Shown piece after piece: positions 1 to 64,000 of a DNA stretch of 64,000 nucleotides. How positions within the stretch are numbered: the first letter of the stretch is position 1; the number at the start of each line of letters is the position of its first letter. The position numbers and the translations under genes were made by a program. The stretch spans positions 4,607 to 68,606 of the forward strand of contig JBAYXX010000004.1 in NCBI GenBank assembly GCA_041673345.1, written 5' to 3'. The DNA is from Kiritimatiellia bacterium (GTDB taxonomy: Bacteria > Verrucomicrobiota > Kiritimatiellia > RFP12 > UBA1067). Below the pieces are notes generated by a model. It had not been told where the DNA came from and searched no databases. It was given only the letters and a program-made list of their open reading frames with translations.

Positions 1-533
1 TTTTCAAGTAGTTCGGCTAGGAGCGCGCGGTTATTGACATGGATGAAATAAGCATCCTCTGGGAGGCCCATGTTCTGGAGGGCCATGACTGAGGCGGCGA
101 GAATTTCAATTTCGGCGGAGATGTTATCCTCGCCGATAATATCCATGTTCCACTGGTAGTGTTCGCGTTTGCGTCCGCGGGTCATGCGCTCATAGCGGAA
201 GCACTGGGCAGTTGTATACCATTTGACCGGAAAATTCAGCCGGCCCTGGCGGGCGGCAATCATGCGGGCCAGGGTGGGGGTCATCTCTGGGCGCAGTGCC
301 AGTTTGCGTCCGCTTTTATCTTCAAAGTGATAGATTTGATCAGCGACCTCCTCGCCGCTTTTACGCTGCAGGAGCTCGAGTGATTCAACCACACAGGCAT
401 CATAGGGCTGGAAGCCGTAGGCTGCTGAGGCTTTGCGCCATGCGTCAAAGACCCTATTGCGCAGGCGCATGTCTTCGGGGTAGAAATCGCGCATACCGCG
501 CGGGGGGGCGAAAGACGGGGGGGTGTTGCTCAT
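1..533 (-). CDS. hisS: Histidyl-tRNA synthetase, N-terminal part (gene runs off the left window edge)
   Basis: Manual minus-strand translation from the ATG at 533 gives MSNTPPSFAPPRGMRDFYPEDMRLRNRVFDAWRKASAAYGFQPYDACVVESLELL...LALRPEMTPTLARM...CFRYERMTRGRKREHYQWNMDIIG. The RGMRDF, LRPEMT and FRYER..GR.RE..Q motifs are typical of HisS. It is absent from the ORF track because the window truncates it. Confidence 0.85.
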   Translation of the reverse strand, partial: MSNTPPSFAPPRGMRDFYPEDMRLRNRVFDAWRKASAAYGFQPYDACVVESLELLQRKSGEEVADQIYHFEDKSGRKLALRPEMTPTLARMIAARQGRLNFPVKWYTTAQCFRYERMTRGRKREHYQWNMDIIGEDNISAEIEILAASVMALQNMGLPEDAYFIHVNNRALLAELLE

Positions 534-539
534 AGTTTT

Positions 540-618
540 TAGGGAGTTGGAGGGGTTAGGGGGCTAGGGGTTAGGGAGTTGAAGGGGTTAGGGGTTAGGG
601 AGTTGAGGGGGTTAGGTG
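540..618. repeat. G-rich imperfect tandem repeat (unit ~16-17 bp, TAGGGAGTTGARGGGGT, with embedded GGGGTTAGGG)
   Basis: Read directly: tagggagttggaggggt / tagggggctaggggt / tagggagttgaaggggt / taggggt / tagggagttgagggggt / taggtgg. It starts 7 nt upstream of the hisS ATG, on the opposite strand. Confidence 0.9.
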
Positions 619-651
619 GCAAAGTTAACGCTGGTGAACGGGGCTGGTGTG

Positions 652-714
652 GTAGTCGAGTAAGTCGAGGTAGTCGAGGTGGTCGAGTAAATCGAGATAA
701 CCGAGAGACTCGAA
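652..714. repeat. 9-bp tandem repeat (GTAGTCGAG-like), 7 units
   Basis: gtagtcgag taagtcgag gtagtcgag gtggtcgag taaatcgag ataaccgag agactcgaa, read directly. Confidence 0.9.
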
Positions 715-763
715 GTGCTAACGGATACAGTTAATTCACATGCGTATTAATGCGCTAACAATC

Positions 764-1111
764 TCACAGGGGTGTGGGCGGTGGATTATCCAGCATTTCG
801 CGCATGCGTTTGCCGGGTTTAAATTTAATGACCTGCCGATTGGGAATGCGCACCTCGTTCTCCGGTTTGTTGGGGTTACGGCCAATACGTCCCTTACGTT
901 CAACCTTCTCAAAAACACCAAAATCGCGGAACTCAATGTGTTTGTTCTCACCGAGCGCGTCGATAATGCCATCGAGGGTCAGTTGTAGAATAGCTTGAAT
1001 CTGTGGCAGTGACAAGCCTTCGTGGGCGATGGCTTTGTTGGCTGCGATATAGGCTACCAGCTCTTTTTTTGTCAGTGAGGTTCCAGGGCCGAATTTTGTC
1101 TTTTCAATCAT
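764..1111 (-). CDS. HU/IHF-family DNA-binding protein
   Basis: 115-aa ORF. LTKKELVAYIA...LDGIIDALGENKHIEFRDFGVFEKVERKGRIGRNPNKPENEVRIPNRQVIKFKPGK matches the HU/IHF fold signature (R.GRNP.T.E...I......v.FKpgk). Confidence 0.9.
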   Translation of the reverse strand: MIEKTKFGPGTSLTKKELVAYIAANKAIAHEGLSLPQIQAILQLTLDGIIDALGENKHIEFRDFGVFEKVERKGRIGRNPNKPENEVRIPNRQVIKFKPGKRMREMLDNPPPTPL

Positions 1112-1184
1112 GTCAATATCCTCTTTATTAGTGTGTCTTGGTTCTCTAACCGATTATTGAGAAGTTACGTTTTACGTGGCTTGT

Positions 1185-2903
1185 TTAAGGTTGGCACTGG
1201 GCGAACAGCTTGCTGGTCAGCTCTGTGATACAGTTGGTTGCACTCTCAACGCTTGTTGCGATTGTCTCCTGGGAGCCGCGTTGCTTGACCTCAATGGTGT
1301 TGCCCGCCAGGCCTCGGGCACCTACCACTACACGTACTGGGCAGCCGATCAGGTCAGCATCCTTAAACTTTACGCCAGGGCGTTCGGCGCGGTCATCAAT
1401 GAAAACATCGAGATGGTTGTTGACCAACTCTTGTTCCAGCTGCGCAACAACGTTGTTTGCATGATCGTTGGAGGGATCCAGATTCAGGATGGTCACAGCG
1501 AACGGAGCAACCGAGATGGGCCATACGATGCCGTCTTTATCGTTGCTTTGTTCGATTACAGCCTGCAAGGTACGGGTTACACCAATTCCATAACACCCCA
1601 TTACCATTTCCAGACTTTCGCCGTGATCATTCAGGTACTTGGCATCAAAAGACTCAGAGTATTTGGTGCCTAGTTTGAAGACGTGTCCAACCTCAATGCC
1701 GCGCTTCATTTGTAGTTTTTTCTGGCAGCGCGGACAGCAGTCCTCTGCCTGCACTATCACAAGGTCTTCATACGCAGTGATCTGTGCATCGCGCTTAAGA
1801 TCGACATTGCGGATATGAAGATCGTTTTTATTCGCACCGGCGGTAAGGTTGGTCGCATTTTCAAGAGCGATGTCCGCATAAATGCGGGTTGTGAGGCCAA
1901 CTGGTCCGGCAAAGCCGACCGTCGCGCCGGTGACAGCTTGAATAACAGAGTCATCCGCCATAGTCAATGTTTTTGCCCCTAGAATCCGTTTCAGTTTATG
2001 TTCATTGAGCTCTTGATCGCCAGGGATGAGTACCACAACCGGCTGCTCATCGGCCAGACAAATCAGGGTTTTAATAAACTCCGCGGGTTGGCATTTCAGG
2101 AAGGCGGCCAACTGGTCGATGGTTTTGATGGCGGGGGTGGGGATCTCTTCGATCGCCGGGCAGGAAGTGTGAGATTTTTTTGGTATAAAACGTTCGGCCT
2201 TCTCCTGGTTAGCAGCGTAGCCGCAGGCAGGGCAGTCAATGACCCCATCCTCACCGGAATCAGCGAGCACCATGAATTCGTGGGACCATTGGCCGCCGAT
2301 ATCACCTGTGTCGGCCTCGACTGGGCTGGCATTCAGACCGCAGCGTTTGAAGATACGCACATAGGCATCGTACATGGCTTTGTAGGAGGTGTCGGCCTGC
2401 TCCATGGTGGTGTCGAAGCTGTAGGCATCCTTCATAATAAACTCTTTGGCGCGCATCAGGCCGAAGCGTGGTCGGATCTCATCGCGGAACTTGGTCTGGA
2501 TCTGATAGACAGTGCAGGGCAGCTGGCGGTATGAGTTTATCTCAGCGGCGAGCAGTTCGGTGACAACCTCCTCATGGGTCGGGCCCAGGGTCATCAATCG
2601 TCCGGCGCGGTCTTTGAGCTTAAACATTCCGGGGCCCATGGTTTGAAGGCGGCCAGAGCGTTCCCAGATTTCGGCGGGCTGAAGGGCTGGCATCAGGATC
2701 TCCTGGGCTTCAGCACGGTTCATCTCTTCACGGACAATGGTGATGATTTTCTGCAGAGAGCGTAGTCCTAGAGGCATGAAGGTGTAGAGTCCACCTGAAA
2801 GTTTGCGCGCTAGTCCAGCGCGGATCAGCAGTTTATGACTGTTGATTTCAGCGTCCTGCGGGCTTTCCCGCAGGGTATTTAAAAGTGTTCGCGTCCAGCG
2901 CAT
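1185..2903 (-). CDS. proS: Prolyl-tRNA synthetase (bacterial type with insertion/editing domain)
   Basis: 572-aa ORF. The N-terminus MRWTRTLLNTLRESPQDAEINSHKLLIRAGLARKL, class II motifs (FRDE.RPRFGLMRAKEF) and its length fit bacterial ProS. Confidence 0.95.
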   Translation of the reverse strand: MRWTRTLLNTLRESPQDAEINSHKLLIRAGLARKLSGGLYTFMPLGLRSLQKIITIVREEMNRAEAQEILMPALQPAEIWERSGRLQTMGPGMFKLKDRAGRLMTLGPTHEEVVTELLAAEINSYRQLPCTVYQIQTKFRDEIRPRFGLMRAKEFIMKDAYSFDTTMEQADTSYKAMYDAYVRIFKRCGLNASPVEADTGDIGGQWSHEFMVLADSGEDGVIDCPACGYAANQEKAERFIPKKSHTSCPAIEEIPTPAIKTIDQLAAFLKCQPAEFIKTLICLADEQPVVVLIPGDQELNEHKLKRILGAKTLTMADDSVIQAVTGATVGFAGPVGLTTRIYADIALENATNLTAGANKNDLHIRNVDLKRDAQITAYEDLVIVQAEDCCPRCQKKLQMKRGIEVGHVFKLGTKYSESFDAKYLNDHGESLEMVMGCYGIGVTRTLQAVIEQSNDKDGIVWPISVAPFAVTILNLDPSNDHANNVVAQLEQELVNNHLDVFIDDRAERPGVKFKDADLIGCPVRVVVGARGLAGNTIEVKQRGSQETIATSVESATNCITELTSKLFAQCQP

Positions 2904-3066
2904 GTGGGTGGGGTCCTTCCTAACCTTAAACCTGATAAGAAATTAAGGTTCTATTTCAACGGAATTTTGCTTTTTAATCAAGAGAAAAATTCAAAATAAA
3001 AACACTTGCGTTAAAAGACAATAAAAGAGAGAATTAAGAGTTGCTAAAAGGCATATTAGGAGTGTA

Positions 3067-3939
3067 ATGAATTTGAGGGAAAAAGGGTTCACGTTAATTG
3101 AGTTACTGGTCGTCATAGCGATCATAGGCATGCTGTCAGCCGCGCTGGTTTTGACATTCTCAAAGGCGGGAAGCATGGCGCGGGACATGTCATGCAAGGC
3201 CAACCTGAAAAACTTAGGGCAGGCCGCGATGGCCTATTCTGTGCAGCATGGGCATTTTCCTGAAGCCTACTCCTATGAATCGGAGAGCATCGGAATGTTT
3301 CAAGGAAGGCTTTCCAGAGTGTTTAATGAGCGCAAGGGCTGGGTAAACTGGACTGGCGCTGGCAGATGGACGAACACAGATTCGCAGGGAGGCCTAATGG
3401 ATCCGCCTACGATTACAGGTAAGCTGGCCTATGAGTCGATTACCAATGGCACCTTGTGGGCTGACACTGGCAAGGATCTCTCCACCTATCTGTGTTCCGC
3501 CTATAAAAAGGCTGCTAATACCGCAGGAGAAAAGGATGTGTGGCGGTCGTATGTGATGAACCACCGGTTCCACTGGCATCATCGCGGCAACAACATCGGG
3601 CTGAATATGCATTGGATCAGTCGCTTTACGGTGAGCGGAAACAAGGATACTGACCGTAGCGCAGAGATGGTTTTAATGTTTGCGGAGCTGCCGGCGAGCA
3701 ATATCGACACCTCGGAGGCGGCTGCGGATGGCAAGCTTGATCCACATAATGACAATGAACATATTGGTTTTAATCACCAAGTTGGAAAGCGCAATGTCGC
3801 GCATGTTGTTTTTGCGGATGGACATGTGGGAGTGCTGATGGAGCCTGTCGGTGCCAGCGAGCCAGATCTGCTGGACCTTACCAAGGATCTCTGCGATGGT
3901 AAGGCTATTCGAAAAGAGGTGCTCCAGCGAATGCGGTAA
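3067..3939 (+). CDS. Prepilin-type N-terminal cleavage/methylation domain protein (type II secretion pseudopilin-like, DUF1559/H-X9-DG-like C-terminus)
   Basis: N-terminus MNLREKGFTLIELLVVIAIIGMLSAALV (a G|FTLIE prepilin peptidase site plus a hydrophobic helix). The C-terminus ...NHQVGKRNVAHVVFADGHVGVL resembles the H-X9-DG motif of the expanded PVC pseudopilin-like family, though here the spacing is longer. Confidence 0.85.
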   Translation: MNLREKGFTLIELLVVIAIIGMLSAALVLTFSKAGSMARDMSCKANLKNLGQAAMAYSVQHGHFPEAYSYESESIGMFQGRLSRVFNERKGWVNWTGAGRWTNTDSQGGLMDPPTITGKLAYESITNGTLWADTGKDLSTYLCSAYKKAANTAGEKDVWRSYVMNHRFHWHHRGNNIGLNMHWISRFTVSGNKDTDRSAEMVLMFAELPASNIDTSEAAADGKLDPHNDNEHIGFNHQVGKRNVAHVVFADGHVGVLMEPVGASEPDLLDLTKDLCDGKAIRKEVLQRMR

Positions 3940-4025
3940 GAGCATTTTGTTGGTATGTTTTATGCCTATAATAGAGTAGGTTAGTTTTGAAAAGGTGCTG
4001 GAATAAACACAGTGTGGGTTTTAAT

Positions 4026-7000
4026 ATGAGATTTTACGTTAATATTTTTTATTCGCTGGTGCTGACAGCGGTATTCAGCTTGAGCGCAGCCGCGCAGTAT
4101 ACGGTGCTGCCTCCTGAGCGTATTATGCAGTTTGACGACTATGACAGCCCGCAATGGACGCATACAGGTGAAGTTGCGCCACCCAAAGGTGGCCAGCTCT
4201 TGAAGTACGGGACATTTCACACTCAAACTAATGGATGGCGTATATCTGAGGCCAGAACTGGTTATGCAGGGGGTTACGGGGTAGTCGTACCGCCGAAGGT
4301 GCTAGCAAATTACGCATGTAATCTAAGGAATCGCGCAGGGGCATTTATTGAGTCTCCTCTCTATCAAGATGGTGTGGGAACGATCTATTTTGAGACAGTT
4401 AACTCATTCCCATACGCTCCTGTTTATTTGCATGTGTATATAACAACAAACATGTTTGATTATAGTGAGTGGAAAAGTGTTGAATTGGGAGCGGCAGAGG
4501 GCGGAAGCATCTCCAATGTGTGGCATGAGATTGATGTTCTGAGTCTGAACTATACCGCGCAAGGTCAGTTTAGACGATATGTCAACACTCAGAACTATCG
4601 AGGAAAAATCAAGGTGAAGTTAGTCAGAGAGCTAAATAACCCTGATTATACAAGTGCGGATTATGATTTCTTGGTTATTGACAACATTAGGATCTCGGCT
4701 CCACCGACTGATGTGGAGATCGTTAAAACAGAGGTGGTCAGCAATCCAGGTTATCCTAATGTTGGCGCTGACTTCACGGTGCGTTGTCATGTGAGCAACA
4801 CGGATATGTTTGTGCCGACAACGAACCGCACGGTGTCTCTGGTGCATCGCTGGCGTTATCTTACGCAGCAGGTGGATGCTTGGCAGACCAACCAGATGGA
4901 GCATATTGCAGGTACTGTTGATGCCAACGGTAACGATGTGATCTACGAGTGTACCATCTCCGCTCCAGACCAAACCGGCGATATTGAATACTACTATATC
5001 TGTGTTTTCGGGGGCTATGTGTATAAGTCGCTGGATTACACCGGCTTGCCCCACACTTACCCCTCGGAGAATCTCTCCCCGCAGGTGTTCCGTGGAAATG
5101 CCGCTGAAGAGGGGGAGTTCACGCTGCGTCTGCGCGAGTTTATCTCCGAATACGGCGCGGTCTATGTTGTCAGCGACCAGCATCCCAAGCCGATTAAGAT
5201 GGAGTTGGTGGGCGACCATGACTGGCGCGGCATGGTGCCGCTCACCAACAACGCGCCAATGAATCTGAGCTGGAGTCTGATGGCGACAGGGGAGTATTTG
5301 CAGGATGCCGAGAGCTATGAGACCAATCGCACCTACTGGAGCGCCGGCACCTCGGTGAGCGGTACAGCGCCTAACCTGCCCTATGGGGGGCTCTTGGTTG
5401 AGACCAATGCGAGTGGCCGCCTGACAGTAAAGATTGAGGACACTGGCTACATGATGGTTTCATTCAAAAGCGATACGAGAGAATTCCTGATCAGCCGTGC
5501 CCAGTATCAGAACTTTAATCTCTGGCCAGCGCGCGATGATTACTTTTCAGAGAGCAGCGGTCAGGCTGACAAACAGCAGTTTGAGAACACCTTTAATGAT
5601 TGGCCTTTGAGTCAGGATCGGGTTTTCTTTGAGCCCTTCACGGCGTATGTGTCAAACACAAATGTGTTTCAGCGTGATCCTTTTAAAACGCCGTCGGATT
5701 GGGCCGCCGGCAGTGCAGCCTATGTCTCAGAGCGGATACTGGACTTAAATCACGGTCCAGCGGGCATTAACAACTACCGCAACCTGGCACTGCGTCTCAA
5801 AGGCGGCGACCCAGTGCTTGGCTTGGGGTATGTTCATAACATGCGAGCCACCCTGCCGGATGGGGTGAAGCAGATTAAATTCAAGGCGCGGGTGGGCCAG
5901 AAATCTGACAATACTCAGATTTGCTGGCACCGTGATTATTTTACAAAAAACAACTATGTGGTTAAAGTTATTGCTGGAGCTGGGGAAAAATCTCCGGAAA
6001 ACCCGTCGATATCTGTGATTTTTTACTACCAGGACCCCCAGAACTTCTATGAGTTCCGTGTGGTGCAGCGAGCTAATTCGGCAGATCGGCGCGGCAGTGT
6101 CAATGACAGGCGGGCAGACCTCATTCTTTATAAGTGGATTAACGGGGTGGCGTATGACTTGAAAAGATCGAGCCCAACCTCCAACATTGATTTAAGCTCT
6201 GCGATTGATGTTCAGGTTGGAGTTTATAATAAGAGTGCAACCGAGACTTATTTGAAATGCAAGTATGGTCTTCCAGCCTCTGCTATAACCTTGGATTACA
6301 CTGATTCAAGCGCCCCCTTCGTGAAGGGGACATTTGGCGTGCTTTCATCAGAGTGCTTCTCTGGTTTTTCGAAGATGAGCCTGGAAAACTCCAATGCCGC
6401 GGGCGATCCAGTCACACCTAAGATTGATGTGATCGGGCCCACTCATACTGAAATGACACCAGCGCAGATGAGCGGTTGGTTTGTTCCCGCAGGAGCATTC
6501 GAGTTCAATCTGGCTGTCTCCCGTCCCGGTATTTACAAGGTGAAACCGAATCAGAAGCTGGATGTGTATCTGCAGGAGACAGACTATGACATTAATTCGA
6601 CTGTGGAACCCTCCGCTTCGGGAACCTCAGCGTGGAAGAAGCTGACTCAAATCAGCGTGAATAGTTATGAATATGCCGATGTGTCGCTGGATATTAAGAG
6701 ATGGAAGGCGCATTTTGTGATGCTGCAGGTGGGCGCGGATGGTAGCGATGTGGCCGTGGATGAGCTGGAAATCCGCTCGTGGCATGGTCAGGAGATCGGT
6801 GAAGGAGCTAGCAAGAATAAGGAGTGGCTGGCCTCGGAGGCTTGGATTGTCTCCAATGGTGTTGGTGCCGCCGCCAATCAGGTGATGCACCTGGATCATA
6901 TTCGGGCTAACCCTGCTGAGGATCAGGCGGTTCAGTCGCCTTTGATGCAAAACGGTATGGGATTGATGGAGTTTGATTATCGCGTACTGCAGGCACCCGC

Positions 7001-9572
7001 CAAGTTGACTGTGCAATATAAGGAGCAGCGTGGGGGGGACTGGGTTGATGTGAGCAGCATTACAGTCACTAATGTGACTGAATGGGCACATTTGACCGCC
7101 TATCTGGGATCGTTTGAAGCCGGCAGGCTTAGAGTGCTGAACCAGCGCACAGCCACAATCACCAATGCAATGGTGGAGATCAACAATGTAATTGTCTGGG
7201 ATGAGCCTTTTGTGGATGACAAATCCTGGACTGCTTACAACACCATGATTACCTCGGCTGATCCAATGCGTCTGCTGCTGGATAAGAGCAAGGGGTGTTT
7301 CCTGAACAACAGCGAGACCGCAGGTGCCAACCCTTCGCCCATGGACAGGGATGTTCCGTATCTTAGGAGCCCCGCGCTAGTCACAGGTCTGGGAACGCTG
7401 ACCTTCAAGGCGCGGGCCTATGACCCAGGTCAACCGGGGACTCTTTATGTTTACGCCTCAACCAATGGATGGAATCTGGCACGTGAGTTTTGGGTTTTGG
7501 TCTACCAAGTTGACAACATTGATCATAAATATTACCAGACATACAGCTTCAAGCCGATTGAAGGGGCCAAATATGATGCGATCCGTTTAGAGACAGAGAT
7601 TGGACCGAGCGTGAAACGAGTCTGCGTTGAGGAGGTTCTTATCGCAGAGCCTGTGCATCCAGGGTTTGATATTGTCAATGTCCAGTTACGGTTGATTGAT
7701 AGTGAAGGGGGGCTGGGTCCTCGCCACCAGCCATTGGCTTTCGAGGATGTGCATGTTGAGGCCATGGTTGCTAATCAGCAGCTTTCACCCTCCAATATAG
7801 TCCTGTACGTGAGTTATTATGTCGGCGATGATGTCTGGGGCGTTGACAACTGGCCGGCAGAGGATGTTGTCACCAAGCGGATGCACCCGGTGGCAGGTGA
7901 GGCGAATCTCTATCGAACCAGAGATGACGATGGCGGTGTGCCAGGGCTCTCACAAAGCCTGATTGGCGGCATTGTGGGACAAACTGAGAGCGTGGTCGTG
8001 CAGTACCGTGTCTGGGCCAGCTACATGGGAGGCATTCCGCTCTTTAAGTATCAGAAGAGGGAGGCGTTTCAAACCCCTGCCTGGTATTATCCAATTGATC
8101 TCAATGTGCAGCGCAGTGCTGAGGGCTGGTCTCCCTACTACATGGTTTACGGGGTTCCTGAGCAGTCGGTCTGGGTGAATGAAATTAACGTGGGTGATGT
8201 CAGGTATGACGCAAACTACAACCAGATTCACGGTATCTGGGAGTGGGCGTATATTGAGATAGCAGTGCCGGCCTGGCTTGATCTTGGAGGCTGGAAAGTA
8301 GATTTGGTCACTCAGAACAGCTACACAACACATACCATCCAGATTCCACAGGGGCTGCCAGACCATACGTTAGTCACCAATGGCTACGCCTTCTTTGTGA
8401 TATCAGAGTCCAAGCGGCCGAGCGCGCAGACACCTATGTTACCTAAGTCAGACTTTGGTTATGCCGGGCTGGGTGCCGCCTTGCCGAGGAATGTTCCGGG
8501 TGGGATACGGTTGCGCAGGCCGGAGGGGATGTATGAGCAGGCGATCGCCTTTGATGATGCGAAGTACAATGGTTATGGAAGCAGTTATAGCGGTCGGTCC
8601 TGGGCTGAAAATGATCCGGAAGGGAAATTCGTGTATGTGGGCGCGGAGCAGAGAGAGGGATCGCTTTCTCGAATAGGCGATGGCGATTCCACTAATACTT
8701 GGGTCTATCCGCTCTTCCCGCAATGGACTCCTGAACATGCGGATTTTGCCAAGAACTATACCCCGGGAATGCCCAACGGCTTACAGCCGTTGCCAAACGG
8801 TGATGCACTCTTCCCGGGGACCTCCAACGCACTGATCAACTCAAGCGTCACGCAGTTGAAGGGAACTCAGAACGGACGCCGAGTCTTAAATTACTCCTTG
8901 CGTTTGCCCATTGGGACAACGACTAACATTGTTTATGATATTGATGATTGGTATCGCCTGGTCTCGCTCAAATCAAATAATGTGGAGCAGTTGCCGCCTG
9001 CGAGTGCCCTCACGAATTACAAATATGATGTGGTGCAGATTCAGGGTGGCACGACTCTGACAGCGAAGATCAACCTGCGCGAGGACTTACTGGAATATCA
9101 GAATGACTATGAAGTGTTGAACTGGGTCTTGGGCTTTACCGAAGGCCCGTTGATTCCAATGTTTTATAACGGCAGGAATCTGACGCTTAAGGAGCAACAC
9201 TGGCTGGATGCGAATCCAACGGCCTCCAACGAGTTCCGTTGTGTGATCAGAGATTTTTCGCTGGACGCCGCGACAAACCTGTACGTCCGCCTGGAGATGA
9301 AGTTGAACGAGGCTAATCTGGAAGAAATTCAAGGGGGAGCTGTTCTCAAACTGCAGTCAAAAAAGAATCTCACTGATAATAAGTGGGATATGCTTGCCCA
9401 GTTTTATCTGACACCTGCTTCATTTGATAGCAATAATGAGTGCCGTGTGTATGTCAAAAACCCATTCGGATACATTGTGACTGAATATGATCAGGGCAGG
9501 CTTTTCCTGCGCTGGGTGATTGAGATGGATGACCCCCGTGTGATAATTCAAAAGCTGGAAAATACGCCTTAA
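4026..9572 (+). CDS. Giant secreted protein (~1848 aa) with repeated beta-sandwich-like modules and a lamin-tail-domain-like segment; function unknown
   Basis: One uninterrupted ORF. I chose the internal ATG at 4026 because it yields a signal peptide MRFYVNIFYSLVLTAVFSLSAAAQ. The track start at 3987 is a TTG with no signal peptide. See findings for the module signatures. Confidence 0.8.
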   Translation: MRFYVNIFYSLVLTAVFSLSAAAQYTVLPPERIMQFDDYDSPQWTHTGEVAPPKGGQLLKYGTFHTQTNGWRISEARTGYAGGYGVVVPPKVLANYACNLRNRAGAFIESPLYQDGVGTIYFETVNSFPYAPVYLHVYITTNMFDYSEWKSVELGAAEGGSISNVWHEIDVLSLNYTAQGQFRRYVNTQNYRGKIKVKLVRELNNPDYTSADYDFLVIDNIRISAPPTDVEIVKTEVVSNPGYPNVGADFTVRCHVSNTDMFVPTTNRTVSLVHRWRYLTQQVDAWQTNQMEHIAGTVDANGNDVIYECTISAPDQTGDIEYYYICVFGGYVYKSLDYTGLPHTYPSENLSPQVFRGNAAEEGEFTLRLREFISEYGAVYVVSDQHPKPIKMELVGDHDWRGMVPLTNNAPMNLSWSLMATGEYLQDAESYETNRTYWSAGTSVSGTAPNLPYGGLLVETNASGRLTVKIEDTGYMMVSFKSDTREFLISRAQYQNFNLWPARDDYFSESSGQADKQQFENTFNDWPLSQDRVFFEPFTAYVSNTNVFQRDPFKTPSDWAAGSAAYVSERILDLNHGPAGINNYRNLALRLKGGDPVLGLGYVHNMRATLPDGVKQIKFKARVGQKSDNTQICWHRDYFTKNNYVVKVIAGAGEKSPENPSISVIFYYQDPQNFYEFRVVQRANSADRRGSVNDRRADLILYKWINGVAYDLKRSSPTSNIDLSSAIDVQVGVYNKSATETYLKCKYGLPASAITLDYTDSSAPFVKGTFGVLSSECFSGFSKMSLENSNAAGDPVTPKIDVIGPTHTEMTPAQMSGWFVPAGAFEFNLAVSRPGIYKVKPNQKLDVYLQETDYDINSTVEPSASGTSAWKKLTQISVNSYEYADVSLDIKRWKAHFVMLQVGADGSDVAVDELEIRSWHGQEIGEGASKNKEWLASEAWIVSNGVGAAANQVMHLDHIRANPAEDQAVQSPLMQNGMGLMEFDYRVLQAPAKLTVQYKEQRGGDWVDVSSITVTNVTEWAHLTAYLGSFEAGRLRVLNQRTATITNAMVEINNVIVWDEPFVDDKSWTAYNTMITSADPMRLLLDKSKGCFLNNSETAGANPSPMDRDVPYLRSPALVTGLGTLTFKARAYDPGQPGTLYVYASTNGWNLAREFWVLVYQVDNIDHKYYQTYSFKPIEGAKYDAIRLETEIGPSVKRVCVEEVLIAEPVHPGFDIVNVQLRLIDSEGGLGPRHQPLAFEDVHVEAMVANQQLSPSNIVLYVSYYVGDDVWGVDNWPAEDVVTKRMHPVAGEANLYRTRDDDGGVPGLSQSLIGGIVGQTESVVVQYRVWASYMGGIPLFKYQKREAFQTPAWYYPIDLNVQRSAEGWSPYYMVYGVPEQSVWVNEINVGDVRYDANYNQIHGIWEWAYIEIAVPAWLDLGGWKVDLVTQNSYTTHTIQIPQGLPDHTLVTNGYAFFVISESKRPSAQTPMLPKSDFGYAGLGAALPRNVPGGIRLRRPEGMYEQAIAFDDAKYNGYGSSYSGRSWAENDPEGKFVYVGAEQREGSLSRIGDGDSTNTWVYPLFPQWTPEHADFAKNYTPGMPNGLQPLPNGDALFPGTSNALINSSVTQLKGTQNGRRVLNYSLRLPIGTTTNIVYDIDDWYRLVSLKSNNVEQLPPASALTNYKYDVVQIQGGTTLTAKINLREDLLEYQNDYEVLNWVLGFTEGPLIPMFYNGRNLTLKEQHWLDANPTASNEFRCVIRDFSLDAATNLYVRLEMKLNEANLEEIQGGAVLKLQSKKNLTDNKWDMLAQFYLTPASFDSNNECRVYVKNPFGYIVTEYDQGRLFLRWVIEMDDPRVIIQKLENTP

Positions 9573-9595
9573 AAATGAGGCACTTCATAATGCGC

Positions 9596-9742
9596 TCAAA
9601 CGCCGCGCAGGGTTTTGACAATAAAGCCGAGCAGAATCAGCAGCGCAACGACGATCAGGGCTTTGCGTTCACTGGGTGTCAGCCAGGTGAACAGCGGCGT
9701 GCGCTTCCCTGGGAAGAGATCATGTGTTTTTTTGGAGTCCAT
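9596..9742 (-). CDS. Candidate 48-aa single-pass membrane protein (below the ORF-track length cutoff)
   Basis: Manual translation: MDSKKTHDLFPGKRTPLFTWLTPSERKALIVVALLILLGFIVKTLRGV*. It has a polar N-terminus and one clear TM helix. GAAGGA lies about 12 nt upstream of the ATG. It sits in the gap between the giant gene and leuS. Confidence 0.35.
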   Translation of the reverse strand: MDSKKTHDLFPGKRTPLFTWLTPSERKALIVVALLILLGFIVKTLRGV

Positions 9743-9848
9743 CTCAATTGATTCCTTCTCTTTTGTACTCCCTAATCCTCTTATTTCTGAACTGGCAGAG
9801 GTTGCATCAGTATGATACTATATTTTCCCAAAAGCATGGGATATTAAT

Positions 9849-12419
9849 ATGACAAACAATGAATACGATTTTGCGGCCATAGAAAAAAAATGGCAGTCTT
9901 ACTGGGAGGAACATAAAACATTCAAGGTGAATGATTTTGAGGAGGGTAAACCAAAGTTTTACTGTCTCGATATGTTTCCTTACCCCAGCGGCGCCGGCTT
10001 GCATGTTGGCCACCCCGAAGGTTACACTGCCACCGATATACTGTGTCGCTACAAGCGTATGTGTGGTTACAATGTGCTGCATCCAATGGGGTGGGACGCG
10101 TTCGGCCTGCCAGCCGAGCAGTATGCGGTTGAGACCGGCACCCATCCGGCGGTGACCACTGAAAAAAATATTAATAATTTCAGGAAGCAGATCAAGGCGC
10201 TTGGGTTCAGCTATGACTGGGATCGGGAAATCAACACTACTGATCCAGGTTATTACAAGTGGACCCAATGGATCTTTACCAAGCTCTATGAAAAGGGACT
10301 TGCTTATATTGCTGAAGCCCCGGTGAACTGGTGCCCGACACTAGGAACTGTGCTTGCCAATGAGGAAGTGATTAACGGACGCAGTGAGCGCGGAAACCAC
10401 CCAGTGGAGAGAAGGCCCATGCGGCAGTGGATGCTGCGTATCACTAATTATGCTGAGCGCCTGTTGAATGACCTCGATGATCTGGATTGGCCGGAGGGCA
10501 TCAAAGAGATGCAGCGCAACTGGATCGGCAGATCAAACGGTGCTGAGGTTGAATTTGAAATTGCCGGAATCGAAAAATCAGTGATGGTTTATACCACTCG
10601 CCCTGATACGCTGTTTGGTGCCACCTATATGGTGCTCGCCCCCGAACATGAGCTGGTGGAGCTGGTGGTCAGCGACGAGCAGCGCGCCGCCGTGGCTGCG
10701 TATTGCAAGGCCGCAGTTTTTAAAAGTGATATGGACCGCACCGAATTGAACACCGACAAGACCGGAGTTTTCACCGGCGCATACGCAATCAACCCTGTGA
10801 CAGGCGGAAAGATTCCTCTCTGGATTGCCGACTACGTGCTGATCAGCTATGGCACGGGAAGTATCATGGCTGTGCCCGCGCATGATGAGCGTGACTTTGA
10901 GTTCGCCAAAAAGTTTGATATTCCTGTTAAATGTGTTATCACCCCGGATGCCGCGAGCGCGGCGGCTCAGGGCGTGAGTGTCGAGGCAGTGCTGCGCGGT
11001 GAGTGTAGCTGGAGCGGTGCAGGCACGATGATCGACTCCGCAAATGATTGCGGCCTGGACATCAATGGGCTGGAGGTTGCGCAGTCGATTGCACGGACGA
11101 TTGAGTGGCTCGAAAAGTCAGGCATCGGCAAAGGGGCGGTTAAGTATAAACTGCGCGACTGGCTGTTCAGCCGCCAGCGCTACTGGGGTGAGCCATTCCC
11201 GTTGATCCACATGGAGGATGGCAGCACCAGGCTGGTTGCGCAAAGCGACCTGCCGCTGACGCTGCCGGAGATGCAGGACTTTAAACCGAACGCGGATGGA
11301 GCCCCTCCCCTGGCTAAGGCAACTGAGTGGCTCACCTATGTTGATCCTGTCACTGGCCTGAAAGGGCGGCGTGAAACCAATACCATGCCGCAGTGGGCCG
11401 GTTCCTGCTGGTATTACCTGCGTTACATTGACCCGCACAACTCCGAGGCCGCCTTTGACCAGGCAAAAGAGCGCTACTGGATGCCGGTGGACCTCTACGT
11501 GGGTGGTGCTGAGCACGCTGTCTTACATCTGCTTTACGCGCGTTTTTGGCATAAAGTCCTCTTTGATCTAGGTTATGTCTCTACCTGCGAGCCATTTAAA
11601 AAGCTGGTCAACCAGGGGATGATTCTGGGTATCTCCTATAAGGATAGTCGTGGAACACTGGTTCCCATGGAGCAGGTTGACATGCGCTCTGAGGGTGTCT
11701 TTCACACTGAGAGCGAGGAGCGGTTGGTTGAGTTTCCCGCCAAAATGTCTAAATCATTGAAAAATGTTGTTAACCCGGATGATGTGATTTTTGAGTACGG
11801 CGCTGACAGTATGCGTTTGTATGAGATGTTCATGGGGCCTCTGGAAGCGGTTAAGCCTTGGAACACCAAAGGCGTTGAGGGGGTGTTCCGCTTCTTAAAA
11901 CGCGCCTACCGTATGGTGGTTGAACAGACTTTGACCGATGAACCGCTCGACGAAGATGGGCTGCGCGTTTTGCATGCGACCATCAAAAAGGTCACCGACG
12001 ATCTGGAGTCCATGAGCTTCAACACCGCGATCAGCCAGATGATGATCTTCGTCAACAACTTCTCGGGCAGCCAAAAGACGCTCAACCGCCAGGCGGCCGA
12101 GACCTTTGTGTTGCTGCTCGCTCCCTTTGCGCCGCATGTGTGTGAAGAGCTGTGGGCGCACCTGGGCCACAACACAACCCTCGCTTATGCCCCCTGGCCC
12201 CAGTATAATGAGGATTTTATCAAGGTAGCCCAGGCGGAGGTGCTGGTGCAGGTCAATGGCAAACCCAAAGCCCGCATCATGATGGAGGCGGATCTGGGCG
12301 AGGAGCTGATGCGAGCGGCCGCGCTGGAGGGCGAGGCGGTACGCACGGCGATCGGTCAAAAAAAGATCGTCAAGGTGGTTTGTGTGCCTAATCGTCTGGT
12401 TAACATTGTGGCACTCTAA
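9849..12419 (+). CDS. leuS: Leucyl-tRNA synthetase
   Basis: 856-aa ORF with [18 protein letters not shown] (HIGH region), KMSKSLKN (KMSKS) and a CP1 editing domain. Confidence 0.97.
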
Positions 12420-12480
12420 AACATCTTTGTCGCGAACTTTGCCGGAGAGAGCGTCTGTTCGGTTGCAATGCGAGTCGCAG

Positions 12481-12535
12481 CTGTAGGGCTGCCGGCCGTG
12501 ACCGCGCCAACTGCGGTCACGGCCAGCGGCTACAG
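12481..12535. repeat. 55-bp hairpin, compact member of the CTGTAG...CTACAG inverted-repeat family
   Basis: ctgtagggctgccggccgtgaccgcg ccaact gcggtcacggccagcggctacag. The arms match the termini of the 115-bp elements at 17575 and 24800. It lies 60 nt downstream of the leuS stop, so it could also act as a terminator. Confidence 0.8.
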
Positions 12536-12549
12536 TGCTTCGTAAAAAC

Positions 12550-12630
12550 GTAGGTCCGATTTCCAATCGGGCATGTCCGGTTGGAAACCGGACCTACTGA
12601 AACTCGGCTTCGCCTTTGGTTGACGACACT
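12550..12630. repeat. 48-bp palindrome GTAGGTCCGATTTCCAATCGG.CATGTCCGGTTGGAAACCGGACCTAC plus adjacent TGA..TCGGCTTCGCCTTTGGTT module (copy 1)
   Basis: Read directly. A near-identical ~80-bp copy lies at 14226-14303 and a half copy at 56072-56092. Confidence 0.9.
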
Positions 12631-13047
12631 AAACCCTGATAAACATTCGATAGGCAACTTTTTTGAAAGAACAAGTAATTGTTCTTTTGAGCCAGCTAAA
12701 CGGCTCATGTGGCAGCAACGCACGTTTGTGGGACAATTAGACCCACTTTGGTGTGACACCGCAGCTCCGTCTTTTACCAAATGAGCTGATTAGAATGTGT
12801 TTTAGTCGAAAAAGGAGTGATTTGAGCGGCACGATTAAGCTGGTATGGTACTTGCTTTAAAAAGTAACGTTGTCACATTACGAGTAAGGAATCAGAGGTC
12901 AGAATTCAGGATTCAGAAGGTAGCGGGCTACGCGGCTGCGCCGCGAAAAAACGGTTACTTTTCAATAACCGGTTAGAGAAAATAACACGCTGAAGCGTGA
13001 ACAACAAACGGTTGCTGCGTAAGGTTTGTTGTCCAGCCTTTAGGATG

Positions 13048-13250
13048 TTCCATTTGAGGTTATAGGCAAGCCCGCCGCGGGGCGCGCTGCGAAAAAACGA
13101 TGGGGTAACTCGACGGTCAAACGCATCGGAGTCGGGGTCGGTATCGGAATCGGGGTCGACCTAGTACGTTTTTCGATACCGATTCCGATAGCGACCCCGA
13201 CCCCGAGTTACAGACACGAAACTGTGACAAAATGGTGAGTTATAGGCAAG
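13048..13250. repeat. Single inverted copy of the 188-bp repeat unit that is arrayed at 55420-55950 (bounded by GTTATAGGCAAG)
   Basis: The reverse complement of 13048-13250 aligns by eye over its whole length with 55489-55690. It contains the ~85-bp GGGGTCGGGGTCGGTATCGGAATCGG...CCGATTCCGATAGCGACCCCGACCCC imperfect palindrome at 13124-13207. Confidence 0.9.
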
Positions 13251-13270
13251 GCAATAAAGTCAGGAAAACT

Positions 13271-13966
13271 ATGTATTTTTTTGATCCAGTGTATTTGATA
13301 ATGATGCTGCCAGCTATCATATTGGCAGGTGTGGCATCGTGGCTGGTGAAGTCGACCTTTAACAAATACTCTAAAGTGGCGGCCTATTCCGGTATGGATG
13401 GCGCTCAGGCAGCGGAGCGCATGATGCAGCGTAATGGCATTTATGATGTGCGGATTGAGCAGACGAACGGGTTTCTTTCGGATCACTACGATCCAACAAA
13501 AAAAGTCCTTCGACTTTCTCCAGGGGTTTATAATTCGAATTCATTGGCCGCGATTGGTATTGCCTGCCATGAGGCGGGCCATGCCTTGCAGCATGCCAAC
13601 AGTTACGCGCCGTTGGTTTTACGCACTACACTGGTGCCGGTAACAAACATCAGCAGCTCGCTCTCCTTCTATGTTCTGTTGGCAGGTATGCTGTTTAGGT
13701 TGCCGGGGTTGATGTACATTGGCTGCGCTATGTTTGCCGTGGCGTTTATTTTTTCGCTGGTCACCCTTCCGGTGGAGTGGGATGCGAGTGTCAGAGCCAA
13801 GCAGTACATTGTCAGCTCCGGGATCGTATCACCGGGTCAGGAGGCAGACTCAGGGAAGGTGTTGAACGCCGCTTTTTTAACATACGTGGCCGCAGCCGTA
13901 AGTTCGTTGCTTACGCTGCTTTACTACTTGATGCGCACCGGAATTTTGGGCAGTCGTAGGGATTAG
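13271..13966 (+). CDS. YugP-type putative neutral zinc metallopeptidase (membrane-associated)
   Basis: MYFFDPVYLIMMLPAIILAGVASWLVKSTFNKYSKV..., HExxH as CHEAGHALQH, and C-terminal TM helices. I chose the ATG at 13271 (preceded by caggaaaact). The track start at 13232 lies inside a repeat element. Confidence 0.85.
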   Translation: MYFFDPVYLIMMLPAIILAGVASWLVKSTFNKYSKVAAYSGMDGAQAAERMMQRNGIYDVRIEQTNGFLSDHYDPTKKVLRLSPGVYNSNSLAAIGIACHEAGHALQHANSYAPLVLRTTLVPVTNISSSLSFYVLLAGMLFRLPGLMYIGCAMFAVAFIFSLVTLPVEWDASVRAKQYIVSSGIVSPGQEADSGKVLNAAFLTYVAAAVSSLLTLLYYLMRTGILGSRRD

Positions 13967-14225
13967 ATTCGTGCGGTGTACGAACGGCATAGCGCATAGC
14001 GCATAGCGTAACAGGCATGAGGATGAAACGGTATGCGAACGAGCAACCGCCTTCCCTCGACGCTCTGCGCTATGCAAAACAGAATTTTAACCACCGGCAA
14101 CATGTTTTTAAGGACCGACATGTTTGCCTTGTCCTTTGGTAAGGGGTTAAGTCCGCGCGGAGCGCGGAGTAAATAAGTGCGCGAGTGCGTTAGTGAAGAG
14201 GTCGAGCCTTTTGTGTGGGAGCAAC

Positions 14226-14303
14226 GTAGGTCCGATTTCCAATCGGACATGTCCGGTTGGAAACCGGACCTACTGAGGTTCGGCTTCGCCTTTGGTTTAC
14301 GAT
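14226..14303. repeat. 48-bp palindrome plus TGA..TCGGCTTCGCCTTTGGTT module (copy 2, same orientation as copy 1)
   Basis: gtaggtccgatttccaatcggacatgtccggttggaaaccggacctactgaggttcggcttcgcctttggtttacga, against 12550-12630. Confidence 0.9.
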
Positions 14304-14486
14304 GCTGTGCGACGATGCTGGTCGACGATTTTTAAGGGCGGAGTTTTGAATCGTAATCCGCTATCGCTTGCCATGCCGAACGACTGGAAGGCGGGTCGCA
14401 CAGCATCGTCAACCGATGCCGCTCATTGAGTGGCTACTATATCAAAAACGAAGTTTAAAATTATTATAAAAAAGGAAAAGCAACTG

Positions 14487-16424
14487 ATGAGCAGTAAAAA
14501 GAAGTACACTTTCAAGGCTGAGATTCAGCAGGTTCTGGATCTTGTCGTTCACTCCCTTTATTCCAAGAAAGAAATTTTTCTGCGGGAGTTGATCTCCAAT
14601 GCCTCTGATGCCATTGACCGCGCGCAATATGCCGGTTTGACGGACAAAAGTATTGTCGCTGACGCGCCAGAGTGGAAGATCGATATCATCGCCGATAAGA
14701 AGGCTGGGACGCTGATGATCTCGGACAACGGCATGGGTATGAGTGAAGAGGAACTTGATAAAAATCTCGGCGTGATTGCCAGCTCTGGCACCCAGGCGTT
14801 TATAAAGGCGCTGCAAGACAAAAAAGAGGTCAATGTTCCGGAGCTGATCGGACAGTTCGGGGTCGGTTTTTACGCGGCGTTCATGGTTGCAGAAGATGTG
14901 ACTGTCATCTCCCGCAGGCGCGGTGATGAGAGCGGGCAGGCGGTTAAGTGGAACTCAACCGGTGACGGTACATATACCCTCGAGTTCTCTGAACGAGAGG
15001 CCCCGGGAACAACGATCACACTGAAGATGCGGGAAGACCAGCAGGAGTATCTTGACAGTTGGCGCATCCGCGAGCTGGTGAAAAAATACTCGAATTTCAT
15101 CGCTTATCCCATTTGCTTTGAGGGGGTCGAGGCAGAAGCCAAAGAAGATGCGGAGTCCAAAGAAGATGCGGAGTCCAAAGAAGATGCGGAGTCCAAAAAG
15201 GATGCGGAGCCTTTGAATGCAATGACAGCCCTTTGGAAGCGTTCCAAGAGCGATGTTAAAAAAGAGGAGTATAAGGAGTTTTACACTCACCTGACTCATG
15301 ATCACCAGGAGCCTTTGGAAACAATTCATCTCGCAGTCGAAGGCGCGGTTGAGTTCCGCGCGCTCCTCTTTCTGCCACGGCAGGCTGGCTTTGACTTGAT
15401 GATGCCGAATCAAAAGCATGGGTTGAGCCTCTACGTGCGCAATGTTCTGATCGGCTCCGAGTTCGAAATGCTGCTGCCTGAGTATCTGCGTTTTGTCAAA
15501 GGCGTGGTTGACTCAAGCGATTTGCCGCTGAATGTCTCGCGCGAGATGTTGCAGGATGATGCGGTGGTGCGTAAGATCAAGAGCAATATCACAGGCAAAA
15601 TCCTCAGTGCCTTGGCTGAGATGATGAAGAATGAACCAGCACAGTACAAACTCTTCTATACTGCGTTTGGCCGAATTCTCAAAGAGGGCTTGCACAGCGA
15701 CTGGAGCAACGCCGATAAGCTGAAAAGTCTGCTTATGTTTCCATCCGCAGCAACCGAGGAGGGATATTTGATCTCTTTGCAGCAGTATGTTGACGCAATG
15801 CCCCAGGATCAGGGAGCAATCTATTATCTGCCATCAGAAGATCTGCTCACAGCCCGTCAATCTCCGCATCTGGAAACACTTTCTGCCCGCGGCTATGATG
15901 TTCTCTTGTTTGTTGATCCGGTTGATCAGTGGATTGCTCAGTCGCTGACTGAATTTGATGGGAAGAAGATTGTTTCTATTGACAAGGGCAACCTAGAACT
16001 TGGCGATGAAAAAGAGCAGGCGCAGACTAAAAAAAAGCTGGAAGACGCTTCGCCCGAATATAAGGTGTTGATCGAATTTATTCAGGAGCAGCTCAAAGAT
16101 GAGATCAAAGAGGTGCGTCTGACCCCGCGGCTCACTGAGTCGCCGTGCTGTCTGGTGGCGGATGAAAACGCGATGAATGCCAGCATGGAGAGGTTGATGC
16201 GCGCCATGAATCAGGAGGTGCCTAAGCAGCTGCGGTTGTTGGAGCTTAATCCAAACCACCCGTTGATCAAAAAGATGAAAGCAATGGCAACCGAGAGTGC
16301 GTCGGCGGAGCGGCTGGCTGATTATGTTGAGTTGCTCTATGGCCAGGCATTGCTGGGAGAGGGATCGGCGGTGAAAAACCCGCAACGCTTCACGCGGCTG
16401 ATCTCAGAGTTGATGGTGAAATAA
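14487..16424 (+). CDS. htpG: Molecular chaperone HtpG (Hsp90 family)
   Basis: FKAEIQQVLDLVVHSLYSKKEIFLRELISNASDAIDR (Hsp90 N-terminal ATPase signature) and GQFGVGFYAAFMVA. I chose the ATG at 14487, preceded by aaaaaggaaaag. The track start at 14430 adds a non-homologous Lys-rich extension. Confidence 0.95.
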   Translation: MSSKKKYTFKAEIQQVLDLVVHSLYSKKEIFLRELISNASDAIDRAQYAGLTDKSIVADAPEWKIDIIADKKAGTLMISDNGMGMSEEELDKNLGVIASSGTQAFIKALQDKKEVNVPELIGQFGVGFYAAFMVAEDVTVISRRRGDESGQAVKWNSTGDGTYTLEFSEREAPGTTITLKMREDQQEYLDSWRIRELVKKYSNFIAYPICFEGVEAEAKEDAESKEDAESKEDAESKKDAEPLNAMTALWKRSKSDVKKEEYKEFYTHLTHDHQEPLETIHLAVEGAVEFRALLFLPRQAGFDLMMPNQKHGLSLYVRNVLIGSEFEMLLPEYLRFVKGVVDSSDLPLNVSREMLQDDAVVRKIKSNITGKILSALAEMMKNEPAQYKLFYTAFGRILKEGLHSDWSNADKLKSLLMFPSAATEEGYLISLQQYVDAMPQDQGAIYYLPSEDLLTARQSPHLETLSARGYDVLLFVDPVDQWIAQSLTEFDGKKIVSIDKGNLELGDEKEQAQTKKKLEDASPEYKVLIEFIQEQLKDEIKEVRLTPRLTESPCCLVADENAMNASMERLMRAMNQEVPKQLRLLELNPNHPLIKKMKAMATESASAERLADYVELLYGQALLGEGSAVKNPQRFTRLISELMVK

Positions 16425-16553
16425 AGCAGTAAACAGATGCGATTCGAAAAAAAACTGACGATCTGGATAACAGAGGGTATGAGCGATGAGCAGTGTTTAA
16501 GGAATATTGCTGACGCTCTTTTTTGCTGAAAATCAAAAGGAAAGGGATTAACA

Positions 16554-17543
16554 ATGCAACTCAAGAGAAGATCATTTATTAAGGGAGCAGCTTTTGCTGC
16601 GGTGGGAGCAACGGCTTCGCGTGGTTCTCAGGCTGCGGCGGCAGATACGAAACAGATTTTTAAAACACAGTTATATAAATCGCACATCAAACCCAGAGCC
16701 ACGGATGAACTTTGTCAAAAGTTGATGCAAGTGGGCATCACTGGTCTGGAGTTGACAGACAAGGGCGTTTCCATCCAGGAGGCGCGTGCAGGCAGAGTGC
16801 TGGCAGAGAAGCACGGTATGACCATTCACTCGTTTATGGGAGGGTGGGCCTCGCTGGGTGAGAGTGACTCTGGCAAGCGTCAGCAAGCTGTGGAGAATGT
16901 AAAAAACTGGATACGCACTGCGGCGGCCTATGGGGGATCAACCATGCTGCTGGTTCCCCACCGGATTGGTGGCGCTATGCCGCAACCAGCTGATTTTAAG
17001 ATTGACTTTGACCCTGCCACACTGATGATCAAAGGTGTGGTTGATGGAGATAACACACCTTATAAGAAGTATATTGAGGAGCACAACAGCGTGACTAACA
17101 ACTCAATTGACTCCATTAATCAACTGATTCCAGTGGCAGCCAAAGAGGGGGTGATCATTGGAATTGAGAATGTCTGGAATAATCTGTGGGTCAAACCGGA
17201 GTTCGCCGCAGCTTACCTGAAAGCCTTTAACAGCGTCTGGGTCAGCCAATATTTTGATCTGGGCAATCACACCCGTTATGATAAGCCTGAAAAATGGCTG
17301 GACGTGTTTGGCAGGAGTATCGCGAAGCTGCATATCAAAGATTTCAAGATCGAACGCGGTGCAAAAAACGATGGTGCCTTTGTGCCGATTGGCAAAGGCT
17401 CGGTTGACTGGGTTGCGGTCAGAGGCGCCATCGAGCGTGCGGGATACAATGGCTGGGTCAGTATTGAGAGCGGTGGCTGGAACGATGAGGAGCACAGCCG
17501 GATTTTAGATAGTATCTTTGCTGGTCGCGGTGCCGGGATTTAG
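16554..17543 (+). CDS. Tat-exported xylose-isomerase-like TIM-barrel protein (sugar phosphate isomerase/epimerase family)
   Basis: Twin-arginine signal MQLKRRSFIKGAAFAAVGATASRG. Body motifs (IGIENVWN..., HIKDF, GKGSVDW) fit the AP-endonuclease-2/xylose-isomerase-like fold. Confidence 0.8.
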   Translation: MQLKRRSFIKGAAFAAVGATASRGSQAAAADTKQIFKTQLYKSHIKPRATDELCQKLMQVGITGLELTDKGVSIQEARAGRVLAEKHGMTIHSFMGGWASLGESDSGKRQQAVENVKNWIRTAAAYGGSTMLLVPHRIGGAMPQPADFKIDFDPATLMIKGVVDGDNTPYKKYIEEHNSVTNNSIDSINQLIPVAAKEGVIIGIENVWNNLWVKPEFAAAYLKAFNSVWVSQYFDLGNHTRYDKPEKWLDVFGRSIAKLHIKDFKIERGAKNDGAFVPIGKGSVDWVAVRGAIERAGYNGWVSIESGGWNDEEHSRILDSIFAGRGAGI

Positions 17544-17574
17544 GCACTTTTAATCAACAGCAGCTAGCGCAGCA

Positions 17575-17689
17575 CTGTAGCCGCGGGCCGTGACCGCGGT
17601 TGGCGTGTTTATGGCCAGTCGCCAAGCGTCTCGGCTCGCGAAGCACAGCACTTTCGTTTGCCGGCGCGTTCACGGCCCGCGCCCTACAG
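17575..17689. repeat. 115-bp element with ~28-bp terminal inverted repeats (CTGTAGCCGCGGGCCGTGACCGCGG ... CCGGCGCGTTCACGGCCCGCGCCCTACAG), MITE/REP-like, copy 1
   Basis: Read directly. A second 115-bp copy lies at 24800-24914, with conserved termini and a partly conserved core (...CGGTTTGCGAAGCAC.ACA.T.TCGTTTG.CGGCGCG...). Confidence 0.85.
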
Positions 17690-17721
17690 TTTCAAACCGA
17701 AAATTGCGCTCATTCAAAACT

Positions 17722-17808
17722 CTCGACTCCCATCGATTCCCTCGACTCCCATCGATTCCCTCGACTTCCCTCGACTTCCCTCGATTCCCTCGATTCCTTC
17801 GATTCCCT
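17722..17808. repeat. 9-10-bp tandem repeat TCGAYTYCCY, ~9 units
   Basis: ctcgactccca tcgattccc tcgactccca tcgattccc tcgacttccc tcgacttccc tcgattccc tcgattcct tcgattccc. Confidence 0.9.
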
Positions 17809-17857
17809 CCCACTCTCTGCCCTGCCCGGAATTCAATCAACTATTTGAATTTTGTTG

Positions 17858-17887
17858 TTTACATACTGACCTAAAGGTATGTATAAT
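17858..17887 (+). promoter_or_regulatory. Sigma-70-type promoter candidate for the tetR gene, with an overlapping palindrome (possible operator)
   Basis: TTTACA (17858-17863), an 18-bp spacer, then TATAAT (17882-17887). The inverted repeat ACATAC (17861-17866) / GTATGT (17877-17882) fills the spacer. The ATG is at 17916, preceded by GGAGCGGAGAG. Confidence 0.5.
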
Positions 17888-17915
17888 ATCCGCTATTTAC
17901 AAATGGAGCGGAGAG

Positions 17916-18527
17916 ATGGCAAGGCGAACCAAAGCGGAAGCTGCCAAGACAAGACAGAAAATATTGAAGGCAGCCAGAGATTTGTTTTCAAAGAAAGGCT
18001 ATGATAGAACCACCTTTGAAGATATAGCGCACCGTATTAATCTGACCAAGGGTGCGGTCTATTGGCATTTCAGAAGTAAGCCGGAGCTTCTGCGTCAGTT
18101 GGTTGTCTACAGCATTGATCAAGCTACTGGTGATCAGCGTATTATTGATTTTCAGCCAGGGAGCTTTGAGGAATTGAAAAACGGATTAAAGGAGTGGATG
18201 GCGCGTATCGTGACGGTCCCTCAGAACAGGCAACACGTTAAGATGCTTCTGGCACTGGATTGGTCACGTCCCGCGCTTCAGGGGGTGAGGGCGCAGTTTA
18301 AAACATTGGATAACAGCGTTATCAATGTTACCAGAACGGCACTTCAGAGAATGCAGCAGTGCGGTGAAATCAGAGCTGATGTGGATGCTCATAACGTGGC
18401 CTATGCGATAGGACTCTCGTGGATTGGAATTTTACATTGCCAGTTGAGTGCGGGTGGTAAGGATTATGATGTCAACACAGTGATTGATTTTTTGATGGAG
18501 TCAGTGGGGGAGCGTATTTTGGCGTAG
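17916..18527 (+). CDS. TetR/AcrR-family transcriptional regulator
   Basis: MARRTKAEAAKTRQKILKAARDLFSKKGYDRTTFEDIAHRINLTKGAVYWHFRSK is a canonical TetR HTH. The track ORF start (17658) translates the upstream tandem repeats and was rejected. Confidence 0.9.
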   Translation: MARRTKAEAAKTRQKILKAARDLFSKKGYDRTTFEDIAHRINLTKGAVYWHFRSKPELLRQLVVYSIDQATGDQRIIDFQPGSFEELKNGLKEWMARIVTVPQNRQHVKMLLALDWSRPALQGVRAQFKTLDNSVINVTRTALQRMQQCGEIRADVDAHNVAYAIGLSWIGILHCQLSAGGKDYDVNTVIDFLMESVGERILA

Positions 18528-18571
18528 GGGCGACACCTGTGTCGCCCTCGTATGGCGACATGTATGTCGCC
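18528..18571 (+). promoter_or_regulatory. Two tandem GC-rich palindromes sharing GGCGACA/TGTCGCC arms, between tetR and the efflux operon (terminator and/or operator)
   Basis: GGGCGACA cctg TGTCGCCC (18528-18547, starting 1 nt after the tetR stop) and GGCGACAT gt ATGTCGCC (18554-18571). The adaptor gene ATG is at 18599. Confidence 0.45.
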
Positions 18572-18598
18572 CAGTTATGAATTTCAAGGAAGATTAAT

Positions 18599-19846
18599 AT
18601 GAAAGAAGAAGAGAAAACAGAGCATAAAGGTTTGAAAAACGAGCATCCAATTGCAAAATTTTTCGGAGTTTTGTTCACGGCGGCGTGTGCTTTTGTGATT
18701 GGATGGATTGTAAAGGGAATGATTCCTGAGCGTCCCATGGGCATGCCGCCTGGCATGATGCCTCCTGCCGCGGTTGATCCGCTGGTGAAAGTGGAAAGTG
18801 CCGAGTTTGGGATTTTGAACCCTCCGCTCAAGTTTATCGGCCATGTCGAGCCAGTGCGCGATGTTGATCTGACAGCGCGGATCTCCGGCTATGTGACCAA
18901 AGTCAATTTTGTGGAGGGCTCAATCGTCAAGGAGGGCGAGCTGCTCTTTGAAATCGATCCCGAGCCCTACGAGGCTACTGTCGCGGTTAGAAAGGCTGAA
19001 ATTGCTCAAGCTCAGGCTGAAATGGAGCGGGCACAGAGCTATCTCAATCGGCTGAACGCCTCTGACGCGCGTGGCATTTCACAGGCTGACCTGGATACCG
19101 CGCTCAGCGATGTCGCTGGAAGCAAGGCGAAAATCGAGCAGACCAAGGCTGTTCTACTGCTGGCTGAAATCGATTTGAAACACTGCCGGATTATCGCTCC
19201 GATTGATGGCAAGATTGGCCGTACGCTTGCCCATATCGGTGATTACGTCGCACCTGCGGCCGGAACTCTCGCACGTATTGTTCAGGTCGATCCAATTCGG
19301 GTTGTCTTCTCTGTGACAGACCGCGAGTATGTCGGTATCCGTGAAAAAATTGCTGAGGACCAATTGGATCAAGAGCTGCGCCTGCGTATCCAACTGCCGA
19401 CTGGCACAATACCTGAGATTGTGGGGGAGCGTGACTTTGAAGATAACGAGATGTCGGCCACCACTGCCACGTTGCCCGTCCGGGTTAAATTTGACAACAA
19501 AGATGGATTGCTGATCCCCAATAGCTATGTAACTGTTCTGGTTGACGCGCAAGCGCCTGCTCAATATCCGGTGGTCTCCCAGAGTGCTTTAGCCGCAGAT
19601 AAAGAGGGCGATTTTGTCTATGTGGTTGGTACAGATGAGAAAGCGCACAAGCGCCGAGTACAGATTGGCGATGTTGAAAATGGGCGGGTTGAGCTGCATC
19701 AAGGAGTCAGCGTTGGTGAGCGTGTCGTAATTCAAGGACTTCAAGGACTTACCGACGGCGCGACGGTCAGAGTCTTTGTTGAGACTCCCGTCCCAAAGGC
19801 TGCTGAACCTGAGGCTGTTATCAATGAGGGAGTGGCCCTAAAATGA
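18599..19846 (+). CDS. RND efflux periplasmic adaptor (membrane fusion protein)
   Basis: 415 aa with an N-terminal TM anchor, a HlyD/barrel-sandwich pattern ([29 protein letters not shown]), and a coiled-coil hairpin. Its stop overlaps the next ATG (ATGA). Confidence 0.9.
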
Positions 19847-22800
19847 TTTCACAAATATTCATTGAACGCCCCCGTTTTGCAATGGTGATCTCTGTTGTGC
19901 TGACACTGGCCGGTGTGCTCGCAATGAAAACGATGCCAATCACTCAATATCCGGAGGTGACACCCCCTGCGATTCAGGTGCGCACTCGTTTTCCCGGCGC
20001 CAACGCCCGCGAGGTTGCCACAACCATCGCCATCCCGCTGGAGGAGGAGGTTAATGGAGTGGATGATATGCTTTATATGTCCTCCTCCTGCGACGATTCC
20101 GGCAACTATAATCTGACAGTCACTTTTGAGGTTGGCTCTGATCGCGATATGAACATGGTCAAGGTTCAAAACCGTATTCAGCAGGTTCTTCCCCGCCTGC
20201 CGGTGGAGGTGAATGACCAAGGGGTGACAGTGGAGAGCCGTTCAACCAGTGTACTTGGATTTCTCAACATACGCTCACCGAATCACACGCAAGAGCGTCT
20301 GAGTATGAGCAACTATGCTTATGACTACATTGTCAAGGAGTTAAAACGTGTCCAAGGTGTCGGCGGTGTTAATGTTTATGGGCCGATGCTCAGCATGCGT
20401 GTCTGGTTGGATGCCGCGCGCTTGGCCGCGTTAGGCCTCAGTACCGAAGATGTTATCGCCGCCATTCGCTCCCAGAATTTACAGGCCGCGGTGGGTAAGA
20501 TCGGAGCGGCACCGACCGTCGGCGATGCTCAACGCTTTTTTGCGCTGCAGGCAACAGGGCGCTTGAATGATCCCAAGGATTTTGAGGAGATCGTTGTGCG
20601 CACCGATGCCGGCGGCGGTGTACTGCGTCTCAAAGATGTTGGACGGATTGAGCTTGGCGAGTCGAATTACGGGTTTAGCGGCAATTACAATGGTGCGGCA
20701 GCGGTCTCGATTGGATTGGATCAGAAGCCAGAAACAAACGCAATCGAAACCATGGATCGACTGCAGGAGCTACTAGTTGACCTGCGCAAACGTCTACCGG
20801 ATGACATGGAGCTATTTTCCTCGTATGACGCAACCCAGGTGGTCAGGGCCTCAATCAAGGAAATTTCCGCCACACTGCTGCTCACCTTTGGTTTGGTTGT
20901 GATTGTCTGCTACCTCTTCCTGCAGGACTGGCGCGCCACACTGGTGCCGTTGTTCACGATTCCGGTCTCGCTCTGCGCAACCTTTGGTGTGCTGTCGGTT
21001 CTGGGCTACAGCATTAATACGCTGACTTTATTTGGACTGGTGCTGGCGATCGGGTCGGTGGTGGACGATGCCATTGTGGTGGTTGAGCGTGTTCAATATC
21101 TGATGGTCGAAGAAGGGCTTGGCCGCAAAGAGGCCACTGTGCGCACCATGCACGAGGTAACCGGGGCGGTGATTGCCACCACGCTGGTGCTGCTCGCGAT
21201 CTTTGTGCCAGTCGGGTTTATCTCGGGTATTACCGGCAAGATTTATCAGCAGTTCGCTGTAACCATGTCCGCTGCAATCTGTTTCTCGACCGTCAACGCG
21301 CTCACCTTGAGCCCAGCACTGTGCGCCACGGTTTTGGGTAAACCCAAACCGCATAAGCGTGGACCGTTCGCAATTTTTAACTGGGGACTCAATCTGTCAC
21401 GTGGTGGATATGTCAAGATCTCCGGGTGGCTGGCACGCCGGGTCGGTTTAACTCTCCTCTTCCTGTTGCTATTCGCATTGCTCTCCTTCAAGTTATTCAG
21501 CATAACTCCTACCAGCTTCCTGCCGGAAGAGGATCAAGGCGTGATTTTTGTAGATGTGTGTTTGCCAGAGGGAGCCGCTAAAGTCAGAACCGAGGCGATA
21601 ATGGAGCAGGCCTCTAAGTTGATTCGTGATGACGAAGGGGTCAAGTTTGTACTAGGAATCACTGGCTTCGCGATCATCAGCGGTCGGTCAGAGAACACCG
21701 GGCTGATGGTGATCGGACTCGACCAATGGGAGGATCGCAAACGAGGCGACCTGAGTGCGAGCGCGATTATGGATCGCTGTCGTGTCAAGTTCGCGGCGAT
21801 CCCTGGGGCGGTTATCAATTGCTTCATGCCGCCAGCAATTCCCGGCATGGGCACCAGCAATGGGATGGATGTGCAACTGCAGGCGCTTAAAGATCCCGAC
21901 CCAGCGCGACTCGAGGGCGAGATGAACAAAATGATCGGGGTTCTGAATGCCATGCCTGAGGTGATGATGGCCTTCAGCGGCTACAATGCACGGACTCCCG
22001 CGCTGAAGGTGGAGGTGGACCGCGTTAAGGCCGAGTTGATGAATGTGCCGGTTAGTGCGGTGTTCGCAACACTTCAGAATTATCTGGGCTCGCGTTACGT
22101 GAATGATGTCAACATTGGGACACAGGTCAACCAGGTGATTATCCAGTCGGAGTGGGAAGGGCGTAACAACCCGGATGACATCCTCAAGCTTTATGTTAAA
22201 AGCACTAGCGGGGCGATGGTTCCCTTGGGTTCGCTGGTTATAATTGAAAAGACACTTGGCCCACGTACCGTCTCGCGCTACAACCAATTTCCGAGTGCTG
22301 GGATCACGGTGATGCTGATGCCGGGTGTGAGTTCAGGGGGAATGATGGCCAAGGTCGAGCAGGTAGGGGCCGAGGTGCTGGACCCGGATTACACTTTCTC
22401 CTGGTCGGGCATGAGCTTCCAGGAGCAGCGGGCCGCTGGGCAGACCGGTCTGTTGCTGGTGATGGCGTTGATCTTCGGTTACCTTTTTTTAGTGGCGCAG
22501 TATGAGAGCTGGACCATCCCGCTGCCGGTTATGTTATCGGTTGTTGTGGCCACGTTCGGCGCACTGGCGGGATTGATGCTAACGCGGACATTTTTGAGTA
22601 TTTATGCGCAGTTGGGGTTGATCCTGTTAGTGGCGCTGGCCAGTAAGAACGCTATTTTGATTGTCGAGTTTTCTAAGACGGAGCGGGAGAAGGGGCGCTC
22701 CATTGTGGAGGCCGCTGTGAACGGCGCCCGCGAGCGTTACCGTGCGGTTTTAATGACCGCCTTCACCTTTATTTTAGGGGTGCTGCCAATGGTGTTCGCA

Positions 22801-22968
22801 ACCGGCGCAGGCGCGGCCAGTCGCCGTTCGATCGGCATCACTGTGTTCTATGGAATGGTGGCAGCCACGCTAATGGGAATTATTCTGGTGCCTGGTTTAT
22901 ATGCCCTCTTCCAGACATTCCGTGAAAAGATGCGCGATGTCAGAGAGAAGATCATTGGAAAAAATTAA
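19843..22968 (+). CDS. RND efflux permease (AcrB/HAE1-like)
   Basis: 1041 aa. [45 protein letters not shown] (TM4 motif), and 12-TM/two-loop architecture. Confidence 0.95.
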
Positions 22969-22977
22969 AGGTTGATC

Positions 22978-24387
22978 ATGAGTAAAAATATTTTCACCGC
23001 AGGCCTATGTATGGGGCTATTTCTTTTGCTGGCCGGTTGTAAGGCAGTCGGCCCAGATTACCAGCAGCCAGATTGGAAAGAGCCAACTCTAAGCAATATC
23101 AAGCACGTTGAAGGCGCGGCGATAACGCCTGCGGAGATCACGGATTGGTGGCTGGTTTTTGACGACCCGGTTCTCACCAATCTGGTCCAGTGCGCCCTTG
23201 CCAATAACCTGACCCTGGCGGATTCCCTGGCACAGATCCGTGAAGCGCGGGCCCGCCTCGGTGTGAGCAGAGCAGGACTGCTCCCTGAGGTGGACGCGCG
23301 TGGTGCCTACGAGCGCTTCCGCAGCAGTGAGAGCATGGGATTTGCCAGAGACGGCGATCACTATCAGGCGGGCTTTGATGCCCGCTGGGAGCTTGATCTG
23401 TTCGGTCGCCGCCGCCGCTCAATTGAAGCTGCGCAGGCTGCCTTTGATGCCTCAAGCGCCACCTTTGAGCATCTTTGGGTGGTGGTGGCTGCGGAGACGG
23501 CCAAAAGCTATTTGCAATACCAGGAATTGCAACGCCGGATTGAAGTTGCCGAGAGCAATCTAGTGCTGCAGCGCGACACTCTGGAGATTCTGATCTCCAG
23601 AGCGCAGGCCGGCATCGGAGACGAACTCGCTGTGGAGCAGGCGCGCTATAACCTCGAACGCACTCGCGCCACGCTGCCAGGTCTGCGTAGCGGGATCGAT
23701 CAGACGCTCAATGCTCTCGCCGTGCTCACTGGTGTGATGCCAGGTGAGCTGGGGGTGGTTGTCCAACCCGACATCCGTATGTTAACCGCACCCTTACGGA
23801 CGCTGGCTGGCATACCCGCATCAGCCCTGCGCCATCGTCCGGATATCCGTGCCGCCGAGCGCGCCCTGGCGGCGCGTTGCGCCGAAATCGGGGTGGCCGA
23901 GGCCGATCTCTACCCCACCTTTGCCTTGGGTGGTGCCATTGGCTTGGAGTCGCTGGAAGCCAATGATTTCTTCAAGGATGAGAGCAAGTTTTTCTCGCTC
24001 GGCCCCTCGGTTTCGTGGCCAATATTCAGAGGCGGCTCTATCCGTGCTCAGATTGAGATTAAGAAAGCACTGCATGAGCAGGCTTTTATTAACTATGAGG
24101 CAACTGTGTTGGATGCAGTAGCTGAACTGCGTAATGTGCTCAGCGCCTATGCGCATGAGTATGAGCGACTGGACGCATTGCAAAAGGCCGCTGCCGCCGC
24201 CCGCAGTGCTGTGGCAATTGCCCAGGATAAATACAAGCAGGGGCTCGCGGATTTCAATAGCGTGCTGGATGCGCAGCGCTCGCAGCTGACCTTTGAGGAA
24301 CTGGTTGTGATCAGCCAATCGCTGACCACCAGAAACCTGATTGGTATCTACAAAGCCCTGGGTGGCGGGTGGGAACCGCTGGAGTAG
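22978..24387 (+). CDS. Outer-membrane efflux lipoprotein (NodT/OprM family)
   Basis: Lipobox LLLAGC, then ...GPDYQQPDW. Tandem OEP repeats, C-terminus ...LIGIYKALGGGWE. I chose the ATG at 22978; the track begins at a TTG two codons upstream. Confidence 0.9.
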   Translation: MSKNIFTAGLCMGLFLLLAGCKAVGPDYQQPDWKEPTLSNIKHVEGAAITPAEITDWWLVFDDPVLTNLVQCALANNLTLADSLAQIREARARLGVSRAGLLPEVDARGAYERFRSSESMGFARDGDHYQAGFDARWELDLFGRRRRSIEAAQAAFDASSATFEHLWVVVAAETAKSYLQYQELQRRIEVAESNLVLQRDTLEILISRAQAGIGDELAVEQARYNLERTRATLPGLRSGIDQTLNALAVLTGVMPGELGVVVQPDIRMLTAPLRTLAGIPASALRHRPDIRAAERALAARCAEIGVAEADLYPTFALGGAIGLESLEANDFFKDESKFFSLGPSVSWPIFRGGSIRAQIEIKKALHEQAFINYEATVLDAVAELRNVLSAYAHEYERLDALQKAAAAARSAVAIAQDKYKQGLADFNSVLDAQRSQLTFEELVVISQSLTTRNLIGIYKALGGGWEPLE

Positions 24388-24500
24388 GTCTTCCCGTCGG
24401 GGCCGCGGATCCTTGTCTCGAACCTCGTCTCCTTCGCCTATCCCTGATCACTACTGTTTGATTAGGATTACGATTAGGATTGTGAGTAGGCGGGATGCAC

Positions 24501-24538
24501 ATCTCAATCTCAATCTCAATCTCAATCTCAATCTCAAT
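24501..24538. repeat. Hexanucleotide microsatellite (CTCAAT)x6
   Basis: at ctcaat ctcaat ctcaat ctcaat ctcaat ctcaat cc, read directly. Intergenic. Confidence 0.95.
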
Positions 24539-24799
24539 CCTTGTCCAGGAAGGTCATGCCTCAGGTTGACGATAGCGGCGCTGATACTGGTTGACGATTC
24601 CCCGCATGTTACCAATCGTCAACCAGCATCGTCGCACAACATCGTCAACCAATGCCGCTCATAGAGCGGCTACTGCACCGAACAATAAGACTTGCAAGCC
24701 AGCCTGTATTTCAAAGTGCAGCGCATGTGTAGTAGTCGCTCTATGAGCGACACCGAACGACAACTCGTGCAAACGGCTTGTAATCCGCCCTGCGCAGCA

Positions 24800-24914
24800 C
24801 TGTAGCCGCGGGCCGTGACCGCGGGTGGCTCGTTTGTTGTCAATTGTCAATTACTTCGGTTTGCGAAGCACCACACTGTCGTTTGTCGGCGCGTTCACGG
24901 CCCGCGCCCTACAG
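24800..24914. repeat. 115-bp TIR element, copy 2 (same family and orientation as 17575-17689)
   Basis: ctgtagccgcgggccgtgaccgcgggtgg...gtcggcgcgttcacggcccgcgccctacag. Confidence 0.85.
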
Positions 24915-25276
24915 CTCCGTACAGCCTGAATCATGCGACGGACTTGTTCCTTGCGGCTCGCATCTGTATGTTGCAAAACAATTCAGCTTGATAATATTTT
25001 GTAGATTAAATGTTAGTGTTGATTGTGGTCGGTCTTGATAATCGCTGAATTGCATGCCTGTGCGTCGCACACAGGCAAATGCGTATCAGTCGCTAATTGA
25101 CGAGGCGGATCACTTTTCAGGGACTCCGAAACCCACCATGTGGACAAGGCTGGATTTAATAATTTAAGCAGTAAATCCTGAAATCCAGACGTGCCACGGC
25201 GTAACCTCCGGCGTAGACGGGTTATCTTGTGCGTACCGTGCAAAACATGATATAATCACCGCAGTTTAAGAGGTGA

Positions 25277-25399
25277 ATGATGAGTGAGGCATTAAAAGGA
25301 CGTTATATAAATTTTTTCACGGACTTTGGTTTTAAACGGTTGTTTGATTCTGAGCCGACGAAAGTGTGTTTGATCGATTTTCTCAACTCTCTGCTAGAG
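25277..25399 (+). pseudogene. 5' remnant (~41 codons) of an Rpn-family / PD-(D/E)XK (PDDEXK_2) recombination-promoting nuclease gene
   Basis: MMSEALKGRYINFFTDFGFKRLFDSEPTKVCLIDFLNSLLE matches the conserved N-terminus of this family (..YINP..DFGFKKLFG.E.NK..LIDFLN.LL). It is preceded by TATAAT (25251-25256) and AGAGGTG. Homology stops exactly where the convergent oxidoreductase gene ends (25394). The rest of the 88-aa track ORF is antisense to that gene. Confidence 0.55.
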
Positions 25400-26584
25400 T
25401 GTTGGTATGGGTGGCACCACCAGCTGCGTCCATTTGATGGCCGGCGTGTTTTCATCATAGGAGGCGAGGTTTTCAAGCACGGTGTGGACAAAAGCCACGG
25501 CGCGCAAACCTTTTGGCACGGTTGCAAAGGCGGCCTTCTCTAAAACAATTGCTTTCGGATAGCGCAGATACTCAAAGAAGCTGTTGTAGCACTCCGCCAG
25601 CGCGTTGATATACGCCTCTTCATATCCAAAAGGTGCGGGCTCATTTGACTCTGAGAGTGCTCGAAAAGAGGGGCCAGCTTCAAACACCTCACTCTCGCCT
25701 TCAACTGTGCGTAAGGTTAATTTTTCAGGGATCCGCTGACTCCATTCAAGAGCGCCTTTATCACCGTAGATCCGGATGTGGATACCGTCACTCTCACCAG
25801 TGGCGATTTGACTTGTTAAAAAGACACCGCGGGCCCCATTTTCAAACCGCGTCAACACAGTTGCGTCATCATCCAAGATCCGTCCGGGAATCGAGGCGCG
25901 CAAATCAGCGTTGACCTCGGTGATCTCCAGTCCTGTTAGCCACTCCGCCAGATAAAAGCAGTGTGCGGCATGATCCACCAGGCACCCTGCCGGTCCGCAA
26001 CGCCTAGGGTCAGTGCGCCAACTGGCCTGTTTGTGGCCATCTGTCTCAAGCCGTTTGGCCATCCACCCCAGTTGATACTCCACCACAACCTTCCGGATGT
26101 TGCCAACAGTATTCTTGTTATGAATCAGAGCGTGGGCTCTCTGAAGCACTGGATATCCTTCATAGGGGATGGCAATGCCGTAGATCAAATTCTCGTCGCG
26201 TGCCCGACGGCTCAGGTTCAGGGCTTCGTCAAGGTTACAGGAAAAGGGCTTCTCGCTCAATACTGGGTATCGAGCGTCAATGGCGGACATGGCAATCGGA
26301 TAGTGCATGGTGTTGGGGGTCAGAATCACAACCATTTGCATCCGTTCTTTAGCAGGCACGAATCTCTCACGTTTAAACATGTCACGGTAGGTGCCGTAGA
26401 TACGCTTGAGGGGCAGCTGAAATTTTTTGCCTGATTCAAAGGAGCTGTGTCTGGTACTGCCAAACGCTCCGCAAACAATCTCGCCTTCACCTTGTTTTTT
26501 GATCGCGGCTCTATGCACTTGGCCCATAAAAGAGCTTTCGCCCCCGCCTGCTAAGCCGATCCGTATTTTTTGATTATCACTCAT
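25394..26584 (-). CDS. Gfo/Idh/MocA-family NAD(P)-dependent oxidoreductase
   Basis: 396 aa. N-terminal Rossmann segment KIRIGLAGGGESSFMGQVH... and VVILTPNTMHYPIAMSAIDARYPVLSEKP (the EKP motif). Confidence 0.85.
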   Translation of the reverse strand: MSDNQKIRIGLAGGGESSFMGQVHRAAIKKQGEGEIVCGAFGSTRHSSFESGKKFQLPLKRIYGTYRDMFKRERFVPAKERMQMVVILTPNTMHYPIAMSAIDARYPVLSEKPFSCNLDEALNLSRRARDENLIYGIAIPYEGYPVLQRAHALIHNKNTVGNIRKVVVEYQLGWMAKRLETDGHKQASWRTDPRRCGPAGCLVDHAAHCFYLAEWLTGLEITEVNADLRASIPGRILDDDATVLTRFENGARGVFLTSQIATGESDGIHIRIYGDKGALEWSQRIPEKLTLRTVEGESEVFEAGPSFRALSESNEPAPFGYEEAYINALAECYNSFFEYLRYPKAIVLEKAAFATVPKGLRAVAFVHTVLENLASYDENTPAIKWTQLVVPPIPTL

Positions 26585-26683
26585 TTAAAACCTTTTATCG
26601 TTTAAATTTAAATAAAAGCAGCAAAAAAACTCTGCTCCATGTTCAATATGTTAAACAATTACTTATGTGTTTGCCAGCAAAAT

Positions 26684-27484
26684 TTATAGCTCTTTTGAAA
26701 TAAGTATCGCTAAGGCTGTGTTTTGCAAAACCTGGGAGTCGTTGATGCCGTTCCAAAAGCCACCTCCAAGCGGATCAATCTTTTGGGTACTGATAATTTT
26801 TCGGGCAAAAATCCTGCGCCAGTCAACTCTTTGGCCTTGGGCTTTGACCAGTTGCCCCCGCCCCACTCGATTGATTACCCTTGCATCCAGCCACATCTGC
26901 AGCATACTGGTGTTCCCTGCGGTCAGTTGATGAGCGAGCGATTTGTAGTACTCTTGCGATGCCGCCAGCACTGTATCCTCAGGCTCCAGCAAGGCTAACC
27001 CAAGGAGCAGTTCGCGTTGCAAGATTACATCAACAGGCGACAGGGCCAGTTTTGGTTCTTTGAGCCAAGCGCAGTTCCGCTCTGCAGCGCAGCCGGTTGT
27101 GCCTGTAACTCTCAATGCCGCGGCACTCCAGACGACTGCGGAAAAATTAGTCAAGGGCTGAACGCTAGATCGCTCTTCAATATATTGTAAGGCAGCATGG
27201 AGTGTGTTGGTCAGCTTTAGGTTGTTTTGTGATGCGAATGCCAGCGCGCACAGCGCGGTGGTTTCAAGCTTGCTGAATCCGCCCCAACTGCCGTCTGTGT
27301 TCTGTTGAGTTTTAATCCAATTAACGCCCAAATCAACGGCGCGGTCGAGTTCCTGTTGGATGGAAATATCCAGTGAGTCGCCAGACTCACGGAATTTCCG
27401 CAGTGGCAGACCCTTTTCTGCAAAAGCAGAAAAACAGATGCCAATGCTTAACAATCCGTGGATTATAGTAGTTTTTAAATTCAT
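26684..27484 (-). CDS. Secreted prenyltransferase/squalene-cyclase-repeat (QW-motif) protein
   Basis: Signal peptide MNLKTTIIHGLLSIGICFSAFA. QW motif RAVDLGVNWIKTQQNTDGSWGG followed by ETTALCALAFAS. Confidence 0.7.
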   Translation of the reverse strand: MNLKTTIIHGLLSIGICFSAFAEKGLPLRKFRESGDSLDISIQQELDRAVDLGVNWIKTQQNTDGSWGGFSKLETTALCALAFASQNNLKLTNTLHAALQYIEERSSVQPLTNFSAVVWSAAALRVTGTTGCAAERNCAWLKEPKLALSPVDVILQRELLLGLALLEPEDTVLAASQEYYKSLAHQLTAGNTSMLQMWLDARVINRVGRGQLVKAQGQRVDWRRIFARKIISTQKIDPLGGGFWNGINDSQVLQNTALAILISKEL

Positions 27485-27810
27485 GCTGGTGCTTGTCTAT
27501 AACTTCAAATAGGTTAAGGGGTTTTCCCTATGTTTTTCTCTTTGCCTACAACTCGGGGTTGCTATCGGAATCGGTATCGAAAAGCAAAAAAGATCGACTT
27601 CATGACTTCACGACTTCCGATTTTTATGCTGCCATTTTCACGCATAGTACTGTTTCTGTTGAACCCTGAAATATAGCCGTTGATAAGATCCGAAAATTTA
27701 TGTATAAGTGTATTCATGCGCCGTGCTCCTTTGTGATGTTGATTTGAAAAATTATTATAAGAAGATTTCAACGCATTTTAAAGGATATATTGTTAAACAG
27801 GAGAATTTTG

Positions 27811-28344
27811 ATGAGTTTGTTGCTTGCCGCTGGATGGTTGATCTTTCTGACTTTAATACCAGGCTTGGAGGCGCGTATGTCCCTGCCCTTCGCATTTTTT
27901 AACAGCTCTGTCAGAGAGGCGCTTGGACTGCCGTTGGCGATCACTATCTGCCTGCTGACTAATCTGCTGGTGGGCTTGATGACCTTCTGGTTGATGGGTC
28001 CAGTGGTGCAACTGTTCAGGTGCTGGCCTTTCTTTGAGCGACGCATCTGGCCCCATTTTGCGAAAACTCAGGATAAGCTGCACCCCTATGTAGCGAGATA
28101 CGGCGAGTGGGGGCTCGCGCTTTTTATCGGCATTCCTCTGCCCGGCACAGGGGCGTACACCGGCGCGTTTGGCGCATTTTTGCTGGGGTTTGATAAACGC
28201 AGGTTCTTTCTTGCCAATCTTTTCGGGGTGCTGCTGGCTTGCACCACCATCACGGCTATCTGCTTTTTAATCGAAAAAGGAGCGGTCGCTGAAGATAGTC
28301 TCATCAGAAAAGTCTTTATCAAGGAATTTGTCGATCATGAGTGA
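27811..28344 (+). CDS. Small polytopic membrane protein (COG2426 / putative small multidrug-export-like family)
   Basis: MSLLLAAGWLIFLTLIPGLEARMSLPFAF...GIPLPGTGAYTGAFGAFLLGF.... ATG at 27811 preceded by AGGAGA. Four predicted TM segments. Confidence 0.6.
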   Translation: MSLLLAAGWLIFLTLIPGLEARMSLPFAFFNSSVREALGLPLAITICLLTNLLVGLMTFWLMGPVVQLFRCWPFFERRIWPHFAKTQDKLHPYVARYGEWGLALFIGIPLPGTGAYTGAFGAFLLGFDKRRFFLANLFGVLLACTTITAICFLIEKGAVAEDSLIRKVFIKEFVDHE

Positions 28345-29332
28345 GAAAGTGCCGAAGGTTGGGCGTGGGTTGAGCCTGTTATCGGGGGGCTTGGATAGTC
28401 AGCTGGCGATCTGTATTCTGCGTGAGCAGGGGCTGCATATGGAGGCAGTTGTTTTCCAGAGCCCATTTTTTAAAATTCAGGCTGCCAAAAGCGCGGCTGT
28501 TGATATGGGTGTTAAACTGCATATTGCCCCGTTCACACGCGATATCCTGGATCTGATCAAAGATCCACCCCATGGATTCGGCGGCAACCTAAACCCTTGC
28601 ATTGACTGCCATGCGCTCATGATTAAACGCGCGGGCGAGATGATGCGATCTATGGAATTTGATTTTGTAGCCACTGGTGAGGTCTTAAACCAGCGCCCCA
28701 TGTCGCAACGCCGGGCAGCACTGGGAATGGTCGCGCAAAGCTCTGAGCTGGCAGATCATCTGGTGCGTCCGTTAAGTGCCTTGCTACTGGAGCCAACGCA
28801 ACCGGAGCTGAATGGCATTATTGACCGTTCTAAGCTGCTAGGCCTGAACGGCAGGGGGCGTAGGCCGCAGATGGAGCTGGCAAAAAAATTCGGGCTCAAG
28901 AGTTACCCCTCGCCCTCCGGGGGGTGTCTGTTGACTGAGAGCGGCTTCTGCAGGCGGCTGAATGACATGCGTAATCGCGGTGCTCTCGATAATGAACGTC
29001 TGGTTTGGATGCTCCTGTATGGACGTCATTTTGCGTTGCCGGGTGGCGGTAAGTGCATTGTGGGCCGCGATAATCGCGACAATGCGGCCCTGGAGCAAGC
29101 GCGTCAGCTCGAGGATGTGATGATTCACACAGTCAACATCCCAGGCCCGACCGTCTTACTGCCCTTAGGCAGCACCCCAGCGGACATTGAGTTGGCTGCT
29201 TCGATCTGCGCCTCTTATGGTGATCATGGCAGTGCCGTAGAGGTAGTGGTGCGCATTCATAAGGGTGAACATACTGTGGAGCAAAGCGCACATGTAGTTG
29301 ATCGTAAGCTGTTCAAAGAGATGATACTTTGA
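28337..29332 (+). CDS. PP-loop ATP pyrophosphatase of the ThiI/MnmA tRNA-sulfurtransferase type, lacking an N-terminal THUMP domain
   Basis: SLLSGGLDSQLA (SGGxDS PP-loop), NPCIDCHALMIKRAGEMM and FVATGEVLNQRPMSQ (ThiI-like TGE.LGQ..SQ). The ATG at 28337 overlaps the upstream stop (28344) by 8 nt. Confidence 0.65.
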   Translation: MSEKVPKVGRGLSLLSGGLDSQLAICILREQGLHMEAVVFQSPFFKIQAAKSAAVDMGVKLHIAPFTRDILDLIKDPPHGFGGNLNPCIDCHALMIKRAGEMMRSMEFDFVATGEVLNQRPMSQRRAALGMVAQSSELADHLVRPLSALLLEPTQPELNGIIDRSKLLGLNGRGRRPQMELAKKFGLKSYPSPSGGCLLTESGFCRRLNDMRNRGALDNERLVWMLLYGRHFALPGGGKCIVGRDNRDNAALEQARQLEDVMIHTVNIPGPTVLLPLGSTPADIELAASICASYGDHGSAVEVVVRIHKGEHTVEQSAHVVDRKLFKEMIL

Positions 29333-29431
29333 GCTTTTAGTTTGCCAGACTTAAAAGTCCGACATCCTTTTAAATTCGAGTCCCTTCAAGCTCCCAATTA
29401 AAAATTTCAAATAATCACTTGAAGCGCATGT

Positions 29432-30097
29432 ATGAAAAATGTTATTGTCTTTCTCATGGAAAAAAAATCGGAAATCACTAAGGAACGCATTCTGCTGGTC
29501 GCCGCCGAATTGTTTGCAGGACATGGCTTTCAGGGGACCACGCATCAGATGATCTGCTCTCAGGCAGAGGTCAATATTGCCGCGATTAACTACCACTTTG
29601 GCAACAAGGAGACTCTGTATCTTAAGGTCTGGAAGTATCTATTTGCGTTAGGCATGCAGAATTATCAGGAGTTTGTAAATGATGCTGATTCTCCGGAGGA
29701 GCAGTTGCGCTCGTTTATCAAGTGGCGTGTGCGTAGTGTGATCGCCGCTGGCCCAAGAGGTTATCTCTCGCAAATTTTCCGGCGTGAAATGAACAAGCCT
29801 TCACCGGTTTTTGATCAGATACAGGTGCTCTATCTGAATGAGAAGCGCGCTTGGTTTTACGCTTTAATCTCCAAAATTGTGGGGCATGATCTTGATGCCA
29901 GCACCATCACCATGGCTGCTTTCTGTATTCACAGCCCGTTGGTTCATCTGGTTGAGATTCAGGAGGCGCTGAAGGCGACTCAGGAAGGTGCGTTAAAGCA
30001 GGGGCTGGCACAGTTTTGGGAGGATCCCGAGGCTTTGGCTGAGAGTATCTACACCTTTGCGGTTGCCGGTTTAAAGGAGCTCAGGCGTAAAATTTAA
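29432..30097 (+). CDS. TetR-family regulator (CerR/YbiH-like C-terminal domain)
   Basis: KERILLVAAELFAGHGFQGTTHQMICSQAEVNIAAINYHFGNKETLY is a TetR HTH of the subgroup with the AAINYHFG motif. An alternative start is at 29456 (MEKKSE...). Confidence 0.9.
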   Translation: MKNVIVFLMEKKSEITKERILLVAAELFAGHGFQGTTHQMICSQAEVNIAAINYHFGNKETLYLKVWKYLFALGMQNYQEFVNDADSPEEQLRSFIKWRVRSVIAAGPRGYLSQIFRREMNKPSPVFDQIQVLYLNEKRAWFYALISKIVGHDLDASTITMAAFCIHSPLVHLVEIQEALKATQEGALKQGLAQFWEDPEALAESIYTFAVAGLKELRRKI

Positions 30098-30107
30098 TGC
30101 TGTGATC

Positions 30108-31547
30108 ATGAGTTATATTTTCAAAATAGCGGCGGTCCTCTCCCTCCCTCTGATAGCTTTTCTGTGTGGCTGTGATTCGTTGAGGCCCGCGCCGCGCCAC
30201 CGTGCTTTGGAATCAGGCGTTTTACCGGAGCAGTTCTCATCTGTGGCAGCTACGGCGGAGCAGAGCAATACAGTCGTTCGGCTTTCTGTGCCTGACCGCT
30301 GGTGGCAGTTGTTTGAGAGTAAGGAGTTGAATACTCTGGTTGCAAGCGCATTTACCAATAACCTTGATCTGGCAACCGCCGCAGCTCGATTGCGCCAGGC
30401 GCGTGAGCGCAAGATCATCGCAGGGGCACCCGGCGATTTGCAACTGAGCGGGCGGGCGGGGGCAGGGGTTGATAAATCCGGCAAGACCAGCGGGGGTATG
30501 AGTGTTGATCGGACGCAGGAGTCCTACTTCGCGGGGCTGACCGCTGCTTATGAGTTGGATATCTGGGGCAGAATCTCCTCCGCCGAACGGGCTGCGGAGC
30601 TGAGCTATGCGGCCACTGATCAGCAACTGTCCGCGACGGCGTTACTGATTTCCGGCGAAATTGCCCGCAGTTGGTTGCAACTCAAGGTTGTCTTGTTGGA
30701 GATGGCGCTGGTGGGGGATCAGATCGCGACCAGCACTCAGGCGCTCCAATTGCTCCAGGTGCGCCAGCGCGCCGCGCTCTCCGCTGCGGTGGATGTCTAT
30801 CAACAGGCGAGCTTAGTGGCCGCACTGGAGCGGTTGCTGCCGCAACTGGCAGAGCAGCGCGATGATCTTCACATGCGGCTTAACCTTCTGTTGGGTGCGC
30901 CTGCGTCAGCCCCGTTGCCTGTGATGGTGATAGTTGAGCCGCTGCCAGTGCTCGCCTCTTTTCCTGAGTGCGGCATGCCCGCTGGTCTGCTGGCGCGCCG
31001 TCCGGATGTTCAGGCGGCCTGGCTCAAGCTCCAGGCGCAGGAGTGGAGTGTTGCGTCGCGACAGGCCGAGCGGCTGCCGGCATTGACTCTGACCGGCACA
31101 CTGAATTTCGAGGCGAATGAGATAGCGGATGTTTTTAAAAACTGGCATCTCAATCTGGCTGCCGGGCTGCTGGGGCCGATCCTTGATGGCGGGCGGCGGG
31201 CGGCAGAGGCGCGGCTGGCCCATGCTGTGGCAGATGAAAGTTTTATCGCCTACACCGATGTGGTTTTGCGGGCAGTTCAGGAGGTGGAACAGGCAATCGT
31301 GCGTGAGCGCAACCGCCGTGAGTATTTGGACGCAGTTGAAAATGAGATTGAGCTGAATGATAAGACGCTCTCGGAGAGCACCAACCGCTATCGTAAAGGA
31401 CTGATGGAGTATCTGAATGTGCTGACCGCACTCTCGACCAAACAGCTTTCAGAGCGTCGACGGCTGGCAGCGCGGAGCTCTGTAATATTAAACCGCATGG
31501 CTCTCTATCAGGCGCTTGCCGGTCAATGGGTTTTAAAGGATGAATAA
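30108..31547 (+). CDS. Outer-membrane efflux lipoprotein (NodT family)
   Basis: Lipobox AFLCGC. Duplicated OEP repeats. C-terminus ...MALYQALAGQW. Stop and next start overlap (TAATG). Confidence 0.9.
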   Translation: MSYIFKIAAVLSLPLIAFLCGCDSLRPAPRHRALESGVLPEQFSSVAATAEQSNTVVRLSVPDRWWQLFESKELNTLVASAFTNNLDLATAAARLRQARERKIIAGAPGDLQLSGRAGAGVDKSGKTSGGMSVDRTQESYFAGLTAAYELDIWGRISSAERAAELSYAATDQQLSATALLISGEIARSWLQLKVVLLEMALVGDQIATSTQALQLLQVRQRAALSAAVDVYQQASLVAALERLLPQLAEQRDDLHMRLNLLLGAPASAPLPVMVIVEPLPVLASFPECGMPAGLLARRPDVQAAWLKLQAQEWSVASRQAERLPALTLTGTLNFEANEIADVFKNWHLNLAAGLLGPILDGGRRAAEARLAHAVADESFIAYTDVVLRAVQEVEQAIVRERNRREYLDAVENEIELNDKTLSESTNRYRKGLMEYLNVLTALSTKQLSERRRLAARSSVILNRMALYQALAGQWVLKDE

Positions 31548-32713
31548 TGGATAAAAGAGCGAGTATATTGGTGTGGATACTGCGTTTCACGTTGCCGCTG
31601 CTTGTGATTTTTGGCGCAATCAAACTCTATCAGTATCAACTGGCCACTGCGCCGCAGCAGGCGCGTGTGAATCCTCAAGAGCGCAAGGTGTTCGTGAATG
31701 CGGTGACAATGCGGCGGCAGAAGAAAGTTGTCTCTGTGCGTGCCACGGGAACGGTCGTGCCAGTGGAGCGGGTGGCGTTACAGGCGCGTGTTGCGGGCGA
31801 AGCACTGAAGTTGCATCCGAATTTTGAGCCAGGGGAGATCATTGAAAAGGGCGCGGTGATCATCACCATCGACCAGGCCGATTATCGTCTGGCAGAACAA
31901 CTGGCTCAGAGTCAGTTGGTGCAGGCTGAGTATGAGTATAAACTTGAGCTGGGATATCAGGAAGTGGCGCAGCATGAGTGGAAGATGATCGAAGACAAAG
32001 CGAGTGCCACCGAGCTTGAAAAAGAGTTGACACTGCGAAAACCGCACTTGCAAAAGGTGGAGGCCAAGGTCGCCTCAGCTAGGAGCGCGTTGGAGCAGGC
32101 GCAGCTGAATCTGGCGCGCACCTTCGTGACCCTGCCCTTTGATGCGTTGGTACTGGAGCGCACAGTTTCAATGGGCTCACAGGTCAGCCCTCAGAGCCAA
32201 CTCGGGGTTTTTGTGGATGCCTCTTGCTTCCGGGTTGAAGTGACGGTTCCCTTTGATCAGATCGGCTGGATCAAAATGCCTTCTAAAGATGTCCCTGGTG
32301 CTTCAGTACAGATTACTGCCTCCGGCGGGTCGAGCGGCAATGCCCTTTGGCAGGGGGTAGTCACAGGGCTGGCGCCTGAGATTGAGAGCCGCGGGCGCAT
32401 GGCGCGACTGCTGGTGGAGGTGGCAAACCCTTTGGCCGGAGAGGTGCCTCTGCTGTTGAACAGCTTTGTCTCGGTTGCGATCGCCAGCCGCGAATTGAAC
32501 GATGTTTTTGTTATCCCTGCTCGGGCTGTTCATAATGGCGAGGTTGTTTATGTGATGAACACGGAGTCGCGCGTGATTTTCAAGACGATCGTTGTGATCT
32601 GGCGCGATCAAGATTGGGTGGTGGCGGAATCCGGACTGGAGGGGGGCGATGTTTTGATTGTCTCCGATGTTCCGGCAGCTGTGCCCAATATGCGGGTTGA
32701 GAAAATTGAGTAG
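31547..32713 (+). CDS. RND efflux periplasmic adaptor (HlyD-family MFP)
   Basis: 388 aa with an N-terminal TM helix, a lipoyl-like motif (LQARVAGEALKLHPNFEPGEIIEKGAVIITID), and a coiled-coil hairpin. Confidence 0.9.
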   Translation: MDKRASILVWILRFTLPLLVIFGAIKLYQYQLATAPQQARVNPQERKVFVNAVTMRRQKKVVSVRATGTVVPVERVALQARVAGEALKLHPNFEPGEIIEKGAVIITIDQADYRLAEQLAQSQLVQAEYEYKLELGYQEVAQHEWKMIEDKASATELEKELTLRKPHLQKVEAKVASARSALEQAQLNLARTFVTLPFDALVLERTVSMGSQVSPQSQLGVFVDASCFRVEVTVPFDQIGWIKMPSKDVPGASVQITASGGSSGNALWQGVVTGLAPEIESRGRMARLLVEVANPLAGEVPLLLNSFVSVAIASRELNDVFVIPARAVHNGEVVYVMNTESRVIFKTIVVIWRDQDWVVAESGLEGGDVLIVSDVPAAVPNMRVEKIE

Positions 32714-32772
32714 GGGCGAAAAATCTTTCGCCCTGATGAACCCTGATGAAATGATTGCGAAAAATCTTTCGC
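32714..32772 (+). promoter_or_regulatory. Twin intercistronic hairpins (GGGCGAAA aatc TTTCGCCC twice) flanking a CCCTGATGAA direct repeat
   Basis: Hairpin 1 at 32714-32733, hairpin 2 at 32757-32772, CCCTGATGAA x2 at 32731-32750. They lie between the adaptor stop (32713) and the pump ATG (32789). Confidence 0.6.
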
Positions 32773-32788
32773 CCCAACAGTTAAACCA

Positions 32789-35700
32789 ATGACATACTTA
32801 AAAGACAGAGTGCTCACCAAAGGACCTGTGGCATGGATGGCCCGAAATCCGGTTGCCTCCAACCTGGTAATGCTGGTGGCGATCACTGGCGGGCTGCTGA
32901 CTGGCTTTTCAATCAAGAAAGAGGTTTTTCCTGATTTCGCGCTGGATTTTGTGACTGTATCAGTGGCTTATCCTGGGGCTAGTCCAGAGGAGGTGGAGCG
33001 CGGAATCGTGACCGTGATTGAGGAGAATCTACGCGGTCAGGAGGGTGTTAAAGAGGTGACGGCCAGCGCCATTGAGGGACGGGGCTCAGTGGTCGCCGAA
33101 CTGATGGAGGGTGCTGACCGGCAGAAGATCTATCAGGATATTCAGCAGGAGATCTCCCGTATCACCACCTTTCCAGAGGATAGCGAGCGGCCAGTGGTCG
33201 CGCTCTCCCTGCGTCGGCGCGATGTGCTTGACTTTGTGCTTTACGGCGATGTTCCCGAACAGGTGCTGGCCGAGCAGGCGGAGATTATCAAGGATCGGCT
33301 GTTGGAGAATCCTGGGATTACACAGCTCTCCCTAACTGGCATTCGCCCCTATCAAATTACTATCTCGCCCTCGCGCGACACACTGCGGGCCCATGGTCTG
33401 ACGCTTAAAGATATTGCAGCCCGTGTGAATGCCCTTGCCGTTGAACTCCCTGGGGGAGGGATTAAAACCACGGCGGGCGAGATTTTGCTGCGCATGGATG
33501 AGCGGCGTGATTACGGGGACCAGTTCGCGTCCCTTCCGGTAATCACTGGCAGCGATGGCTCGATTGTCTATTTGCGCGATATTGCCGAGATCAAAGATGG
33601 CTTTGATGAGGAGACAGAAAAATTTGTCTCCTGGAATGGGGCTCGCGCCGTTATGGTGAACGTCTACCGTGTTGGTAAGCAAACTCCAATTGGCGTGGTT
33701 AAAGCAGTGCGTGAGGTGCTGGCCGAGGTGCGGGAGGAGCTGCCGCAGGGGCTTGAGATTGAAGTGCGGCGTGATCGTTCCAAGACCTATCAGCAGCGCT
33801 TTGAATTATTGATGAAAAATGGCGCAATCGGCCTTATGCTGGTATTGCTGATACTGGGACTGTTTCTTGAACCACGTTTGGCGTTCTGGGTGATGATGAG
33901 CATCCCAGTCTCGTTTTTGGGTGGCTTACTGCTACTGCCTTTCTTTGGTGTCTCGGTGAATGTGATGTCAATGTTCGCATTTCTGATTGCTCTGGGTATT
34001 GTGGTGGATAACGCGATTGTGGTGGGCGAGAATGTCTTTGAACATCGGCAGAGCGGGGATGATCCGATGTTCGCCTCCATCCGCGGCACCCGCGAGGTGG
34101 CGATGCCGGTCACGTTCAGTGTGCTGACCAATATTGTGACTTTTATTCCGCTTCTGTTTCTGCCGGGGGTGATTGGTAAAATTTGGGCTATGGTGCCTGT
34201 GGTGGTGAATCTGGTGTTCATGATCTCGCTGATGGAGTGCGTGTTTGTTCTGCCAGCGCATCTGGGGCATCTCAAGCTTAATAATCGTTTCGCTTTTGCA
34301 CGCTGGTATAAAAAATTCCAGGAGAACTTTAATCGGGTGTTCTTTGGTACTATCAATCGGGTCTATCAACCAGCGCTGAGGTTCTTGATTTACTGGCGCT
34401 ATCTGGTGATCGCATTGAGCGTGCTACTGCTGGTCGGGACCATTGGCTACGTGAAGAGCGGGCGGATTGGGATTGTGGATATGATGAGCGTGGATGCCGA
34501 TTTCGCGGCGGCAACTGCTGTCCTGCCCTATGGGTCTCCGATTGAAAAGACATTTGTTGTGCGCGACCGTCTGGTCAAGGCTGCCACAAAGGTCGCGGCC
34601 GAGCATGGTGGCACCAATCTGGTGTTTGGCGTTTACGCGTATGTGGGCGGCTCTTTTAACGGTGTCTCTGGTGGGCATGTGGTGATGGTGGAGGCGCATC
34701 TTACCGATCCAGATGTGCGTCCTATCTCAACTCCGGAGTTCACCAGGCTGTGGCAGCAGGAGATGGGCGTGATGGCAGGCATTGAGACCATGCTCTTTGA
34801 GTCCAACCGTGGCGGCCCAGGCAGTGGATCTTCGCTGAGTGTCGGCCTCCTGCATAATGATATTGGGATGCTTGAGGCGGCTGCGTCAGAGCTGTCCCAG
34901 AAGCTGGAGGAGTTTCCGATTGTCTTTGACATTGATGACGGCTTCGCGGATGGAAAACCGCAGTTTAATTTCAAGATGCTGCCAGAGGGCATGGCACTGG
35001 GCTTGACAGCTTCGGATGTCGCCCGTCAGGTGCGCTCCGCTTTCTATGGGGCTGAGGCTTTCCGTCAGCAGCGTGGACGCAATGAGATTAAGGTTCTGCT
35101 CCGGCTGCCAGAGGCTGAACGTCTCTCCGAATATGATCTGGCGCAGCTCATGATCAAAACTCCCTCCGGCATTGATGTGCCACTACGCGATGTGGCTTCA
35201 GCCATGCGCGGCCGGGCCTATACCTCCATCAACCGTCTGGATGGACGCCGCCTGCTGACAGTCAGTGCCAACGTCAATCCACGCAGTGAATCAGAGCGCA
35301 TCCTGGCTATTATCCTTAAAGATACTTTGCCTGAGTTACAGCAGAAATATCCGGGCCTCACGCAGGTCTTCCGTGGCAAGCAGAAGGATATCCGCGAGGG
35401 CATGGGGGCCTTAGTCAGAGGTTTCATCTTTGCTCTGCTGGTTGTCTATGTGCTGCTGGCCATTCCGTTCAAGAGCTACACTCAGCCTTTGATCATCATG
35501 ACCTCCATCCCCTTTGGCATTGTGGGCGCAGTGCTCGCGCACGTGATGTTGGGCTACCCGCTCAGCATGATCAGCATTATGGGTATTGTGGCGCTGGCTG
35601 GTGTGGTGGTCAACGACTCACTGGTGCTGGTTGACTACGCCAACAATGAGGTCAGTCGCGGTGTTGGAATCAAAGACTCGATTATCAACGCTGGCTTGCG

Positions 35701-35926
35701 CCGTTTCCGGCCCGTGTTGCTGACCACCCTGACCACCTTTCTCGGGTTGGCGCCGATGATCTTTGAGACTTCGCGCCAGGCGCGGTTCATGATCCCTATG
35801 GCCATCTCGCTGGGCTTTGGTATTCTCTTCGCCACCCTGATCACCCTTGTGCTGGTGCCTGCGCTATATGTGACCATCGAGGATCTGCATCGCGCCTGGG
35901 ATAAAATTTACGGTAGCCCTCACTAG
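32789..35926 (+). CDS. RND efflux permease (AcrB/AcrD/AcrF superfamily)
   Basis: 1045 aa. ARNPVASNLVMLVAITGGL, LIALGIVVDNAIVVGENV (TM4), and a second-half repeat with VALAGVVVNDSLVLVDY. Confidence 0.95.
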   Translation: MTYLKDRVLTKGPVAWMARNPVASNLVMLVAITGGLLTGFSIKKEVFPDFALDFVTVSVAYPGASPEEVERGIVTVIEENLRGQEGVKEVTASAIEGRGSVVAELMEGADRQKIYQDIQQEISRITTFPEDSERPVVALSLRRRDVLDFVLYGDVPEQVLAEQAEIIKDRLLENPGITQLSLTGIRPYQITISPSRDTLRAHGLTLKDIAARVNALAVELPGGGIKTTAGEILLRMDERRDYGDQFASLPVITGSDGSIVYLRDIAEIKDGFDEETEKFVSWNGARAVMVNVYRVGKQTPIGVVKAVREVLAEVREELPQGLEIEVRRDRSKTYQQRFELLMKNGAIGLMLVLLILGLFLEPRLAFWVMMSIPVSFLGGLLLLPFFGVSVNVMSMFAFLIALGIVVDNAIVVGENVFEHRQSGDDPMFASIRGTREVAMPVTFSVLTNIVTFIPLLFLPGVIGKIWAMVPVVVNLVFMISLMECVFVLPAHLGHLKLNNRFAFARWYKKFQENFNRVFFGTINRVYQPALRFLIYWRYLVIALSVLLLVGTIGYVKSGRIGIVDMMSVDADFAAATAVLPYGSPIEKTFVVRDRLVKAATKVAAEHGGTNLVFGVYAYVGGSFNGVSGGHVVMVEAHLTDPDVRPISTPEFTRLWQQEMGVMAGIETMLFESNRGGPGSGSSLSVGLLHNDIGMLEAAASELSQKLEEFPIVFDIDDGFADGKPQFNFKMLPEGMALGLTASDVARQVRSAFYGAEAFRQQRGRNEIKVLLRLPEAERLSEYDLAQLMIKTPSGIDVPLRDVASAMRGRAYTSINRLDGRRLLTVSANVNPRSESERILAIILKDTLPELQQKYPGLTQVFRGKQKDIREGMGALVRGFIFALLVVYVLLAIPFKSYTQPLIIMTSIPFGIVGAVLAHVMLGYPLSMISIMGIVALAGVVVNDSLVLVDYANNEVSRGVGIKDSIINAGLRRFRPVLLTTLTTFLGLAPMIFETSRQARFMIPMAISLGFGILFATLITLVLVPALYVTIEDLHRAWDKIYGSPH

Positions 35927-36329
35927 TTGCTATTCTCTCAACTCCTGTCGTAAAAAACAAGAAGTTCAGACAGTCGCCGTCATAAGTTGTTGAGTTAAAA
36001 TATAGCGATTAGTCTTCGGTGCTTTCTTAATTAAACCATGCGCTCTTAACAATCGTAGACGAGTTAATAATTTTCTTACCCCAAATTTTCTTACCTTAAA
36101 ATTTTTCCTCGCAGAGCGGCAGAGCTCGCGGAGATTCGCGGGTAAAAAAACCTGAGAACGCTGTGCCTCTGTGAGATATAAAAAACGTGCACAAAAGGCG
36201 GGATGCCTGTGCTACTTTTTTATAACCTTCATTGCAACTTCTCAATAAATCGCTTTTAAGCAGGCTTCTGTCTTCGCGCTTCGCAGCTACGCCGGACACA
36301 GAAAGCCTGTACTACAAACTTCGTTTTCC

Positions 36330-36450
36330 CAAACGCGCGGCGTTTGTTAATAAAGCAGCGGGCTCTTAACCATGCAACCTTCAATGAAAACGAAAAGCTT
36401 CCGCATATGACATAAACTCAGCCGGTTGTGGCGAAAAGCTGCTTTAGCAG
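36330..36450. repeat. ~120-bp interspersed repeat (AAACGC..GCGTTTGTTA...AGCGGGCTCTTAA..CAACCTTCAATGA...AAAAGCTGCTTTAG), copy 1
   Basis: Aligns by eye with 56125-56243 in the same orientation. Confidence 0.8.
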
Positions 36451-36636
36451 TACGTCTCATTTTATGAACCTTTCTTTTATCGCATGAGAGTACTGAGTTC
36501 GGAATTCTTCGCGCAGCTTTGGCTCTCCCAGCGGGTTTTGGGTCGCTGTTGTGCCACGTTGCTGTCTATTAAGTTATAAAATGCGATGGATGACTACAAT
36601 TGTATGCACTTTTTTGAAAAAAGTGATCATTTCAAA

Positions 36637-36665
36637 TTGACCAAAAGCCGCAGTTAAGGTATAAA
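36637..36665 (+). promoter_or_regulatory. Sigma-70-type promoter candidate immediately upstream of the TPR gene (predicts a leaderless or near-leaderless mRNA)
   Basis: TTGACC (36637-36642), a 17-bp spacer, TATAAA (36660-36665). The ATG at 36673 is only 7 nt after the -10 element, and there is no SD sequence. Confidence 0.4.
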
Positions 36666-36672
36666 GCTAACC

Positions 36673-39600
36673 ATGAGTAATATTAGATTTCATAGATTTC
36701 TGTTGTTATCGATCATAACCACCTTTGGTTTTGCTTTCGCTACAAGCCTAGTAGCGCAAGAGTCCAAGGTTGATGCGGAGTTAAAAGAGGAACTCAAATA
36801 TATTGAGTTGCTTCAGCAAATGCGGATGCCGGACATTGCGGAACAGGTGATTGCCGATGTTAAGAAAGCGTATCCTGAGGCTGGACCGCAGCTTAAGGTA
36901 CGTGAATTTCAGGGTCTGCTGTGGCAGGGCAAGTTCGATGAGGTCAAGGTTCAGATTGACGCAATACCGGACAAGAACAGCTCTGAGTTCTGGGCGTTGA
37001 CACTGGCCATGGCGGATGCGTATTACGCTTTTCAGCGCTATGCCGAGGCGGACAAGCTCTATCAGGAGTTCTTTAAAAAAGTGGCTAAGCCCTCCGAAGC
37101 GATGCACTCCTTTTATCGAGACTCGGCCTATAAGTACGCGCAGATGTTGCTTTATTTGGGGAAGGACGCGGAGGCGCTTAAGGCTTACAAACTGCTGTCC
37201 AATGTAAAGCTGGAAGAGGACCGGGAGCGGAATGTCAATGCGGACATGGCTGAGCTGATGCTGAAACTGGCAGTTGATCTTAAAGACAAAGCCGCCAAGG
37301 CTGCGATGCTGAAAGAGGCCGAGGTGCTGGTGGATAAACTGCTCTGGAAGCAGGATGTCTGGTTCGGTAAAGCGATTGTCATGAAGGCCCATGTTGCGAT
37401 GTTGCGGGATGATATCAAAGGGGCGCAGGCGCTGGTGGAAAACTACATGCCGCAGCTGAAGATTATCCATGACTCGCTGCTGGAAGACGATCCGGACGGC
37501 ACACGGGGCTGGCTGCGGATGAGCCCGATGCCTGAGTGTCGGTATCTGTTGGCGGTTTTACTGCTGGATGAGGCCAAGGCGGAGATGAAGAAACCCGCTC
37601 CTGATGAGGAGCTGATCAAGGGTTATTTTTTGGGAGAGCGCGATCCCAAGACCAAGAAACGTGCGAACAACGGGGCTTTCAACCACTTCATCAATGTGTT
37701 TATCCGTTTTCCTGAGAGTCAGTGGGCTGCCGATGCTGGCGAGCACTCGGATGAGATTCGTAGTATTATTAAGGATCGTTACAATGTGGATGTGCGTACA
37801 CCAGTGACACCGCAGCAGATGGAGCGGGTACGGACCATGCAGTTTGCGGGGGCCAATTTGTTGTTCAGCCAGAATAAATTTAAAGAGGCGGCGGAGAAGT
37901 ACCTGATTGTAATAAACCAGTTCCCGGAGTCTATGGAGTCGGTCAACGCACTCGGCAATCTGGCGATCTGTTATATTGAGGGCGGTGCCGATGATGAGCT
38001 GATGGCTGATGCAGTGGTGGGGCATCTCTCTGAACGTTTTGCTGTCAAGAAGGATTTAATGAAGGCCGCTGGTGATCAGGTGCGCAAGATCGGGGATTAT
38101 TATGGCAACAATAATCGTGATGACAAAAAGCGCGAAGTTTACACAATGTTCTTCCGCGATTACCCAACGCATTATGCCGCGAGTCAGTTGGTCATGAGCT
38201 TTGCAGAGCGTGAGTTCAAAGCAGAGAACTATGTTGGCGCCAAAGCCTATTATGACAGGGTGATCACTGAGTACAAGTCTTCCACCTATTATCACGACGC
38301 GTTGAACCGGATCACGCAGATTTACAGGGCTGAAGGGAACTTCTCTAATGAGCTGAGTTCACTGGAGTTTTTGATTGACGAGCTGCAGAAGAGCGAGCGG
38401 CCTGGTCATAATCTGGTGGTCGCGAAGTTTCGCCTAGCCGATGTAGAGCGCTCTTATGGCTCGCTGCTGCTGAAGTCAGGTGCCACCAACGAGACCGATG
38501 AAGCGGTGCTGCAGGAGGGGGCTCGTTTGCTGACAAAAGCCGCGCTCAGCTTTGATGCGGTCGCTAAAATGCTGGCCGACCCAACTCCCTATCAGAAGAA
38601 CGCTGAAGAGACCGAGCGCAACCAGCAGATGCGGGAGATGGCCACTTTCACCAAGGGTGTTGCACTATCACAATTGCAGTACCCCAAGGACAAACGGACG
38701 ATCTACCGCAGGCTGTCGATTGCAGCGTTTGAGGCTTACCTGACCGCTTTTCCCAAGAGTAAGTATTCACCCAAAGCTCAGTTGCAGCTCGGTACGTTGT
38801 ACACAGTTCTTGCCGGCAACGCCACCGAGGAGCGTGATCAGAACGAATACAAGGAAAAAATCCAGAAAGCTTTTGAAGCGCTCAGCAAAAATTACCCTGA
38901 CTCCGAGGAGGCCAAAAACTCTGTTCCGATGCTGGCAGCGAGTTTGATTGAAATGGGGTTGCGCGGTGAGGGCGTGGCTAAATACCGTGAGATGTTCACT
39001 GGGGGCGGCAAATACACGCCAGGGCAGTACAACGCGGCTGGCAATGCCCTGCTGCAGTCACAGGAGTACGCGCTGGCTTTAGAGGCTTACAACAAGGTGC
39101 TGGCGAACTCGAAGGAGTTTGCGCTGATTGCCGAGGCCAAGTTAGGTAAAGCCAAAGCGTTGGTCGGCCAAAAGCAGTACCGTGAGGCGCGCAAGCTGTT
39201 GGCGGCCTATGTGGTCGATCCCGAACTTTCAAAGTTAGTGCAGGTGGTGGATGCCCATATGCTGTTAGCTGACGCGGCCAGTGAGGAGGGCAAGACCGAG
39301 GCAGACAATGAGCTGCGTAAAGACCTCTTCAACCAAGCGGTCGATTCACTTAAACTGGTGCGGGGTTACCGCAAGACCAAAGCCGAGATTGCCGAGATCG
39401 ATTTGGCCACTGGCAATATGCTGGTGCGCAAGATGGAGGCAGAGAAGAAGCTTGGTCTGAATGATCAGGCGGCTGAGACACGCGGCACTGCGATTGTGGC
39501 TTTTATGATAATTATCGACCGGTTTGATCCAGGCGACGCCATTTTGTCACCCTATCTGGAGAAGGCCTACTTTGCCTTCACCCCGCTGCTGTTGGAGCAT

Positions 39601-39714
39601 AAAGCCTATGCCCAGGCCGTGGATGATTGTGAAACATATCTCAGGCTGTTCCCGCAGGGGCGCTACGCGACTGATATGCAAAACTGGCTCAATCAGGCGA
39701 AGATCGGGCAGTAA
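36673..39714 (+). CDS. Large secreted tetratricopeptide-repeat (TPR) protein
   Basis: 1013 aa. Signal peptide MSNIRFHRFLLLSIITTFGFAFATSLVAQ. Recurrent TPR-like A..Y..G.Y..A...Y/F segments throughout (e.g. AMADAYYAFQRYAEADKLYQEFF, AEREFKAENYVGAKAYYDRVITEY). Confidence 0.85.
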   Translation: MSNIRFHRFLLLSIITTFGFAFATSLVAQESKVDAELKEELKYIELLQQMRMPDIAEQVIADVKKAYPEAGPQLKVREFQGLLWQGKFDEVKVQIDAIPDKNSSEFWALTLAMADAYYAFQRYAEADKLYQEFFKKVAKPSEAMHSFYRDSAYKYAQMLLYLGKDAEALKAYKLLSNVKLEEDRERNVNADMAELMLKLAVDLKDKAAKAAMLKEAEVLVDKLLWKQDVWFGKAIVMKAHVAMLRDDIKGAQALVENYMPQLKIIHDSLLEDDPDGTRGWLRMSPMPECRYLLAVLLLDEAKAEMKKPAPDEELIKGYFLGERDPKTKKRANNGAFNHFINVFIRFPESQWAADAGEHSDEIRSIIKDRYNVDVRTPVTPQQMERVRTMQFAGANLLFSQNKFKEAAEKYLIVINQFPESMESVNALGNLAICYIEGGADDELMADAVVGHLSERFAVKKDLMKAAGDQVRKIGDYYGNNNRDDKKREVYTMFFRDYPTHYAASQLVMSFAEREFKAENYVGAKAYYDRVITEYKSSTYYHDALNRITQIYRAEGNFSNELSSLEFLIDELQKSERPGHNLVVAKFRLADVERSYGSLLLKSGATNETDEAVLQEGARLLTKAALSFDAVAKMLADPTPYQKNAEETERNQQMREMATFTKGVALSQLQYPKDKRTIYRRLSIAAFEAYLTAFPKSKYSPKAQLQLGTLYTVLAGNATEERDQNEYKEKIQKAFEALSKNYPDSEEAKNSVPMLAASLIEMGLRGEGVAKYREMFTGGGKYTPGQYNAAGNALLQSQEYALALEAYNKVLANSKEFALIAEAKLGKAKALVGQKQYREARKLLAAYVVDPELSKLVQVVDAHMLLADAASEEGKTEADNELRKDLFNQAVDSLKLVRGYRKTKAEIAEIDLATGNMLVRKMEAEKKLGLNDQAAETRGTAIVAFMIIIDRFDPGDAILSPYLEKAYFAFTPLLLEHKAYAQAVDDCETYLRLFPQGRYATDMQNWLNQAKIGQ

Positions 39715-39753
39715 GTAAGTGAATGGCAAAGAGATTTGAGGAATAAAAAAGGA

Positions 39754-40563
39754 ATGAGTATGAGAAAAAGTATTAGAACAGTTCTTTTGACAGCACTGCT
39801 GCTGGTGGCAGGTGCTGGGATGGCTGCTGTGCAGGGCACAATTGTCACGACTGATGGTAAAAAACTTGACGGCGAGATTGTCTGGAAAATCCGTGAGAAA
39901 GCCTATGGCATTAGTGCGTCAGGCGCGGGTAATATTGAGCTGGCGCTGGAACGGGATAAGGTTGCGCGGCTAGTCATCCCCAAGCCGGCGGAGTTGACTG
40001 CAGTGGAGGCGAATTTGAAAAAAGGCGAGGGTGCCGCTGCCGCTATTCCTGTGTTGAATAAAATCATCAATGATTACTTCATGCTCAACTGGGACAGGCC
40101 TGCAACACGCCTGCTGGCCGAGGCTTATGTCAAAAACAATGATGTCGCTAATGCGATTAAGGTTTGCGAACGGGTGATTGCGACTGATCCGACGGCGGCC
40201 TATCAGGGTGATATGGCGCCAGCCTACTGGGCGGCACTGTTGATGGGTGACCGAATTGCCAAACTGGATGATCTGATTACGCAAGCGGTGAAAAACGCGG
40301 ATCGTTCCGCCTCCGCCTTCGCGTTGATTATGCGTGGCGATATGATCATGAAAGCCGGCGACACCAATGAGAGTGCCAGTAAAGCTTTGCGTGATGGTTA
40401 TCTGCGCGTGGTTACGCTTTACAGCGGAATCAAAGCCGCGCAACCGGAAGCGTTATATAAGGCGGCCAAGTGCTTTGAAAAACTGGGCCATTCATCTCGC
40501 GCTGATCAGATGCGCACAAAGTTGAAAGGGGAGTACGGCTCTTCTGAGTGGGCTCTTAAATAA
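39754..40563 (+). CDS. Secreted TPR protein (CpoB/YbgF-like size and position)
   Basis: Signal peptide MSMRKSIRTVLLTALLLVAGAGMAAVQG. TPR-like helices (LLAEAYVKNNDVANAIKVCERVIATDP; ALYKAAKCFEKLGHSSRADQM). Directly upstream of exbB/tolQ. Confidence 0.75.
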   Translation: MSMRKSIRTVLLTALLLVAGAGMAAVQGTIVTTDGKKLDGEIVWKIREKAYGISASGAGNIELALERDKVARLVIPKPAELTAVEANLKKGEGAAAAIPVLNKIINDYFMLNWDRPATRLLAEAYVKNNDVANAIKVCERVIATDPTAAYQGDMAPAYWAALLMGDRIAKLDDLITQAVKNADRSASAFALIMRGDMIMKAGDTNESASKALRDGYLRVVTLYSGIKAAQPEALYKAAKCFEKLGHSSRADQMRTKLKGEYGSSEWALK

Positions 40564-40659
40564 ACAGCAGGCGTGCCCCGGGCGGGGTATGCACAACAGT
40601 TTTGTTAGTCAATAAGCTAACTTTTAAAAACACGAGTAATAAAAACACAAGAGGTAATA

Positions 40660-41448
40660 ATGAAAAGACTGATTTTGTCAGCAGTAGTGTTCACAGGGTT
40701 AATACTTGGGAGCGCGCCGGTCATGGCGCAAGATGCGGATGCAGCGGCCGCGCCAGCCGCAGAGGGCGTATTGGTCGCTGAGGGAGGCGCCGCAGGGGTC
40801 AGACAGGCACCTCAAGCCGGTTTCTGGGCTGTGATTGTGGGCTCAGGTTGGCTGGGGATGGTTTTGTGGGCCGCGCTACTTGGCTGCGGCGGCACGGCAG
40901 TGTACTTTATCGTCGACTGCTCAGTCTTGATCCGACCGCAGAAAGTCATGCCTGAGACGCTGATCAACCGCGTGAAAGAGGGGATGTCCGAGGGCGATGT
41001 GATGAAAGCATTGCAAGCCTGTGAGTCAGAACCGGGACCGCTGGCCAATATTCTGACCGCTGGTTTTTCGCATGTGGAAGAGGGCTTCGATATTATCCAG
41101 GAGTCGATCATCGCCGCCGCTGATTTGGAGACCGAGCGCTTGATGCAGCGTCTGACCTGGATCTCAGTCTGCGCCAACCTCTCGCCCATGTTGGGTCTGC
41201 TGGGTACAGTGCAAGGCATGATCATGAGTTTCGCCACTCTGGCCACTGGCGCCCCTGATGTCGGTGCCTTGGCGATGAACATCTCGCAGGCACTCTGGAC
41301 AACTGCGGCCGGTTTGGCGATTGCGATTCCCTCGATCACCTTTTATTACAGCATCCGTAACAATGCCAACCGTCTGATCCTGCGTATGCAGGCTATGACC
41401 ATGGAGCTGATTAAAGACCTGCGTAACGTCGAGGTTGTCAGCGATTAA
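40660..41448 (+). CDS. exbB: MotA/TolQ/ExbB proton-channel family protein
   Basis: 262 aa with an N-terminal signal-like segment, three TM helices and the family motif PMLGLLGTVQGMIMSF. An ExbB versus TolQ assignment cannot be made from sequence alone. Confidence 0.9.
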   Translation: MKRLILSAVVFTGLILGSAPVMAQDADAAAAPAAEGVLVAEGGAAGVRQAPQAGFWAVIVGSGWLGMVLWAALLGCGGTAVYFIVDCSVLIRPQKVMPETLINRVKEGMSEGDVMKALQACESEPGPLANILTAGFSHVEEGFDIIQESIIAAADLETERLMQRLTWISVCANLSPMLGLLGTVQGMIMSFATLATGAPDVGALAMNISQALWTTAAGLAIAIPSITFYYSIRNNANRLILRMQAMTMELIKDLRNVEVVSD

Positions 41449-41607
41449 ATCTCATCCGTGGCGGCTGCAACCCTTGGCTGGGTTACAGTTGGCCACTTGA
41501 TAACCGGATTGTTATATTTTAAAGCGCGGCAGTTGGGCTGGCACTTGTGGCGGCCTGACTGCGAAGTGTGAATTTCACTGCCATTTGGTAGACAAAGGAA
41601 CCGAACC

Positions 41608-42045
41608 ATGCACAAAAGAAGACAGAGCTCAACTGAGACGTGCGATATAGATATGACGCCTATGATTGACGTTGTGTTCCAGTTGATTATTTTCTTTGTA
41701 GTCACTCTTAAAATGACATCTGACAAGAATGAGGATATCGTTCTGGAGGATGGCAAGCATGGCGTGACGTTGACCCAGGATAATATGCCGCCAACCACGC
41801 TCGAAATTGAGCTGGGACGGAGAGGACGCATCTCGATTCATAACGCGACACTGTCGAGATATCAACTGCAACAGATCTTACGAGCCCGCGTAAACCGCAA
41901 CGGAAATGAGTTTCCCGTGTTAATTCGCGCTGACCGCAAAACCCAGCACGAAAAGGTGCGCGAGATTATGGACATCTGCACGGGTGTGGGAATCTGGAAG
42001 CTGTCGTTCGTGGCTGTTCAAGAGCATAAAGCGAAAAGAAAATGA
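41608..42045 (+). CDS. exbD: ExbD/TolR-family biopolymer transport protein (1 of 2)
   Basis: DIDMTPMIDVVFQLIIFFVVT is the canonical ExbD/TolR N-terminal TM motif. 145 aa. Confidence 0.9.
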   Translation: MHKRRQSSTETCDIDMTPMIDVVFQLIIFFVVTLKMTSDKNEDIVLEDGKHGVTLTQDNMPPTTLEIELGRRGRISIHNATLSRYQLQQILRARVNRNGNEFPVLIRADRKTQHEKVREIMDICTGVGIWKLSFVAVQEHKAKRK

Positions 42046-42064
42046 TAAATGCTAGGAGGCTGAC

Positions 42065-42469
42065 ATGGCTTATGTGAGAAAACGGAATAAAGGAGAGACT
42101 CCCAAGCTGGACATGACACCGATGATTGATGTTGTGTTTCAATTGTTGATTTTCTTTATTGTCACAATTAAACAGGAGGACATCCTCTCAAAACTATCCG
42201 CGGCGCGTCCGGCTGCGGATAAAAATGCGCGACCTGACAAGAAGCCCGACTTGATCACAATCGTGGTCGCGCCTCAGGGATTTGTTTTTAATGGGCGGAT
42301 TGTCTCTCTGGATGAGCTTGATCGCAGGGTCAAACGTTACTCTGACCTGAGTAAGACGGCGATGATTGTTATTAAATGCACCGCCGACTCACCGCATGCT
42401 TTTCTTGTGCAGTCGCTGGACATCTGCAACAAGCATGGCATGACCAACCTGTCGATCTTCAGCATCTGA
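42065..42469 (+). CDS. exbD: ExbD/TolR-family biopolymer transport protein (2 of 2)
   Basis: LDMTPMIDVVFQLLIFFIVT. 134 aa. Confidence 0.9.
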   Translation: MAYVRKRNKGETPKLDMTPMIDVVFQLLIFFIVTIKQEDILSKLSAARPAADKNARPDKKPDLITIVVAPQGFVFNGRIVSLDELDRRVKRYSDLSKTAMIVIKCTADSPHAFLVQSLDICNKHGMTNLSIFSI

Positions 42470-42489
42470 CAAGAGAAGGGCGGAACACT

Positions 42490-44073
42490 ATGGTTTTCAA
42501 TGAGGTAGATACGAATCTCGCGGAGATTGCCGAGATGTATGGTAATGAATCTTACCTCAAGCGGATGAGAAAGCTTTTCACTGGCTTGAAAGCGCCGCGC
42601 GATTCCAGAGCTTACAAAGTGGCGATGATTGAAATACAACGCCTCTCCGCCCCAATCTCGGCTATTCTGATGCCGCTGCTCTCAGTTATGCTGCTGATTG
42701 TGTTGTCAAATGCTTCGGTCACCGATGACCGGATTATTGAGACGCAGATCATGGAAGCTGAGGAAATGCAGGAGCTGACGGAGATTGAAGTCATGGAAAA
42801 ACCCCCTGAAGATATGCAGCAGATCGATATCGACATGCCCGTCGATACCCCGGATGTGAGCGTCGAGAATGTGCAGGACACCCCTATGAGTCCTCAGCCA
42901 CAGGCGTTTGACACGGTCATGACTGTGAAAAGCCCGGTGATTCTCAAAAACATCTACGGTTCGACGCGTAACACCGGCACCCGCGGCGCCTCACTGGCCC
43001 GTTTCGGCGGCGACAAGGATACTGAGGATGCGGTGATGCGGGCACTGCGCTGGCTCAAGAAAAACCAGAATCAAGATGGAAGCTGGAGTAGACACAAGGT
43101 TGCTATGACCGGCCTTGGGGTGCTGACCTTCCTGGCGCACGGTGAGAAACCCGGAGATTCACCGGAGTTTGGTGAAACTGTACGCAAGGCACTGGAGTAT
43201 CTTTTGAAGGTGCAGCGTGCTGACGGCTTGCTGCCAGGCGGAGGTAGCAACTATGATCACCCCATTGCCACCTACGCGCTGTGCGAGGCATACGGCATGA
43301 CCCTGAACCCGAATGTCAAGGAGTCCGCTGAAAAGGCGCTGGATCAGATCATCAAAGGACAGCACCCAACTGGCGGCTGGACCTATAAACTGTTTCCCGG
43401 CATCGAGGAAAAGACCGGAAAATACCGTGATGACACCTCTTATATGGGATGGTGCGCTCAGGCGCTTAAGGCTGGCAAGCTGGCGAAGCTCAATGTTGAA
43501 GGGCTGGATAAGTCAATCCAGACTGCAGTCAAGGGATTCAAGGCCAATGCGGCTCCGAACGGCGGCTTCGGCTACTGTGCGCCTGGCAGCGGTGGCTTGA
43601 CAGCTGTGGGCGTGCTGTGTATGCAGCTGCTGGGGGCCGGTAACGACACCTCGGTGCGTAAATCACAGGAACTAATGGATGGGTGGAGTATCGGAGAGTT
43701 TGACAAAGACAACAAAGTTGGCAAAAGCTCGCAGTATTATTTTTACTATGCGACCCAGGCTAAGTTTCATGCAGGTGGTAAGCGCTGGACCAATTGGAAT
43801 AACGAGATGAAACCGATTTATATCAAAGCCCAGAAGGTTATGAAAAATGCGATCAAGGATATGAACGGCAAAGATTGTGACATTGGGTGGTGGGAGAATA
43901 TTGACGCGCACACTGATCGCCCTGTGATGGACACCTGTCTGGCAGCACTTCAACTGATGGTTTACTACCGGAACCTGCCCACCACCAGCCGCGAAGCGGT
44001 TCAAGTTGAAGTGGAGATCGAGGCCTCCTCAACTGACACCGGAGATATCGAGGTCGATGTCGGGAATCTGTAA
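42490..44073 (+). CDS. Inner-membrane-anchored protein with TonB/TolA-like topology and a periplasmic QW-motif (squalene-cyclase/prenyltransferase-like) domain, paralog 1
   Basis: I chose the ATG at 42490 (MVFNEVDTNLAEIAEMYGNESY...), which matches the start of paralog 2. The track start at 42376 lies inside exbD. It has a TM helix LSAPISAILMPLLSVMLLIVL, an acidic/Pro linker EAEEMQELTEIEVMEKPPEDMQQIDIDMPVDTPDVSVENVQDTPMSPQPQ, and QW motifs RALRWLKKNQNQDGSW and KALDQIIKGQHPTGGW. Confidence 0.75.
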   Translation: MVFNEVDTNLAEIAEMYGNESYLKRMRKLFTGLKAPRDSRAYKVAMIEIQRLSAPISAILMPLLSVMLLIVLSNASVTDDRIIETQIMEAEEMQELTEIEVMEKPPEDMQQIDIDMPVDTPDVSVENVQDTPMSPQPQAFDTVMTVKSPVILKNIYGSTRNTGTRGASLARFGGDKDTEDAVMRALRWLKKNQNQDGSWSRHKVAMTGLGVLTFLAHGEKPGDSPEFGETVRKALEYLLKVQRADGLLPGGGSNYDHPIATYALCEAYGMTLNPNVKESAEKALDQIIKGQHPTGGWTYKLFPGIEEKTGKYRDDTSYMGWCAQALKAGKLAKLNVEGLDKSIQTAVKGFKANAAPNGGFGYCAPGSGGLTAVGVLCMQLLGAGNDTSVRKSQELMDGWSIGEFDKDNKVGKSSQYYFYYATQAKFHAGGKRWTNWNNEMKPIYIKAQKVMKNAIKDMNGKDCDIGWWENIDAHTDRPVMDTCLAALQLMVYYRNLPTTSREAVQVEVEIEASSTDTGDIEVDVGNL

Positions 44074-44077
44074 TTAT

Positions 44078-45304
44078 ATGCTCTTTTCTCTTTTTTTGGC
44101 GCTTAAATATTTGAAACCCAAACGCACCGTCACATCAGTGGTTTCTCTGATCTCGGTGCTTGGTGTTGTGCTGGGTGTGGCGATTATCATTATTGTGCGC
44201 GCTGTGATGACCGGCTTTGGTGACATGTGGCAGGAGAAGATTCTGGATTTCAAGCCCCATATCATCATTCGTTCGTTTGCGGGCGGGGTCATTCAGGACG
44301 AGGAGGCCCTCTGCCGCAGATTGGAGCTGGTGGAGGGGGTCAAGGCCGCCTCCCCGTCACTGGAAACCAGAGTGCTGGTGGAAAATCATCGGCGGGTGGT
44401 GGCCCCGGTGCTGATCGGTGTGGATCCGGTGCGTGCAAAGAGTATTATGAAACTGGAGCACATGCAAGCAGGTGAGTTTGATGTGACCGGTGATGCAGTG
44501 GTGCTGGGCACTGACCTGGCGCAGGAACTCGGGGTGGGGGTCGGTGACGATCTGCTAATCTACTCGCCCATGAATCTGGTTTCCACGGATGAGGTCTACT
44601 TTCCAGACCGCTTGAACGTCAAAGGGATCTTTGAGTCAGGGCAGCGCGACTTTGATTCCGGGTACATAATCACCTCACTGGCAGTGGCGCGTGATCTGAT
44701 GGGTATGAGTTCAGGGGTTTATTCCATTCATCTCAAGACTGAGCAACCCGCCAATTTTGAGTTCTTCAATAAGATTGTGGGACGGGTGGAAGATATCACA
44801 CCCAATTTTCGGGTTCAGACCTGGCAGGAGATTGACCGGCAGATCTTTAATGCGCTGGCGGTTGAAAAAAACATGATGGTGATTCTGCTGATGTTTATCA
44901 CGGTGGTTGCGATTTTCTGTGTCACCAACACCTTGATTGTGTTGACAGTGCAGAAAACCGATGAGATCGGCCTGCTCAAAGCACTGGGTTTTTCCTCGCG
45001 TCAGGTGATGGGCGCTTTTGTGATTTACGGCTGGATCCAGTGCCTGATCGGAACTCTGCTGGGAATTGTCGCCGCTTTTTTGATATTGTACAATTTGCAG
45101 TCCATGGTGGATGGCCTGGCCCTGCTGGGAGTGGAGGTTTTTCCCAAGGCGATCTACGGGCTGAATGCGATCCCCTGGCGGATTATTCCCTCCGAGGTGG
45201 TGAATGTGGCGCTGTCGGTGATCCTGTTCTGCACGGTCGCCAGTTTTCTGCCCGCCTGGAGAGCCGCACGGATGGATCCGGTGGTTGCGCTGCGTAAAGA
45301 GTAG
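44078..45304 (+). CDS. LolC/LolE-family ABC transporter permease (MacB-type periplasmic domain + FtsX)
   Basis: MLFSLFLALKYLKPKRTVTSVVSLISVLGVVLGVA is a typical LolC/E N-terminus. C-terminal FtsX helices, ending ...PAWRAARMDPVVALRKE. The ATG at 44078 is 4 nt after the upstream stop. Confidence 0.85.
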   Translation: MLFSLFLALKYLKPKRTVTSVVSLISVLGVVLGVAIIIIVRAVMTGFGDMWQEKILDFKPHIIIRSFAGGVIQDEEALCRRLELVEGVKAASPSLETRVLVENHRRVVAPVLIGVDPVRAKSIMKLEHMQAGEFDVTGDAVVLGTDLAQELGVGVGDDLLIYSPMNLVSTDEVYFPDRLNVKGIFESGQRDFDSGYIITSLAVARDLMGMSSGVYSIHLKTEQPANFEFFNKIVGRVEDITPNFRVQTWQEIDRQIFNALAVEKNMMVILLMFITVVAIFCVTNTLIVLTVQKTDEIGLLKALGFSSRQVMGAFVIYGWIQCLIGTLLGIVAAFLILYNLQSMVDGLALLGVEVFPKAIYGLNAIPWRIIPSEVVNVALSVILFCTVASFLPAWRAARMDPVVALRKE

Positions 45305-45362
45305 AGTTGCGGATGACGGCAGGCGGGTGATCGCAGGCCGTTGCCGTAGAAAGAAACGATCA

Positions 45363-46037
45363 ATGCTGGAAGCGAAAAATTTATTTAAAACCTATACTCT
45401 GCCCCATAAGCAGGTGAGTGTGCTGCAGGGCGCCGGGATAGCCGTGCGGGAAGGGGAGCGCGTCGCGGTTGTCGGACGCAGCGGCGCGGGTAAAAGCACT
45501 CTGCTGCATGTGCTGGGCGGCTTGGATCGCCCTGATTCCGGCGATGTGATGATTGATGGGGTCTCGCTGTATGGGATTTCACGGCGTAAAAGAACGGCGG
45601 TGCGAGCCGCTCGGATTGGTTTTGTTTTTCAGTCATACCATCTTCTGCCGGAGATGGATGTGACCGAGAATGTGATGCTGCCAGCCATGACTGGGGTTCT
45701 CAGAATCAAGCGCCACGAGATGCGTACGCGCGCGTTGGTGCTGCTGGCGCGGGTGGGACTGAGTGATCGGGCCAGCCATATGCCCATGGAACTCTCAGGC
45801 GGAGAGCAGCAGCGTGTCGCACTGGCGCGGGCGCTGATTAATAACCCGGCGCTGGTACTGGCCGATGAGCCGACCGGCAACCTGGATAGTAAAACCGGCT
45901 CGCAGGTGATGGATTTGCTTTTTGAGCTCTCCAGCGCCAACAAGTCTGCATTGATCATGGTCACCCACTCAATGCGGAGCGCGGCGCTGTGCGACCGAAT
46001 ACTTGAGATTCAAGACGGTTTGCTGGTGGGGGCGTGA
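45363..46037 (+). CDS. lolD: ABC transporter ATP-binding protein, LolD-like
   Basis: [11 protein letters not shown], Walker [10 protein letters not shown], signature [15 protein letters not shown], Walker [14 protein letters not shown] chose the ATG at 45363; the track's upstream extension is Arg-rich and non-homologous. Confidence 0.85.
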
Positions 46038-46085
46038 AGGCCTTAAAAATGATACAGTAAAAAGAACAAGGGGTTATCCCCTCGG

Positions 46086-46139
46086 CTGGATATTTGCAAC
46101 AAGCATGACATGACCAACCTGTCGATCTTCAGCATCTGA
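46086..46139 (+). pseudogene. Relic of the last 17 codons plus stop of exbD, carried along by a segmental duplication
   Basis: ctggatatttgcaacaagcatgacatgaccaacctgtcgatcttcagcatctga, against 42416-42469 ctggacatctgcaacaagcatggcatgaccaacctgtcgatcttcagcatctga (LDICNKHGMTNLSIFSI*). No upstream exbD body is present here. Confidence 0.85.
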
Positions 46140-46159
46140 CAAAAGAAGGGAGGAACACT

Positions 46160-47893
46160 ATGAGATTCAATGAGGTAGATACCAATCTCGCGGAGATTGC
46201 CGAGATGTATGGCAATGAGTCCTATATCAAGCGGATGAAAAAGCTTTTCACAGGCTTGAATGCGCCGCGTGATTCCAGAGCTTATAAAGTGGCGATGATT
46301 GAGATACAGCGCCTTTCCGCCCCGATTTCGGCTATTCTGATGCCGCTGCTCTCAGTTATGCTGCTGATTGTGTTGTCAAATGCTTCGGTCACCGATGACC
46401 GGATTATTGAGACGCAGATCATCGAAGCTGAGGAGATGCAGGAGCTGACGGAGATTGAAGTCATGGAAAAACCACCTGAAGACATGGCGCAGATTGATAT
46501 CGACATGCCTGTCGATACCCCGGATGTGAGCGTCGAGAATGTGCAGGACACCCCCATGAGCCCTCAGCCACAGGCGTTTGATACGGTCATGACCGTGAAA
46601 AGCCCTGTGATTCTCAAAAACATCTATGGCTCGACGCGCAACACCGGCACCCGTGGAGCCTCGCTGGCCCGCTTCGGCGGCGACAAGGAGACCGAGGATG
46701 CGGTAATGCGGGCGCTGCGCTGGCTCAAAAAAAATCAGAATGACGATGGGAGCTGGAATAAAAATAAGGTCGCCATGACCGGTCTGGGGGTGCTGACCTT
46801 CCTAGCTCACGGTGAGAAACCAGGGGACTCGCCGGAGTTTGGTGAAACCATACGCAAGGCGCTGGAGTTTCTGCTGAATTCACAGCAAGCTAATGGCTTG
46901 CTGCCCGGCAACTACGATCACCCCATAGCCACCTACGCACTGTGCGAGGCCTATGGTATGACCATGAATCCGAATGTCAAAGAGGCCTCTGAAAAGGCAC
47001 TGTACCATATCATCAAAGGACAGCACCCAACTGGCGGCTGGACCTACAACCTGTTTCCAGGTCCCAGTGCCGAGACCGGAAAATACAGGGATGACACATC
47101 CTATATGGGGTGGTGTGCGCAGGCCTTGAAAGCCGGCCAACTGGCGAAGCTCAATGTGGATGGGCTTGAAAAGGCGATGAAGCTGGCTATTAAGGGTTTT
47201 CAGGCCAATGCGGCTCCCAACGGTGGTTTCGGATACTGCGGACCTGGACGTGGAGGACTCACGGCAGTTGGGACATTATGTATGCAGCTTTTAGGTGCTG
47301 CTAACAAATCGGAGGTCAAGGAATCACTCAAGTTGATGAATGAATGGGTGCCGACGTTCTCACAATATGAACCGGTCCAAGCATGTATAAAACAATTGAA
47401 GCCAGAAGATCTAATCAAGCGTGACACATCAGGAAAACCGGTTCTGGATGAAAAAGGAAAACCAGAAAAACTGGCTCCCATGGCTGTGGCAAAAAGTAAG
47501 CTTATTTCAACAGCTGATCCGGCTGAAAAAATGTTTTATACGGCATCGGCGCAATACTATTTTTATTACGCGACGCAGTGCAAGTTCCATGAGGGTGGCA
47601 GGCAGTGGAATAACTGGAACAAAGAGATGAAACCAAGGTATACCAAGGCGCAGAAAGTACAGAAAAACGGGATTAAAGACCATAAAGGAAAAGACCAGGA
47701 TATTGGCTGGTGGGAGAATGCTGACCATGCCTCTGATCGTCCGGTGATGGACACTTGCCTGGCAGCGCTGCAGCTGATGGTGTACTATCGGAATCTACCC
47801 ACTACCAGCCGCGAAGCAGTTCAGGTTGAAGTCGAGATCCAGGCCACCTCAACCGACACCGGAGATATCGAGGTCGATGTCGGGAATCTGTAG
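46160..47893 (+). CDS. Inner-membrane-anchored QW-motif protein, paralog 2 (with a ~70-aa replacement insertion)
   Basis: 577 aa, MRFNEVDTNLAEIAEMYGNESY.... Same TM helix, linker and QW motifs as paralog 1. The first ~185 aa differ at about 7 positions and the last ~52 aa at 2 positions. The middle is more diverged. Confidence 0.8.
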   Translation: MRFNEVDTNLAEIAEMYGNESYIKRMKKLFTGLNAPRDSRAYKVAMIEIQRLSAPISAILMPLLSVMLLIVLSNASVTDDRIIETQIIEAEEMQELTEIEVMEKPPEDMAQIDIDMPVDTPDVSVENVQDTPMSPQPQAFDTVMTVKSPVILKNIYGSTRNTGTRGASLARFGGDKETEDAVMRALRWLKKNQNDDGSWNKNKVAMTGLGVLTFLAHGEKPGDSPEFGETIRKALEFLLNSQQANGLLPGNYDHPIATYALCEAYGMTMNPNVKEASEKALYHIIKGQHPTGGWTYNLFPGPSAETGKYRDDTSYMGWCAQALKAGQLAKLNVDGLEKAMKLAIKGFQANAAPNGGFGYCGPGRGGLTAVGTLCMQLLGAANKSEVKESLKLMNEWVPTFSQYEPVQACIKQLKPEDLIKRDTSGKPVLDEKGKPEKLAPMAVAKSKLISTADPAEKMFYTASAQYYFYYATQCKFHEGGRQWNNWNKEMKPRYTKAQKVQKNGIKDHKGKDQDIGWWENADHASDRPVMDTCLAALQLMVYYRNLPTTSREAVQVEVEIQATSTDTGDIEVDVGNL

Positions 47894-47968
47894 CGCGCAG
47901 ACTTGTGCTTTTGGGCAAAATCCTGTATGATATCCAGCCTTTTACAAAAAGATAGGCAAGGTTAAGCG

Positions 47969-48985
47969 ATGAAACAGTATAAAGTTGGTTTAGTGGGGAT
48001 TGGTGCCGTTGGCACTGAAATGATTAAGGTTTTGCGTCAGCGTAATTTTCCGGTGAGCGAGATACGGGTGCTGGCCACCCGTGAGCGCGATGAGGAGATT
48101 GCCGGCGAGATTTTTCATGTTCAGGTGGCAAGTCCCGAGGCCTTTGATGGCTTGGATATTGTTTTGTTCGCAGGCACTGAGGGTGCCAAGGGTGCCTCCA
48201 TGCAGTATGCAAGGGAGGCCGTTAAACGCGGATGCGTGGTGATTGACAACGGTGATGACTTCCGTATGGATGATAGTGTGCCGCTGGTGATCCCGGAGAT
48301 CAACGGAGATGCGCTGGAAAAACACCAAGGGTTGATCGCCAATCCGAACTGCAGCACAATCATCACTTTGATGGGCATCGCTCCTTTGCATCAGGTAGTT
48401 CCAATGAAACATATGACAGCTGTGACATTCCAATCAGTCAGCGGCACCGGGCGCGATGCAGTCGATGAACTGGAGCAGCAGGTGCAGGATTACGCCGCTG
48501 GTCGCAGCTCTGAGCCGCAGGTCTATCGCTACCCAATTGCATTCAATGTTCTGCCGCAGATTGGCGGGCCTAAGCCCGAGATGCCAGGCTTCACCAGCGA
48601 AGAGGCCAAACTGACCTTTGAGTCGCGCAAAATTCTGGGTGTGCCGGATCTCAGGATTGCCAGCACCTGTGTGCGGGTTCCTGTTTTCTATGCGCATTCA
48701 GTGGCGGTGCATGCCGAATTCAAGGCGCCGATGACTCCCGCCAGGGCGCGTGAAATTTTGAGCGCCGCCGCAGGCGTTAAGGTCGTGGATGATCTGGCCG
48801 CTGGTCAGTATCCAATGCCGATCACTATTGGTGGCGGCGATGATGTTGGTGTGGGACGTATCCGCGTGGACCCAAGTGTGGAGAACGGATTGGCATTGTG
48901 GTGTTGCGGCGACAACATCCGCAAGGGTGCCGCTCAAAACGCAGTCCAGATTGCGGAAGAGCTGATCAGACGCGGTTTGATCTAA
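47969..48985 (+). CDS. asd: Aspartate-semialdehyde dehydrogenase
   Basis: 338 aa. VGLVGIGAVGTEM (NAD(P) binding), active-site IANPNCSTI, SVSGTG. Confidence 0.93.
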   Translation: MKQYKVGLVGIGAVGTEMIKVLRQRNFPVSEIRVLATRERDEEIAGEIFHVQVASPEAFDGLDIVLFAGTEGAKGASMQYAREAVKRGCVVIDNGDDFRMDDSVPLVIPEINGDALEKHQGLIANPNCSTIITLMGIAPLHQVVPMKHMTAVTFQSVSGTGRDAVDELEQQVQDYAAGRSSEPQVYRYPIAFNVLPQIGGPKPEMPGFTSEEAKLTFESRKILGVPDLRIASTCVRVPVFYAHSVAVHAEFKAPMTPARAREILSAAAGVKVVDDLAAGQYPMPITIGGGDDVGVGRIRVDPSVENGLALWCCGDNIRKGAAQNAVQIAEELIRRGLI

Positions 48986-49314
48986 AAAGTGTGATGCTTT
49001 TTAAGAGCATAGCGCATAGCGCAGAGGGCATAGCGCAGCTTTTGTCGCTTAGGCGACTAGAAAGAACAATTAATTGTTCTTCCCCAAAAGTTGTTTGTCG
49101 AGCATTAAAAGGCGTTTAGTGTAGTAGTCGCTCTATGAGCGACATATGCCGCTCGTAGAGCGGTTGGCCAAATTCCAGGCCGCTCGTAGAGCGGTGTCGG
49201 TTGACGATGCTGTGCGACGATAGCGGATTACGATTAAAAACCCCGCCCTTGAAAATCGTCGACCAGCATCGTCGCACATCATCGTCAACCAAAGGTGACG
49301 CCAAATGGCGGTTG

Positions 49315-50304
49315 CTATGCCCAGCGAATCGCCATGGCACCCCAGGTCAGGCCGCCACCGAAGGCATCGATCACCAGGATGTCGCCGGGTTTGAGGCGCT
49401 CCTGTTCGACCGCTTCGCAGAGTGCGAGCGGCACTGTCGCTGCGGAGGTGTTGCCGTACTTTTCTATATTTATAAAAACTTTTTCAGGTGGCAATTTTAA
49501 CCGCTTTGCCACAGCGTCGATGATGCGAATGTTCGCCTGGTGAGCAATCAGGAGCGAGACATCCTCGGAGGTGAGCCCAGCTTTAGCGAGCACTGAGAGC
49601 GCCGCCTCATTCATATGGCGGACCGCATTTTTATAAACTTCGTTGCCGCTCATGCGCGTGGCCCGCAGGGTAGGGGTGCCGTCGGGGTTGATGTATTTAC
49701 GGCTGCCGCTGTTGGGCAGCACCAGCAGATCCTGGAGCGCTCCGTCGCCGCCGAGTTCCATGGAGAGTACACCTTTGCTCGCATCGTCGCTGACGGTGAA
49801 GAGCGCCGCCCCGGCACCGTCTCCAAACAGGATACAGGTGTCGCGGTCACTCCAATTAATGACTGCGCTGTTGATCTCTGAGCCAATCACCAGGATGTTT
49901 TTCATCAAACCGGATTTAATCATGCCCCAGGCCAGAGCCGCGGCGTAAATGAAACCAGTACAGGCGGCGGCCACATCCAGAACCGCGGCGTTCGTTGCGC
50001 CGATATTATGCTGCACCAGACAGGCCACCGAGGGATAGGCGGTGTCCGGCGTGGTTGTGGCGACAATAATAAAATCGATCTCTTTGGCATCAAGGCCAGC
50101 CATTTGGATGGCACCCTGTGCGGCGGTTGTGGCAAAGGTGGAGTTGTACTCACCGTCCTGCGCAATGCGCCGCTCTTTGATGCCTACACGCTTTGAGATC
50201 CACTCGTCGGAGGTGTCGACCATCTGCTCTAGATCAGCGTTAGTCAAGCGTTTTTCGGGGAAAGCTTTGCCAACTCCGATAATTTTTGCGGTTAAACTCT
50301 GCAT
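49315..50304 (-). CDS. fabH: 3-oxoacyl-ACP synthase III
   Basis: 329 aa. AAACTGFIYA (active-site Cys), IAHQANIRI, EKYGNTSAATVPLAL. Confidence 0.93.
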   Translation of the reverse strand: MQSLTAKIIGVGKAFPEKRLTNADLEQMVDTSDEWISKRVGIKERRIAQDGEYNSTFATTAAQGAIQMAGLDAKEIDFIIVATTTPDTAYPSVACLVQHNIGATNAAVLDVAAACTGFIYAAALAWGMIKSGLMKNILVIGSEINSAVINWSDRDTCILFGDGAGAALFTVSDDASKGVLSMELGGDGALQDLLVLPNSGSRKYINPDGTPTLRATRMSGNEVYKNAVRHMNEAALSVLAKAGLTSEDVSLLIAHQANIRIIDAVAKRLKLPPEKVFINIEKYGNTSAATVPLALCEAVEQERLKPGDILVIDAFGGGLTWGAMAIRWA

Positions 50305-50560
50305 AATTGATATTCCTGCAAACTGTGGTCTGCTCTTTGGTTAGAGACCTATTTCTACTAAATGACTTTTTATTATAGTAGATTTTAGCTGAGAGAACAA
50401 TACGCCATTTTAGGACTTTCGCACTTGCTGAATTGTAATATGAAATACGACAACACATTGGGTAAAAAAATGTCCCATGCAACAATACCTCTCAACAGAA
50501 ATTCTTCAAAAAATTGGAGAAAGGTGAAGCCGAACGTCAGCGACAAAGCTGGCCTATTGC

Positions 50561-50642
50561 CCGGGGTCGGGGTCGCTATCGGAATCGGTATTGAAAAACG
50601 CATAAAAACGACCCCGATGCCGACTCCGACACCGACTCCGAG
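50561..50642. repeat. Copy of the ~85-bp GGGGTCGGGGTCG...CGACCCCGA imperfect palindrome
   Basis: ccggggtcggggtcgctatcggaatcggtattgaaaaacgcataaaaacgaccccgatgccgactccgacaccgactccgag. Compare 13124-13207, 55535-55622 and 55722-55809. Confidence 0.85.
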
Positions 50643-50832
50643 TTGCATGGCAGCACCTATCGACTGCGAAACCGACCTTCATCCAGCACATGCCGCTCAC
50701 AGAGCGGCTACTACACTGTCGGCTGGCACCGTTACTTGGACCCAGTTTCAATTTTGTGCCATTCTGACGCAATTTCAGACAACATGTCGCTGGAAATCAA
50801 TGCAAATCATTATTTTTGCGCCCTTTTCAGGT

Positions 50833-50848
50833 TGGCACAAGATTAGCA
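50833..50848 (+). promoter_or_regulatory. Sigma-54 (-24/-12) promoter candidate upstream of htrA/degP
   Basis: TGGCAC aagat TAGCA has GG (50834-50835) and GC (50846-50847) separated by exactly 10 nt. There is one mismatch to the TGGCAC-N5-TTGCA consensus. It is on the + strand, about 158 nt upstream of the ATG at 51006. Confidence 0.4.
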
Positions 50849-50899
50849 TATCAGGTTGTACTGATGGAGAGACAGCAAGTTTTAATAAACAGGTCCGTT

Positions 50900-50970
50900 T
50901 GGCCATAGCACGATCCGTTCCGTCAGTTTAAACTTGAGCGGTTGCTGTCTTCCGGAAAGTGCTATGGCCA
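50900..50970 (+). promoter_or_regulatory. Long hairpin in the putative htrA/degP 5' leader
   Basis: tGGCCATAGCAC (50900-50911) pairs with GTGCTATGGCCa (50959-50970). An inner TTCCG/CGGAA pairing extends the stem. It ends 36 nt before the ATG. Confidence 0.5.
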
Positions 50971-51005
50971 GTTTGATGAATTTTTAGTGAAAGGGAGATC
51001 GACCA

Positions 51006-52454
51006 ATGAGAGAAGCTATAAGTATAAGAAACGGCGTTATCGCCGGGATGTTGTTAGTTGCCACCCTGAGTGTCAGCTTTAGTGCCAGCGGCGTAGCTGT
51101 TGATTTCACCAAGGGGTTTTCGGCGGTAGCCAAAGAGGCGACCCCGGCGGTGGTGTTTATTAAGGTGGAGAAAAATGTTCCCATGCGAGGTATGCGGCAA
51201 TATGGAAATCTCTTCGATTTCTTTGAAGAGGCTTTCCCGCAGAGATTTCAAAACCCTCGCGGCGGTGCGCCGAACACTCCGCAGGGTGGGAAAAACCCCC
51301 GCACCTACAAAATGATGGGCCAGGGATCTGGTTTTCTCATCAGCAAAGATGGATATATCCTGACTAACACCCATGTAGTGGGCGACATGGATAAGATCAC
51401 AGTCAAACTGGCCGACGGACGCGAGTTCCCCGCTCAAAGAATTGGGGCTGACTCACGCACCGAGGTCGCTCTGATTAAAATCGAGGCCGATGACCTTCCC
51501 TTTCTCAAGACCGGTGATATCAACCAGCTTGAGATCGGTGAGTGGGTGATTGCCATTGGCACCCCATTTGGACTCAATAAGACACTAACAGTCGGAGTAG
51601 TGAGTGCTAAAGGACGCACTAATATCGGAATTACCGACTATGAGGACTTTATCCAGACCGATGCCGCGATTAATCCAGGTAACTCCGGCGGGCCGTTACT
51701 GAACATTAATGGTGAGGTGATCGGCATTAACACCGCCATCTTCAGTCAGAGCGGCGGTTATATGGGCATTGGCTTTGCCGTGCCGATTGACATGGCGCTT
51801 GAGATCAAAGAGCATCTTGTCGCAAGTGGATATGTGAAAAGAGGTTACATTGGTGTTTATCTGAATCCAGGCGATGTCACCCAGGAGATGGCGCGCTCCT
51901 TTGGCTATGACCAATCCGGGGGTGTTCTGATCGCTGATGTGATGGAGGATGGGCCAGCCGCTAAAGCCGGCATCAAGAGTGGCGACATTATGATTGAGCT
52001 TAACGGAGAGAAAATCAAAGATAATCAGAGCTTTCGTAGCAATGTGGCACGGATCATGCCTAATAGAAAAGCGGAGTTTGTAATCATCCGTGACGGCAAG
52101 CGCAAGAAGGTCAGCATTGAGGTCGACTTGATGCCGGGTGATGAAGTTTCCGCTGAGAGTCAGGATCAGATTCTTGATAAAGTTGGCTTCAAGCTGCAGA
52201 GCCTGAATGCGGAAATTGCCGAGCAACTGGGTTACAAAGCTGAAGAGGGCTTGGTTGTCACAGAGGTTGATTCAGGATCAGATGCAGAGCGCCAGGGGCT
52301 GAAGGTGGGTATGCTGATCCTTGAGGTCAACCGCCAGAGCGTCAAGAGCCTCGGTGAGTTTGAGCAGGCAGCGCAGAAAGGCAAGGGCGAGCGAATGCTC
52401 TTGAGAGTGAAAGCAGGCAAGGCGACTATTTTTATTAACTTGAATTTTTCATAA
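51006..52454 (+). CDS. htrA: HtrA/DegP/DegQ-family periplasmic serine endoprotease with two PDZ domains
   Basis: 482 aa with a signal peptide. Catalytic-triad context TNTHVV...D...GNSGGPLLN. Two PDZ segments (GVLIADVMEDGPAAKAGIKSGDIMIELNG; GLVVTEVDSGSDAERQGLKVGMLILEVN). Confidence 0.93.
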   Translation: MREAISIRNGVIAGMLLVATLSVSFSASGVAVDFTKGFSAVAKEATPAVVFIKVEKNVPMRGMRQYGNLFDFFEEAFPQRFQNPRGGAPNTPQGGKNPRTYKMMGQGSGFLISKDGYILTNTHVVGDMDKITVKLADGREFPAQRIGADSRTEVALIKIEADDLPFLKTGDINQLEIGEWVIAIGTPFGLNKTLTVGVVSAKGRTNIGITDYEDFIQTDAAINPGNSGGPLLNINGEVIGINTAIFSQSGGYMGIGFAVPIDMALEIKEHLVASGYVKRGYIGVYLNPGDVTQEMARSFGYDQSGGVLIADVMEDGPAAKAGIKSGDIMIELNGEKIKDNQSFRSNVARIMPNRKAEFVIIRDGKRKKVSIEVDLMPGDEVSAESQDQILDKVGFKLQSLNAEIAEQLGYKAEEGLVVTEVDSGSDAERQGLKVGMLILEVNRQSVKSLGEFEQAAQKGKGERMLLRVKAGKATIFINLNFS

Positions 52455-52530
<76 letters not shown>

Positions 52531-52565
52531 CTTAAGTTATATTTAGACCACTCCTGTCATGCAGA

Positions 52566-52600
52566 GCCGGGATCCGTAAAAAGATCCCGGCCTTTTTGTG
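52566..52600 (+). terminator. Rho-independent terminator candidate
   Basis: GCCGGGATC cgtaaaaa GATCCCGGC followed by CTTTTTGTG. It is ~110 nt downstream of htrA. Confidence 0.7.
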
Positions 52601-52800
52601 CTTCTGCTATTGACAACGCTCGGCAAATGATTGAGAATCATCCCCCTGTTGGATATAATCGCTGTTTGTTGTTCACGCTTCAGCGTGCTCTTTGTTCTCT
52701 AACCGTTGGTTATTGAGGAGTTACGCTTGTTGCCCGTTGGCTGGGCAGTTTACGCGAGACGCCTTTTTTGGGTGGTACCAACAAGTTGGAGGGGTGATTT

Positions 52801-53391
52801 GTGACTGACGCGTCATTTTTCGGGTTATATGAACATTTGACAGGCAACCCGTGGCTGCTGGGTTTGATTATTACGCTGGGGGTCTGTTTTCTGGAGGACC
52901 CCGGCCGCTGCGTTGTTGGCTTGTTGGTCGCAACTGGTGATATCAGTTGGTGGCTTGCGTTTACCGCCATGATCGCTGGCAGCCTGCTGGGAGATTTCGG
53001 GCTCTATCTGATCGGACGCTATGCGATCATTTTTTGTATCAACCTAAGATGGATCAACGCTGAACGCGTGGAGCAGATGCAGGGATACTTCTCGCAGCAC
53101 GCTATCAAGGCATTGGTTGCCGCGCGTTTTTTGCCAGGGGCGCGCACCTTTGCCTACATCACAGCTGGCGTCACGCATTACGGGATTATTAAGTTTCTGG
53201 TGATTCTCACCGGCGCGGCCGTGGCGCAGGCTTTGATCTTTCTTTACGCCACCGGATTGATTGGGGAGCGCTTTCTCATATACCTGGAGAACAAGAACAT
53301 GCGCTGGGCTGCGGTCGGGATGATCTTAGCGGTTATTATCGCGGTACATTTTGTAATTAAAAAGATGAAAAAAAATTATAAAAAAAATTGA
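52801..53391 (+). CDS. DedA/VTT-domain inner-membrane protein
   Basis: 196 aa. GTG start preceded by GGAGGGGTG. FLEDPGRCVVGLLVATG...GSLLGDFGLYLIGRY...ARFLPGARTFAYITAG is typical of the DedA (SNARE-associated) family. Confidence 0.8.
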   Translation: MTDASFFGLYEHLTGNPWLLGLIITLGVCFLEDPGRCVVGLLVATGDISWWLAFTAMIAGSLLGDFGLYLIGRYAIIFCINLRWINAERVEQMQGYFSQHAIKALVAARFLPGARTFAYITAGVTHYGIIKFLVILTGAAVAQALIFLYATGLIGERFLIYLENKNMRWAAVGMILAVIIAVHFVIKKMKKNYKKN

Positions 53392-53399
53392 TTTTACAC

Positions 53400-53428
53400 T
53401 TGCAAACATTATAAAACTTTCCTATTAT
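53400..53428 (+). promoter_or_regulatory. Sigma-70-type promoter candidate for the 53555 gene
   Basis: TTGCAA (53400-53405), a 17-bp spacer, TATTAT (53423-53428). This predicts a leader of about 120 nt before AGGAGGG and the ATG at 53555. Confidence 0.4.
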
Positions 53429-53554
53429 AGGAACCAACGAAAGAATGGTCTTGAAAAATGCGGTCTCCCCAAAAGACTTAGCGTCGGACAAGATTTGCTA
53501 ATTCGCGGTTATTCATTGAGAATAACTGCAAAACATATGTTAGGAGGGTTTATA

Positions 53555-54997
53555 ATGAACCTGACTTTAAAACAGTTGTTTAAATTCGGAGCAGTCTGTG
53601 TGAGCGTTTGTGCGCTCAGCGCTTCTGCTGTGGATTATGTGTCGGACTCATTCGAAGCTCCTGAAGGCTCTGATGAACTCGCAATAGGCGAGTACAAAAG
53701 AGTTATCTCAGGTGTTAACGGTGAGTATACAAATCTGGCTTGGGTTGCAGGAATTGACGATACCTCAAGATTGGTTCCCGTCAATGCAGCTTATGCTGAT
53801 ATTGTCGGTGAAGGACCAATTACAAACGGTGCCAAATTACTGATGCTCAAGCTGGAGACAGAAAACGACACGCTTTCGCGTGCTGTGACGAATGAGCTGA
53901 GCATTGAGACTGCGACCGTTTATATTGACACACTGATTCAATTCACGCCGAGTGACGAAGCACCGTCGATTAATACAAACGCCGGTACGGATGTGAAAAT
54001 TGCGCTGTATGTCAATGCCGAGTCAAATCTCGTTGTCGTCTCTCAAACATACGAAGAGCTAACATATTACACCAAAGGGATGGCAACCTCAGAGATTGAC
54101 CTCGGATATCCGATTGATCCAGAGAAATGGTACAGATTGACAATGAGAGTTGTCTATGATGATCCTGATAGACTGACGGATATATGGGTCGATGGAGAGC
54201 TGGTTATACACACTAATGGTTATGATATAGCTAATGCCTGCATGGGAGGAAGCTCTTTCGTGAACATTAACTCAGGTGCTGATGATATCAGTTTCATCAG
54301 CTTCCAGGGAACTGGTTCGCTGGATGAGCTGGTGGTAACGGATGAGGAGCCGCCCATACTGAGCACTCCGTCCATTATCAAGCTGACGCTGGTTTCAGTA
54401 GGTGGGACTGTAATATTCTCGCCTGAAGGAACTGCTGACTCCGGCGTTGAGGTCACAATGACTGCGGGTGACTGGTACGAGATTATTTCTGTTACCGGCC
54501 CGATCAATGAAGACCTCTCTAGCTTCTTGCCTGCGAAGGCTATCACTAACGTGCTGACCGCAGGAGCGGATTGCTCGGTGACAGCCACAGTGGCAAAGGT
54601 CAGTAGTGGTAGCATCACAATTGGCGGCATAGGGTATGATCTGGGCACGGTCGCAACTTGGGCACTCGCTAACAGCATTGCTGAAGGCGGTCTGGTACCA
54701 GCCGATATGGATGATTACCTCCTTAACGTTGGCCCAGGGACTGATGCGACGATTGAGATCAAGTCCATCGTGGTTGACAAGGACACAGGCAAAACAACGA
54801 TTACAGTTGGTTCCAGTGAGCCGCTTGTTGACTTCACTAAGCTCAATGGAACGGTGTATGTTTATACAACAACCGATCTGGCCGTGCCGTTCGCACTAAC
54901 AGAGAAGAGTGTTGTCGAGTTGACTCCGGATGTTGATAAAGCGACACTGGAGATCACAGTTGTCTCGGATGAGTTCATCAAGGCTGTTGTGAAATAA
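53555..54997 (+). CDS. Secreted protein of unknown function (~480 aa) with an N-terminal LamG/concanavalin-like region
   Basis: ATG at 53555 preceded by AGGAGGG. Signal peptide MNLTLKQLFKFGAVCVSVCALSASA. ...KWYRLTMRVVYD...IWVDGELV...ISFISFQGTGSLDELVVTD resembles the end of a LamG-type jelly roll. I cannot assign the C-terminal half. Confidence 0.7.
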   Translation: MNLTLKQLFKFGAVCVSVCALSASAVDYVSDSFEAPEGSDELAIGEYKRVISGVNGEYTNLAWVAGIDDTSRLVPVNAAYADIVGEGPITNGAKLLMLKLETENDTLSRAVTNELSIETATVYIDTLIQFTPSDEAPSINTNAGTDVKIALYVNAESNLVVVSQTYEELTYYTKGMATSEIDLGYPIDPEKWYRLTMRVVYDDPDRLTDIWVDGELVIHTNGYDIANACMGGSSFVNINSGADDISFISFQGTGSLDELVVTDEEPPILSTPSIIKLTLVSVGGTVIFSPEGTADSGVEVTMTAGDWYEIISVTGPINEDLSSFLPAKAITNVLTAGADCSVTATVAKVSSGSITIGGIGYDLGTVATWALANSIAEGGLVPADMDDYLLNVGPGTDATIEIKSIVVDKDTGKTTITVGSSEPLVDFTKLNGTVYVYTTTDLAVPFALTEKSVVELTPDVDKATLEITVVSDEFIKAVVK

Positions 54998-55034
54998 GAC
55001 AAAAAGTTCTGTTTTAACTTACATAACTGACATA

Positions 55035-55072
55035 CAAGGGTCTGCGGTTCACCGCAGGCCCTTGTTGTTTTT
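55035..55072 (+). terminator. Rho-independent terminator candidate
   Basis: CAAGGGTCTGCGG ttca CCGCAGGCCCTTG followed by TTGTTTTT. It is 38 nt after the stop at 54997. Confidence 0.75.
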
Positions 55073-55419
55073 AATAAACACCTCCATCTTTAAACCCCTT
55101 CAATCTTTTGACTTTTTAACCCTTGCTATGCGCGCACGGAGCGCGGAGAGAGGCTGCGCCTTCGGCTTACGATAGCGGCGGCGATGACGACCGACGATTT
55201 TCAAGGCCGTGATTTTTAATCGTAACCCGCTATCGCATGTCACGCCGAACGATTGAAAGGCGGGTCTCGTCCAAAGCCGCTCTGTGAGCGACACTAAACA
55301 TGCAAGGCCGCTCATAGAGCGGCTACTACACCGAACGACAACTCTTGCATTCCGTAGTGCAGCGCATGTGTAGTAGTCGCTCTGTGAGCGACACACCGAA
55401 CGACAACTTTTGCATTGTT

Positions 55420-55950
55420 CCTTGCCTATAACTTGACCTCTTTGGTCTAGTTACCCTAGCGTTTTTTCGCGGCGCAGCCGCGCGGAGGGCTTGCCTATAA
55501 CTCGACCATTTTGTCACAGTTTCGTGCCTGTAACTCGGGGTCGGGGTCGGTATCGGTATCGGTATCGGTATCGAAAAGCGTACGAGGTCGACCCCGATTC
55601 CGACCCCGACCCCGACTCCGATGCAGCTGACCGTCGAGTTACCCCATCGTTTTTTCGCGGCGCAGCCGCGCGGCGGGCTTGCCTATAACTTGATCACTTA
55701 GTCGTAGTTTCGTGTCTCTAATTCGGGGTCGGGGTCGGGATCGGAATCGGTATCGGTATCGAAAAGCGTACGAGGTCGACCCCGATTCCGATCCCGACCC
55801 CGACTCCGATGCAGCTGACCGTCAAGTTACCCCAGCGTTTTTTCGCAGCGCAGCCGCGCGGCGGGCTTGCCTATAACTCGGCCATTTTGTCGCAGTTTCG
55901 TGCCTATAACTCGGGGCCGGGATCGCTATCGGCATCGGTATCGAAGGACG
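55420..55950. repeat. Tandem array (~2.7 copies) of a 188-bp composite repeat unit
   Basis: The landmark GTTACCCC recurs at 55450, 55638 and 55826 (period 188). CTTGCCTATAAC recurs at about 55421, 55489, 55677 and 55865. Each unit contains the GGGGTCGG...CCGACCCC palindrome. Confidence 0.9.
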
Positions 55951-56124
55951 CACGGAAATGTTCTCCAACCTCCGGCTTATCTCTTGCAAGGTACGCCACA
56001 GTCCAGGCTACGGGTCGTTTTTTTGACCTGATGACCTGGTGACTCGGTGGCATTGCTTACTGACCCGAACTCCGATTGGAAATCGGACCTACGCTGCTCC
56101 CGCGCCAAAGGCGCGACCTCCTCC

Positions 56125-56243
56125 AAACGCATAGCGTTTGTTACTGTAACAGCGGGCTCTTAAGCATCCAACCTTCAATGAGGGCGCGTAACTTTCGCAC
56201 ATTACGCAGACTCAATTTAGCTTCAGGCAAAAGCTGCTTTAGT
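56125..56243. repeat. ~120-bp interspersed repeat, copy 2 (see 36330-36450)
   Basis: aaacgcatagcgtttgttactgtaacagcgggctcttaagcatccaaccttcaatga...aaaagctgctttag. Confidence 0.8.
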
Positions 56244-56249
56244 GCGCTC

Positions 56250-57242
56250 TCAGCGATCAAACTGGCCGTCAAAAGCAATATTGCTTGGTTTGAAATCCAC
56301 GCAGCGCACAAAATCGCATGATTCCTCGGCGCCATGACAGCGATCCATACGTGAGTCCTCCCACTCAACTGAGAGCGGCCCAGTATACTTGATGTCATTC
56401 AATGCGACAATAATCTCCTCAAAGTTAATATCGCCATGACCCAGCGAGCGAAAATCCCAGTAGCGGCGCGGATCAGCGAACTCGGTATGGCCGCCAAAGA
56501 CACCCACGCTGCCATCGCCATGACTCCACCAGGCATCCTTCATGTGAACATGGAAAACGCGCTCAGGGAAGGTGCGCAGGAACTTCACATAATCAACGCC
56601 TTGATATCCTAGATGCGAGGGGTCGTAGTTAAAGCCAAAGGCCGGATGGTTATCCAGAGCGTCCAGCGCGCGTTGCGCTGTGGCGATATCAAAAGCGATC
56701 TCTGTTGGGTGGACCTCCAGTGCGAATTTAATCCCCAGCTCAGCATAGTAATCCAGAATAGGCTTCCAGGTCTTTGCGAACTCCTTGTAGCCTGCGTCGA
56801 TCTGACCTGGCAGGCAGGGCGGGAAGGAATAAATCAGATGCCAGATAGGCGAGCCGGTAAAGCCATTGACTACACTCACACCTAGGTTTTTAGCGGCTTT
56901 AGCGGCATTTTCCTGCATTTTGATCGCCCATGCGCGCGCTTTTTTGGGGTCTCCCTTGCAACTTGCGGGAGCAAACGCATAATGACGCGCGTCAATGGGA
57001 TCACAAACAAGCTGCCCGGAGAGATGATTGGAGATCGCCCAGCAACCCAGGCCATGCTCCTCGAGCAACGTGCGCTTGTCATCGCAGTACTTCTGGCTTT
57101 TAGCGGCCTTATCAAGCTCAATATGATCGCCCCATGTGCAGAGTTCAAGCCCATCATAGCCAAAGTCGCTCATCATTTCACAAACCTGTTTTAAAGGAAG
57201 GTCTGCCCATTGACCCGTAAAGATTGTCACATTTCTCGCCAT
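56250..57242 (-). CDS. Xylose-isomerase-like TIM-barrel protein (sugar phosphate isomerase/epimerase family), cytoplasmic
   Basis: [35 protein letters not shown]...[12 protein letters not shown]...[10 protein letters not shown] chose the ATG at 57242, preceded by AAGGAG. The track start at 57260 is 6 codons upstream. Confidence 0.8.
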
Positions 57243-57363
57243 TATCTGCTCCTTTAGCATTTAATCTGTCTATATGAAATTACTCTATAGCACTCGCCAC
57301 AATGAAATTAAGTATAATAGACGATAGCGGTTCAGTTCAATCCAAATCATCCGGTAAAACCGA

Positions 57364-58377
57364 TTATTTATGTGCCGAAACCAGCCAATGCGGCATTGGG
57401 GGCGGCACCTGCGTTGTTTCACACCCCTTAAAGCCAGCCTCTTGCAGCCATCCATAAAGCTCTTTGTCTGAAAACACCCAGCCATTCTCAGCCGTCAACG
57501 CCATGTTCACCGCAAAAAGCGCGGAGAACTGTGGCGAGGTATGGCTCTCGTCGGTCATCATATCCAGAATATAGATCACACCGCCAGGCTGAAGGGCGGC
57601 ATAAGCGCGTTTACAAATATCTAAGATCATCGCTGGCGATTCCTGATGCAACGCTCCGAAAATCGTGACCACATCATAGGCCTGCTCGTCGTACACATCC
57701 ACGTGGTAATCCCCTGCGCGACACTCAACTCGCTTCGCCACGCTGCTCTGAGCAACCAAAGTGACTGCTATGCGGGAGATAGCCGGCAGATCAACTGTCA
57801 CACAACTCAACTCTGGATGCGCTTCCGCCATTAAAACCGCATATGTTCCCGGGCCGCCTGCCAGATCAAGCAGACGGCGGCGGCCCTCGAGCTTTAAAAT
57901 CGGTACCACGGAGCGGCCTATTCCCAACGCGCGTCCGTGCATTGACAAGACAAAACGGCTGGTGCGCCCGTCATCGCGTCCGAGATGCCCCTCCGGGTCT
58001 GTCACCGGCTTTCCGCTCTTGACTAGTTGGCTCAAGGCACCCCAGGCTGCATAGACATCCTGATTGTAACGAATGGCCTTGCCCAGATCATGCGGCGATC
58101 CTTTCACCAGCACCGCCCGGGCGGCATCGGTATTGCAATAGAGCTCATCTGTTTTGAGCAGCAGCCCAGTCGCGGCACAGCCGTCTAAGAGCAAGCGCAT
58201 ACCGCGTTTATCCGCCTCACAGCGTTTTGCAATCAGCTCCAATGCCGCACCACCCGCTCCCAGCTGCTCAATTACACTGAAAACATCATGCTCTAGGGCC
58301 GCAAACAAAATGGCCGACCGATAATACGCGCTGGCGCAATCCACAATCCCTTGGACAGAGAGTTCGTTTTCACACAT
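57364..58377 (-). CDS. Class I SAM-dependent O-methyltransferase (Methyltransf_2-like, with N-terminal dimerisation/winged-helix part)
   Basis: 337 aa. SAM motif I LLDLAGGPGTYAVLMAE. Overall layout as in small-molecule O-methyltransferases. Confidence 0.75.
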   Translation of the reverse strand: MCENELSVQGIVDCASAYYRSAILFAALEHDVFSVIEQLGAGGAALELIAKRCEADKRGMRLLLDGCAATGLLLKTDELYCNTDAARAVLVKGSPHDLGKAIRYNQDVYAAWGALSQLVKSGKPVTDPEGHLGRDDGRTSRFVLSMHGRALGIGRSVVPILKLEGRRRLLDLAGGPGTYAVLMAEAHPELSCVTVDLPAISRIAVTLVAQSSVAKRVECRAGDYHVDVYDEQAYDVVTIFGALHQESPAMILDICKRAYAALQPGGVIYILDMMTDESHTSPQFSALFAVNMALTAENGWVFSDKELYGWLQEAGFKGCETTQVPPPMPHWLVSAHK

Positions 58378-58418
58378 TTTACACCTCTTTATTTGGTAAT
58401 ATCATATTACAGAACCGC

Positions 58419-58802
58419 TTACATTTTAACTGCAGGGAACATCGCCTCGTAGTGCGGCATCGGCGCGAAGATCCCACCACTTTTTTTATAGTAATCCGCG
58501 ACCTGATCGAACGCCCCGATTTTCTTGATGTGGTCAATCAGACGCATCAGCGTTTCTTTTTTCTCGTAGCGTCCGTTGGCGTCGAAGTAGTACGGCAATT
58601 TGCCGCTTTTTGTGTACGGTGTGCGGTAGCCGTCGAGCGCCGCGTGAATGGCGCTCACACGCGCCATATCCTTCTCCAGCATCTCCTCCTGCGTGCCCGG
58701 CTGACCAATCTTGATTTTCATAAAGAAGGAGCCTTGCTCCACCTCCGCTTTGATTTCCTTAATCGGAATGTTATAGGCCATCAGCGGAATCGCCACGATC
58801 AT
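58419..58802 (-). CDS. 127-aa ORF resembling only the central barrel segment of an enolase-superfamily (MR/MLE) enzyme; possible gene fragment
   Basis: FFMKIKIGQPGTQEEMLEKDMARVSAIHAAL...LPYYFDANGRY resembles the KxK strand, the D..R..A.R helix and the first metal-ligand strand (vDaNg.y). The N-terminal capping domain and the remaining barrel strands are absent. Its ATG overlaps the upstream stop (ATGA). Confidence 0.4.
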   Translation of the reverse strand: MIVAIPLMAYNIPIKEIKAEVEQGSFFMKIKIGQPGTQEEMLEKDMARVSAIHAALDGYRTPYTKSGKLPYYFDANGRYEKKETLMRLIDHIKKIGAFDQVADYYKKSGGIFAPMPHYEAMFPAVKM

Positions 58803-59743
58803 CTCACAATCCCGTGCTTCGCGTATTGCGACGTAAAGAAATCACATTCGTGTTTCAGCTTGCGCAGCGCGACTGCACGCCGCTCGGCTTCAGGCAACAC
58901 CTGCTCCGCCTTCGTGAACAACTCCCACTCGCAGTGGACCGTAGCCGGACCTTTGACACTAAATTCCTTCACCAACTCAAAATAGCGCTTCCACGGCACA
59001 ACTCCTTCGCCCCCAAACACAACCTTGCGCTGCCGTTTCTCCGCCATCATCCAGCTGAAATCTTTCAGACAGGTGCTACGGATATAAGGTTCGATTAGCC
59101 GCATACCCGTTACCCACGAATCGCTTATTTCAGCAAACGCATGATGGATGTCATACTGACAGCCGATCCACTGCGGGTCCAGCCCCTTGAGCACCGTGTG
59201 CAAATCCCATATCACACCGCCGAAATTACGCTCGCTCATACCTGCGTGGTTCTGGTAACACCCCGTGAGTCCACATGCCCTGTTGAGTTTTTCGAACGCT
59301 TCAAATGTCCCGCGTAACTTTTCAAGTTCGTCCTCAACACTCCGTTTGTCGTCATAGCGAAGATAGCCCATGCGGTAGACCTTGACCCCGCACTGCGCCG
59401 CCGTCTTTAACACGCGATCAGCTAACGGGTCGCTAGCCGAGGCGATCGACGTGACGATCATCTCAATCTTCAACCCTTGTTTGCGTGCGGCTTCGACTGC
59501 CCGCGGCAGATCCTGCTCCACGTTCTCGAGCGAAACATGTCCCTTCGGACGCACGGTCAAGTCGATACCGCCGTAACCGGCCAGCGCGAGCATCTCCGCC
59601 AGCGCATCATAGTCCAGCCACTGAAGTGACTTTGAGAAACAATTCAGAGAGGCTTTCTTTGAAGCCACCTGTGCCCGCGCCGCTTGCGCCAGTGTTCCTC
59701 CAGCCGCCAATGTCACAGTCGTCAAAAAATCTCGTCGTTTCAT
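58799..59743 (-). CDS. Tat-exported xylose-isomerase-like TIM-barrel protein
   Basis: I chose the ATG at 59743, giving the twin-arginine signal MKRRDFLTTVTLAAGGTLAQAARA. Body typical of the sugar phosphate isomerase/epimerase fold (GYGGIDLTVRP..., YQNHAG). Confidence 0.8.
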   Translation of the reverse strand: MKRRDFLTTVTLAAGGTLAQAARAQVASKKASLNCFSKSLQWLDYDALAEMLALAGYGGIDLTVRPKGHVSLENVEQDLPRAVEAARKQGLKIEMIVTSIASASDPLADRVLKTAAQCGVKVYRMGYLRYDDKRSVEDELEKLRGTFEAFEKLNRACGLTGCYQNHAGMSERNFGGVIWDLHTVLKGLDPQWIGCQYDIHHAFAEISDSWVTGMRLIEPYIRSTCLKDFSWMMAEKRQRKVVFGGEGVVPWKRYFELVKEFSVKGPATVHCEWELFTKAEQVLPEAERRAVALRKLKHECDFFTSQYAKHGIVR

Positions 59744-59969
59744 GTTTACCCTTTCTCTAAAAAATCGGACGAATCGAAACAACCGACTGCTTCGATTCTG
59801 TAATGCAGGTTTGGCTTAAGCCAAGGAACAACCCAAATAGCTTCACCATAGCACTAAGATTAACACAAAAATAGTTTACCCATTTCCCCTCCCAAATGCA
59901 ACAGTAAAAAAATTATGTAAAAAAATTATGCTATAATTAAAGTTCGCGACAAAGAGAAGAAAACAAGAA

Positions 59970-60956
59970 ATGAACGAAACCTCAAATAAAAACACCCATG
60001 TCACTTCCAACGGTCTATGGAAGTTCGCTGCTGGCTGCATTGACGCGGCGGTCGCGTTGGGAGTTTTTTTCACCTTTGCCGCGCTTCTGGGCCGGTTTCA
60101 CTGGATGCTTGATATCTTCAGTCAGGTAAAGCAGACACTGGCACTTTGTTTTCTGGGATTCGTGATCTACAAATTCATCTGCGGCAGCTACCGAACAGCG
60201 GCTTTGGCGCTGATCCCGCTAATGCTGAACGCAGTTCCTCCACTGCTTCTATTCCTACCGCAGCAGGCGCGGATTGCACCTAGATCCCCTGTAAAGATTA
60301 GAATTCTGCAAGCCAACGTGCTTTCGTCCAATCACAATTTTGAGGCCCTGCTTGAGTTGATCCAGCAATCTGATCCTGATGTGATTGTGCTGCAAGAAAT
60401 CACCCGACAATGGCTCAGGGAGCTGGTCGTCCTCAAAACAGAGTACCCAGTGAGCGCGGCCTTCCCGCGTGAGGATAATTTTGGTGTGGCAACCTTCTGC
60501 CGATACACCAATGCAACCGCACGAATTCTTTTTCTCAGTGATCCTAACATGCTTCCGCGCTCCCGCGTTGATCTGAGTGTGAACAACAAAACATTGACCG
60601 TCACCGGTGTCCACCTGCTGCCGCCTTTGGGCCACGCTTATTGGAGTGAACGCAACTGGTATGCTGAAAAATTGGCGGCAGAACTGGCCCAGATTGACAA
60701 TGCGCAGATTGTCACTGGCGACATGAACAACGCCCCTTGGGCAGCGCGGTTTAACGATTTCACCAAAGCCAGCGGACTGCTTGACTGCGCCCAAGGCAGA
60801 GGCGCGCTGGCCACTTGGCCAACCTTTCTTCCGCCAGGGTTCCGGCTGCCGCTGGACCACTGCTTTCACTCAAAAGATGTGATTATCACAGCCCGCCGAC
60901 GCGCCTCGAAAATTGGGTCGGATCATTTTCCAATGGTGATCGACGCTGAGTTCTAG
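59970..60956 (+). CDS. Endonuclease/exonuclease/phosphatase (EEP) family protein with N-terminal membrane anchor
   Basis: 328 aa with three N-terminal hydrophobic helices. IRILQANVLSSN..., DVIVLQEI, C-terminal [13 protein letters not shown] (EEP catalytic His motif). Confidence 0.85.
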   Translation: MNETSNKNTHVTSNGLWKFAAGCIDAAVALGVFFTFAALLGRFHWMLDIFSQVKQTLALCFLGFVIYKFICGSYRTAALALIPLMLNAVPPLLLFLPQQARIAPRSPVKIRILQANVLSSNHNFEALLELIQQSDPDVIVLQEITRQWLRELVVLKTEYPVSAAFPREDNFGVATFCRYTNATARILFLSDPNMLPRSRVDLSVNNKTLTVTGVHLLPPLGHAYWSERNWYAEKLAAELAQIDNAQIVTGDMNNAPWAARFNDFTKASGLLDCAQGRGALATWPTFLPPGFRLPLDHCFHSKDVIITARRRASKIGSDHFPMVIDAEF

Positions 60957-62356
60957 CAGGAGTGCCGCCCATCATGCTCTGGCAGATCAATCCCCAGCGC
61001 GCGGATTTTGCGGAAGAGCGTAGTCTTGTGGATCCCCAGCTCTTTGGCAGCCGCCAGGCGATTACCGCCTGTGCGTTGCAGTGCCTCGCGGATGGCCCGT
61101 GCGTCGAGCGCCTCGCGGGCCTCGCGCAGCCCTTTCGCACTGGAACCAACACGGCTGATCCCGAGGCTCGTCAACGTCTCCGGCAGATGGATTAAGTCGA
61201 TGCGCCCTGATCCGCACAGGATAAAAGCGCGTTCAATGATATTCTCCAGCTCGCGCACGTTGCCTGGCCAGCTGTGCGCCATCAACAACGAGAGCGCCTC
61301 AGGCGTGATACCGGCAACTGTCTTGCCCTGCAAGCGGTTGAAATGATCAATGAACTGCTCCACCAGTAACGGGATGTCCTCCTGACGGCTGCGGAGTGGC
61401 GGTAGATCAATGCGCACCACGTTGACCCTGTAATAAAGATCCTCACGGAACGCACCCGTACGACACTCTTCCAAGAGATCGAGGTTGGTGGCAACAATCA
61501 CCCGCACATCCGCCTTCTCGGAGCTTATTGAACCGAGCGGTTCGTAAACGCGTTCCTGAAGCACACGCAGTAACCGCACCTGCAGCGCCGGGCTGATCTC
61601 GCCAATCTCATCGAGAAGCAGCGTGCCGCCCTTGGCTAGCGCGAAACGTCCAGGCTTATCCTTGTTCGCGCCGGTAAAGGCACCCGCCTTGTAGCCGAAA
61701 AGTTCCGACTCCAGCAGTGTATCTGGCAGCGCGCCACAGTTGACAGCCACAAAGGGCCCGCCAGCCCGCGGACTGAGCGAGTGCAGCGTACGCGCCATCA
61801 GCTCCTTACCGGTGCCTGTCTCGCCCTGAATCAGCACCGTGCTGGGGCTCGCCGCAATCGCAGGCAGCACCTCGAACAGTTTCTTCATCGCAGGGCTGTG
61901 ACTGACCAACTCGCCCACACGCACACGCCCTGCCAGCTCGCGGCGCAATGCGTCAATCTCCGAAAGATCACGAAATGTCTCAGCGCCGCCAATCACAACA
62001 CCATCCGCATCCTTGAGCACAGCCGTTGAAATGCTGATTGGAATCCGATCTCCCTCGGCGTTGATGATATAGCCAGATTTACCGATGATCGGACGCCCTG
62101 TTTTTAACGTCTGTTGCAGCGCGCACTCCGTGCCGCACATGCTGGAGCGAAAGACCTCAGCGCAGCGCTGGCCGATCGCCTCCTCGCGCGGCACTCCGGT
62201 GATCTCCTCCGCCGCTCGGTTAAACGAGGTCACGCGCCAATGCTCATCCACAGTAAACACCCCATCCGAAATACTCTCCAAAATCGCTTCAGTGACATTG
62301 AGGTCGCTGGCATGGGTGCTACATTTGGAGGTCAACGGTTTTTTATCAAATTTCAT
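60953..62356 (-). CDS. Sigma-54-dependent transcriptional activator (PAS sensor - AAA+ - Fis-type HTH)
   Basis: 467 aa. PAS-like N-terminus ([30 protein letters not shown]), Walker [22 protein letters not shown] loop, ESELFGY, C-terminal HTH ([16 protein letters not shown]). No receiver domain. Its 3' end overlaps the convergent EEP gene by 4 nt. Confidence 0.93.
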
Positions 62357-62430
62357 TTCCCTTCAGTATGCTCTTTTTCGGAGTTTTCCTCAAGTCACTT
62401 TTTTGCGACTTTTTTGCGACGGAAGTTTAG

Positions 62431-62466
62431 GATTGTGATTAAGATTAAGATTAAGATTAAGACTAG
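62431..62466. repeat. Hexanucleotide repeat (GATTAA)x4, flanked by degenerate units
   Basis: gattgt gattaa gattaa gattaa gattaa gactag, read directly. It lies between the Sel1 gene and the sigma-54 activator gene. Confidence 0.95.
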
Positions 62467-62490
62467 GAGGGGAAATTCTTTTCCCTCCTA
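62464..62490 (-). terminator. Hairpin overlapping the Sel1-gene stop codon (possible terminator)
   Basis: TAGGAGGGGAAA ttc TTTTCCCTCCTA. On the minus strand it is followed by gtcTTAATCTTAATCTTAATC, which is only moderately U-rich. Confidence 0.4.
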
Positions 62491-63957
62491 ATCGTTGGCC
62501 CAGGTGGAGTAGCCGTTAATGGTCAGCCACTCGGCAGCGCCCACATGGCCGCGCCGCGCTGCGTCCCGGCAAAGTTTGGCCGCGTTAACATGGTTGCAGG
62601 AGACTCCGCGGCCATACTCATACATCATCGCTAAGTTATAGACAGCTTCCACGCAGCCGCCACGCGATGCCTTACGAAACCAGTCGACTGCCATATCATA
62701 GTTCCGGGTGACACTTTCGCCACGTAAATACATCATACCGAGATTGTTTTGCGCCAATGGAAAATCAGCATCCGCTGCAATACGATAGAATTTTTCCGCC
62801 AGCTCGTAATTTTTCTCCAACCCTTTGCCTCGATAGTACATTGTTCCAATCGCATTCACTGCAAAGGAATTCTTTTGTTCCGCAGCTTTTTGATACCAGC
62901 GCAACGCCCGATTATAATCTTGAGGAACCCCCAAACCATCTTCGTACATCTGGCCAATCGCATACCGCGACATAGCGTGTCCCTGAGCGGCTACTCCGCT
63001 AAACCATTCCAGTGCCTGCTTGTAATCCTGCTCCACGCCTTGACCGTCCCGATAGATCACGCCGAGCTTAAAGGCCGCCTCCGGGTGGCCGGCCTGCGCA
63101 GCCTTATGATACCACTGCGAAGCGGCCTCAGGGTCTTGCGTTCCGCCCATCCCGGTTGCAAGCATAAAAGCCAGGTTATACTGTCCATCCGGGTTGCCGC
63201 TCAGCGCTGATTTATGATACCACTGGAGCGCCTGCTGTAAATTTTTTTCAACCCCCCGCCCCTGCTGAAAGAACCAGCCAAGATTGTTCATAGCGTCGGA
63301 GTGCCCTTGAGCAGCGGCACGCTGATAAAGGTGATAGGCCATATCGTCATCCTGCGGCACCCCATGATTCTGAGCATAAAGAGTTCCCAGATTATACTCA
63401 CCAATGGAATTCGCCTGCATGGCCGCCTGACGGAAGTACCCGGCGGCTCTCTCATAGTCCTGCTCAACCCCCTCCCCGCGGTAGTAGACCATGCCCAGCG
63501 CATTCTGCGCCAGAGCACTCCCCTGCTGGGCGGATTTTTCCAGCCAGAAGCGGGCATCCTCTTTGCTATTCAAATTAAATTCGCAATCCAGCCCGATCAG
63601 ATATTGCGCCATAGAATTACCTTCCTCAGCGTGGGTAAGCATATAGATACGCCCCTCTGTGAGGTATTTGTTTTGAAGTTCCCGCGGCAATGCGCAAAGT
63701 GGCTCCTGCTGCGCATAAACTGCCATTAAAAATCTGAAAAACGGTTCGCCGCGCTCAGCCATCAAACGCACTTTAGCCGCCGCCTTTTTGAATTCATTCA
63801 GGCTGCCGGCACTGCGGCTGCTGACAAAAAGGTCCACTGAGTTTTTCAGATCCAATGCGGCTTGATGAGCCGCATTTGGAGCTTCCGCTTCAGTGGCCAT
63901 GCAAAGACCGCAAGCGAAGGTCATGGCGAGTAGAGTTAAAAAATGTTTAATCGACAT
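62488..63957 (-). CDS. Secreted Sel1-like repeat (SLR) protein
   Basis: About 12 tandem ~36-aa repeats with the SLR signature (e.g. AQNALGMVYYRGEGVEQDYERAAGYFRQAA; AMNNLGWFFQQGRGVEKNLQQALQWYHKSA). Signal peptide MSIKHFLTLLAMTFACGLCMA. I chose the ATG at 63957; the track uses a GTG 4 codons upstream. Confidence 0.9.
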   Translation of the reverse strand: MSIKHFLTLLAMTFACGLCMATEAEAPNAAHQAALDLKNSVDLFVSSRSAGSLNEFKKAAAKVRLMAERGEPFFRFLMAVYAQQEPLCALPRELQNKYLTEGRIYMLTHAEEGNSMAQYLIGLDCEFNLNSKEDARFWLEKSAQQGSALAQNALGMVYYRGEGVEQDYERAAGYFRQAAMQANSIGEYNLGTLYAQNHGVPQDDDMAYHLYQRAAAQGHSDAMNNLGWFFQQGRGVEKNLQQALQWYHKSALSGNPDGQYNLAFMLATGMGGTQDPEAASQWYHKAAQAGHPEAAFKLGVIYRDGQGVEQDYKQALEWFSGVAAQGHAMSRYAIGQMYEDGLGVPQDYNRALRWYQKAAEQKNSFAVNAIGTMYYRGKGLEKNYELAEKFYRIAADADFPLAQNNLGMMYLRGESVTRNYDMAVDWFRKASRGGCVEAVYNLAMMYEYGRGVSCNHVNAAKLCRDAARRGHVGAAEWLTINGYSTWAND

Positions 63958-64000
63958 AATCAGGCACACTCCTAAAAAATTTCTTCTGCATCCTATCTAA

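Follow-up and report, generated by a model that had tools for sequence, protein, structure and literature searches.

Families of GTAG-tagged REP hairpins, their head-head and tail-tail dimers, the coexistence of several families in one genome, REPtrons and the presence of such elements in PVC bacteria have all been described previously (PMC3733652). The GTAG superfamily (Di Nocera et al. 2013) includes the REPs of E. coli and Pseudomonas, the SMAGs of Stenotrophomonas, and families of Opitutus terrae and Rhodopirellula baltica; Kiritimatiellota, the host phylum here, is not part of that survey (PMC3733652). In REPINs, an inverted REP doublet with a conserved spacer is the unit of duplication, and RAYT genes occur singly, with REPs alongside (Bertels and Rainey 2011, PMC3116915). 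The BIMEs of E. coli combine two REP variants, Y and Z, that alternate in orientation, in mosaics with other motifs that vary by site. Binding of IHF, DNA gyrase or Pol I to the mosaic counts as a further mark of BIMEs.

We conclude, with a probability of roughly 0.8, that the long spacers of this Kiritimatiellia (PVC superphylum) genome hold small non-autonomous repeats of the REP/REPIN/BIME type, most likely mobilised by RAYT. A known system, GTAG REP/REPIN/BIME plus RAYT, of which PVC examples are on record, is thereby extended to another group of bacteria. The original prediction of a BIME/REP-like system of at least nine modules in the window (the whole 64-kb stretch of DNA analyzed) is borne out by GTAG hairpins in heterodimers and clusters, by their dispersal in related genomes, by RAYT genes accompanied by module 2 REPs, and by the gain or loss of whole units.

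All nine modules were located within about 10 nt of their predicted positions. Their matches far exceed chance expectation (5 against 0.00 in the window for module 2, 8 against 0.00 for module 4, plus untagged hairpins at 49146–49198, and 5 against 0.01 for module 5) and are strictly extragenic within the window, where modules are found in either orientation and in spacers of every type. In a self-BLAST of the window, one paralogous gene pair is the sole exception to the intergenic location of the repeats. Within-window matches cover 2.5 kb of the 8.5 kb of intergenic DNA (30%), rising to 3.7 kb (43% of intergenic bases) when loci from relatives serve as the database; the intergenic share of the window, 13.5%, is ordinary. 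All ten spacers of at least 300 bp hold modules. None of the five spacers of 150–300 bp holds any, and thus the claim that modules make up nearly all spacers above ~150 bp was overstated. Spacer 534–763, also listed as a mosaic, contains short tandem arrays only and none of the nine modules. Nor is the diversity and density of modules unusual, as had been proposed, since Opitutus terrae, Rhodopirellula baltica, Stenotrophomonas and others are already known to carry several GTAG families per genome (PMC3733652).

Modules 2, 3 and 4 have the classical form of GTAG-tagged REP hairpins, with stems kept by compensatory changes. Each is a short imperfect palindrome, within the 20–40 nt usual for REPs, that forms a stem-loop with a terminal GTAG (CTAC), a stem of 6–8 bp and a loop of 3–7 nt, and each is found mainly as inverted heterodimers of its two stem variants and in clusters. 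The module 2 REP is 23 nt long, GTAG followed by an 8-bp stem, with the tag in 5 of 5 window copies; the module 3 REP has ~23 nt and a 6-bp stem, with GTAG seen at its ends; the module 4 REP has 20 nt, GTAG followed by a 7-bp stem, and the tag in 6 of 8 window copies. DNA folding z-scores lie between −4 and −8 for modules 1, 2, 3 and 8 and for the module 4 pair. The copies in the window are as follows.

12550..12597, + strand: module 2 head-head heterodimer of two GTAG REPs, GTAGGTCCGATTTCCAATCGGgC and (minus strand) GTAGGTCCGGTTTCCAACCGGAC, 2 nt apart; DNA fold −19.6 kcal/mol, z −7.6
14226..14273, + strand: second module 2 head-head heterodimer, A-type/G-type order as at 12550
56072..56092, − strand: single module 2 A-type REP monomer
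12476..12542, unstranded: module 3 compact head-head palindrome, GTAGGGCTGCCGGCCGTGACCGC / GCGGTCACGGCCAGCGGCTAC, from window self-comparison
17567..17689, + strand: module 3 REPIN-like doublet, 123 nt, a GTAG-tagged hairpin at each end (GTAG outside) and a ~60-nt spacer; z −4.9
24792..24914, + strand: second 123-nt module 3 REPIN-like doublet, 84% identical to 17567–17689 over the whole 123 nt
24654..24751, unstranded: module 4 tail-tail heterodimer, C-type REP 24654–24673 (−) and T-type REP 24732–24751 (+), 58-nt spacer; z −4.1
55273..55392, unstranded: module 4 cluster, degenerate REP 55273–55292 (+), C-type 55307–55326 (−) and T-type 55373–55392 (+), the last two a tail-tail heterodimer with a 46-nt spacer
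49124..49198, + strand: module 4 cluster, T-type GTAG REP 49124–49143 and untagged GCCGCTCGTAGAGCGG hairpins 49146–49165 and 49179–49198
14418..14437, − strand: diverged single module 4 REP, 2 mismatches
50692..50711, − strand: single module 4 C-type REP

Wider sets of REP copies were collected with a search pattern that required GTA, and in these sets the G at position 4 of the tag is at least 90% conserved. Paired cells amount to 92.5% for module 2 and 90% for module 4, percentages that are inflated because the pattern allowed only 3–4 mismatches; in neither module did any of 500 shuffles equal the pairing or covariation seen in the real copies. The chief variable pair alternates between G-C and A-U in module 2 (24 vs 18 distinct sequences) and between C-G and U-A in module 4 (15 vs 15). 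These stem variants obey a dimer rule, by which two REP types alternate in orientation: heterodimers account for 49 of 61 head-head dimers of module 2, and for 27 of 27 tail-tail and 24 of 26 head-head dimers of module 4. Tandem pairs are of the same type, and the spacers of modules 2 and 4 fall into discrete classes of 2, 4, 9, 46 and 58 nt. As the two module 3 doublets are 84% identical through the spacer too, the doublet is the duplicated unit.

These features correspond closely to those of the GTAG superfamily, which shares with modules 2, 3 and 4 the terminal GTAG, the GC-rich stem of 6–8 bp, the loop of 3–7 nt, subfamilies set apart by complementary stem changes with some G-T pairs, clustering, several families per genome, the extragenic location and, in the case of module 2, a RAYT gene flanked by its cognate REP (PMC3733652). 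The head-head and tail-tail dimers also resemble GTAG-17 and GTAG-19 of O. terrae, with dimer spacers of 1–2 nt (PMC3733652). The likeness rests on architecture, not on the stem or loop letters of the 24 published consensus sequences (PMC3733652), and one difference is that the GTAG REP monomers of the window, about 21, all lie in spacers, with no intragenic copies seen in the window. The resemblance to E. coli BIMEs is likewise one of organization, the sequences being unrelated to the Y and Z REPs; the window differs in holding three or more GTAG families that each follow a two-variant rule of their own, and in its additional non-REP modules. Units comparable to REPINs are the 123-nt module 3 doublets with their conserved spacer, the module 4 pairs with 46- and 58-nt spacers, and a 66-nt heterodimer that distinguishes two related loci, L015 and L024 (see below).

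A search for a RAYT or another mobilizing gene, suggested by the original prediction, succeeded in related DNA and failed within the window, whose 64 kb lack any RAYT or IS200-like gene; none was found either in 310 kb of the Kiritimatiellae MAG JAQUCE01 and other MAG loci. Two metagenome contigs of only about 1 kb (L102 and L166) each carry a Y1_Tnp gene between inverted module 2 REPs with GTAG outside, and one of the REP flanks matches the window variant GTAGGTCCGGTTTCCAACCGGAC exactly. These loci are REPtrons for module 2, consisting of a RAYT-like Y1 transposase and inverted module 2 REPs. Contigs L113 and L131 each contain modules of the window plus a Y1 transposase gene, and two RAYTs of Kiritimatiellia MAGs (P0111 and P0048) are flanked by GTAG REP arrays of their own. 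Five Y1 genes in metagenome loci, including that of L102, score above the cutoff of Pfam PF01797. Seven proteins were scanned against NCBIfam (P0001 of L102, P0002 of L166, P0111, P0048, and those of L131, L113 and L055), and for all seven the best family is NF047646, “REP-associated tyrosine transposase” (E 1e-13 to 1e-24); IS200 gives weaker matches or none. The sequences show HGH/HVH and YI..NP motifs, as expected for the HUH motif and the catalytic tyrosine of the Y1 fold. Single RAYT genes flanked by REPs are also the arrangement described by Bertels and Rainey (PMC3116915), although the clade here is divergent: only the L131 protein exceeds the 80-bit NCBIfam equivalog cutoff, and no PDB relative is detectable by sequence.

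For modules 2, 3 and 4, the mechanism established for Proteobacteria is taken as the most likely. By this analogy RAYT, a single-copy HUH/Y1 transposase, would bind the REP hairpin in single-stranded DNA, cut beside the GTAG/CTAC tag and then rejoin the ends, thereby catalyzing the spread of the repeats. REP doublets would be copied or moved preferentially beside existing REPs, so that mosaics build up. Modules 1 and 8 travel along with the REPs. We infer that the genome of the window encodes RAYTs of its own. The loci searched yielded no cognate transposase for modules 3 and 4, nor one for the modules without GTAG (1, 5, 6, 7, 8 and 9).

The repeats are not local duplications. Counts come from the window and draft MAG or metagenome contigs and are lower bounds: at least 28 contigs of JAQUCE01 carry the module 4 REP, which is also present in four or five further PVC MAGs. 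The coding DNA of JAQUCE01 matches the window at 86% identity over 6.9 kb. Several metagenome samples contribute more than 117 contigs with modules (117 loci via module 2), and all modules except module 5 recur in the MAG loci and these 117 loci. A reading of the repeats as local duplications or assembly artefacts confined to this contig could appeal to the three tandem 188-nt units at 55445–56008, which do represent local amplification, and to the mis-joining of repeats by short-read assemblers, but it is refuted by this census and has next to no probability. Across 8849–13222 the window matches an independently assembled ENA contig at 100% identity, and the contig ends 14 nt past the module 1 palindrome; its identity through spacer 12420–13222 further argues against an artefact.

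Comparison of related genomes, which had been proposed for detecting insertion polymorphism, revealed that whole REP units are gained or lost. Locus L024 is about 92% identical to L015 and has an extra ~135 nt comprising three module 4 REPs beside a resident REP, as well as the additional 66-nt heterodimer of a T-type and a C-type REP. The spacer upstream of the gene at 36673 differs entirely in module content from the orthologous spacer of JAQUCE01. Gain or loss of units beside resident REPs could also stem from slippage or unequal recombination, rather than transposition.

The maintenance of stems by compensatory changes could also suggest that the modules are host-selected cis elements (3′-end stabilizers, terminators, nucleoid-protein sites or insulators) whose mobility is irrelevant or extinct, and E. 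coli REPs are known for such host roles (PMC3733652). Module 2 REPs follow closely on the leuS stop codon in the window, and they do so too in a relative, locus L083, where leuS is 76% identical; both module 5 copies begin about 20 nt past a stop codon; and divergent, promoter-only spacers hold just 1 of the about 21 GTAG REPs. However, the layout after leuS differs between the two species: the window has a head-head dimer at a distance of 130 nt, and L083 has three monomers in tandem directly against the stop codon. This difference, the orthologous spacers wholly different in module content, the presence of modules in both orientations and in every spacer type, and the REPtrons, which this reading leaves unexplained, make it unlikely as the primary explanation. 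A terminator role, one of those originally suggested, is not reflected in the data: terminator-like sites are not enriched (11 vs 8.1±2.9 expected, and 15 vs 15.5±3.7), T-tracts are missing from the REP hairpins, and the intrinsic terminators that do stand out clearly in these spacers (55034–55075 and 52566–52601) are unique sequences. A cis role is compatible with RAYT-mobilised repeats as a secondary, exapted one, and any host-level role is putative.

Modules 1 and 8 are long-hairpin, MITE-like elements, with the following copies.

13059..13250, − strand: module 1 composite unit of ~190 nt, inverted relative to the array at 55445; z −8.0
55445..56008, + strand: module 1 array of three tandem 188-nt units (100, 91 and 69% identity); TRF period 188, 2.7 copies, score 830
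50562..50641, + strand: module 1 solo palindrome
27553..27598, + strand: module 1 left-arm half copy fused to a different, likewise recurrent, right part; junction also in L114
14279..14416, + strand: module 8 MITE-like element, ~135 nt, with ~20-nt terminal inverted repeats GGTTKACGATGCTGTGCGAC; z −4.0
49200..49305, − strand: module 8 inverted copy, 91% identical over 88 nt to 14279–14366
24555..24657, unstranded: module 8 partial or rearranged copy, from self-comparison
55159..55260, + strand: module 8 partial copy, from self-comparison and self-BLAST

The module 1 palindromes span 13126–13206, 50562–50641, 55535–55621 and 55723–55809, with half copies at 27553–27598 and 55907–55962. Each 188-nt unit contains a CGCGGCGCAGCCGCG hairpin, a GCCTATAAC motif and the hexamer palindrome, of which the third unit retains the left arm only. 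The 85-nt palindrome at 13124–13208 has arms made of TCGGNN hexamer arrays around a conserved asymmetric center; in the literature searched we found no description of MITE-like palindromes with such variable arrays. In their size (85–190 nt), long inverted arms, occurrence in both orientations and intergenic location, modules 1 and 8 resemble Correia/NEMIS, ERIC, RUP and the TIR families next to TIRYT genes. They differ in that no target-site duplications were seen around the copies and 1.3 Mb of loci yielded no parent IS whose ends match. The same two results count against a derivation of the repeats at large from DDE-type insertion sequences, as MITEs that are not RAYT substrates and carry GTAG tags by coincidence. 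The long terminal inverted repeats or arms of modules 1 and 8, which lack GTAG, would fit such an origin, as would the DDE transposase that adjoins REPs in L083 and a further DDE transposase gene on L163; but modules 2, 3 and 4 are all tagged and module 2 flanks RAYT genes, rendering it quite improbable overall. It could still be true of modules 1 and 8 alone.

The remaining modules are present in few copies.

13987..14010, + strand: module 5, GCATAGC heptamer ×3, 20 nt past a stop codon
49007..49037, + strand: module 5, GCATAGC heptamer ×4.4, 21 nt past a stop codon
36329..36447, + strand: module 6 unit of ~120 nt, CCAAACGCNNNGCGTTTG hairpin at its 5′ end, without a strong overall fold; z −0.1
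56123..56242, + strand: second module 6 copy, 76% identity over 92 nt; full extent from self-BLAST
12975..13009, + strand: module 7, CACGCTGAAGCGTG hairpin plus AACAACAAAC tail, from self-comparison
52664..52698, − strand: module 7 inverted copy, from self-comparison
12623..12702, + strand: module 9 unit of 80 nt, core palindrome GAAAGAACAAGTAATTGTTCTTT at 12665–12687; z −3.1
49046..49125, − strand: module 9 inverted copy, core palindrome 49060–49082; 73% identity

Together with the short tandem arrays, modules 5, 6, 7 and 9 are low-copy companions, probably shaped by slippage and by recombination between neighboring repeats. A tRNA-Gly called by ARAGORN at 14226–14273 is a miscall, the site being the second module 2 REP heterodimer. 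A further dispersed element, absent from the nine modules, was also identified.

25159..25230, + strand: dispersed element of ~72 nt, with copies in L113, L074, L095, L109 and L060

Modules 2, 3 and 4 of the window show features of the GTAG REP superfamily, and the original prediction of a BIME/REP-like mosaic was correct both as an observation and as an interpretation. A repeat search and self-BLAST of the window both return the predicted modules. By self-BLAST, all repeated segments are intergenic except for one paralogous gene pair (42415-44072 versus 46085-47892).

Intergenic repeated segments of the window
12494-13250, repeated segment
14186-14438, repeated segment
17567-17689, repeated segment
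24564-24914, repeated segment
27543-27591, repeated segment
36329-36447, repeated segment
49061-49305, repeated segment
50562-50641, repeated segment
52664-52724, repeated segment
55159-56242, repeated segment

The intergenic share of the window is ordinary (13.5%, 8.5 kb). Repeats make up 2.5 kb of this DNA by matches within the window and 3.7 kb (43%) with the relatives' loci as database, which gave only a single 65-nt match in coding DNA. The window contains eight pattern matches to the module-4 hairpin, five to the module-2 hairpin and five to the module-5 heptamer array, against a chance level of 0.00-0.01 in dinucleotide-preserving shuffles. The claim that nearly all spacers longer than 150 bp are modular holds for spacers of at least 300 bp (10/10), but not for those of 150-300 bp (0/5), and the spacer 534-763, named as a module carrier, contains short tandem arrays only. 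As sub-parts of module 1 are found singly and in other combinations, the description as a mosaic of shuffled modules is accurate.

Modules 2, 3 and 4 are built alike, each with GTAG ahead of a short GC-rich hairpin. In module 4, GTAG(Y)CGCTC-NNN-GAGCG(R)C, the stem spans 7 bp and takes in the tag's G; the stem of module 2, GTAG-GTCCG(R)TT-TCC-AA(Y)CGGAC, has 8 bp, and module 3 reads GTAG-CCGCGG-GCCGTGA-CCGCGG. In the window and the relatives' DNA, stem pairing reaches 90% for module 4 (162 copies) and 92.5% for module 2 (234 copies), values inflated by the tolerance of only 3-4 mismatches when copies were gathered. This limit does not affect the covariation of the Y/R positions, which vary freely. 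The main variable pair changes on both sides, from C-G to U-A in module 4 (15 versus 15 distinct sequences) and from G-C to A-U in module 2 (24 versus 18); mixed forms with a single change are few, and no shuffle reached the observed values. Single-stranded DNA folds of modules 1, 2, 3 and 8 and of a module-4 pair have z-scores of -4 to -8 relative to shuffles, and in the same folding module 6 was no better than shuffles.

The two stem variants of each family are combined by rule. Inverted dimers of module 4 join the C-type and T-type variants in 27/27 tail-tail and 24/26 head-head cases, heterodimers account for 49/61 head-head dimers of module 2, and tandem pairs are of the same type. Dimer spacers fall into discrete length classes of 2 nt, 4 or 9 nt, and 46 or 58 nt. 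Module 3 forms two 123-nt doublets in the window, and their 84% identity extends through the spacer. A 97-nt tRNA-Gly (tcc) called by ARAGORN at 14204-14300 was rejected, as it consists of a module-2 REP dimer and its flanks; such dimers probably give rise to false tRNA annotations in Kiritimatiellia genomes.

According to PMC3733652, members of the GTAG REP superfamily carry GTAG tags, divide into subfamilies with complementary stem changes, form clusters as well as head-head and tail-tail dimers with spacers of 1-2 nt or 20-100 nt, can be present as several families in one genome and are found in REPtrons (RAYT genes flanked by cognate REPs). It places members in the PVC superphylum, in Opitutus terrae (Verrucomicrobia) and Rhodopirellula baltica (PMC3733652). 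The tags, stem subfamilies, dimers, clusters and multiple families of the window, together with the putative module-2 REPtrons on metagenome contigs, all match these known features, which have been reported for BIMEs and REPINs too. Since all of these features have already been described for GTAG REPs, the system is of a known kind and not a new one. A literature search found no report linking REPs with Kiritimatiellae. The REP/REPIN-RAYT system, previously studied almost wholly in Proteobacteria, is extended to Kiritimatiellia. Here, three GTAG families coexist, each with a clean two-variant heterodimer rule, which offers comparative material on the asymmetry of REP doublets and on recognition by RAYTs.

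The modules recur in MAG and metagenome loci, so that confinement to the window, which the original prediction had named as a refuting outcome, does not hold. The module-4 pattern GTAGYCGCTCTRTGAGCGRC, scanned over one genome per species (596 Gb), was found at no fewer than 42 loci, at least 31 of them on at least 28 contigs of the Kiritimatiellae MAG JAQUCE01. Among the matches listed, the remaining loci belong to two further MAGs of Kiritimatiellae, two labelled 'Lentisphaeraceae' and one labelled 'Verrucomicrobiota'; three single matches in Chloroflexota and Actinomycetota, also among those listed, fit chance, estimated at ~9 for the information content of the pattern in 596 Gb. The window is 86% identical to JAQUCE01 across a syntenic 6.9 kb and therefore derives from a related Kiritimatiellia species. 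The loci selected by module 4 contain modules 1, 2, 3, 4, 6, 7, 8 and 9. A metagenome scan with module 2 added at least 117 loci (885 kb) containing all modules except module 5, for which 1.3 Mb of relatives' loci gave no match.

The repeats also affect assembly. The stretch 8849-13222 is matched at 100% identity by an ENA metagenome contig that ends 14 nt past the module-1 palindrome, which argues against an assembly artefact; the spacer sequence is thus reproducible, and the repeats break assemblies. Many other metagenome contigs (L045, L046, L087, L088, L101 and L102 among them; L numbers denote relatives' loci or contigs) begin or end less than 100 nt from a module-2 REP. The REPs therefore fragment short-read assemblies of these uncultured bacteria, with contigs ending at repeats. 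Given the broken assemblies and the false tRNA call, both assembly and annotation of MAGs from this group would gain from a repeat library.

Comparisons between relatives point to turnover of the repeats. Locus L024 carries two extra blocks relative to L015 (~92% identical). One, of ~135 nt, directly adjoins a resident REP and comprises three module-4 REPs, two T-type and one C-type, and its end repeats the 3' flank of the resident REP; the second, further on, is a 66-nt heterodimer of T-type and C-type. Upstream of the gene at 36673, homology to JAQUCE01 ends ~120 nt before the start codon, with different modules beyond. Downstream of leuS, module-2 REPs are present in the window and in a relative (leuS 76% identical), and their arrangements differ. 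These differences indicate that REP units have been gained, lost and rearranged over species divergence, preferentially beside existing REPs, either by transposition or by recombination/slippage. Separately, two near-identical Kiritimatiellia assemblies (L163 6690-7300 versus L164, 99.5-99.8%) share a RAYT gene, and the tandem ~120-nt REP array downstream of it differs by ~430 nt between them, through either copy-number change or assembly collapse.

The RAYT proposed as mobilising gene was located in related DNA, flanked by module-2 REPs, but neither the window nor 310 kb of MAG loci encodes a Y1/HUH transposase. Searches of the window and genome loci by phmmer with approximate E. coli RayT and IS608 TnpA queries gave no match. 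Pfam analysis of ten small or uncharacterised window ORFs identified HU, ExbB/ExbD, TPR, ABC and a PDDEXK_2 stub, and no Y1 transposase. Genes between inverted module copies in the relatives' loci were rejected as mobilisers, being ordinary housekeeping genes judged from their translations, not from Pfam.

The 885 kb of metagenome loci chosen via module 2 contain five Y1_Tnp genes, each above the Pfam PF01797 cutoff, and the top NCBIfam family of their proteins is 'REP-associated tyrosine transposase'. Inverted module-2 REPs with GTAG outside enclose the gene of the 1,012-nt contig L102; one flank, GTAGGTCCGGTTTCCAACCGGAC, is identical to the G-type variant of the window, and the other is GTAGATCCGGTTTTCAGCCGGAC. 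The gene of L166, 83% identical to that of L102, also has module-2 REPs on its flanks. Judged by this gene and repeat arrangement, L102 and L166 are putative REPtrons for module 2. At E<=1e-10, the L102-type family comprises 1,333 proteins, among them sequences of Kiritimatiellia, Spartobacteria and Planctomycetes MAGs, of which some bear the name RayT at JGI. Members from Kiritimatiellia MAGs (L161, L163) have their own GTAG REP arrays on their flanks, and L167 and L168 are flanked by GTAGG-stem REPs built like module 2. A PDB sequence search with the module-2 RAYT found no match.

L113 and L131 combine the module repertoire of the window with Y1 transposase genes flanked by other hairpins. 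The L131 RAYT gene (3839-5131, Ga0265294_10000066) lies between sufS and a sufU/iscU-like gene. Its own hairpin, GGGAGCGCCRACGTCCTCGTYGGC, occurs five times upstream and twice downstream of it and is rare elsewhere (L018, L030, L072). As this hairpin class is absent from the window, the L131 RAYT was rejected as mobiliser of the window modules. The Y1 genes of L055 and L094 have no inverted repeats on their flanks.

A terminator role, suggested in the original prediction, is not supported by the scans: terminator-like sites are not enriched in the window's spacers, and the strong intrinsic terminators (55034-55075 and 52566-52601) are unique sequences. A promoter scan of the spacers likewise revealed no enrichment. 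The modules may have a secondary role for the host, for example in protecting mRNA 3' ends or in binding proteins. Rfam gave no match at the gathering threshold; miRNA-precursor matches on long hairpins at E<=1 were dismissed as spurious.

The non-GTAG modules are less well explained than the others, foremost the hexamer-array palindrome of module 1. It sits inside an oriented unit of ~190 nt, of which three copies lie in tandem at 55445-56008 and a fourth is inverted at 13059-13250. Its long hairpin arms consist of 4-7 TCGGNN hexamers, differing between copies, around a conserved 20-nt centre, CGAAAAGCGTACGAGGTCGA. That module 1, and possibly module 8, constitutes a separate class of intergenic element not mobilised by a RAYT seems quite improbable. 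Under that reading, the 6-bp periodic TCGG could be a set of sites bound by a nucleoid or regulatory protein, or could serve an unrecognised mobilising enzyme of Kiritimatiellia as substrate.

Several further elements occur in the spacers. A short motif missing from the predicted modules, GCGCGGAGCGCGGAG (a small hairpin), lies at the edges of two module clusters. Short-period arrays are of a G-rich GGGGTTAGGG type, with nine BLAST matches in relatives' loci, 9-mers AGTCGAGGA and CTCGATTCC, ATCTCA x6.5 and (AC)27.

Minor elements of the window
539-616, short-period tandem array
651-705, short-period tandem array
17722-17809, short-period tandem array
24501-24539, short-period tandem array
52457-52509, short-period tandem array
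14150-14170, GCGCGGAGCGCGGAG motif
55125-55150, GCGCGGAGCGCGGAG motif
764-1111 (-), HU-family DNA-binding protein gene, adjoining the G-rich tandem-repeat spacer 534-763
25159-25230, ~72-nt dispersed element
25280-25400 (+), PD-(D/E)XK family transposase remnant

The ~72-nt element has copies in five metagenome loci, in L113 ~270 nt upstream of the Y1 transposase gene. It lies just upstream of the transposase remnant, which retains only the first ~40 codons (PF12784, 27.8 bits), is truncated by the end of an oxidoreductase gene and has no second copy in relatives' loci. The paralogous genes (42376-44073 and 46160-47893) lie downstream of ExbB/ExbD genes and show 92% identity over the first 300 nt and 71-76% beyond, which suggests that their 5' end may have undergone gene conversion or a recent partial duplication.

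Follow-up and report, generated by a model that had tools for sequence, protein, structure and literature searches.

Among the protein families of PVC bacteria that lack a known function, the pilin-like proteins of the DUF1559/SBP_bac_10 type are one of the largest, and the literature searched gave no experimentally established role for them. In one planctomycete, genes that combine N_methyl and SBP_bac_10 are reported to have signal-peptide genes as frequent neighbors (PMC8567305). Pilins are also known to bind a secreted non-pilin partner, as CofB does with CofJ (PMC6048534) and TcpB with TcpF (PMC9565799, PMC10120004). Here, a pilin-like gene and its neighbor, which encodes a giant secreted protein, were analyzed in a 64,000-nucleotide stretch of DNA from a Kiritimatiellia bacterium (the window). 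The features discussed are listed in Table 1.

Table 1. Features of the pilin-giant locus, with positions counted from the first letter of the window.
Feature	Position	Strand	Details
proS	1185..2903	-	conserved left flank (context only)
Sigma-70-like promoter candidate for the pair	3006..3034	+	-35 TTGCGT 3006-3011, 17-nt spacer, -10 GAGAAT 3029-3034
Shine-Dalgarno AGGAG	3058..3062	+	4 nt before pilin ATG; invariant in 10/10 aligned loci
Prepilin-type DUF1559 pilin-like ORF	3067..3939	+	290 aa; N_methyl + DUF1559
Pilin-giant spacer	3940..4025	+	exactly 86 nt, pilin stop to ATG 4026
Giant secreted all-beta protein	4026..9572	+	1,848 aa from ATG 4026
Sec-type signal peptide of giant	4026..4097	+	residues 1-24, ..FSLSAAA before QY
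N-terminal jelly-roll module D1 of giant	4098..4703	+	residues ~25-226; model pLDDT ~90; Foldseek MAM/CBM type
Most conserved giant region, possibly lamin-tail-domain-like	8139..8600	+	residues 1372-1525; highest mean identity 0.58
48-codon single-pass membrane protein gene	9596..9742	-	convergent with giant gene
leuS	9849..12419	+	conserved right flank (context only)

A preliminary description of this DNA had reported a prepilin-type protein followed, 86 nt downstream on the same strand, by a secreted ORF of about 1850 aa, and this gene anatomy was confirmed. The pilin-like protein opens with a 7-residue leader, MNLREKG, followed by FTLIELLVVIAIIG; this is a class III signal peptide with cleavage between G7 and F8. 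It matched N_methyl PF07963 in Pfam (35.3 bits against a gathering cut-off of 21.2) and TIGR02532 in NCBIfam (31.9 against 16.3). DUF1559/SBP_bac_10 PF07596 was also matched (37.5 bits, gathering 23.3), in an alignment that spans only profile positions 7-140 of 268. The class III signal peptide and the Glu5 and Gly14 of the mature helix are strictly kept in all pilin orthologs, and three Cys are conserved. The motif FADGHV, first described as C-terminal, is present, but it occupies residues 250-255 rather than the extreme C-terminus, and a conserved tail of 35 residues, which contains a Cys (..LCDGKAI..), comes after it.

The segment H-QVGKRNVAHVVFA-DG is an H-X13-DG variant of H-X9-DG and is kept in the orthologs. 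TIGR04294, the NCBIfam model of the H-X9-DG prepilin-processing-associated domain, did not match the pilin-like protein at E <= 0.1. Homologs of the protein carry the H-X9-DG naming in their sources despite this missing match. Identity as one of the T2SS pseudopilins GspG/H/I/J/K was rejected, as only residues ~5-66 align and the NCBIfam scores fall below the equivalog cut-offs (GspG 35.7/88.85, GspH 35/80, GspI 17.2/44.35, GspJ 15.2/64.85).

The giant gene is single-copy in the genome, and an alternative start at TTG 3987 would lengthen its product to 1,861 aa. In a hydropathy scan, the signal peptide was the sole hydrophobic segment, and a comparable signal peptide opens every giant ortholog. 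Neither a Cys lipobox nor a C-terminal anchor is present, which bears out the original picture of a signal peptide without TM anchor or lipobox, and no outer-membrane sorting signal was recognisable in the protein. The C-terminus, ..RWVIEMDDPRVIIQKLENTP, reads as previously quoted and corresponds to the final, conserved strand of the core shared by the family.

AlphaFold models of the giant (pLDDT 87 and 79) are all-beta and contain about a dozen beta-sandwich domains, which are MAM/CBM-like, Ig-like, LamG-like and possibly LTD-like. Foldseek matched them to MAM-Ig-FN, reelin, meprin MAM, neuropilin and CBM4/22/66 structures at probabilities of 0.99-1.0, with TM-scores of 0.1-0.6 (0.1-0.3 for the strings of jelly-roll and Ig-like beta-sandwiches), identities of 8-15% and no sequence-family matches. 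It is this low-TM fold resemblance that points to a possible glycan-binding role. No catalytic or enzyme fold was recognised in the AlphaFold models or by Foldseek, and no NCBIfam model matched the protein. The closest relatives, of ~2,200 aa, carry the D1 module twice (A1 consensus), and the conserved N-terminal motif of the mature giant, LPxxRhhxFDDY, is part of this folded, duplicable domain. The most conserved region holds the motifs VWxNExN .. YIEIAVP .. LxGW .. NGYAFFVI .. RLRRPxGMYE. Pfam LTD (PF00932) was the top sub-threshold match in 4 of 10 family members (best E 0.04) and did not match the window's own segment; a PDB sequence-profile search with this segment gave no match. The giant family comprises ~220 clusters among 1.84 billion representatives.

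The pair is flanked by hisS, HU and proS on the minus strand and leuS on the plus strand, and the order hisS-HU-proS, pair, leuS-Zn-peptidase-htpG is conserved across the family. With this conserved neighborhood, an ordinary GC content and a single-copy giant, the earlier idea of an inserted accessory cassette is unsupported as a recent event. Conserved synteny had been set beforehand as a test, and it was found: the pilin gene lies directly upstream, on the same strand, in 17 of the 17 full-length giant orthologs with upstream DNA, and the spacer measures 58-86 nt in 14 of these loci. Since the genome contains only ~26-30 prepilin-like genes (one on the window's contig), adjacency in all 17 loci makes the pairing far beyond chance. 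The pairing also holds for three orthologs of greater divergence whose surroundings differ (L046, L059, L065/L066), and adjacency persists over divergence down to ~31% identity.

Pilin and giant identities drop in parallel (78/81, 58/60, 54/55, 44/45 and 37/39%). The two proteins change 3-4 times faster than those encoded on either side, and their rates are correlated. The partial correlation of pilin and giant distances, controlling for proS and leuS, was 0.71 (permutation p ~2e-4; control genes 0-0.5), although this mirror-tree statistic, drawn from 10 related taxa, is no more than suggestive. Linkage between the two genes is not strictly required. In three genera of the family (g2, g3 and g5), the pilin lineage has relocated to sit beside other genes and the giant is then highly diverged or undetected, and distant giant homologs (24-26% identity) often have no adjacent pilin. 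Taken together, the conserved synteny, the short constant spacing and the correlated evolutionary rates support functional coupling of the two proteins.

The boxes of the promoter candidate do not vary among 10 loci (37-78% pilin identity) when their proS-pilin intergenic regions are aligned, which suggests that they may function as a promoter. Between the pilin and giant genes, no terminator-like hairpin, no stable structure (fold z-score 0.39) and no Rfam match were found. The small convergent gene downstream encodes a protein that is basic at both termini and carries an LTPxERxAL motif as well as a TM helix. An intact ORF of 44-59 codons occurs at the equivalent place in at least 20 loci and is kept even in loci with no leuS on the downstream side (L021, L024, L028, L065, L046). 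This gene probably belongs to the pilin-giant unit.

T2SS or T4P machinery had been reported missing from the vicinity, and indeed the T2SSE ATPase, secretin and prepilin peptidase are absent from the entire contig. Elsewhere in the genome, there are 10 T2SSE-type ATPase matches, 6 secretins and 1 prepilin peptidase, the last being the sole Peptidase_A24 match (G000:C36:27844-28194, 72 bits). No machinery gene lies near the pair that would point to its cognate machine. Other orphan DUF1559 pilin-like genes in the same genome are located directly ahead of secreted CBM/GH5 proteins and behind LacI-type regulators, and relocated pilin paralogs in relatives lie ahead of GH5/GH42-like genes.

The explanation we favor, tentatively and at somewhat less than even confidence, is that the pilin and the giant form one vertically inherited unit of this Kiritimatiellia family, in which the pilin, as a dedicated adaptor, links a giant that binds glycans to a type-4-filament machine working in trans, so that the giant is exported or displayed on the surface. 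The pilin and giant genes would be transcribed together from the conserved promoter candidate. The pilin-like protein would enter the inner membrane, be cut between G7 and F8 by the only prepilin peptidase of the genome, and be taken up by a filament machine of T2SS or T4P type encoded elsewhere; uptake is suggested because Glu5 and Gly14 are kept. The giant would cross the inner membrane via Sec and fold in the periplasm into its dozen or so beta-sandwich domains. Through contact with its cognate pilin, it could then be carried through the secretin, held on the fibre or cell surface, or both. At the surface, it may adhere or capture substrate by binding a polymer, which is most likely a glycan.

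Another possible explanation is that the pilin is a monomeric inner-membrane tether or chaperone that forms no filament, with the DUF1559 domain binding or organising the giant in the periplasm and the giant never leaving the envelope. This would fit the detection of N_methyl+SBP_bac_10 proteins of Tuwongella immobilis in detergent-soluble membrane fractions by proteomics (PMC8567305), the missing linkage to machinery genes, the lack of a recognisable outer-membrane sorting signal in the giant, and the small inner-membrane protein gene that travels with the pair. However, the strictly kept cleavage site, Glu5 and Gly14 fit filament assembly and would be superfluous for a static anchor. Giant homologs also gain modules typical of extracellular surface proteins (InlB B-repeat, PKD, Flg_new), and the fast evolution of the pair relative to its flanks fits surface exposure. 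We consider a purely periplasmic role unlikely.

The giant could also be an ordinary T2SS substrate, with the neighboring pilin serving as a general subunit of the machine, for example an alternative major or minor one, that does not recognise the giant specifically. Several T2SS/T4P-type machines are encoded in the genome, and in some genera the pilin lineage can function away from the giant, beside GH5/GH42-like or housekeeping genes. A general subunit, though, would have no need to stay beside one single-copy gene over such divergence or to relocate with it. Its rate correlation with the giant exceeds that with the flanking genes, and in genomes whose pilin has relocated the giant has diverged strongly or is missing, which makes this explanation quite improbable. 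That the adjacency is a frozen accident of an unshuffled housekeeping block (hisS-HU-proS / leuS-htpG) is disfavored and very improbable: the whole 15-kb neighborhood is syntenic in most loci, so conservation inside the block is weak evidence, but the pair stays together outside the block (L016, L065/L066, L046) or with only one flank kept (L021, L024, L028, L059), the layout of a DUF1559 gene followed by a secreted protein recurs at other loci of the genome, and the pilin and giant rates are coupled.

The dedicated-adaptor reading might be extended to the family as a whole. DUF1559 pilin-like proteins could serve a common type-4-filament machine as interchangeable adaptors, each specific to its cargo and encoded directly ahead of its own secreted partner, which it would attach to the fibre or pass through the secretin. 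In such a system of "one machine, many adaptor-cargo pairs" in PVC bacteria, the present pair would be the constitutive core member, non-enzymatic and embedded among housekeeping genes, and the conserved 48-residue membrane protein would be a third component that had gone unnoticed. We regard this extension as speculative and doubtful. The locus is nevertheless an unusually clean test case, offering one pilin-like gene, a partner present in one copy, no interfering paralogs, a conserved promoter candidate and a limited partner family.

Among described proteins, the pilin shares its N_methyl signal peptide and DUF1559 domain with the DUF1559/SBP_bac_10 (PF07596) proteins of Planctomycetota and other PVC bacteria. 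The DUF1559 genes of Tuwongella are likewise orphans, far from machinery and beside a signal-peptide protein (PMC8567305). In contrast to Planctomycetales, which have at least 41 DUF1559 genes, the family is not expanded here (~5-7 per genome). The present subfamily differs from other DUF1559 proteins in its H-X13-DG spacing, in its extra 35-residue Cys tail and in being locked to one giant partner. The Verru_Chthon cassette of Verrucomicrobia/Chthoniobacter (TIGR02596-TIGR02600) likewise combines PVC prepilin-type proteins with a very large protein, but it has four genes whereas the unit here has two or three. Membership in this cassette was rejected, with the pilin scoring 17.4 bits against the protein D cut-off of 70, over the N-terminal helix only, and the giant matching none of the NCBIfam models. 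The likeness of the giant to multi-lectin and MAM-CBM-Ig proteins (RPTPmu/PTPRK MAM-Ig, the RPTPmu MAM-Ig-FN ectodomain, reelin repeats, CBM22/CBM4 tandems) holds at the level of domain type only.

PilY1/PilC, which accompany type IVa minor pilins, are likewise large Sec-exported non-pilins encoded by pilin-like genes, and they are thought to be filament-borne and adhesive. Those systems have a fimU-pilVWX minor pilin set and a beta-propeller, whereas here there is a single pilin-like gene and a beta-sandwich giant that is unrelated in sequence. Identity as a PilY1/PilC tip adhesin was rejected, given the housekeeping flanks and no Pfam or NCBIfam domain match in the giant or 12 family members. 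In CofJ-CofB and TcpF-TcpB (PMC6048534, PMC9565799, PMC10120004), one particular pilin recognises a soluble, Sec-dependent protein, which the filament machine exports or displays, and the same logic is proposed here. CofJ and TcpF are small (~35-40 kDa), have their genes in the pilus operon and rely on an N-terminal signal that is flexible, while the giant is ~200 kDa, its putative machinery is unlinked and its N-terminus lies in the folded D1. Should the pilin indeed serve a 200-kDa cargo as its dedicated adaptor, the CofB-CofJ/TcpB-TcpF principle would extend to a different phylum and cargo size, and this would help to explain how large glycan-binding proteins are placed on the surface of PVC bacteria that do not have SusC/D-type systems.

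By scanning one genome per species, 29 loci were collected. A pilin ortholog (the prepilin-type DUF1559/SBP_bac_10 gene) was found by tblastn directly upstream of the giant gene, which encodes the 1,848-aa secreted protein, and on the same strand in all 17 loci having DNA upstream of a full-length giant ortholog. The spacer between the two genes was 58-86 nt in 14 of the 17, and the identities of the two proteins drop in parallel, from 78/81% to 37/39% (pilin/giant). Two loci with partial giant paralogs, L023 and L027, had no pilin. The pair also stays together outside its usual context in a rumen MAG (L016) and in L046 (genome G234). An N_methyl gene lies 57 nt ahead of the giant in two metagenome contigs (L065 and L066), with ABC and Mg-chelatase genes downstream, and L059 (genome G246) has the order pilin, giant at 24-25% identity, leuS. 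When proS and leuS divergence was regressed out of the pairwise distances, pilin and giant showed a partial r of 0.71 (permutation p about 2e-4), compared to 0-0.5 for HU, hisS, the peptidase and htpG; from only ten related taxa, this rate correlation is suggestive of coupling. Both proteins evolve 3-4 times faster than their flanks (mean distances of 0.87 and 1.07 vs 0.22-0.30).

In the pilin tree, one "tailed" subfamily holds every giant-adjacent pilin except the long-branched L038. Inside it is a well-supported subclade from three genera of the same family (g2, g3 and g5), where the pilin gene mostly lies at another site and precedes GH5, GH42-like or unrelated genes, and the giant has about 23-25% identity or was not detected. 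Giants at 24-30% identity, the more distant homologs, often have no pilin beside them; in 5 of about 20, a divergently oriented DUF1559 gene from a different clade lies within about 2.5 kb. Since the pilin is relocated in the three genera and distant giants occur without it, the linkage is strong, not obligatory. At L043 (G095:C31, 288-3112), the gene before a diverged giant encodes, in place of a pilin, a secreted protein of some 530-620 aa, and an intergenic tandem-repeat stretch of approximately 850 bp follows this gene. Chance adjacency through a massive pilin expansion was rejected, since the genome has only about 26-30 prepilin-like genes, mostly within machinery clusters, and about 5-7 DUF1559 genes. 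The window's pilin is solitary.

The pair is bordered by the housekeeping aminoacyl-tRNA synthetase genes proS and leuS, as the preliminary description had noted. On one side, hisS, the HU gene and proS are all on the minus strand; on the other, leuS is followed by a Zn-peptidase gene and htpG, all on the plus strand. This order is kept in most loci. The same description had tentatively read the two as a coupled pair in what looked like an inserted accessory cassette. The coupling is upheld by the 17 loci, the other contexts and the rate correlation, while a recent horizontal insertion was rejected, because the whole arrangement is syntenic across the family and its GC content is ordinary. An ancient insertion is conceivable, given that pilin and giant are found together in other contexts too. 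A third normal-sized conserved protein-coding gene downstream was rejected as well, as the downstream contexts vary between loci.

The pilin starts with a class III-type MNLREKG followed by FTLIELLVVIAIIG and scored above the Pfam gathering thresholds of N_methyl and DUF1559/SBP_bac_10, confirming that it is a prepilin-type protein. NCBIfam pilin and pseudopilin equivalogs matched its N-terminal helix alone, with scores under their cut-offs, and PDB sequence matches were confined to the same helix. All orthologs keep the G/F cleavage site, Glu5, Gly14, three Cys, the H-X13-DG box and a tail, ..L(T/A)xxLCxG... The box spacing is probably why the NCBIfam H-X9-DG model is silent on this protein. 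Sources give pilin homologs the names "type II secretion system protein" or prepilin/H-X9-DG proteins. FADGHV, taken before as the C-terminus, sits 35 residues short of it and is followed by the conserved Cys-containing tail. No papers on Kiritimatiellae pseudopilins were found.

The giant agreed with its first description: it begins 86 nt past the pilin stop on the same strand, its single hydrophobic segment is a signal peptide (..SLSAAA/QY), and neither a lipobox Cys nor a C-terminal anchor was detected. Most orthologs use the MR.. start position, and an alternative TTG would add 13 residues. A C-terminal sorting signal was rejected because RWVIE..DPR, the conserved end, forms the final strand of the core domain. 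The gene has one copy in the 4.63-Mb genome. A word index returned 65 homologs, every one of them from a Kiritimatiellia-type MAG, with Lentisphaeraceae or Verrucomicrobia as the label of some. A full HMMER run of the C-terminal half over 1.84 billion representatives found no more than 222 proteins, of which nearly all measure 1,700-3,200 aa. The N-terminal jelly-roll module D1, which starts LPxxRhhxFDDY, is single in the window and a tandem pair in the closest relatives (P0004-P0011, L001-L003, L010, L017), which are therefore about 2,200 aa long; in orthologs that are more distant, of about 1,820-1,860 aa, it is single again. Some homologs append InlB-type B-repeats, Flg_new, PKD, Fn3-associated or FGE-sulfatase domains, typical of extracellular proteins, and in some the C-terminus is extended in other ways not seen in the window's giant.

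Pfam, NCBIfam and PDB sequences gave no significant match to the giant, which was modelled as two halves, each on an alignment of 50-52 homologs. The first half (residues 1-925) had a mean pLDDT of 86.8 and the second (926-1848) one of 79.3, and both were nearly all beta. Foldseek against the PDB matched MAM-Ig-FN ectodomains (RPTPmu, PTPRK), reelin repeats, meprin MAM, neuropilin, CBM4, CBM22, CBM66, concanavalin-like jelly rolls and macroglobulin-type domains with high probabilities and low TM-scores, the latter expected of a multi-domain query; no catalytic fold stood out for either half. With secondary structure, drops in confidence and motifs as guides to the boundaries, the models may be divided into about a dozen domains. 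A lamin tail domain (LTD, PF00932) is only weakly indicated: Pfam LTD was the top yet sub-threshold match in 4 of 10 family members, and a profile of the segment matched nothing in the PDB. Conservation along the protein is fairly even (0.41-0.58) and peaks in this LTD-like region. Two segments of low pLDDT (31-58) yet above-average conservation, with the motifs FSESSGQxxKQxFxNTFDxWP and R..LD.SK.CFLNNS, are candidate partner-binding or ligand-binding loops.

Features of the pilin-giant locus; giant domains are as read from the models
Feature	Window position	Strand	Residues	Remark
proS-pilin divergent intergenic region	2904-3066			invariant blocks across ten loci
Promoter-like -35, TTGCGT	3006-3011	+		17-nt spacer to -10; invariant, ten loci
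Promoter-like -10, GAGAAT	3029-3034	+		invariant, ten loci
AGGAG	4 nt upstream of pilin ATG			invariant, ten loci
Pilin ORF	3067-3939	+		290 aa
H-X13-DG box, NHQVGKRNVAHVVFADG	3784-3831		pilin 240-255	replaces H-X9-DG in the pilin's subfamily
TTGGTATGTTTTATGC(C/T) block	3947-3977			right after pilin stop; interval includes the TATAAT
TATAAT	3972-3977			follows the TTGGTATGTTTTATGC(C/T) block
Alternative TTG start of giant	3987			
Giant ORF	4026-9572	+		ATG at 4026
D1 jelly roll	4098-4703		giant 25-226	
Ig-like domain			giant 227-358	
Beta-sandwich			giant 359-497	
Low-pLDDT segment	5517-5603		giant 498-526	first motif
Large LamG/ConA-like region			giant about 525-925	
Jelly roll			giant about 971-1065	
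Low-pLDDT segment	7221-7370		giant 1066-1115	second motif
Jelly roll			giant about 1111-1210	
Ig-like domain			giant 1211-1345	
LTD-like region			giant about 1372-1525	weak identity
Two C-terminal domains			giant 1601-1848	
Single-pass membrane protein ORF	9596-9742	-		48 codons; convergent with giant stop

Upstream of the pilin, the intergenic region also has the conserved A/T-rich boxes ATAAGAAATTAAG and ATTTCAACGGAATT, and the predicted transcription start is around 3041. A regulatory RNA or terminator was sought in the 86-nt pilin-giant spacer by site scan, folding and Rfam, and none was found: the spacer had no terminator-like hairpin, no stable fold (z = 0.39) and no Rfam match. The giant gene is without a Shine-Dalgarno comparable to the pilin's. 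This pattern fits a single transcript on which the pilin would be translated more. The TTGGTATGTTTTATGC(C/T) block, kept in the five closest loci and not in more distant ones, could, with its TATAAT, be an internal promoter or other signal. As a spacer promoter, the TATAAT was rejected, having no good -35, being conserved in the closest relatives alone and going unflagged by a promoter scan.

The small convergent gene has an intact counterpart of 44-59 codons at the same position in at least 20 related loci, with a basic N-terminus, an LTPxERxAL motif (LTPSERKAL in the window), one TM helix and a basic end. Since it persists even where another gene than leuS lies downstream, it travels with the giant gene. 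As a lead, its N-terminal style may be akin to that of the anchor by which ComEA-like proteins sit in the membrane.

Contig C4, which carries the window, has no ATPase, secretin or prepilin peptidase matches, in line with the reported lack of nearby type II secretion or type IV pilus machinery; genome-wide there are 10 T2SSE-type ATPase matches, 6 secretins and 1 prepilin peptidase, the last on contig C36. Our leading reading, held tentatively, is that the pilin would be processed and then incorporated by a type-4-filament machine encoded in trans, that it would specifically carry or hold the Sec-exported giant, and that the giant would bind a polymer at the cell surface. The next most likely reading, though an unlikely one, is a non-filament periplasmic tether.

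Other orphan DUF1559 pilin-like genes precede secreted proteins in operon-like units elsewhere in this genome. Contig C135 (1-4194) carries a gene for a LacI-type regulator, then the pilin-like gene, then one for a secreted protein that contains CBM4/9 and has at least 776 aa; on C160 (261-5443), the order is regulator-like gene, pilin-like gene, a gene for a 378-aa protein and one for a secreted GH5. A paper on a planctomycete proteome (PMC8567305) describes N_methyl+SBP_bac_10 genes as dispersed and as often lying next to signal-peptide genes. The window pair differs from these cases: it lacks a regulator, lies among housekeeping genes, has a partner that is not an enzyme, and is strictly inherited as a single copy. 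That the pilin is a generic pseudopilin which happens to adjoin an ordinary T2SS substrate we regard as improbable, and that pilin and giant are unrelated neighbours as the least likely reading. The adaptor logic that we prefer has been experimentally shown for CofB-CofJ and TcpB-TcpF (PMC6048534, PMC9565799, PMC10120004), and it recalls minor pilins with PilY1 more loosely; the locus is a member of none of these families.

Follow-up and report, generated by a model that had tools for sequence, protein, structure and literature searches.

A toroid protein in the TonB position of a conserved ExbB-ExbD-ExbD cassette from Kiritimatiellia: a candidate motor-coupled transducer

Introduction

Non-TonB force transducers have been described in PVC bacteria, where a TPR-tolQ-tolR-tolR gene series is followed by an inner-membrane (IM)-tethered vWA protein (Williams-Jones et al. 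2025, Mol Biol Evol, PMC12204202); the search for these vWA transducers began from a Kiritimatiellota species (PMC12204202). An operon type with the order TPR-TPR-ExbB-ExbD-ExbD-TonB is also known, for example, in Fibrobacter succinogenes (FSU_2397-2403; PMC6851124). It should be noted that the hydrophobic C-terminal edge strand of E. coli ExbD binds the D-box of TonB, which has the pattern hydrophobic-polar-hydrophobic-polar-hydrophobic-hydrophobic-polar (PMC10907165).

Here, we analyze a block of nine genes in a window of 64,000 nucleotides (the whole stretch of DNA studied) from a Kiritimatiellia bacterium. In the initial annotation, a toroid protein, QW1, was assigned to the TonB/TolA position of an operon for a dedicated ExbB/ExbD/ExbD motor, with a TonB-like topology and without TonB_C or TolA_C, and this is what we found. 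The idea had also been regarded as unprecedented; this view has to be tempered, since transducers other than TonB, with a vWA domain and encoded after TPR-tolQ-tolR-tolR, were published from PVC bacteria in 2025 (PMC12204202). Toroid, prenyl, squalene and terpene proteins are not mentioned in that paper, and no toroid-type transducer was found in our literature search. A toroid anchor in the TonB slot beside a proton motor thus looks like a variant of the non-TonB "force transducer".

Results

All nine open reading frames (ORFs) lie on the + strand (Table 1), with QW1 starting 20 nt past exbD2 and the lolCE-like gene starting 4 nt past QW1. The gene order, the spacings, the single membrane helix of QW1, its acidic disordered linker and the toroid fold, all of which had been proposed from the window alone, were borne out by the ORF listing, family profiles, AF2 models and Foldseek.

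Table 1. Features of the nine-gene block (positions in the window)
Feature	Position	Strand	Description
TPR1013	36673..39714	+	1013 aa, signal peptide, no lipobox Cys, TPR solenoid; cassette gene 1
TPR275	39736/39760..40563	+	267 aa from annotated start; secreted; small five-stranded beta domain, then TPR repeats
ExbB/TolQ-like stator subunit (pentameric type)	40660..41448	+	MotA_ExbB 92.6 bits; N-terminal signal peptide and periplasmic extension
ExbD1, ExbD/TolR-like stator subunit	41608..42045	+	ExbD Pfam 81.6 bits
ExbD2, second heterologous ExbD/TolR-like subunit	42065..42469	+	ExbD Pfam 74.1 bits
QW1, bitopic inner-membrane protein, 527 aa	42490..44073	+	AF2, Foldseek, Pfam/PDB profile matches, conservation maps
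QW1 motor-box/D-box-like motif RIIETQIME, aa 81-89	42730..42756	+	7-10 residues past the TMH
LolCE-like (MacB/FtsX-type) ABC permease	44078..45304	+	FtsX and MacB_PCD; TIGR02212 lolCE 278.7 bits (below the equivalog cut-off, 362)
LolD-like ABC ATPase	45363..46037	+	TIGR02211 250.2 bits (below the equivalog cut-off, 307.75); ABC_tran 117 bits
exbD2-type 3'-end remnant and its 20-nt spacer	46086..46159	+	~95% identity to window 42416-42489
QW2, QW1 paralogue, 577 aa	46160..47893	+	ORF and family matches; mosaic identity to QW1

The motor of the cassette looks intact, as judged from channel motifs, membrane aspartates and the edge strand of ExbD1. The channel threonine motifs GTVxG and TxAxGL are kept in the alignment of the ExbB-like subunit, the best solved relative of which is E. 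coli TolQ (E 2.9e-8), with ExbB second (1.5e-6). The alignment of ExbD1 with E. coli ExbD covers the full length and includes the Asp of the transmembrane helix (TMH; TPMIDVV vs TPFIDVM), which is also kept in ExbD2. The C-terminal edge strand KLSFVAV of ExbD1 is aligned to KIGLVGE of E. coli ExbD and, because of this alignment, L132 of E. coli ExbD corresponds to F134 of ExbD1. The best NCBIfam matches of the two TPR proteins are to YbgF/CpoB and BamD models, and these are weak. For TPR1013, TPR Pfam matches are accompanied by YbgF (78.6 bits, three stretches) and BamD-like NCBIfam matches, both below cut-off. TPR275, to which P0389 is 100% identical, was modelled in AF2 with a pLDDT of 87.9, the strands covering residues 24-72 and the TPR helices 77-266, and its Foldseek search returned generic TPR matches alone (BamD, NlpI, PilF), none at E<=0.001.

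Five parts can be distinguished in QW1: (i) a cytoplasmic head of ~50 aa, conserved in the conservation maps; (ii) a TMH at approximately aa 52-74 (42643-42711), the hydrophobic stretch being contained in an AF2 helix at 40-74; (iii) a linker of about 90-100 aa; (iv) an all-helical domain at aa 176-493 (43015-43968; AF2 pLDDT ~90); and (v) a conserved, acidic, beta-prone C-terminal tail (aa 494-527). The linker had been correctly described as acidic and Pro-containing, but its proposed length of ~70 aa was too short: residues 76-173 (~100 aa) are disordered in the AF2 model. In Foldseek, the all-helical domain matches (alpha/alpha)6 toroids, with 8paj/8pak, GH76, C3d and FTase beta at the top. 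The SQHop_cyclase_C profile is matched by QW1 and QW2 at 34.0 and 28.4 bits, respectively (both above the gathering score of 26.1), and the PDB profile match of QW1 to 2sqc has an E of 1.6e-7. Examination of the QW1 model for an alpha/alpha toroid, suggested in the initial annotation, therefore found this fold and no TonB_C or TolA_C domain (AF2, Foldseek, profiles). The fold and the QW-type repeats are shared with class II terpene cyclases, squalene-hopene cyclase (SHC; 1sqc in Foldseek) and prenyltransferase beta subunits. The QW motifs are a valid marker of the fold, but they do not indicate terpene-cyclase chemistry: no DxDD motif was found in QW1 at the site delimited by its alignment to SHC. 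The NCBIfam cyclase scores of QW are far under the cut-off (38 vs 323 bits). QW is a single toroid, unlike the two-domain beta-gamma SHC, and, unlike terpene cyclases, it is periplasmic and membrane-tethered.

The motif RIIETQIME of QW1 fits the D-box pattern and is near-invariant in A1. A strict motor-box match within 30 aa past the TMH was found in 136 of 193 family members, versus ~20 for the same segment shuffled and ~8 for other linker windows; these counts are not phylogenetically independent, and the statistic is inflated by shared ancestry. Motor-box-like motifs are kept in distant members (e.g., TITIRVAEP, ILDATFLTP, FEVTVVDP), and the TonB of L013, a related Kiritimatiellia MAG, has ELEVTAVEL at this position. 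TonB, TolA and vWA transducers use the histidine of an SHLS motif to dock on the motor. This histidine is missing from the QW TMH (any His is present in only 7 of 193 family TMHs), and the QW family conserves QRLSAP...P instead of SHLS.

The conserved core of the cassette is TPR (~1013 aa)-TPR (~270)-ExbB/TolQ-like-ExbD-ExbD-QW toroid protein. Of the 131 QW genes with upstream sequence, 86 have ExbD as their immediate upstream neighbor (48/77 in contigs from one genome per species and 38/54 in those from metagenomes), with a median gap of ~15-18 nt. In Kiritimatiellia and Lentisphaerae (L169-L171), the six-gene core is kept with identities of 40-44%; TPR1013 is colinear with the cassette in 30/52 and 15/22 loci having at least 6.5 kb upstream, and also in L169-L171. 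The neighbourhood census thus confirms that the exbBD-QW adjacency proposed earlier is conserved in relatives, deep loci included, and the exbD-QW adjacency is not due to chance. An ExbD neighbor is missing for approximately one third of the QW genes, and distant relatives are found in unrelated contexts. Additional QW paralogues are recurrently paired with their own solo exbD2-type gene (L066, L109, L072, L021, L118, L086, L164). The solo ExbD next to QW in L125 had its best score with the ExbD1 model. The window, too, retains a remnant of an exbD2-type gene immediately before QW2.

No TonB_C, TolA, TolB, Pal/OmpA or TBDT domain was found in the 30 other window ORFs scanned, and the cassette contains no outer-membrane partner gene and no regulator gene. 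The term "TonB-less" used in the initial annotation is therefore true for the window but not beyond it: L013 has a canonical ExbB-ExbD-TonB operon beside the same cassette, ~1.3 kb from its lolD. The ExbB of this TonB operon is only ~31% identical. On these sequences, the cassette motor is not simply that of TonB, as the L013 TonB has its own ExbB-ExbD.

The vWA systems are the nearest precedent for the cassette, with three shared traits: (i) TPR gene(s) and one TolQ/ExbB-like gene are followed by a heterologous pair of TolR/ExbD-like genes and then by the gene of an IM-tethered protein; (ii) in this last protein, the TMH is joined by a disordered linker, which contains a motor box, to a globular C-terminal domain other than TonB_C; (iii) both occur in the same superphylum. 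Conversely, the QW domain is an (alpha/alpha)6 toroid rather than a vWA fold, the SHLS motif and its histidine are absent from its TMH, the 50-aa cytoplasmic head and the acidic C-terminal strand are conserved features of QW, and the cassette has two TPR genes compared to one in the vWA operon. With TonB-ExbB-ExbD, the gene order and subunits are identical up to the last gene and the motor hallmarks are present; QW is an N-in bitopic protein in the tonB slot with a D-box-like strand directly past the TMH, and, as in TonB systems, there are several anchor paralogues per genome. Differences from TonB are the absence of TonB_C and of the SHLS His, an acidic linker instead of a Pro-Glu/Pro-Lys rod, the absence of a TonB-dependent receptor near the cassette, and the presence in L013 of a genuine TonB as well, with an ExbB-ExbD pair to itself.

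Discussion

QW1 is probably a motor-coupled transducer of the toroid type, and we favor, with modest confidence, a model in which a proton-driven ExbB/ExbD/ExbD stator is coupled to QW1 as the force transducer rather than to TonB/TolA. The block would encode a dedicated proton-driven stator of the 5:2 type, with one ExbB/TolQ-like and two different ExbD/TolR-like subunits, and the coupled partner would be QW1 with its membrane helix, beta-prone motor box and disordered acidic linker. The periplasmic ExbD dimer could capture the motor-box peptide DDRIIETQIMEAEE of QW1 by strand addition; proton flow via ExbB/ExbD would then pull or rotate QW through the motor box, and the engagement of the toroid/tail with a putative periplasmic or outer-membrane ligand may be altered by this action. 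The two secreted YbgF/BamD-like TPR proteins may serve as scaffolds.

Alternatively, QW could be co-transcribed with the motor without being driven by it, as an anchored periplasmic glycan- or isoprenoid-lipid-binding protein or enzyme, the partner of the motor being a TonB or mini-TolA encoded elsewhere. Structural neighbors of the toroid include carbohydrate-active proteins (GH76, MmpH, glucose 2-epimerase, CPF_2247) and terpene cyclases (Foldseek), there is a weak Pec_lyase match (Pfam), and the many invariant aromatic residues of the toroid in the conservation map are typical of sugar/lipid pockets. The missing SHLS His and the many QW paralogues with no motor gene nearby point in the same direction, and Kiritimatiellota are polysaccharide degraders (PMC5148204). 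However, the canonical TonB of L013 has its own ExbB-ExbD, the exbD-QW order with a gap of ~15 nt persists across deep divergence, and additional QW copies are accompanied by solo exbD2-type genes. A simple anchored enzyme would hardly account for the conservation of the motor-box-like strand and the cytoplasmic head, and the catalytic DxDD motif was not found at the bracketed position of the SHC alignment. We consider this explanation unlikely.

Less likely still is a Tol-Pal-like surrogate acting with LolCDE, in which the motor, toroid and TPR proteins would stabilize the outer membrane or aid lipoprotein/lipid traffic. The motor is homologous to that of Tol-Pal, its ExbB-like subunit is slightly nearer TolQ than ExbB, YbgF/CpoB-like TPR proteins are encoded in the operon (one orthologue is labelled TolA-binding protein by JGI), and the cassette is single-copy in a housekeeping-type neighborhood. 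In addition, one Kiritimatiellota member has no discernible TolA and TonB (Williams-Jones 2025, PMC12204202), and a pair of paralogues, 45% identical, lies directly behind an ABC + FtsX (957 aa) transporter. On the other hand, TolA domain III is absent from the cassette, no TolB, Pal or OmpA-like gene was found in the window or among the cassette genes examined at any locus, both ExbDs are nearer ExbD than TolR, there are two ExbD-like subunits versus one TolR, and the TPR genes are upstream rather than downstream. The tight Lol linkage emphasized in the initial annotation is real here, with the 4-nt spacing, but it is not part of the conserved core: lolCE-lolD lie downstream of 25/43 and 20/29 cassettes (about 60-70%) and of none of the three deeper-branching ones examined (L169-L171), where MutL or other genes come next. 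These genes are accessory neighbors outside the core, limited to some lineages, so that the lipoprotein/Tol-Pal-surrogate inference stands on a lineage-limited adjacency; with their scores below the equivalog cut-offs, they are most simply housekeeping Lol genes.

Trans-envelope signalling, in which the toroid would sense a ligand in the envelope or outside the cell, the signal being relayed by the motor-coupled anchor by analogy with TonB-dependent cell-surface signalling, is very doubtful: the conserved cytoplasmic head, a fused Ser/Thr kinase-TM-toroid protein that shares the C-terminal tail (P0180) and the ECF sigma factor and zf-HC2 anti-sigma factor genes behind a stand-alone QW paralogue (17/29 stand-alone loci) are consistent with it, but this pair is found with another paralogue and not with the cassette copy, its adjacency could just reflect control of that paralogue by the sigma factor, the cassette has no regulator of its own, and no known signalling domain was found in the head (Pfam and NCBIfam profile scans). 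The occurrence of the toroid in a kinase fusion suggests a general binding/sensor module that is not motor-specific.

QW2 is likewise an accessory neighbor, in some lineages only. It is near-identical to QW1 over the first 180 and the last 40 aa, whereas the toroid core has diverged; QW2 also carries a 50-aa insertion. The nucleotide identity is mosaic, being high at the 5' (83-99%) and 3' (87-100%) ends and lower between them (52-78%). In L066 and L109, intact exbD2'-QW' pairs are found after lolD, at the position of the exbD2-type remnant.

Organization of the block and its motor

Calling of open reading frames (ORFs) in the window recovered nine genes, all on the + strand, within 36673-47893, and the families assigned with Pfam and NCBIfam profiles agree with the block that the initial annotation had described (table below). 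The first six genes, TPR1013-TPR275-ExbB/TolQ-like-ExbD1-ExbD2-QW1, are referred to as the cassette; QW1 and QW2 are membrane-anchored toroid proteins with QW motifs. The same annotation had proposed that a toroid-domain effector replaces TonB as the partner energised by the proton-driven ExbB/ExbD motor. Of the readings considered, this one is the best supported; it draws on gene order, membrane topology and a sequence motif, and we lean modestly toward it.

Genes of the block, with their window coordinates and the profile matches that characterize them
Gene	Position	Strand	Evidence
TPR1013	36673-39714	+	ORF; TPR protein, weak matches to YbgF and BamD models
TPR275	39736-40563 (annotated start 39760)	+	ORF; weak matches to YbgF and BamD models
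ExbB/TolQ-like	40660-41448	+	MotA_ExbB, 92.6 bits
ExbD1	41608-42045	+	ExbD (Pfam), 81.6 bits
ExbD2	42065-42469	+	ExbD (Pfam), 74.1 bits
QW1 (527 aa)	42490-44073	+	20 nt 3' of exbD2; SQHop_cyclase_C above gathering score
LolCE-like permease	44078-45304	+	4 nt 3' of QW1; FtsX and MacB_PCD
LolD-like ATPase	45363-46037	+	Best NCBIfam match LolD, below equivalog cut-off
QW2 (577 aa)	46160-47893	+	SQHop_cyclase_C above gathering score

The ExbB-like protein, aligned to E. coli TolQ, retains the channel Thr motifs GTVxG and TxAxGL, and both ExbD1 and ExbD2 contain TPMIDVVFQL, which aligns with TPFIDVMLVL of E. coli ExbD, the segment that holds D25; the protonatable Asp of the TMH is retained in both. 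In these Thr motifs and in the Asp, the cassette proteins resemble the 5:2 stators (MotA/ExbB/TolQ-MotB/ExbD/TolR), and, judged from these residues, the motor looks functional. The alignment of ExbD1 also covers the hydrophobic C-terminal edge strand, with F134 at the position of E. coli L132; in E. coli, this strand of ExbD captures the D-box of TonB (PMC10907165).

Against the CpoB/YbgF profile TIGR02795, TPR1013 scores 78.6 bits and TPR275 27.5 bits, both below the cut-off of 90.1. In the structural model of TPR275 (pLDDT 88), a small beta domain precedes the TPR repeats, and Foldseek returned generic TPR folds alone for it, with no match at E<=0.001. A scan of the window's 30 other ORFs found no domain of the TonB_C, TolA, TolB, Pal/OmpA or TonB-dependent-receptor type. 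The promoter and terminator scan performed at chance level and produced no convincing + strand terminator within the block, and Rfam matched no RNA element in the window; one tRNA-Gly lies far upstream.

Fold and chemistry of the QW proteins

The AlphaFold2 model of QW1, built with 26 homologues, contains two short cytoplasmic helices, one long helix (residues 40-74) with a hydrophobic stretch within it, a disordered region (76-173), and a confident all-helical domain (176-493, block pLDDT ~85-96), beyond which the tail is of low confidence. In a Foldseek comparison with the PDB, the helical domain ranks among (alpha/alpha)6 toroids, the matches being the single-domain class II terpene cyclases 8paj and 8pak, GH76 mannanases, AprG, the complement C3d thioester domain and farnesyltransferase beta (E ~1e-5 to 1e-4, target-normalised TM-score ~0.6). 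Profile comparison with the sequences of the PDB gave a match to the QW repeats of squalene-hopene cyclase at E 1.6e-7. The alpha/alpha toroid suggested by the initial annotation is thus borne out, and so is the lack of TonB_C in QW1 and QW2, which have no profile match to this domain and end in a toroid instead.

The QW motifs are indicative of the fold and not of terpene-cyclase chemistry. The likeness to squalene-hopene and other class II terpene cyclases consists of QW repeats on an alpha/alpha toroid; the difference lies in the missing DxDD(TA) motif and in scores far under the family cut-offs, which they miss by an order of magnitude (TIGR01787, 38 bits with a cut-off of 322.7). The catalytic acid of squalene-hopene cyclase (SHC), D374-D377, which we take to fall between the aligned blocks 239-261 and 466-569, would be expected in the segment TGLGVLTFLAHGEKPGDSPEFGE, and DxDD was not found there. 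Terpene cyclase activity was rejected on these grounds, and C3d-like thioester chemistry was rejected as well, the Cys motif being GWCAQ and not CGEQ. Databases name proteins of this family "terpene cyclase/mutase family protein" or "prenyltransferase", which amounts to a systematic misannotation.

The last ~10 residues of the QW family (window 43969-44070) form a conserved strand of alternating acidic and hydrophobic residues (for example, DIEVDVGNL, DIKVDTGNL, DVIRVEVVI and DIQIEIF), which is kept in distant members and which AlphaFold2 models at low confidence; it may be a strand-addition or a TPR/PDZ-type docking peptide. It is also kept in a kinase fusion, the metagenomic protein P0180 (927 aa), in which an N-terminal Ser/Thr protein kinase is joined through a TM segment and an extracytoplasmic region to a QW toroid that ends in DDVRLDIGNL (family pattern D-[IV]-x-[IV]-D-x-G-N-L). 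Since this kinase-TM-toroid fusion retains the C-terminal strand, the toroid and its tail are best regarded as a module that binds a ligand or partner (a sensor) and is reused on different membrane anchors.

Conservation of the cassette and the Ton system of relatives

Related loci were retrieved by a pattern-based procedure, 80 from contigs of one genome per species and 80 from JGI metagenomes, the latter yielding only relatives at >=49% identity; in all of them ORFs were called and scored with HMMs made from the window proteins. An ExbD gene lies directly upstream of 48/77 genome and 38/54 metagenome QW genes, i.e., 86 of the 131 with upstream sequence, with a median exbD-QW gap of 15-18 nt, compared to 20 nt in the window; in approximately one third of cases, the QW gene has no ExbD gene next to it. 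The complete upstream order TPR-TPR-ExbB-ExbD-ExbD was found in 30 of 52 genome loci and 15 of 22 metagenome loci with enough flanking sequence. Three more distant loci (L169-L171, 40-44% identity), from one Kiritimatiellia and two Lentisphaerae MAGs, contain the identical six genes in identical order, and the same ordered cassette is present on one 3.8-Mb contig. The adjacency of QW to exbB-exbD-exbD is therefore conserved. All named members of the QW family belong to Kiritimatiellia, Lentisphaerae or unclassified "Verrucomicrobia" MAGs; the window's own contig is part of a Kiritimatiellia MAG, P0001 being 100% identical. The family is a large one: at 50% identity, 972 clusters match QW at E<=1e-30, and 10,386 clusters match at E<=1e-3, more distant toroid relatives included.

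The description of the system as TonB-less holds for the module and the window, where the scanned ORFs contain no TonB_C, and fails for the lineage. In the related locus L013, a canonical ExbB-ExbD-TonB operon is located at 13802-15807 on the - strand, ~1.3 kb beyond lolD, and such operons were also found in L014 and L105; therefore, relatives own a normal Ton system with a separate motor. The TonB of L013 has a TonB_C match of 74 bits, which served as a positive control for the search in QW, and its TMH carries SAALH, of the SHLS type. The ExbB of this operon is only ~31% identical to the cassette ExbB, and the predicted cassette motor is not simply that of TonB.

Putative docking elements of the QW proteins

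The TMH of QW is SAPISAILMPLLSVMLLIV. The His of the SHLS motif was not found in it, and a His at any position of the TMH occurs in 7/193 family members; what the family keeps instead is QRLSAP...P, together with a cytoplasmic head of 50 residues. If QW docks on the motor at all, its mode of docking is, because of these differences, distinct from that of TonB, TolA and the published vWA transducers.

Directly after its TMH, TonB has a strand of the hydrophobic-polar-hydrophobic-polar-hydrophobic-hydrophobic-polar type, the D-box (Loll et al., PMC10907165), which Williams-Jones et al. call the motor box and which is present in nearly all TolA and TonB proteins (PMC12204202). The motor-box-like strand of QW1, RIIETQIME (aa 81-89), is located 7-10 residues past the TMH and is near-invariant among orthologues; the corresponding peptide, DDRIIETQIMEAEE, is a candidate ligand of the periplasmic domains of ExbD1 and ExbD2. 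Equivalents in distant members include TITIRVAEP, ILDATFLTP, FEVTVVDP and ANVTMMEE. The strict pattern occurs <=30 residues after the TMH in 136/193 family members, compared to ~20 when the same segment was shuffled and ~8 in other linker windows, a count that reflects conservation and not independent events because the sequences are related. The TonB of L013, from a related Kiritimatiellia MAG, has ELEVTAVEL at the equivalent position. No co-variation was detected between the C-terminal strands of ExbD2' and the motor boxes of QW', the paralogous copies; the strands are nearly invariant, whereas the boxes differ.

Paralogues and solo exbD genes

The order exbD2'-QW' is present in L066, L109 and L072, a solo exbD is located 3' of QW in L021, L118, L125 and L086, and L164 has QW-exbD2'-QW'. 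The repeated association of extra QW paralogues with their own solo exbD2-type gene points to a putative coupling to the motor. The window retains a trace of the same arrangement: the ~75 nt before the start codon of QW2 (46086-46159) are ~95% identical to 42416-42489, that is, to the last ~55 nt of exbD2 and the 20-nt exbD2-QW1 spacer, and intact exbD2'-QW' pairs occupy the same place after lolD in L066 (11466-13468) and L109 (12326-14327). The sequence upstream of QW2 is, on this comparison, a fossil of an exbD2'-QW' pair.

The identity of QW1 and QW2 at the nucleotide level is mosaic, being 83-99% in codons 1-300 and 87-100% in the last 40 codons, where synonymous codons are mostly identical, and 52-78% in the middle, where QW2 has a 50-aa insertion. 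This pattern suggests gene conversion, or constraint, acting at the termini through which shared partners would be contacted. Several independent observations (the functional-looking motor, the D-box-like strand, the solo exbD2-type genes, the fossil pair and the separate motor of TonB) point toward QW-motor coupling as the probable arrangement; one reason for caution is that the cassette encodes no outer-membrane partner.

One further QW paralogue (~53-59% identical to QW1) stands alone, with no ExbB/ExbD nearby, and in 17 of 29 stand-alone loci it is followed 10-75 nt 3' by an ECF sigma factor and then by a zf-HC2 anti-sigma factor (L027, L028 at 9872-12997, L030, L038, L039, L041, L043-L046, L048, L050, L052, L053, L056, L057 and L078). 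More distant members are found in unrelated gene contexts.

A second, paralogous cassette was observed in L072 (605-9949), with the order TPR (560 aa)-TPR (802)-ExbB-ExbD-ExbD, followed by a gene for a 149-aa mini TolA/TonB-like protein whose TMH carries STVIH and whose linker is Ala-rich, a globular C-terminal domain being absent; genes for a multi-TM DUF4159 protein and a NAGPA-domain protein come next, before a solo gene of the ExbD2 type and, last, one for QW. This mini TolA/TonB-like cassette suggests that the lineages concerned diversify what is attached to such motors.

The Lol-type neighbours

The extension of the initial annotation, in which the Lol genes join the module in a Tol-Pal-like surrogate, is weakly supported. 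The pair lolCE-lolD follows only 25/43 genome and 20/29 metagenome cassette loci, and it is not downstream of the cassette in L169-L171, where mutL is next in two loci and unrelated genes in the third. It follows that the conserved unit is the six-gene cassette, Lol being an accessory neighbour confined to some lineages. In contrast to a Tol-Pal system, neither the window ORFs scanned nor the conserved cassette genes include TolB or Pal. Both Lol-type proteins score below the equivalog cut-offs of their best NCBIfam matches (278.7 bits versus 362.45 for lolCE, 250.2 versus 307.75 for LolD), which is plausible for a divergent phylum.

A different arrangement was seen in L084/L085 (2504-9581), where genes for an ABC ATPase and a 957-aa FtsX-type permease precede two tandem genes, one for a 553-aa protein and one for P0129, which is 45% identical to QW1; the 553-aa protein, which has no Pfam or QW-HMM match, is taken to be QW-like on the basis of size and position only. 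Here the QW family could adjoin a MacB/Lol-type ABC transporter for a second time and independently, and the Lol linkage seen in the window may therefore be more than coincidence.

Relation to known transducers

To our knowledge, only Ton and Tol are well understood as routes that carry energy from the inner membrane to the outer envelope of diderm bacteria. QW resembles TonB in the motor box and in the adjoining exbD gene, and differs from it in lacking both TonB_C (PF03544), which binds the Ton box, and the SHLS His. The order TPR-TPR-ExbB-ExbD-ExbD-TonB in Fibrobacter succinogenes (FSU_2397-2403; PMC6851124) makes plain that QW occupies the very position of tonB.

The nearest precedent comes from Williams-Jones et al. 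(2025, section 8), who proposed that in PVC bacteria the same motors drive other heads, namely vWA domains, and who began from species without discernible TolA and TonB, such as Tichowtungia aerotolerans (PMC12204202). Tichowtungia is a member of Kiritimatiellota, and some of the lineages concerned here are among those reported without recognisable TolA or TonB. Kiritimatiella glycovorans, the first cultured representative, was reported to have no detectable TonB-dependent polysaccharide-uptake genes (PMC5148204). In the inner-membrane-tethered proteins that Williams-Jones et al. found, a disordered linker that contains a motor box connects the TMH to a C-terminal vWA domain (PMC12204202). The QW cassette shares the grammar of these systems, i.e., TPR, tolQ-like and two heterologous tolR-like genes with a tethered TMH-linker-globular protein; however, QW has no vWA Pfam match, its head is an all-alpha toroid, and the cassette differs in the missing SHLS His and in having two TPR genes. 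Toroid, prenyl, squalene or terpene proteins are not mentioned in PMC12204202, and our full-text searches of the literature found no other description of a toroid-type cassette. The cassette is probably a non-TonB, motor-coupled transducer with a toroid head, a type otherwise described with vWA.

A wider reading, which we consider possible and on balance rather doubtful, is that QW toroids would constitute a third structural class of periplasmic force transducers driven by the proton-motive force, after TonB/TolA and vWA. In such a scheme, QW would dock on its dedicated ExbB/ExbD1/ExbD2 motor through a His-independent interface of TMH and cytoplasmic head together with the motor box; its paralogues would form a multi-member system in Kiritimatiellia and Lentisphaerae, tied to solo ExbD genes, ECF sigma pairs and MacB/Lol-type ABC transporters; and the system might power an essential envelope process, e.g., glycan capture/import or outer-membrane/lipid homeostasis. 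The toroid head, if true, would widen the concept of motors driving non-TonB heads. Conservation of the cassette spans two classes of polysaccharide degraders that matter in the environment and in the gut. The cassette offers concrete, testable hypotheses on envelope maintenance or polymer uptake in these organisms, and it is of interest to envelope biologists.

Surroundings of the block

The neighbourhood of the block is made up of housekeeping genes and a pair of TetR-RND efflux operons. The TetR-regulated operons lie directly 5' of the cassette, at 17658-24387 (TetR-MFP-RND-OMF) and 29432-35926 (TetR-OMF-MFP-RND), and a 746-nt non-coding gap (35927-36672) separates the second from TPR1013. 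A DUF1559/N-methyl (pseudopilin-like) protein followed by a 1861-aa ORF without a Pfam match is encoded at 3067-9572; other ORFs without a Pfam match are those of 500 aa (53495-54997) and 266 aa (26684-27484). Over the first ~56 kb of the window the GC skew is positive, beyond that it is negative, and the change of sign (~54000-58000) coincides with a shift from mainly + to mainly - strand genes, which may represent a replication-related strand switch.
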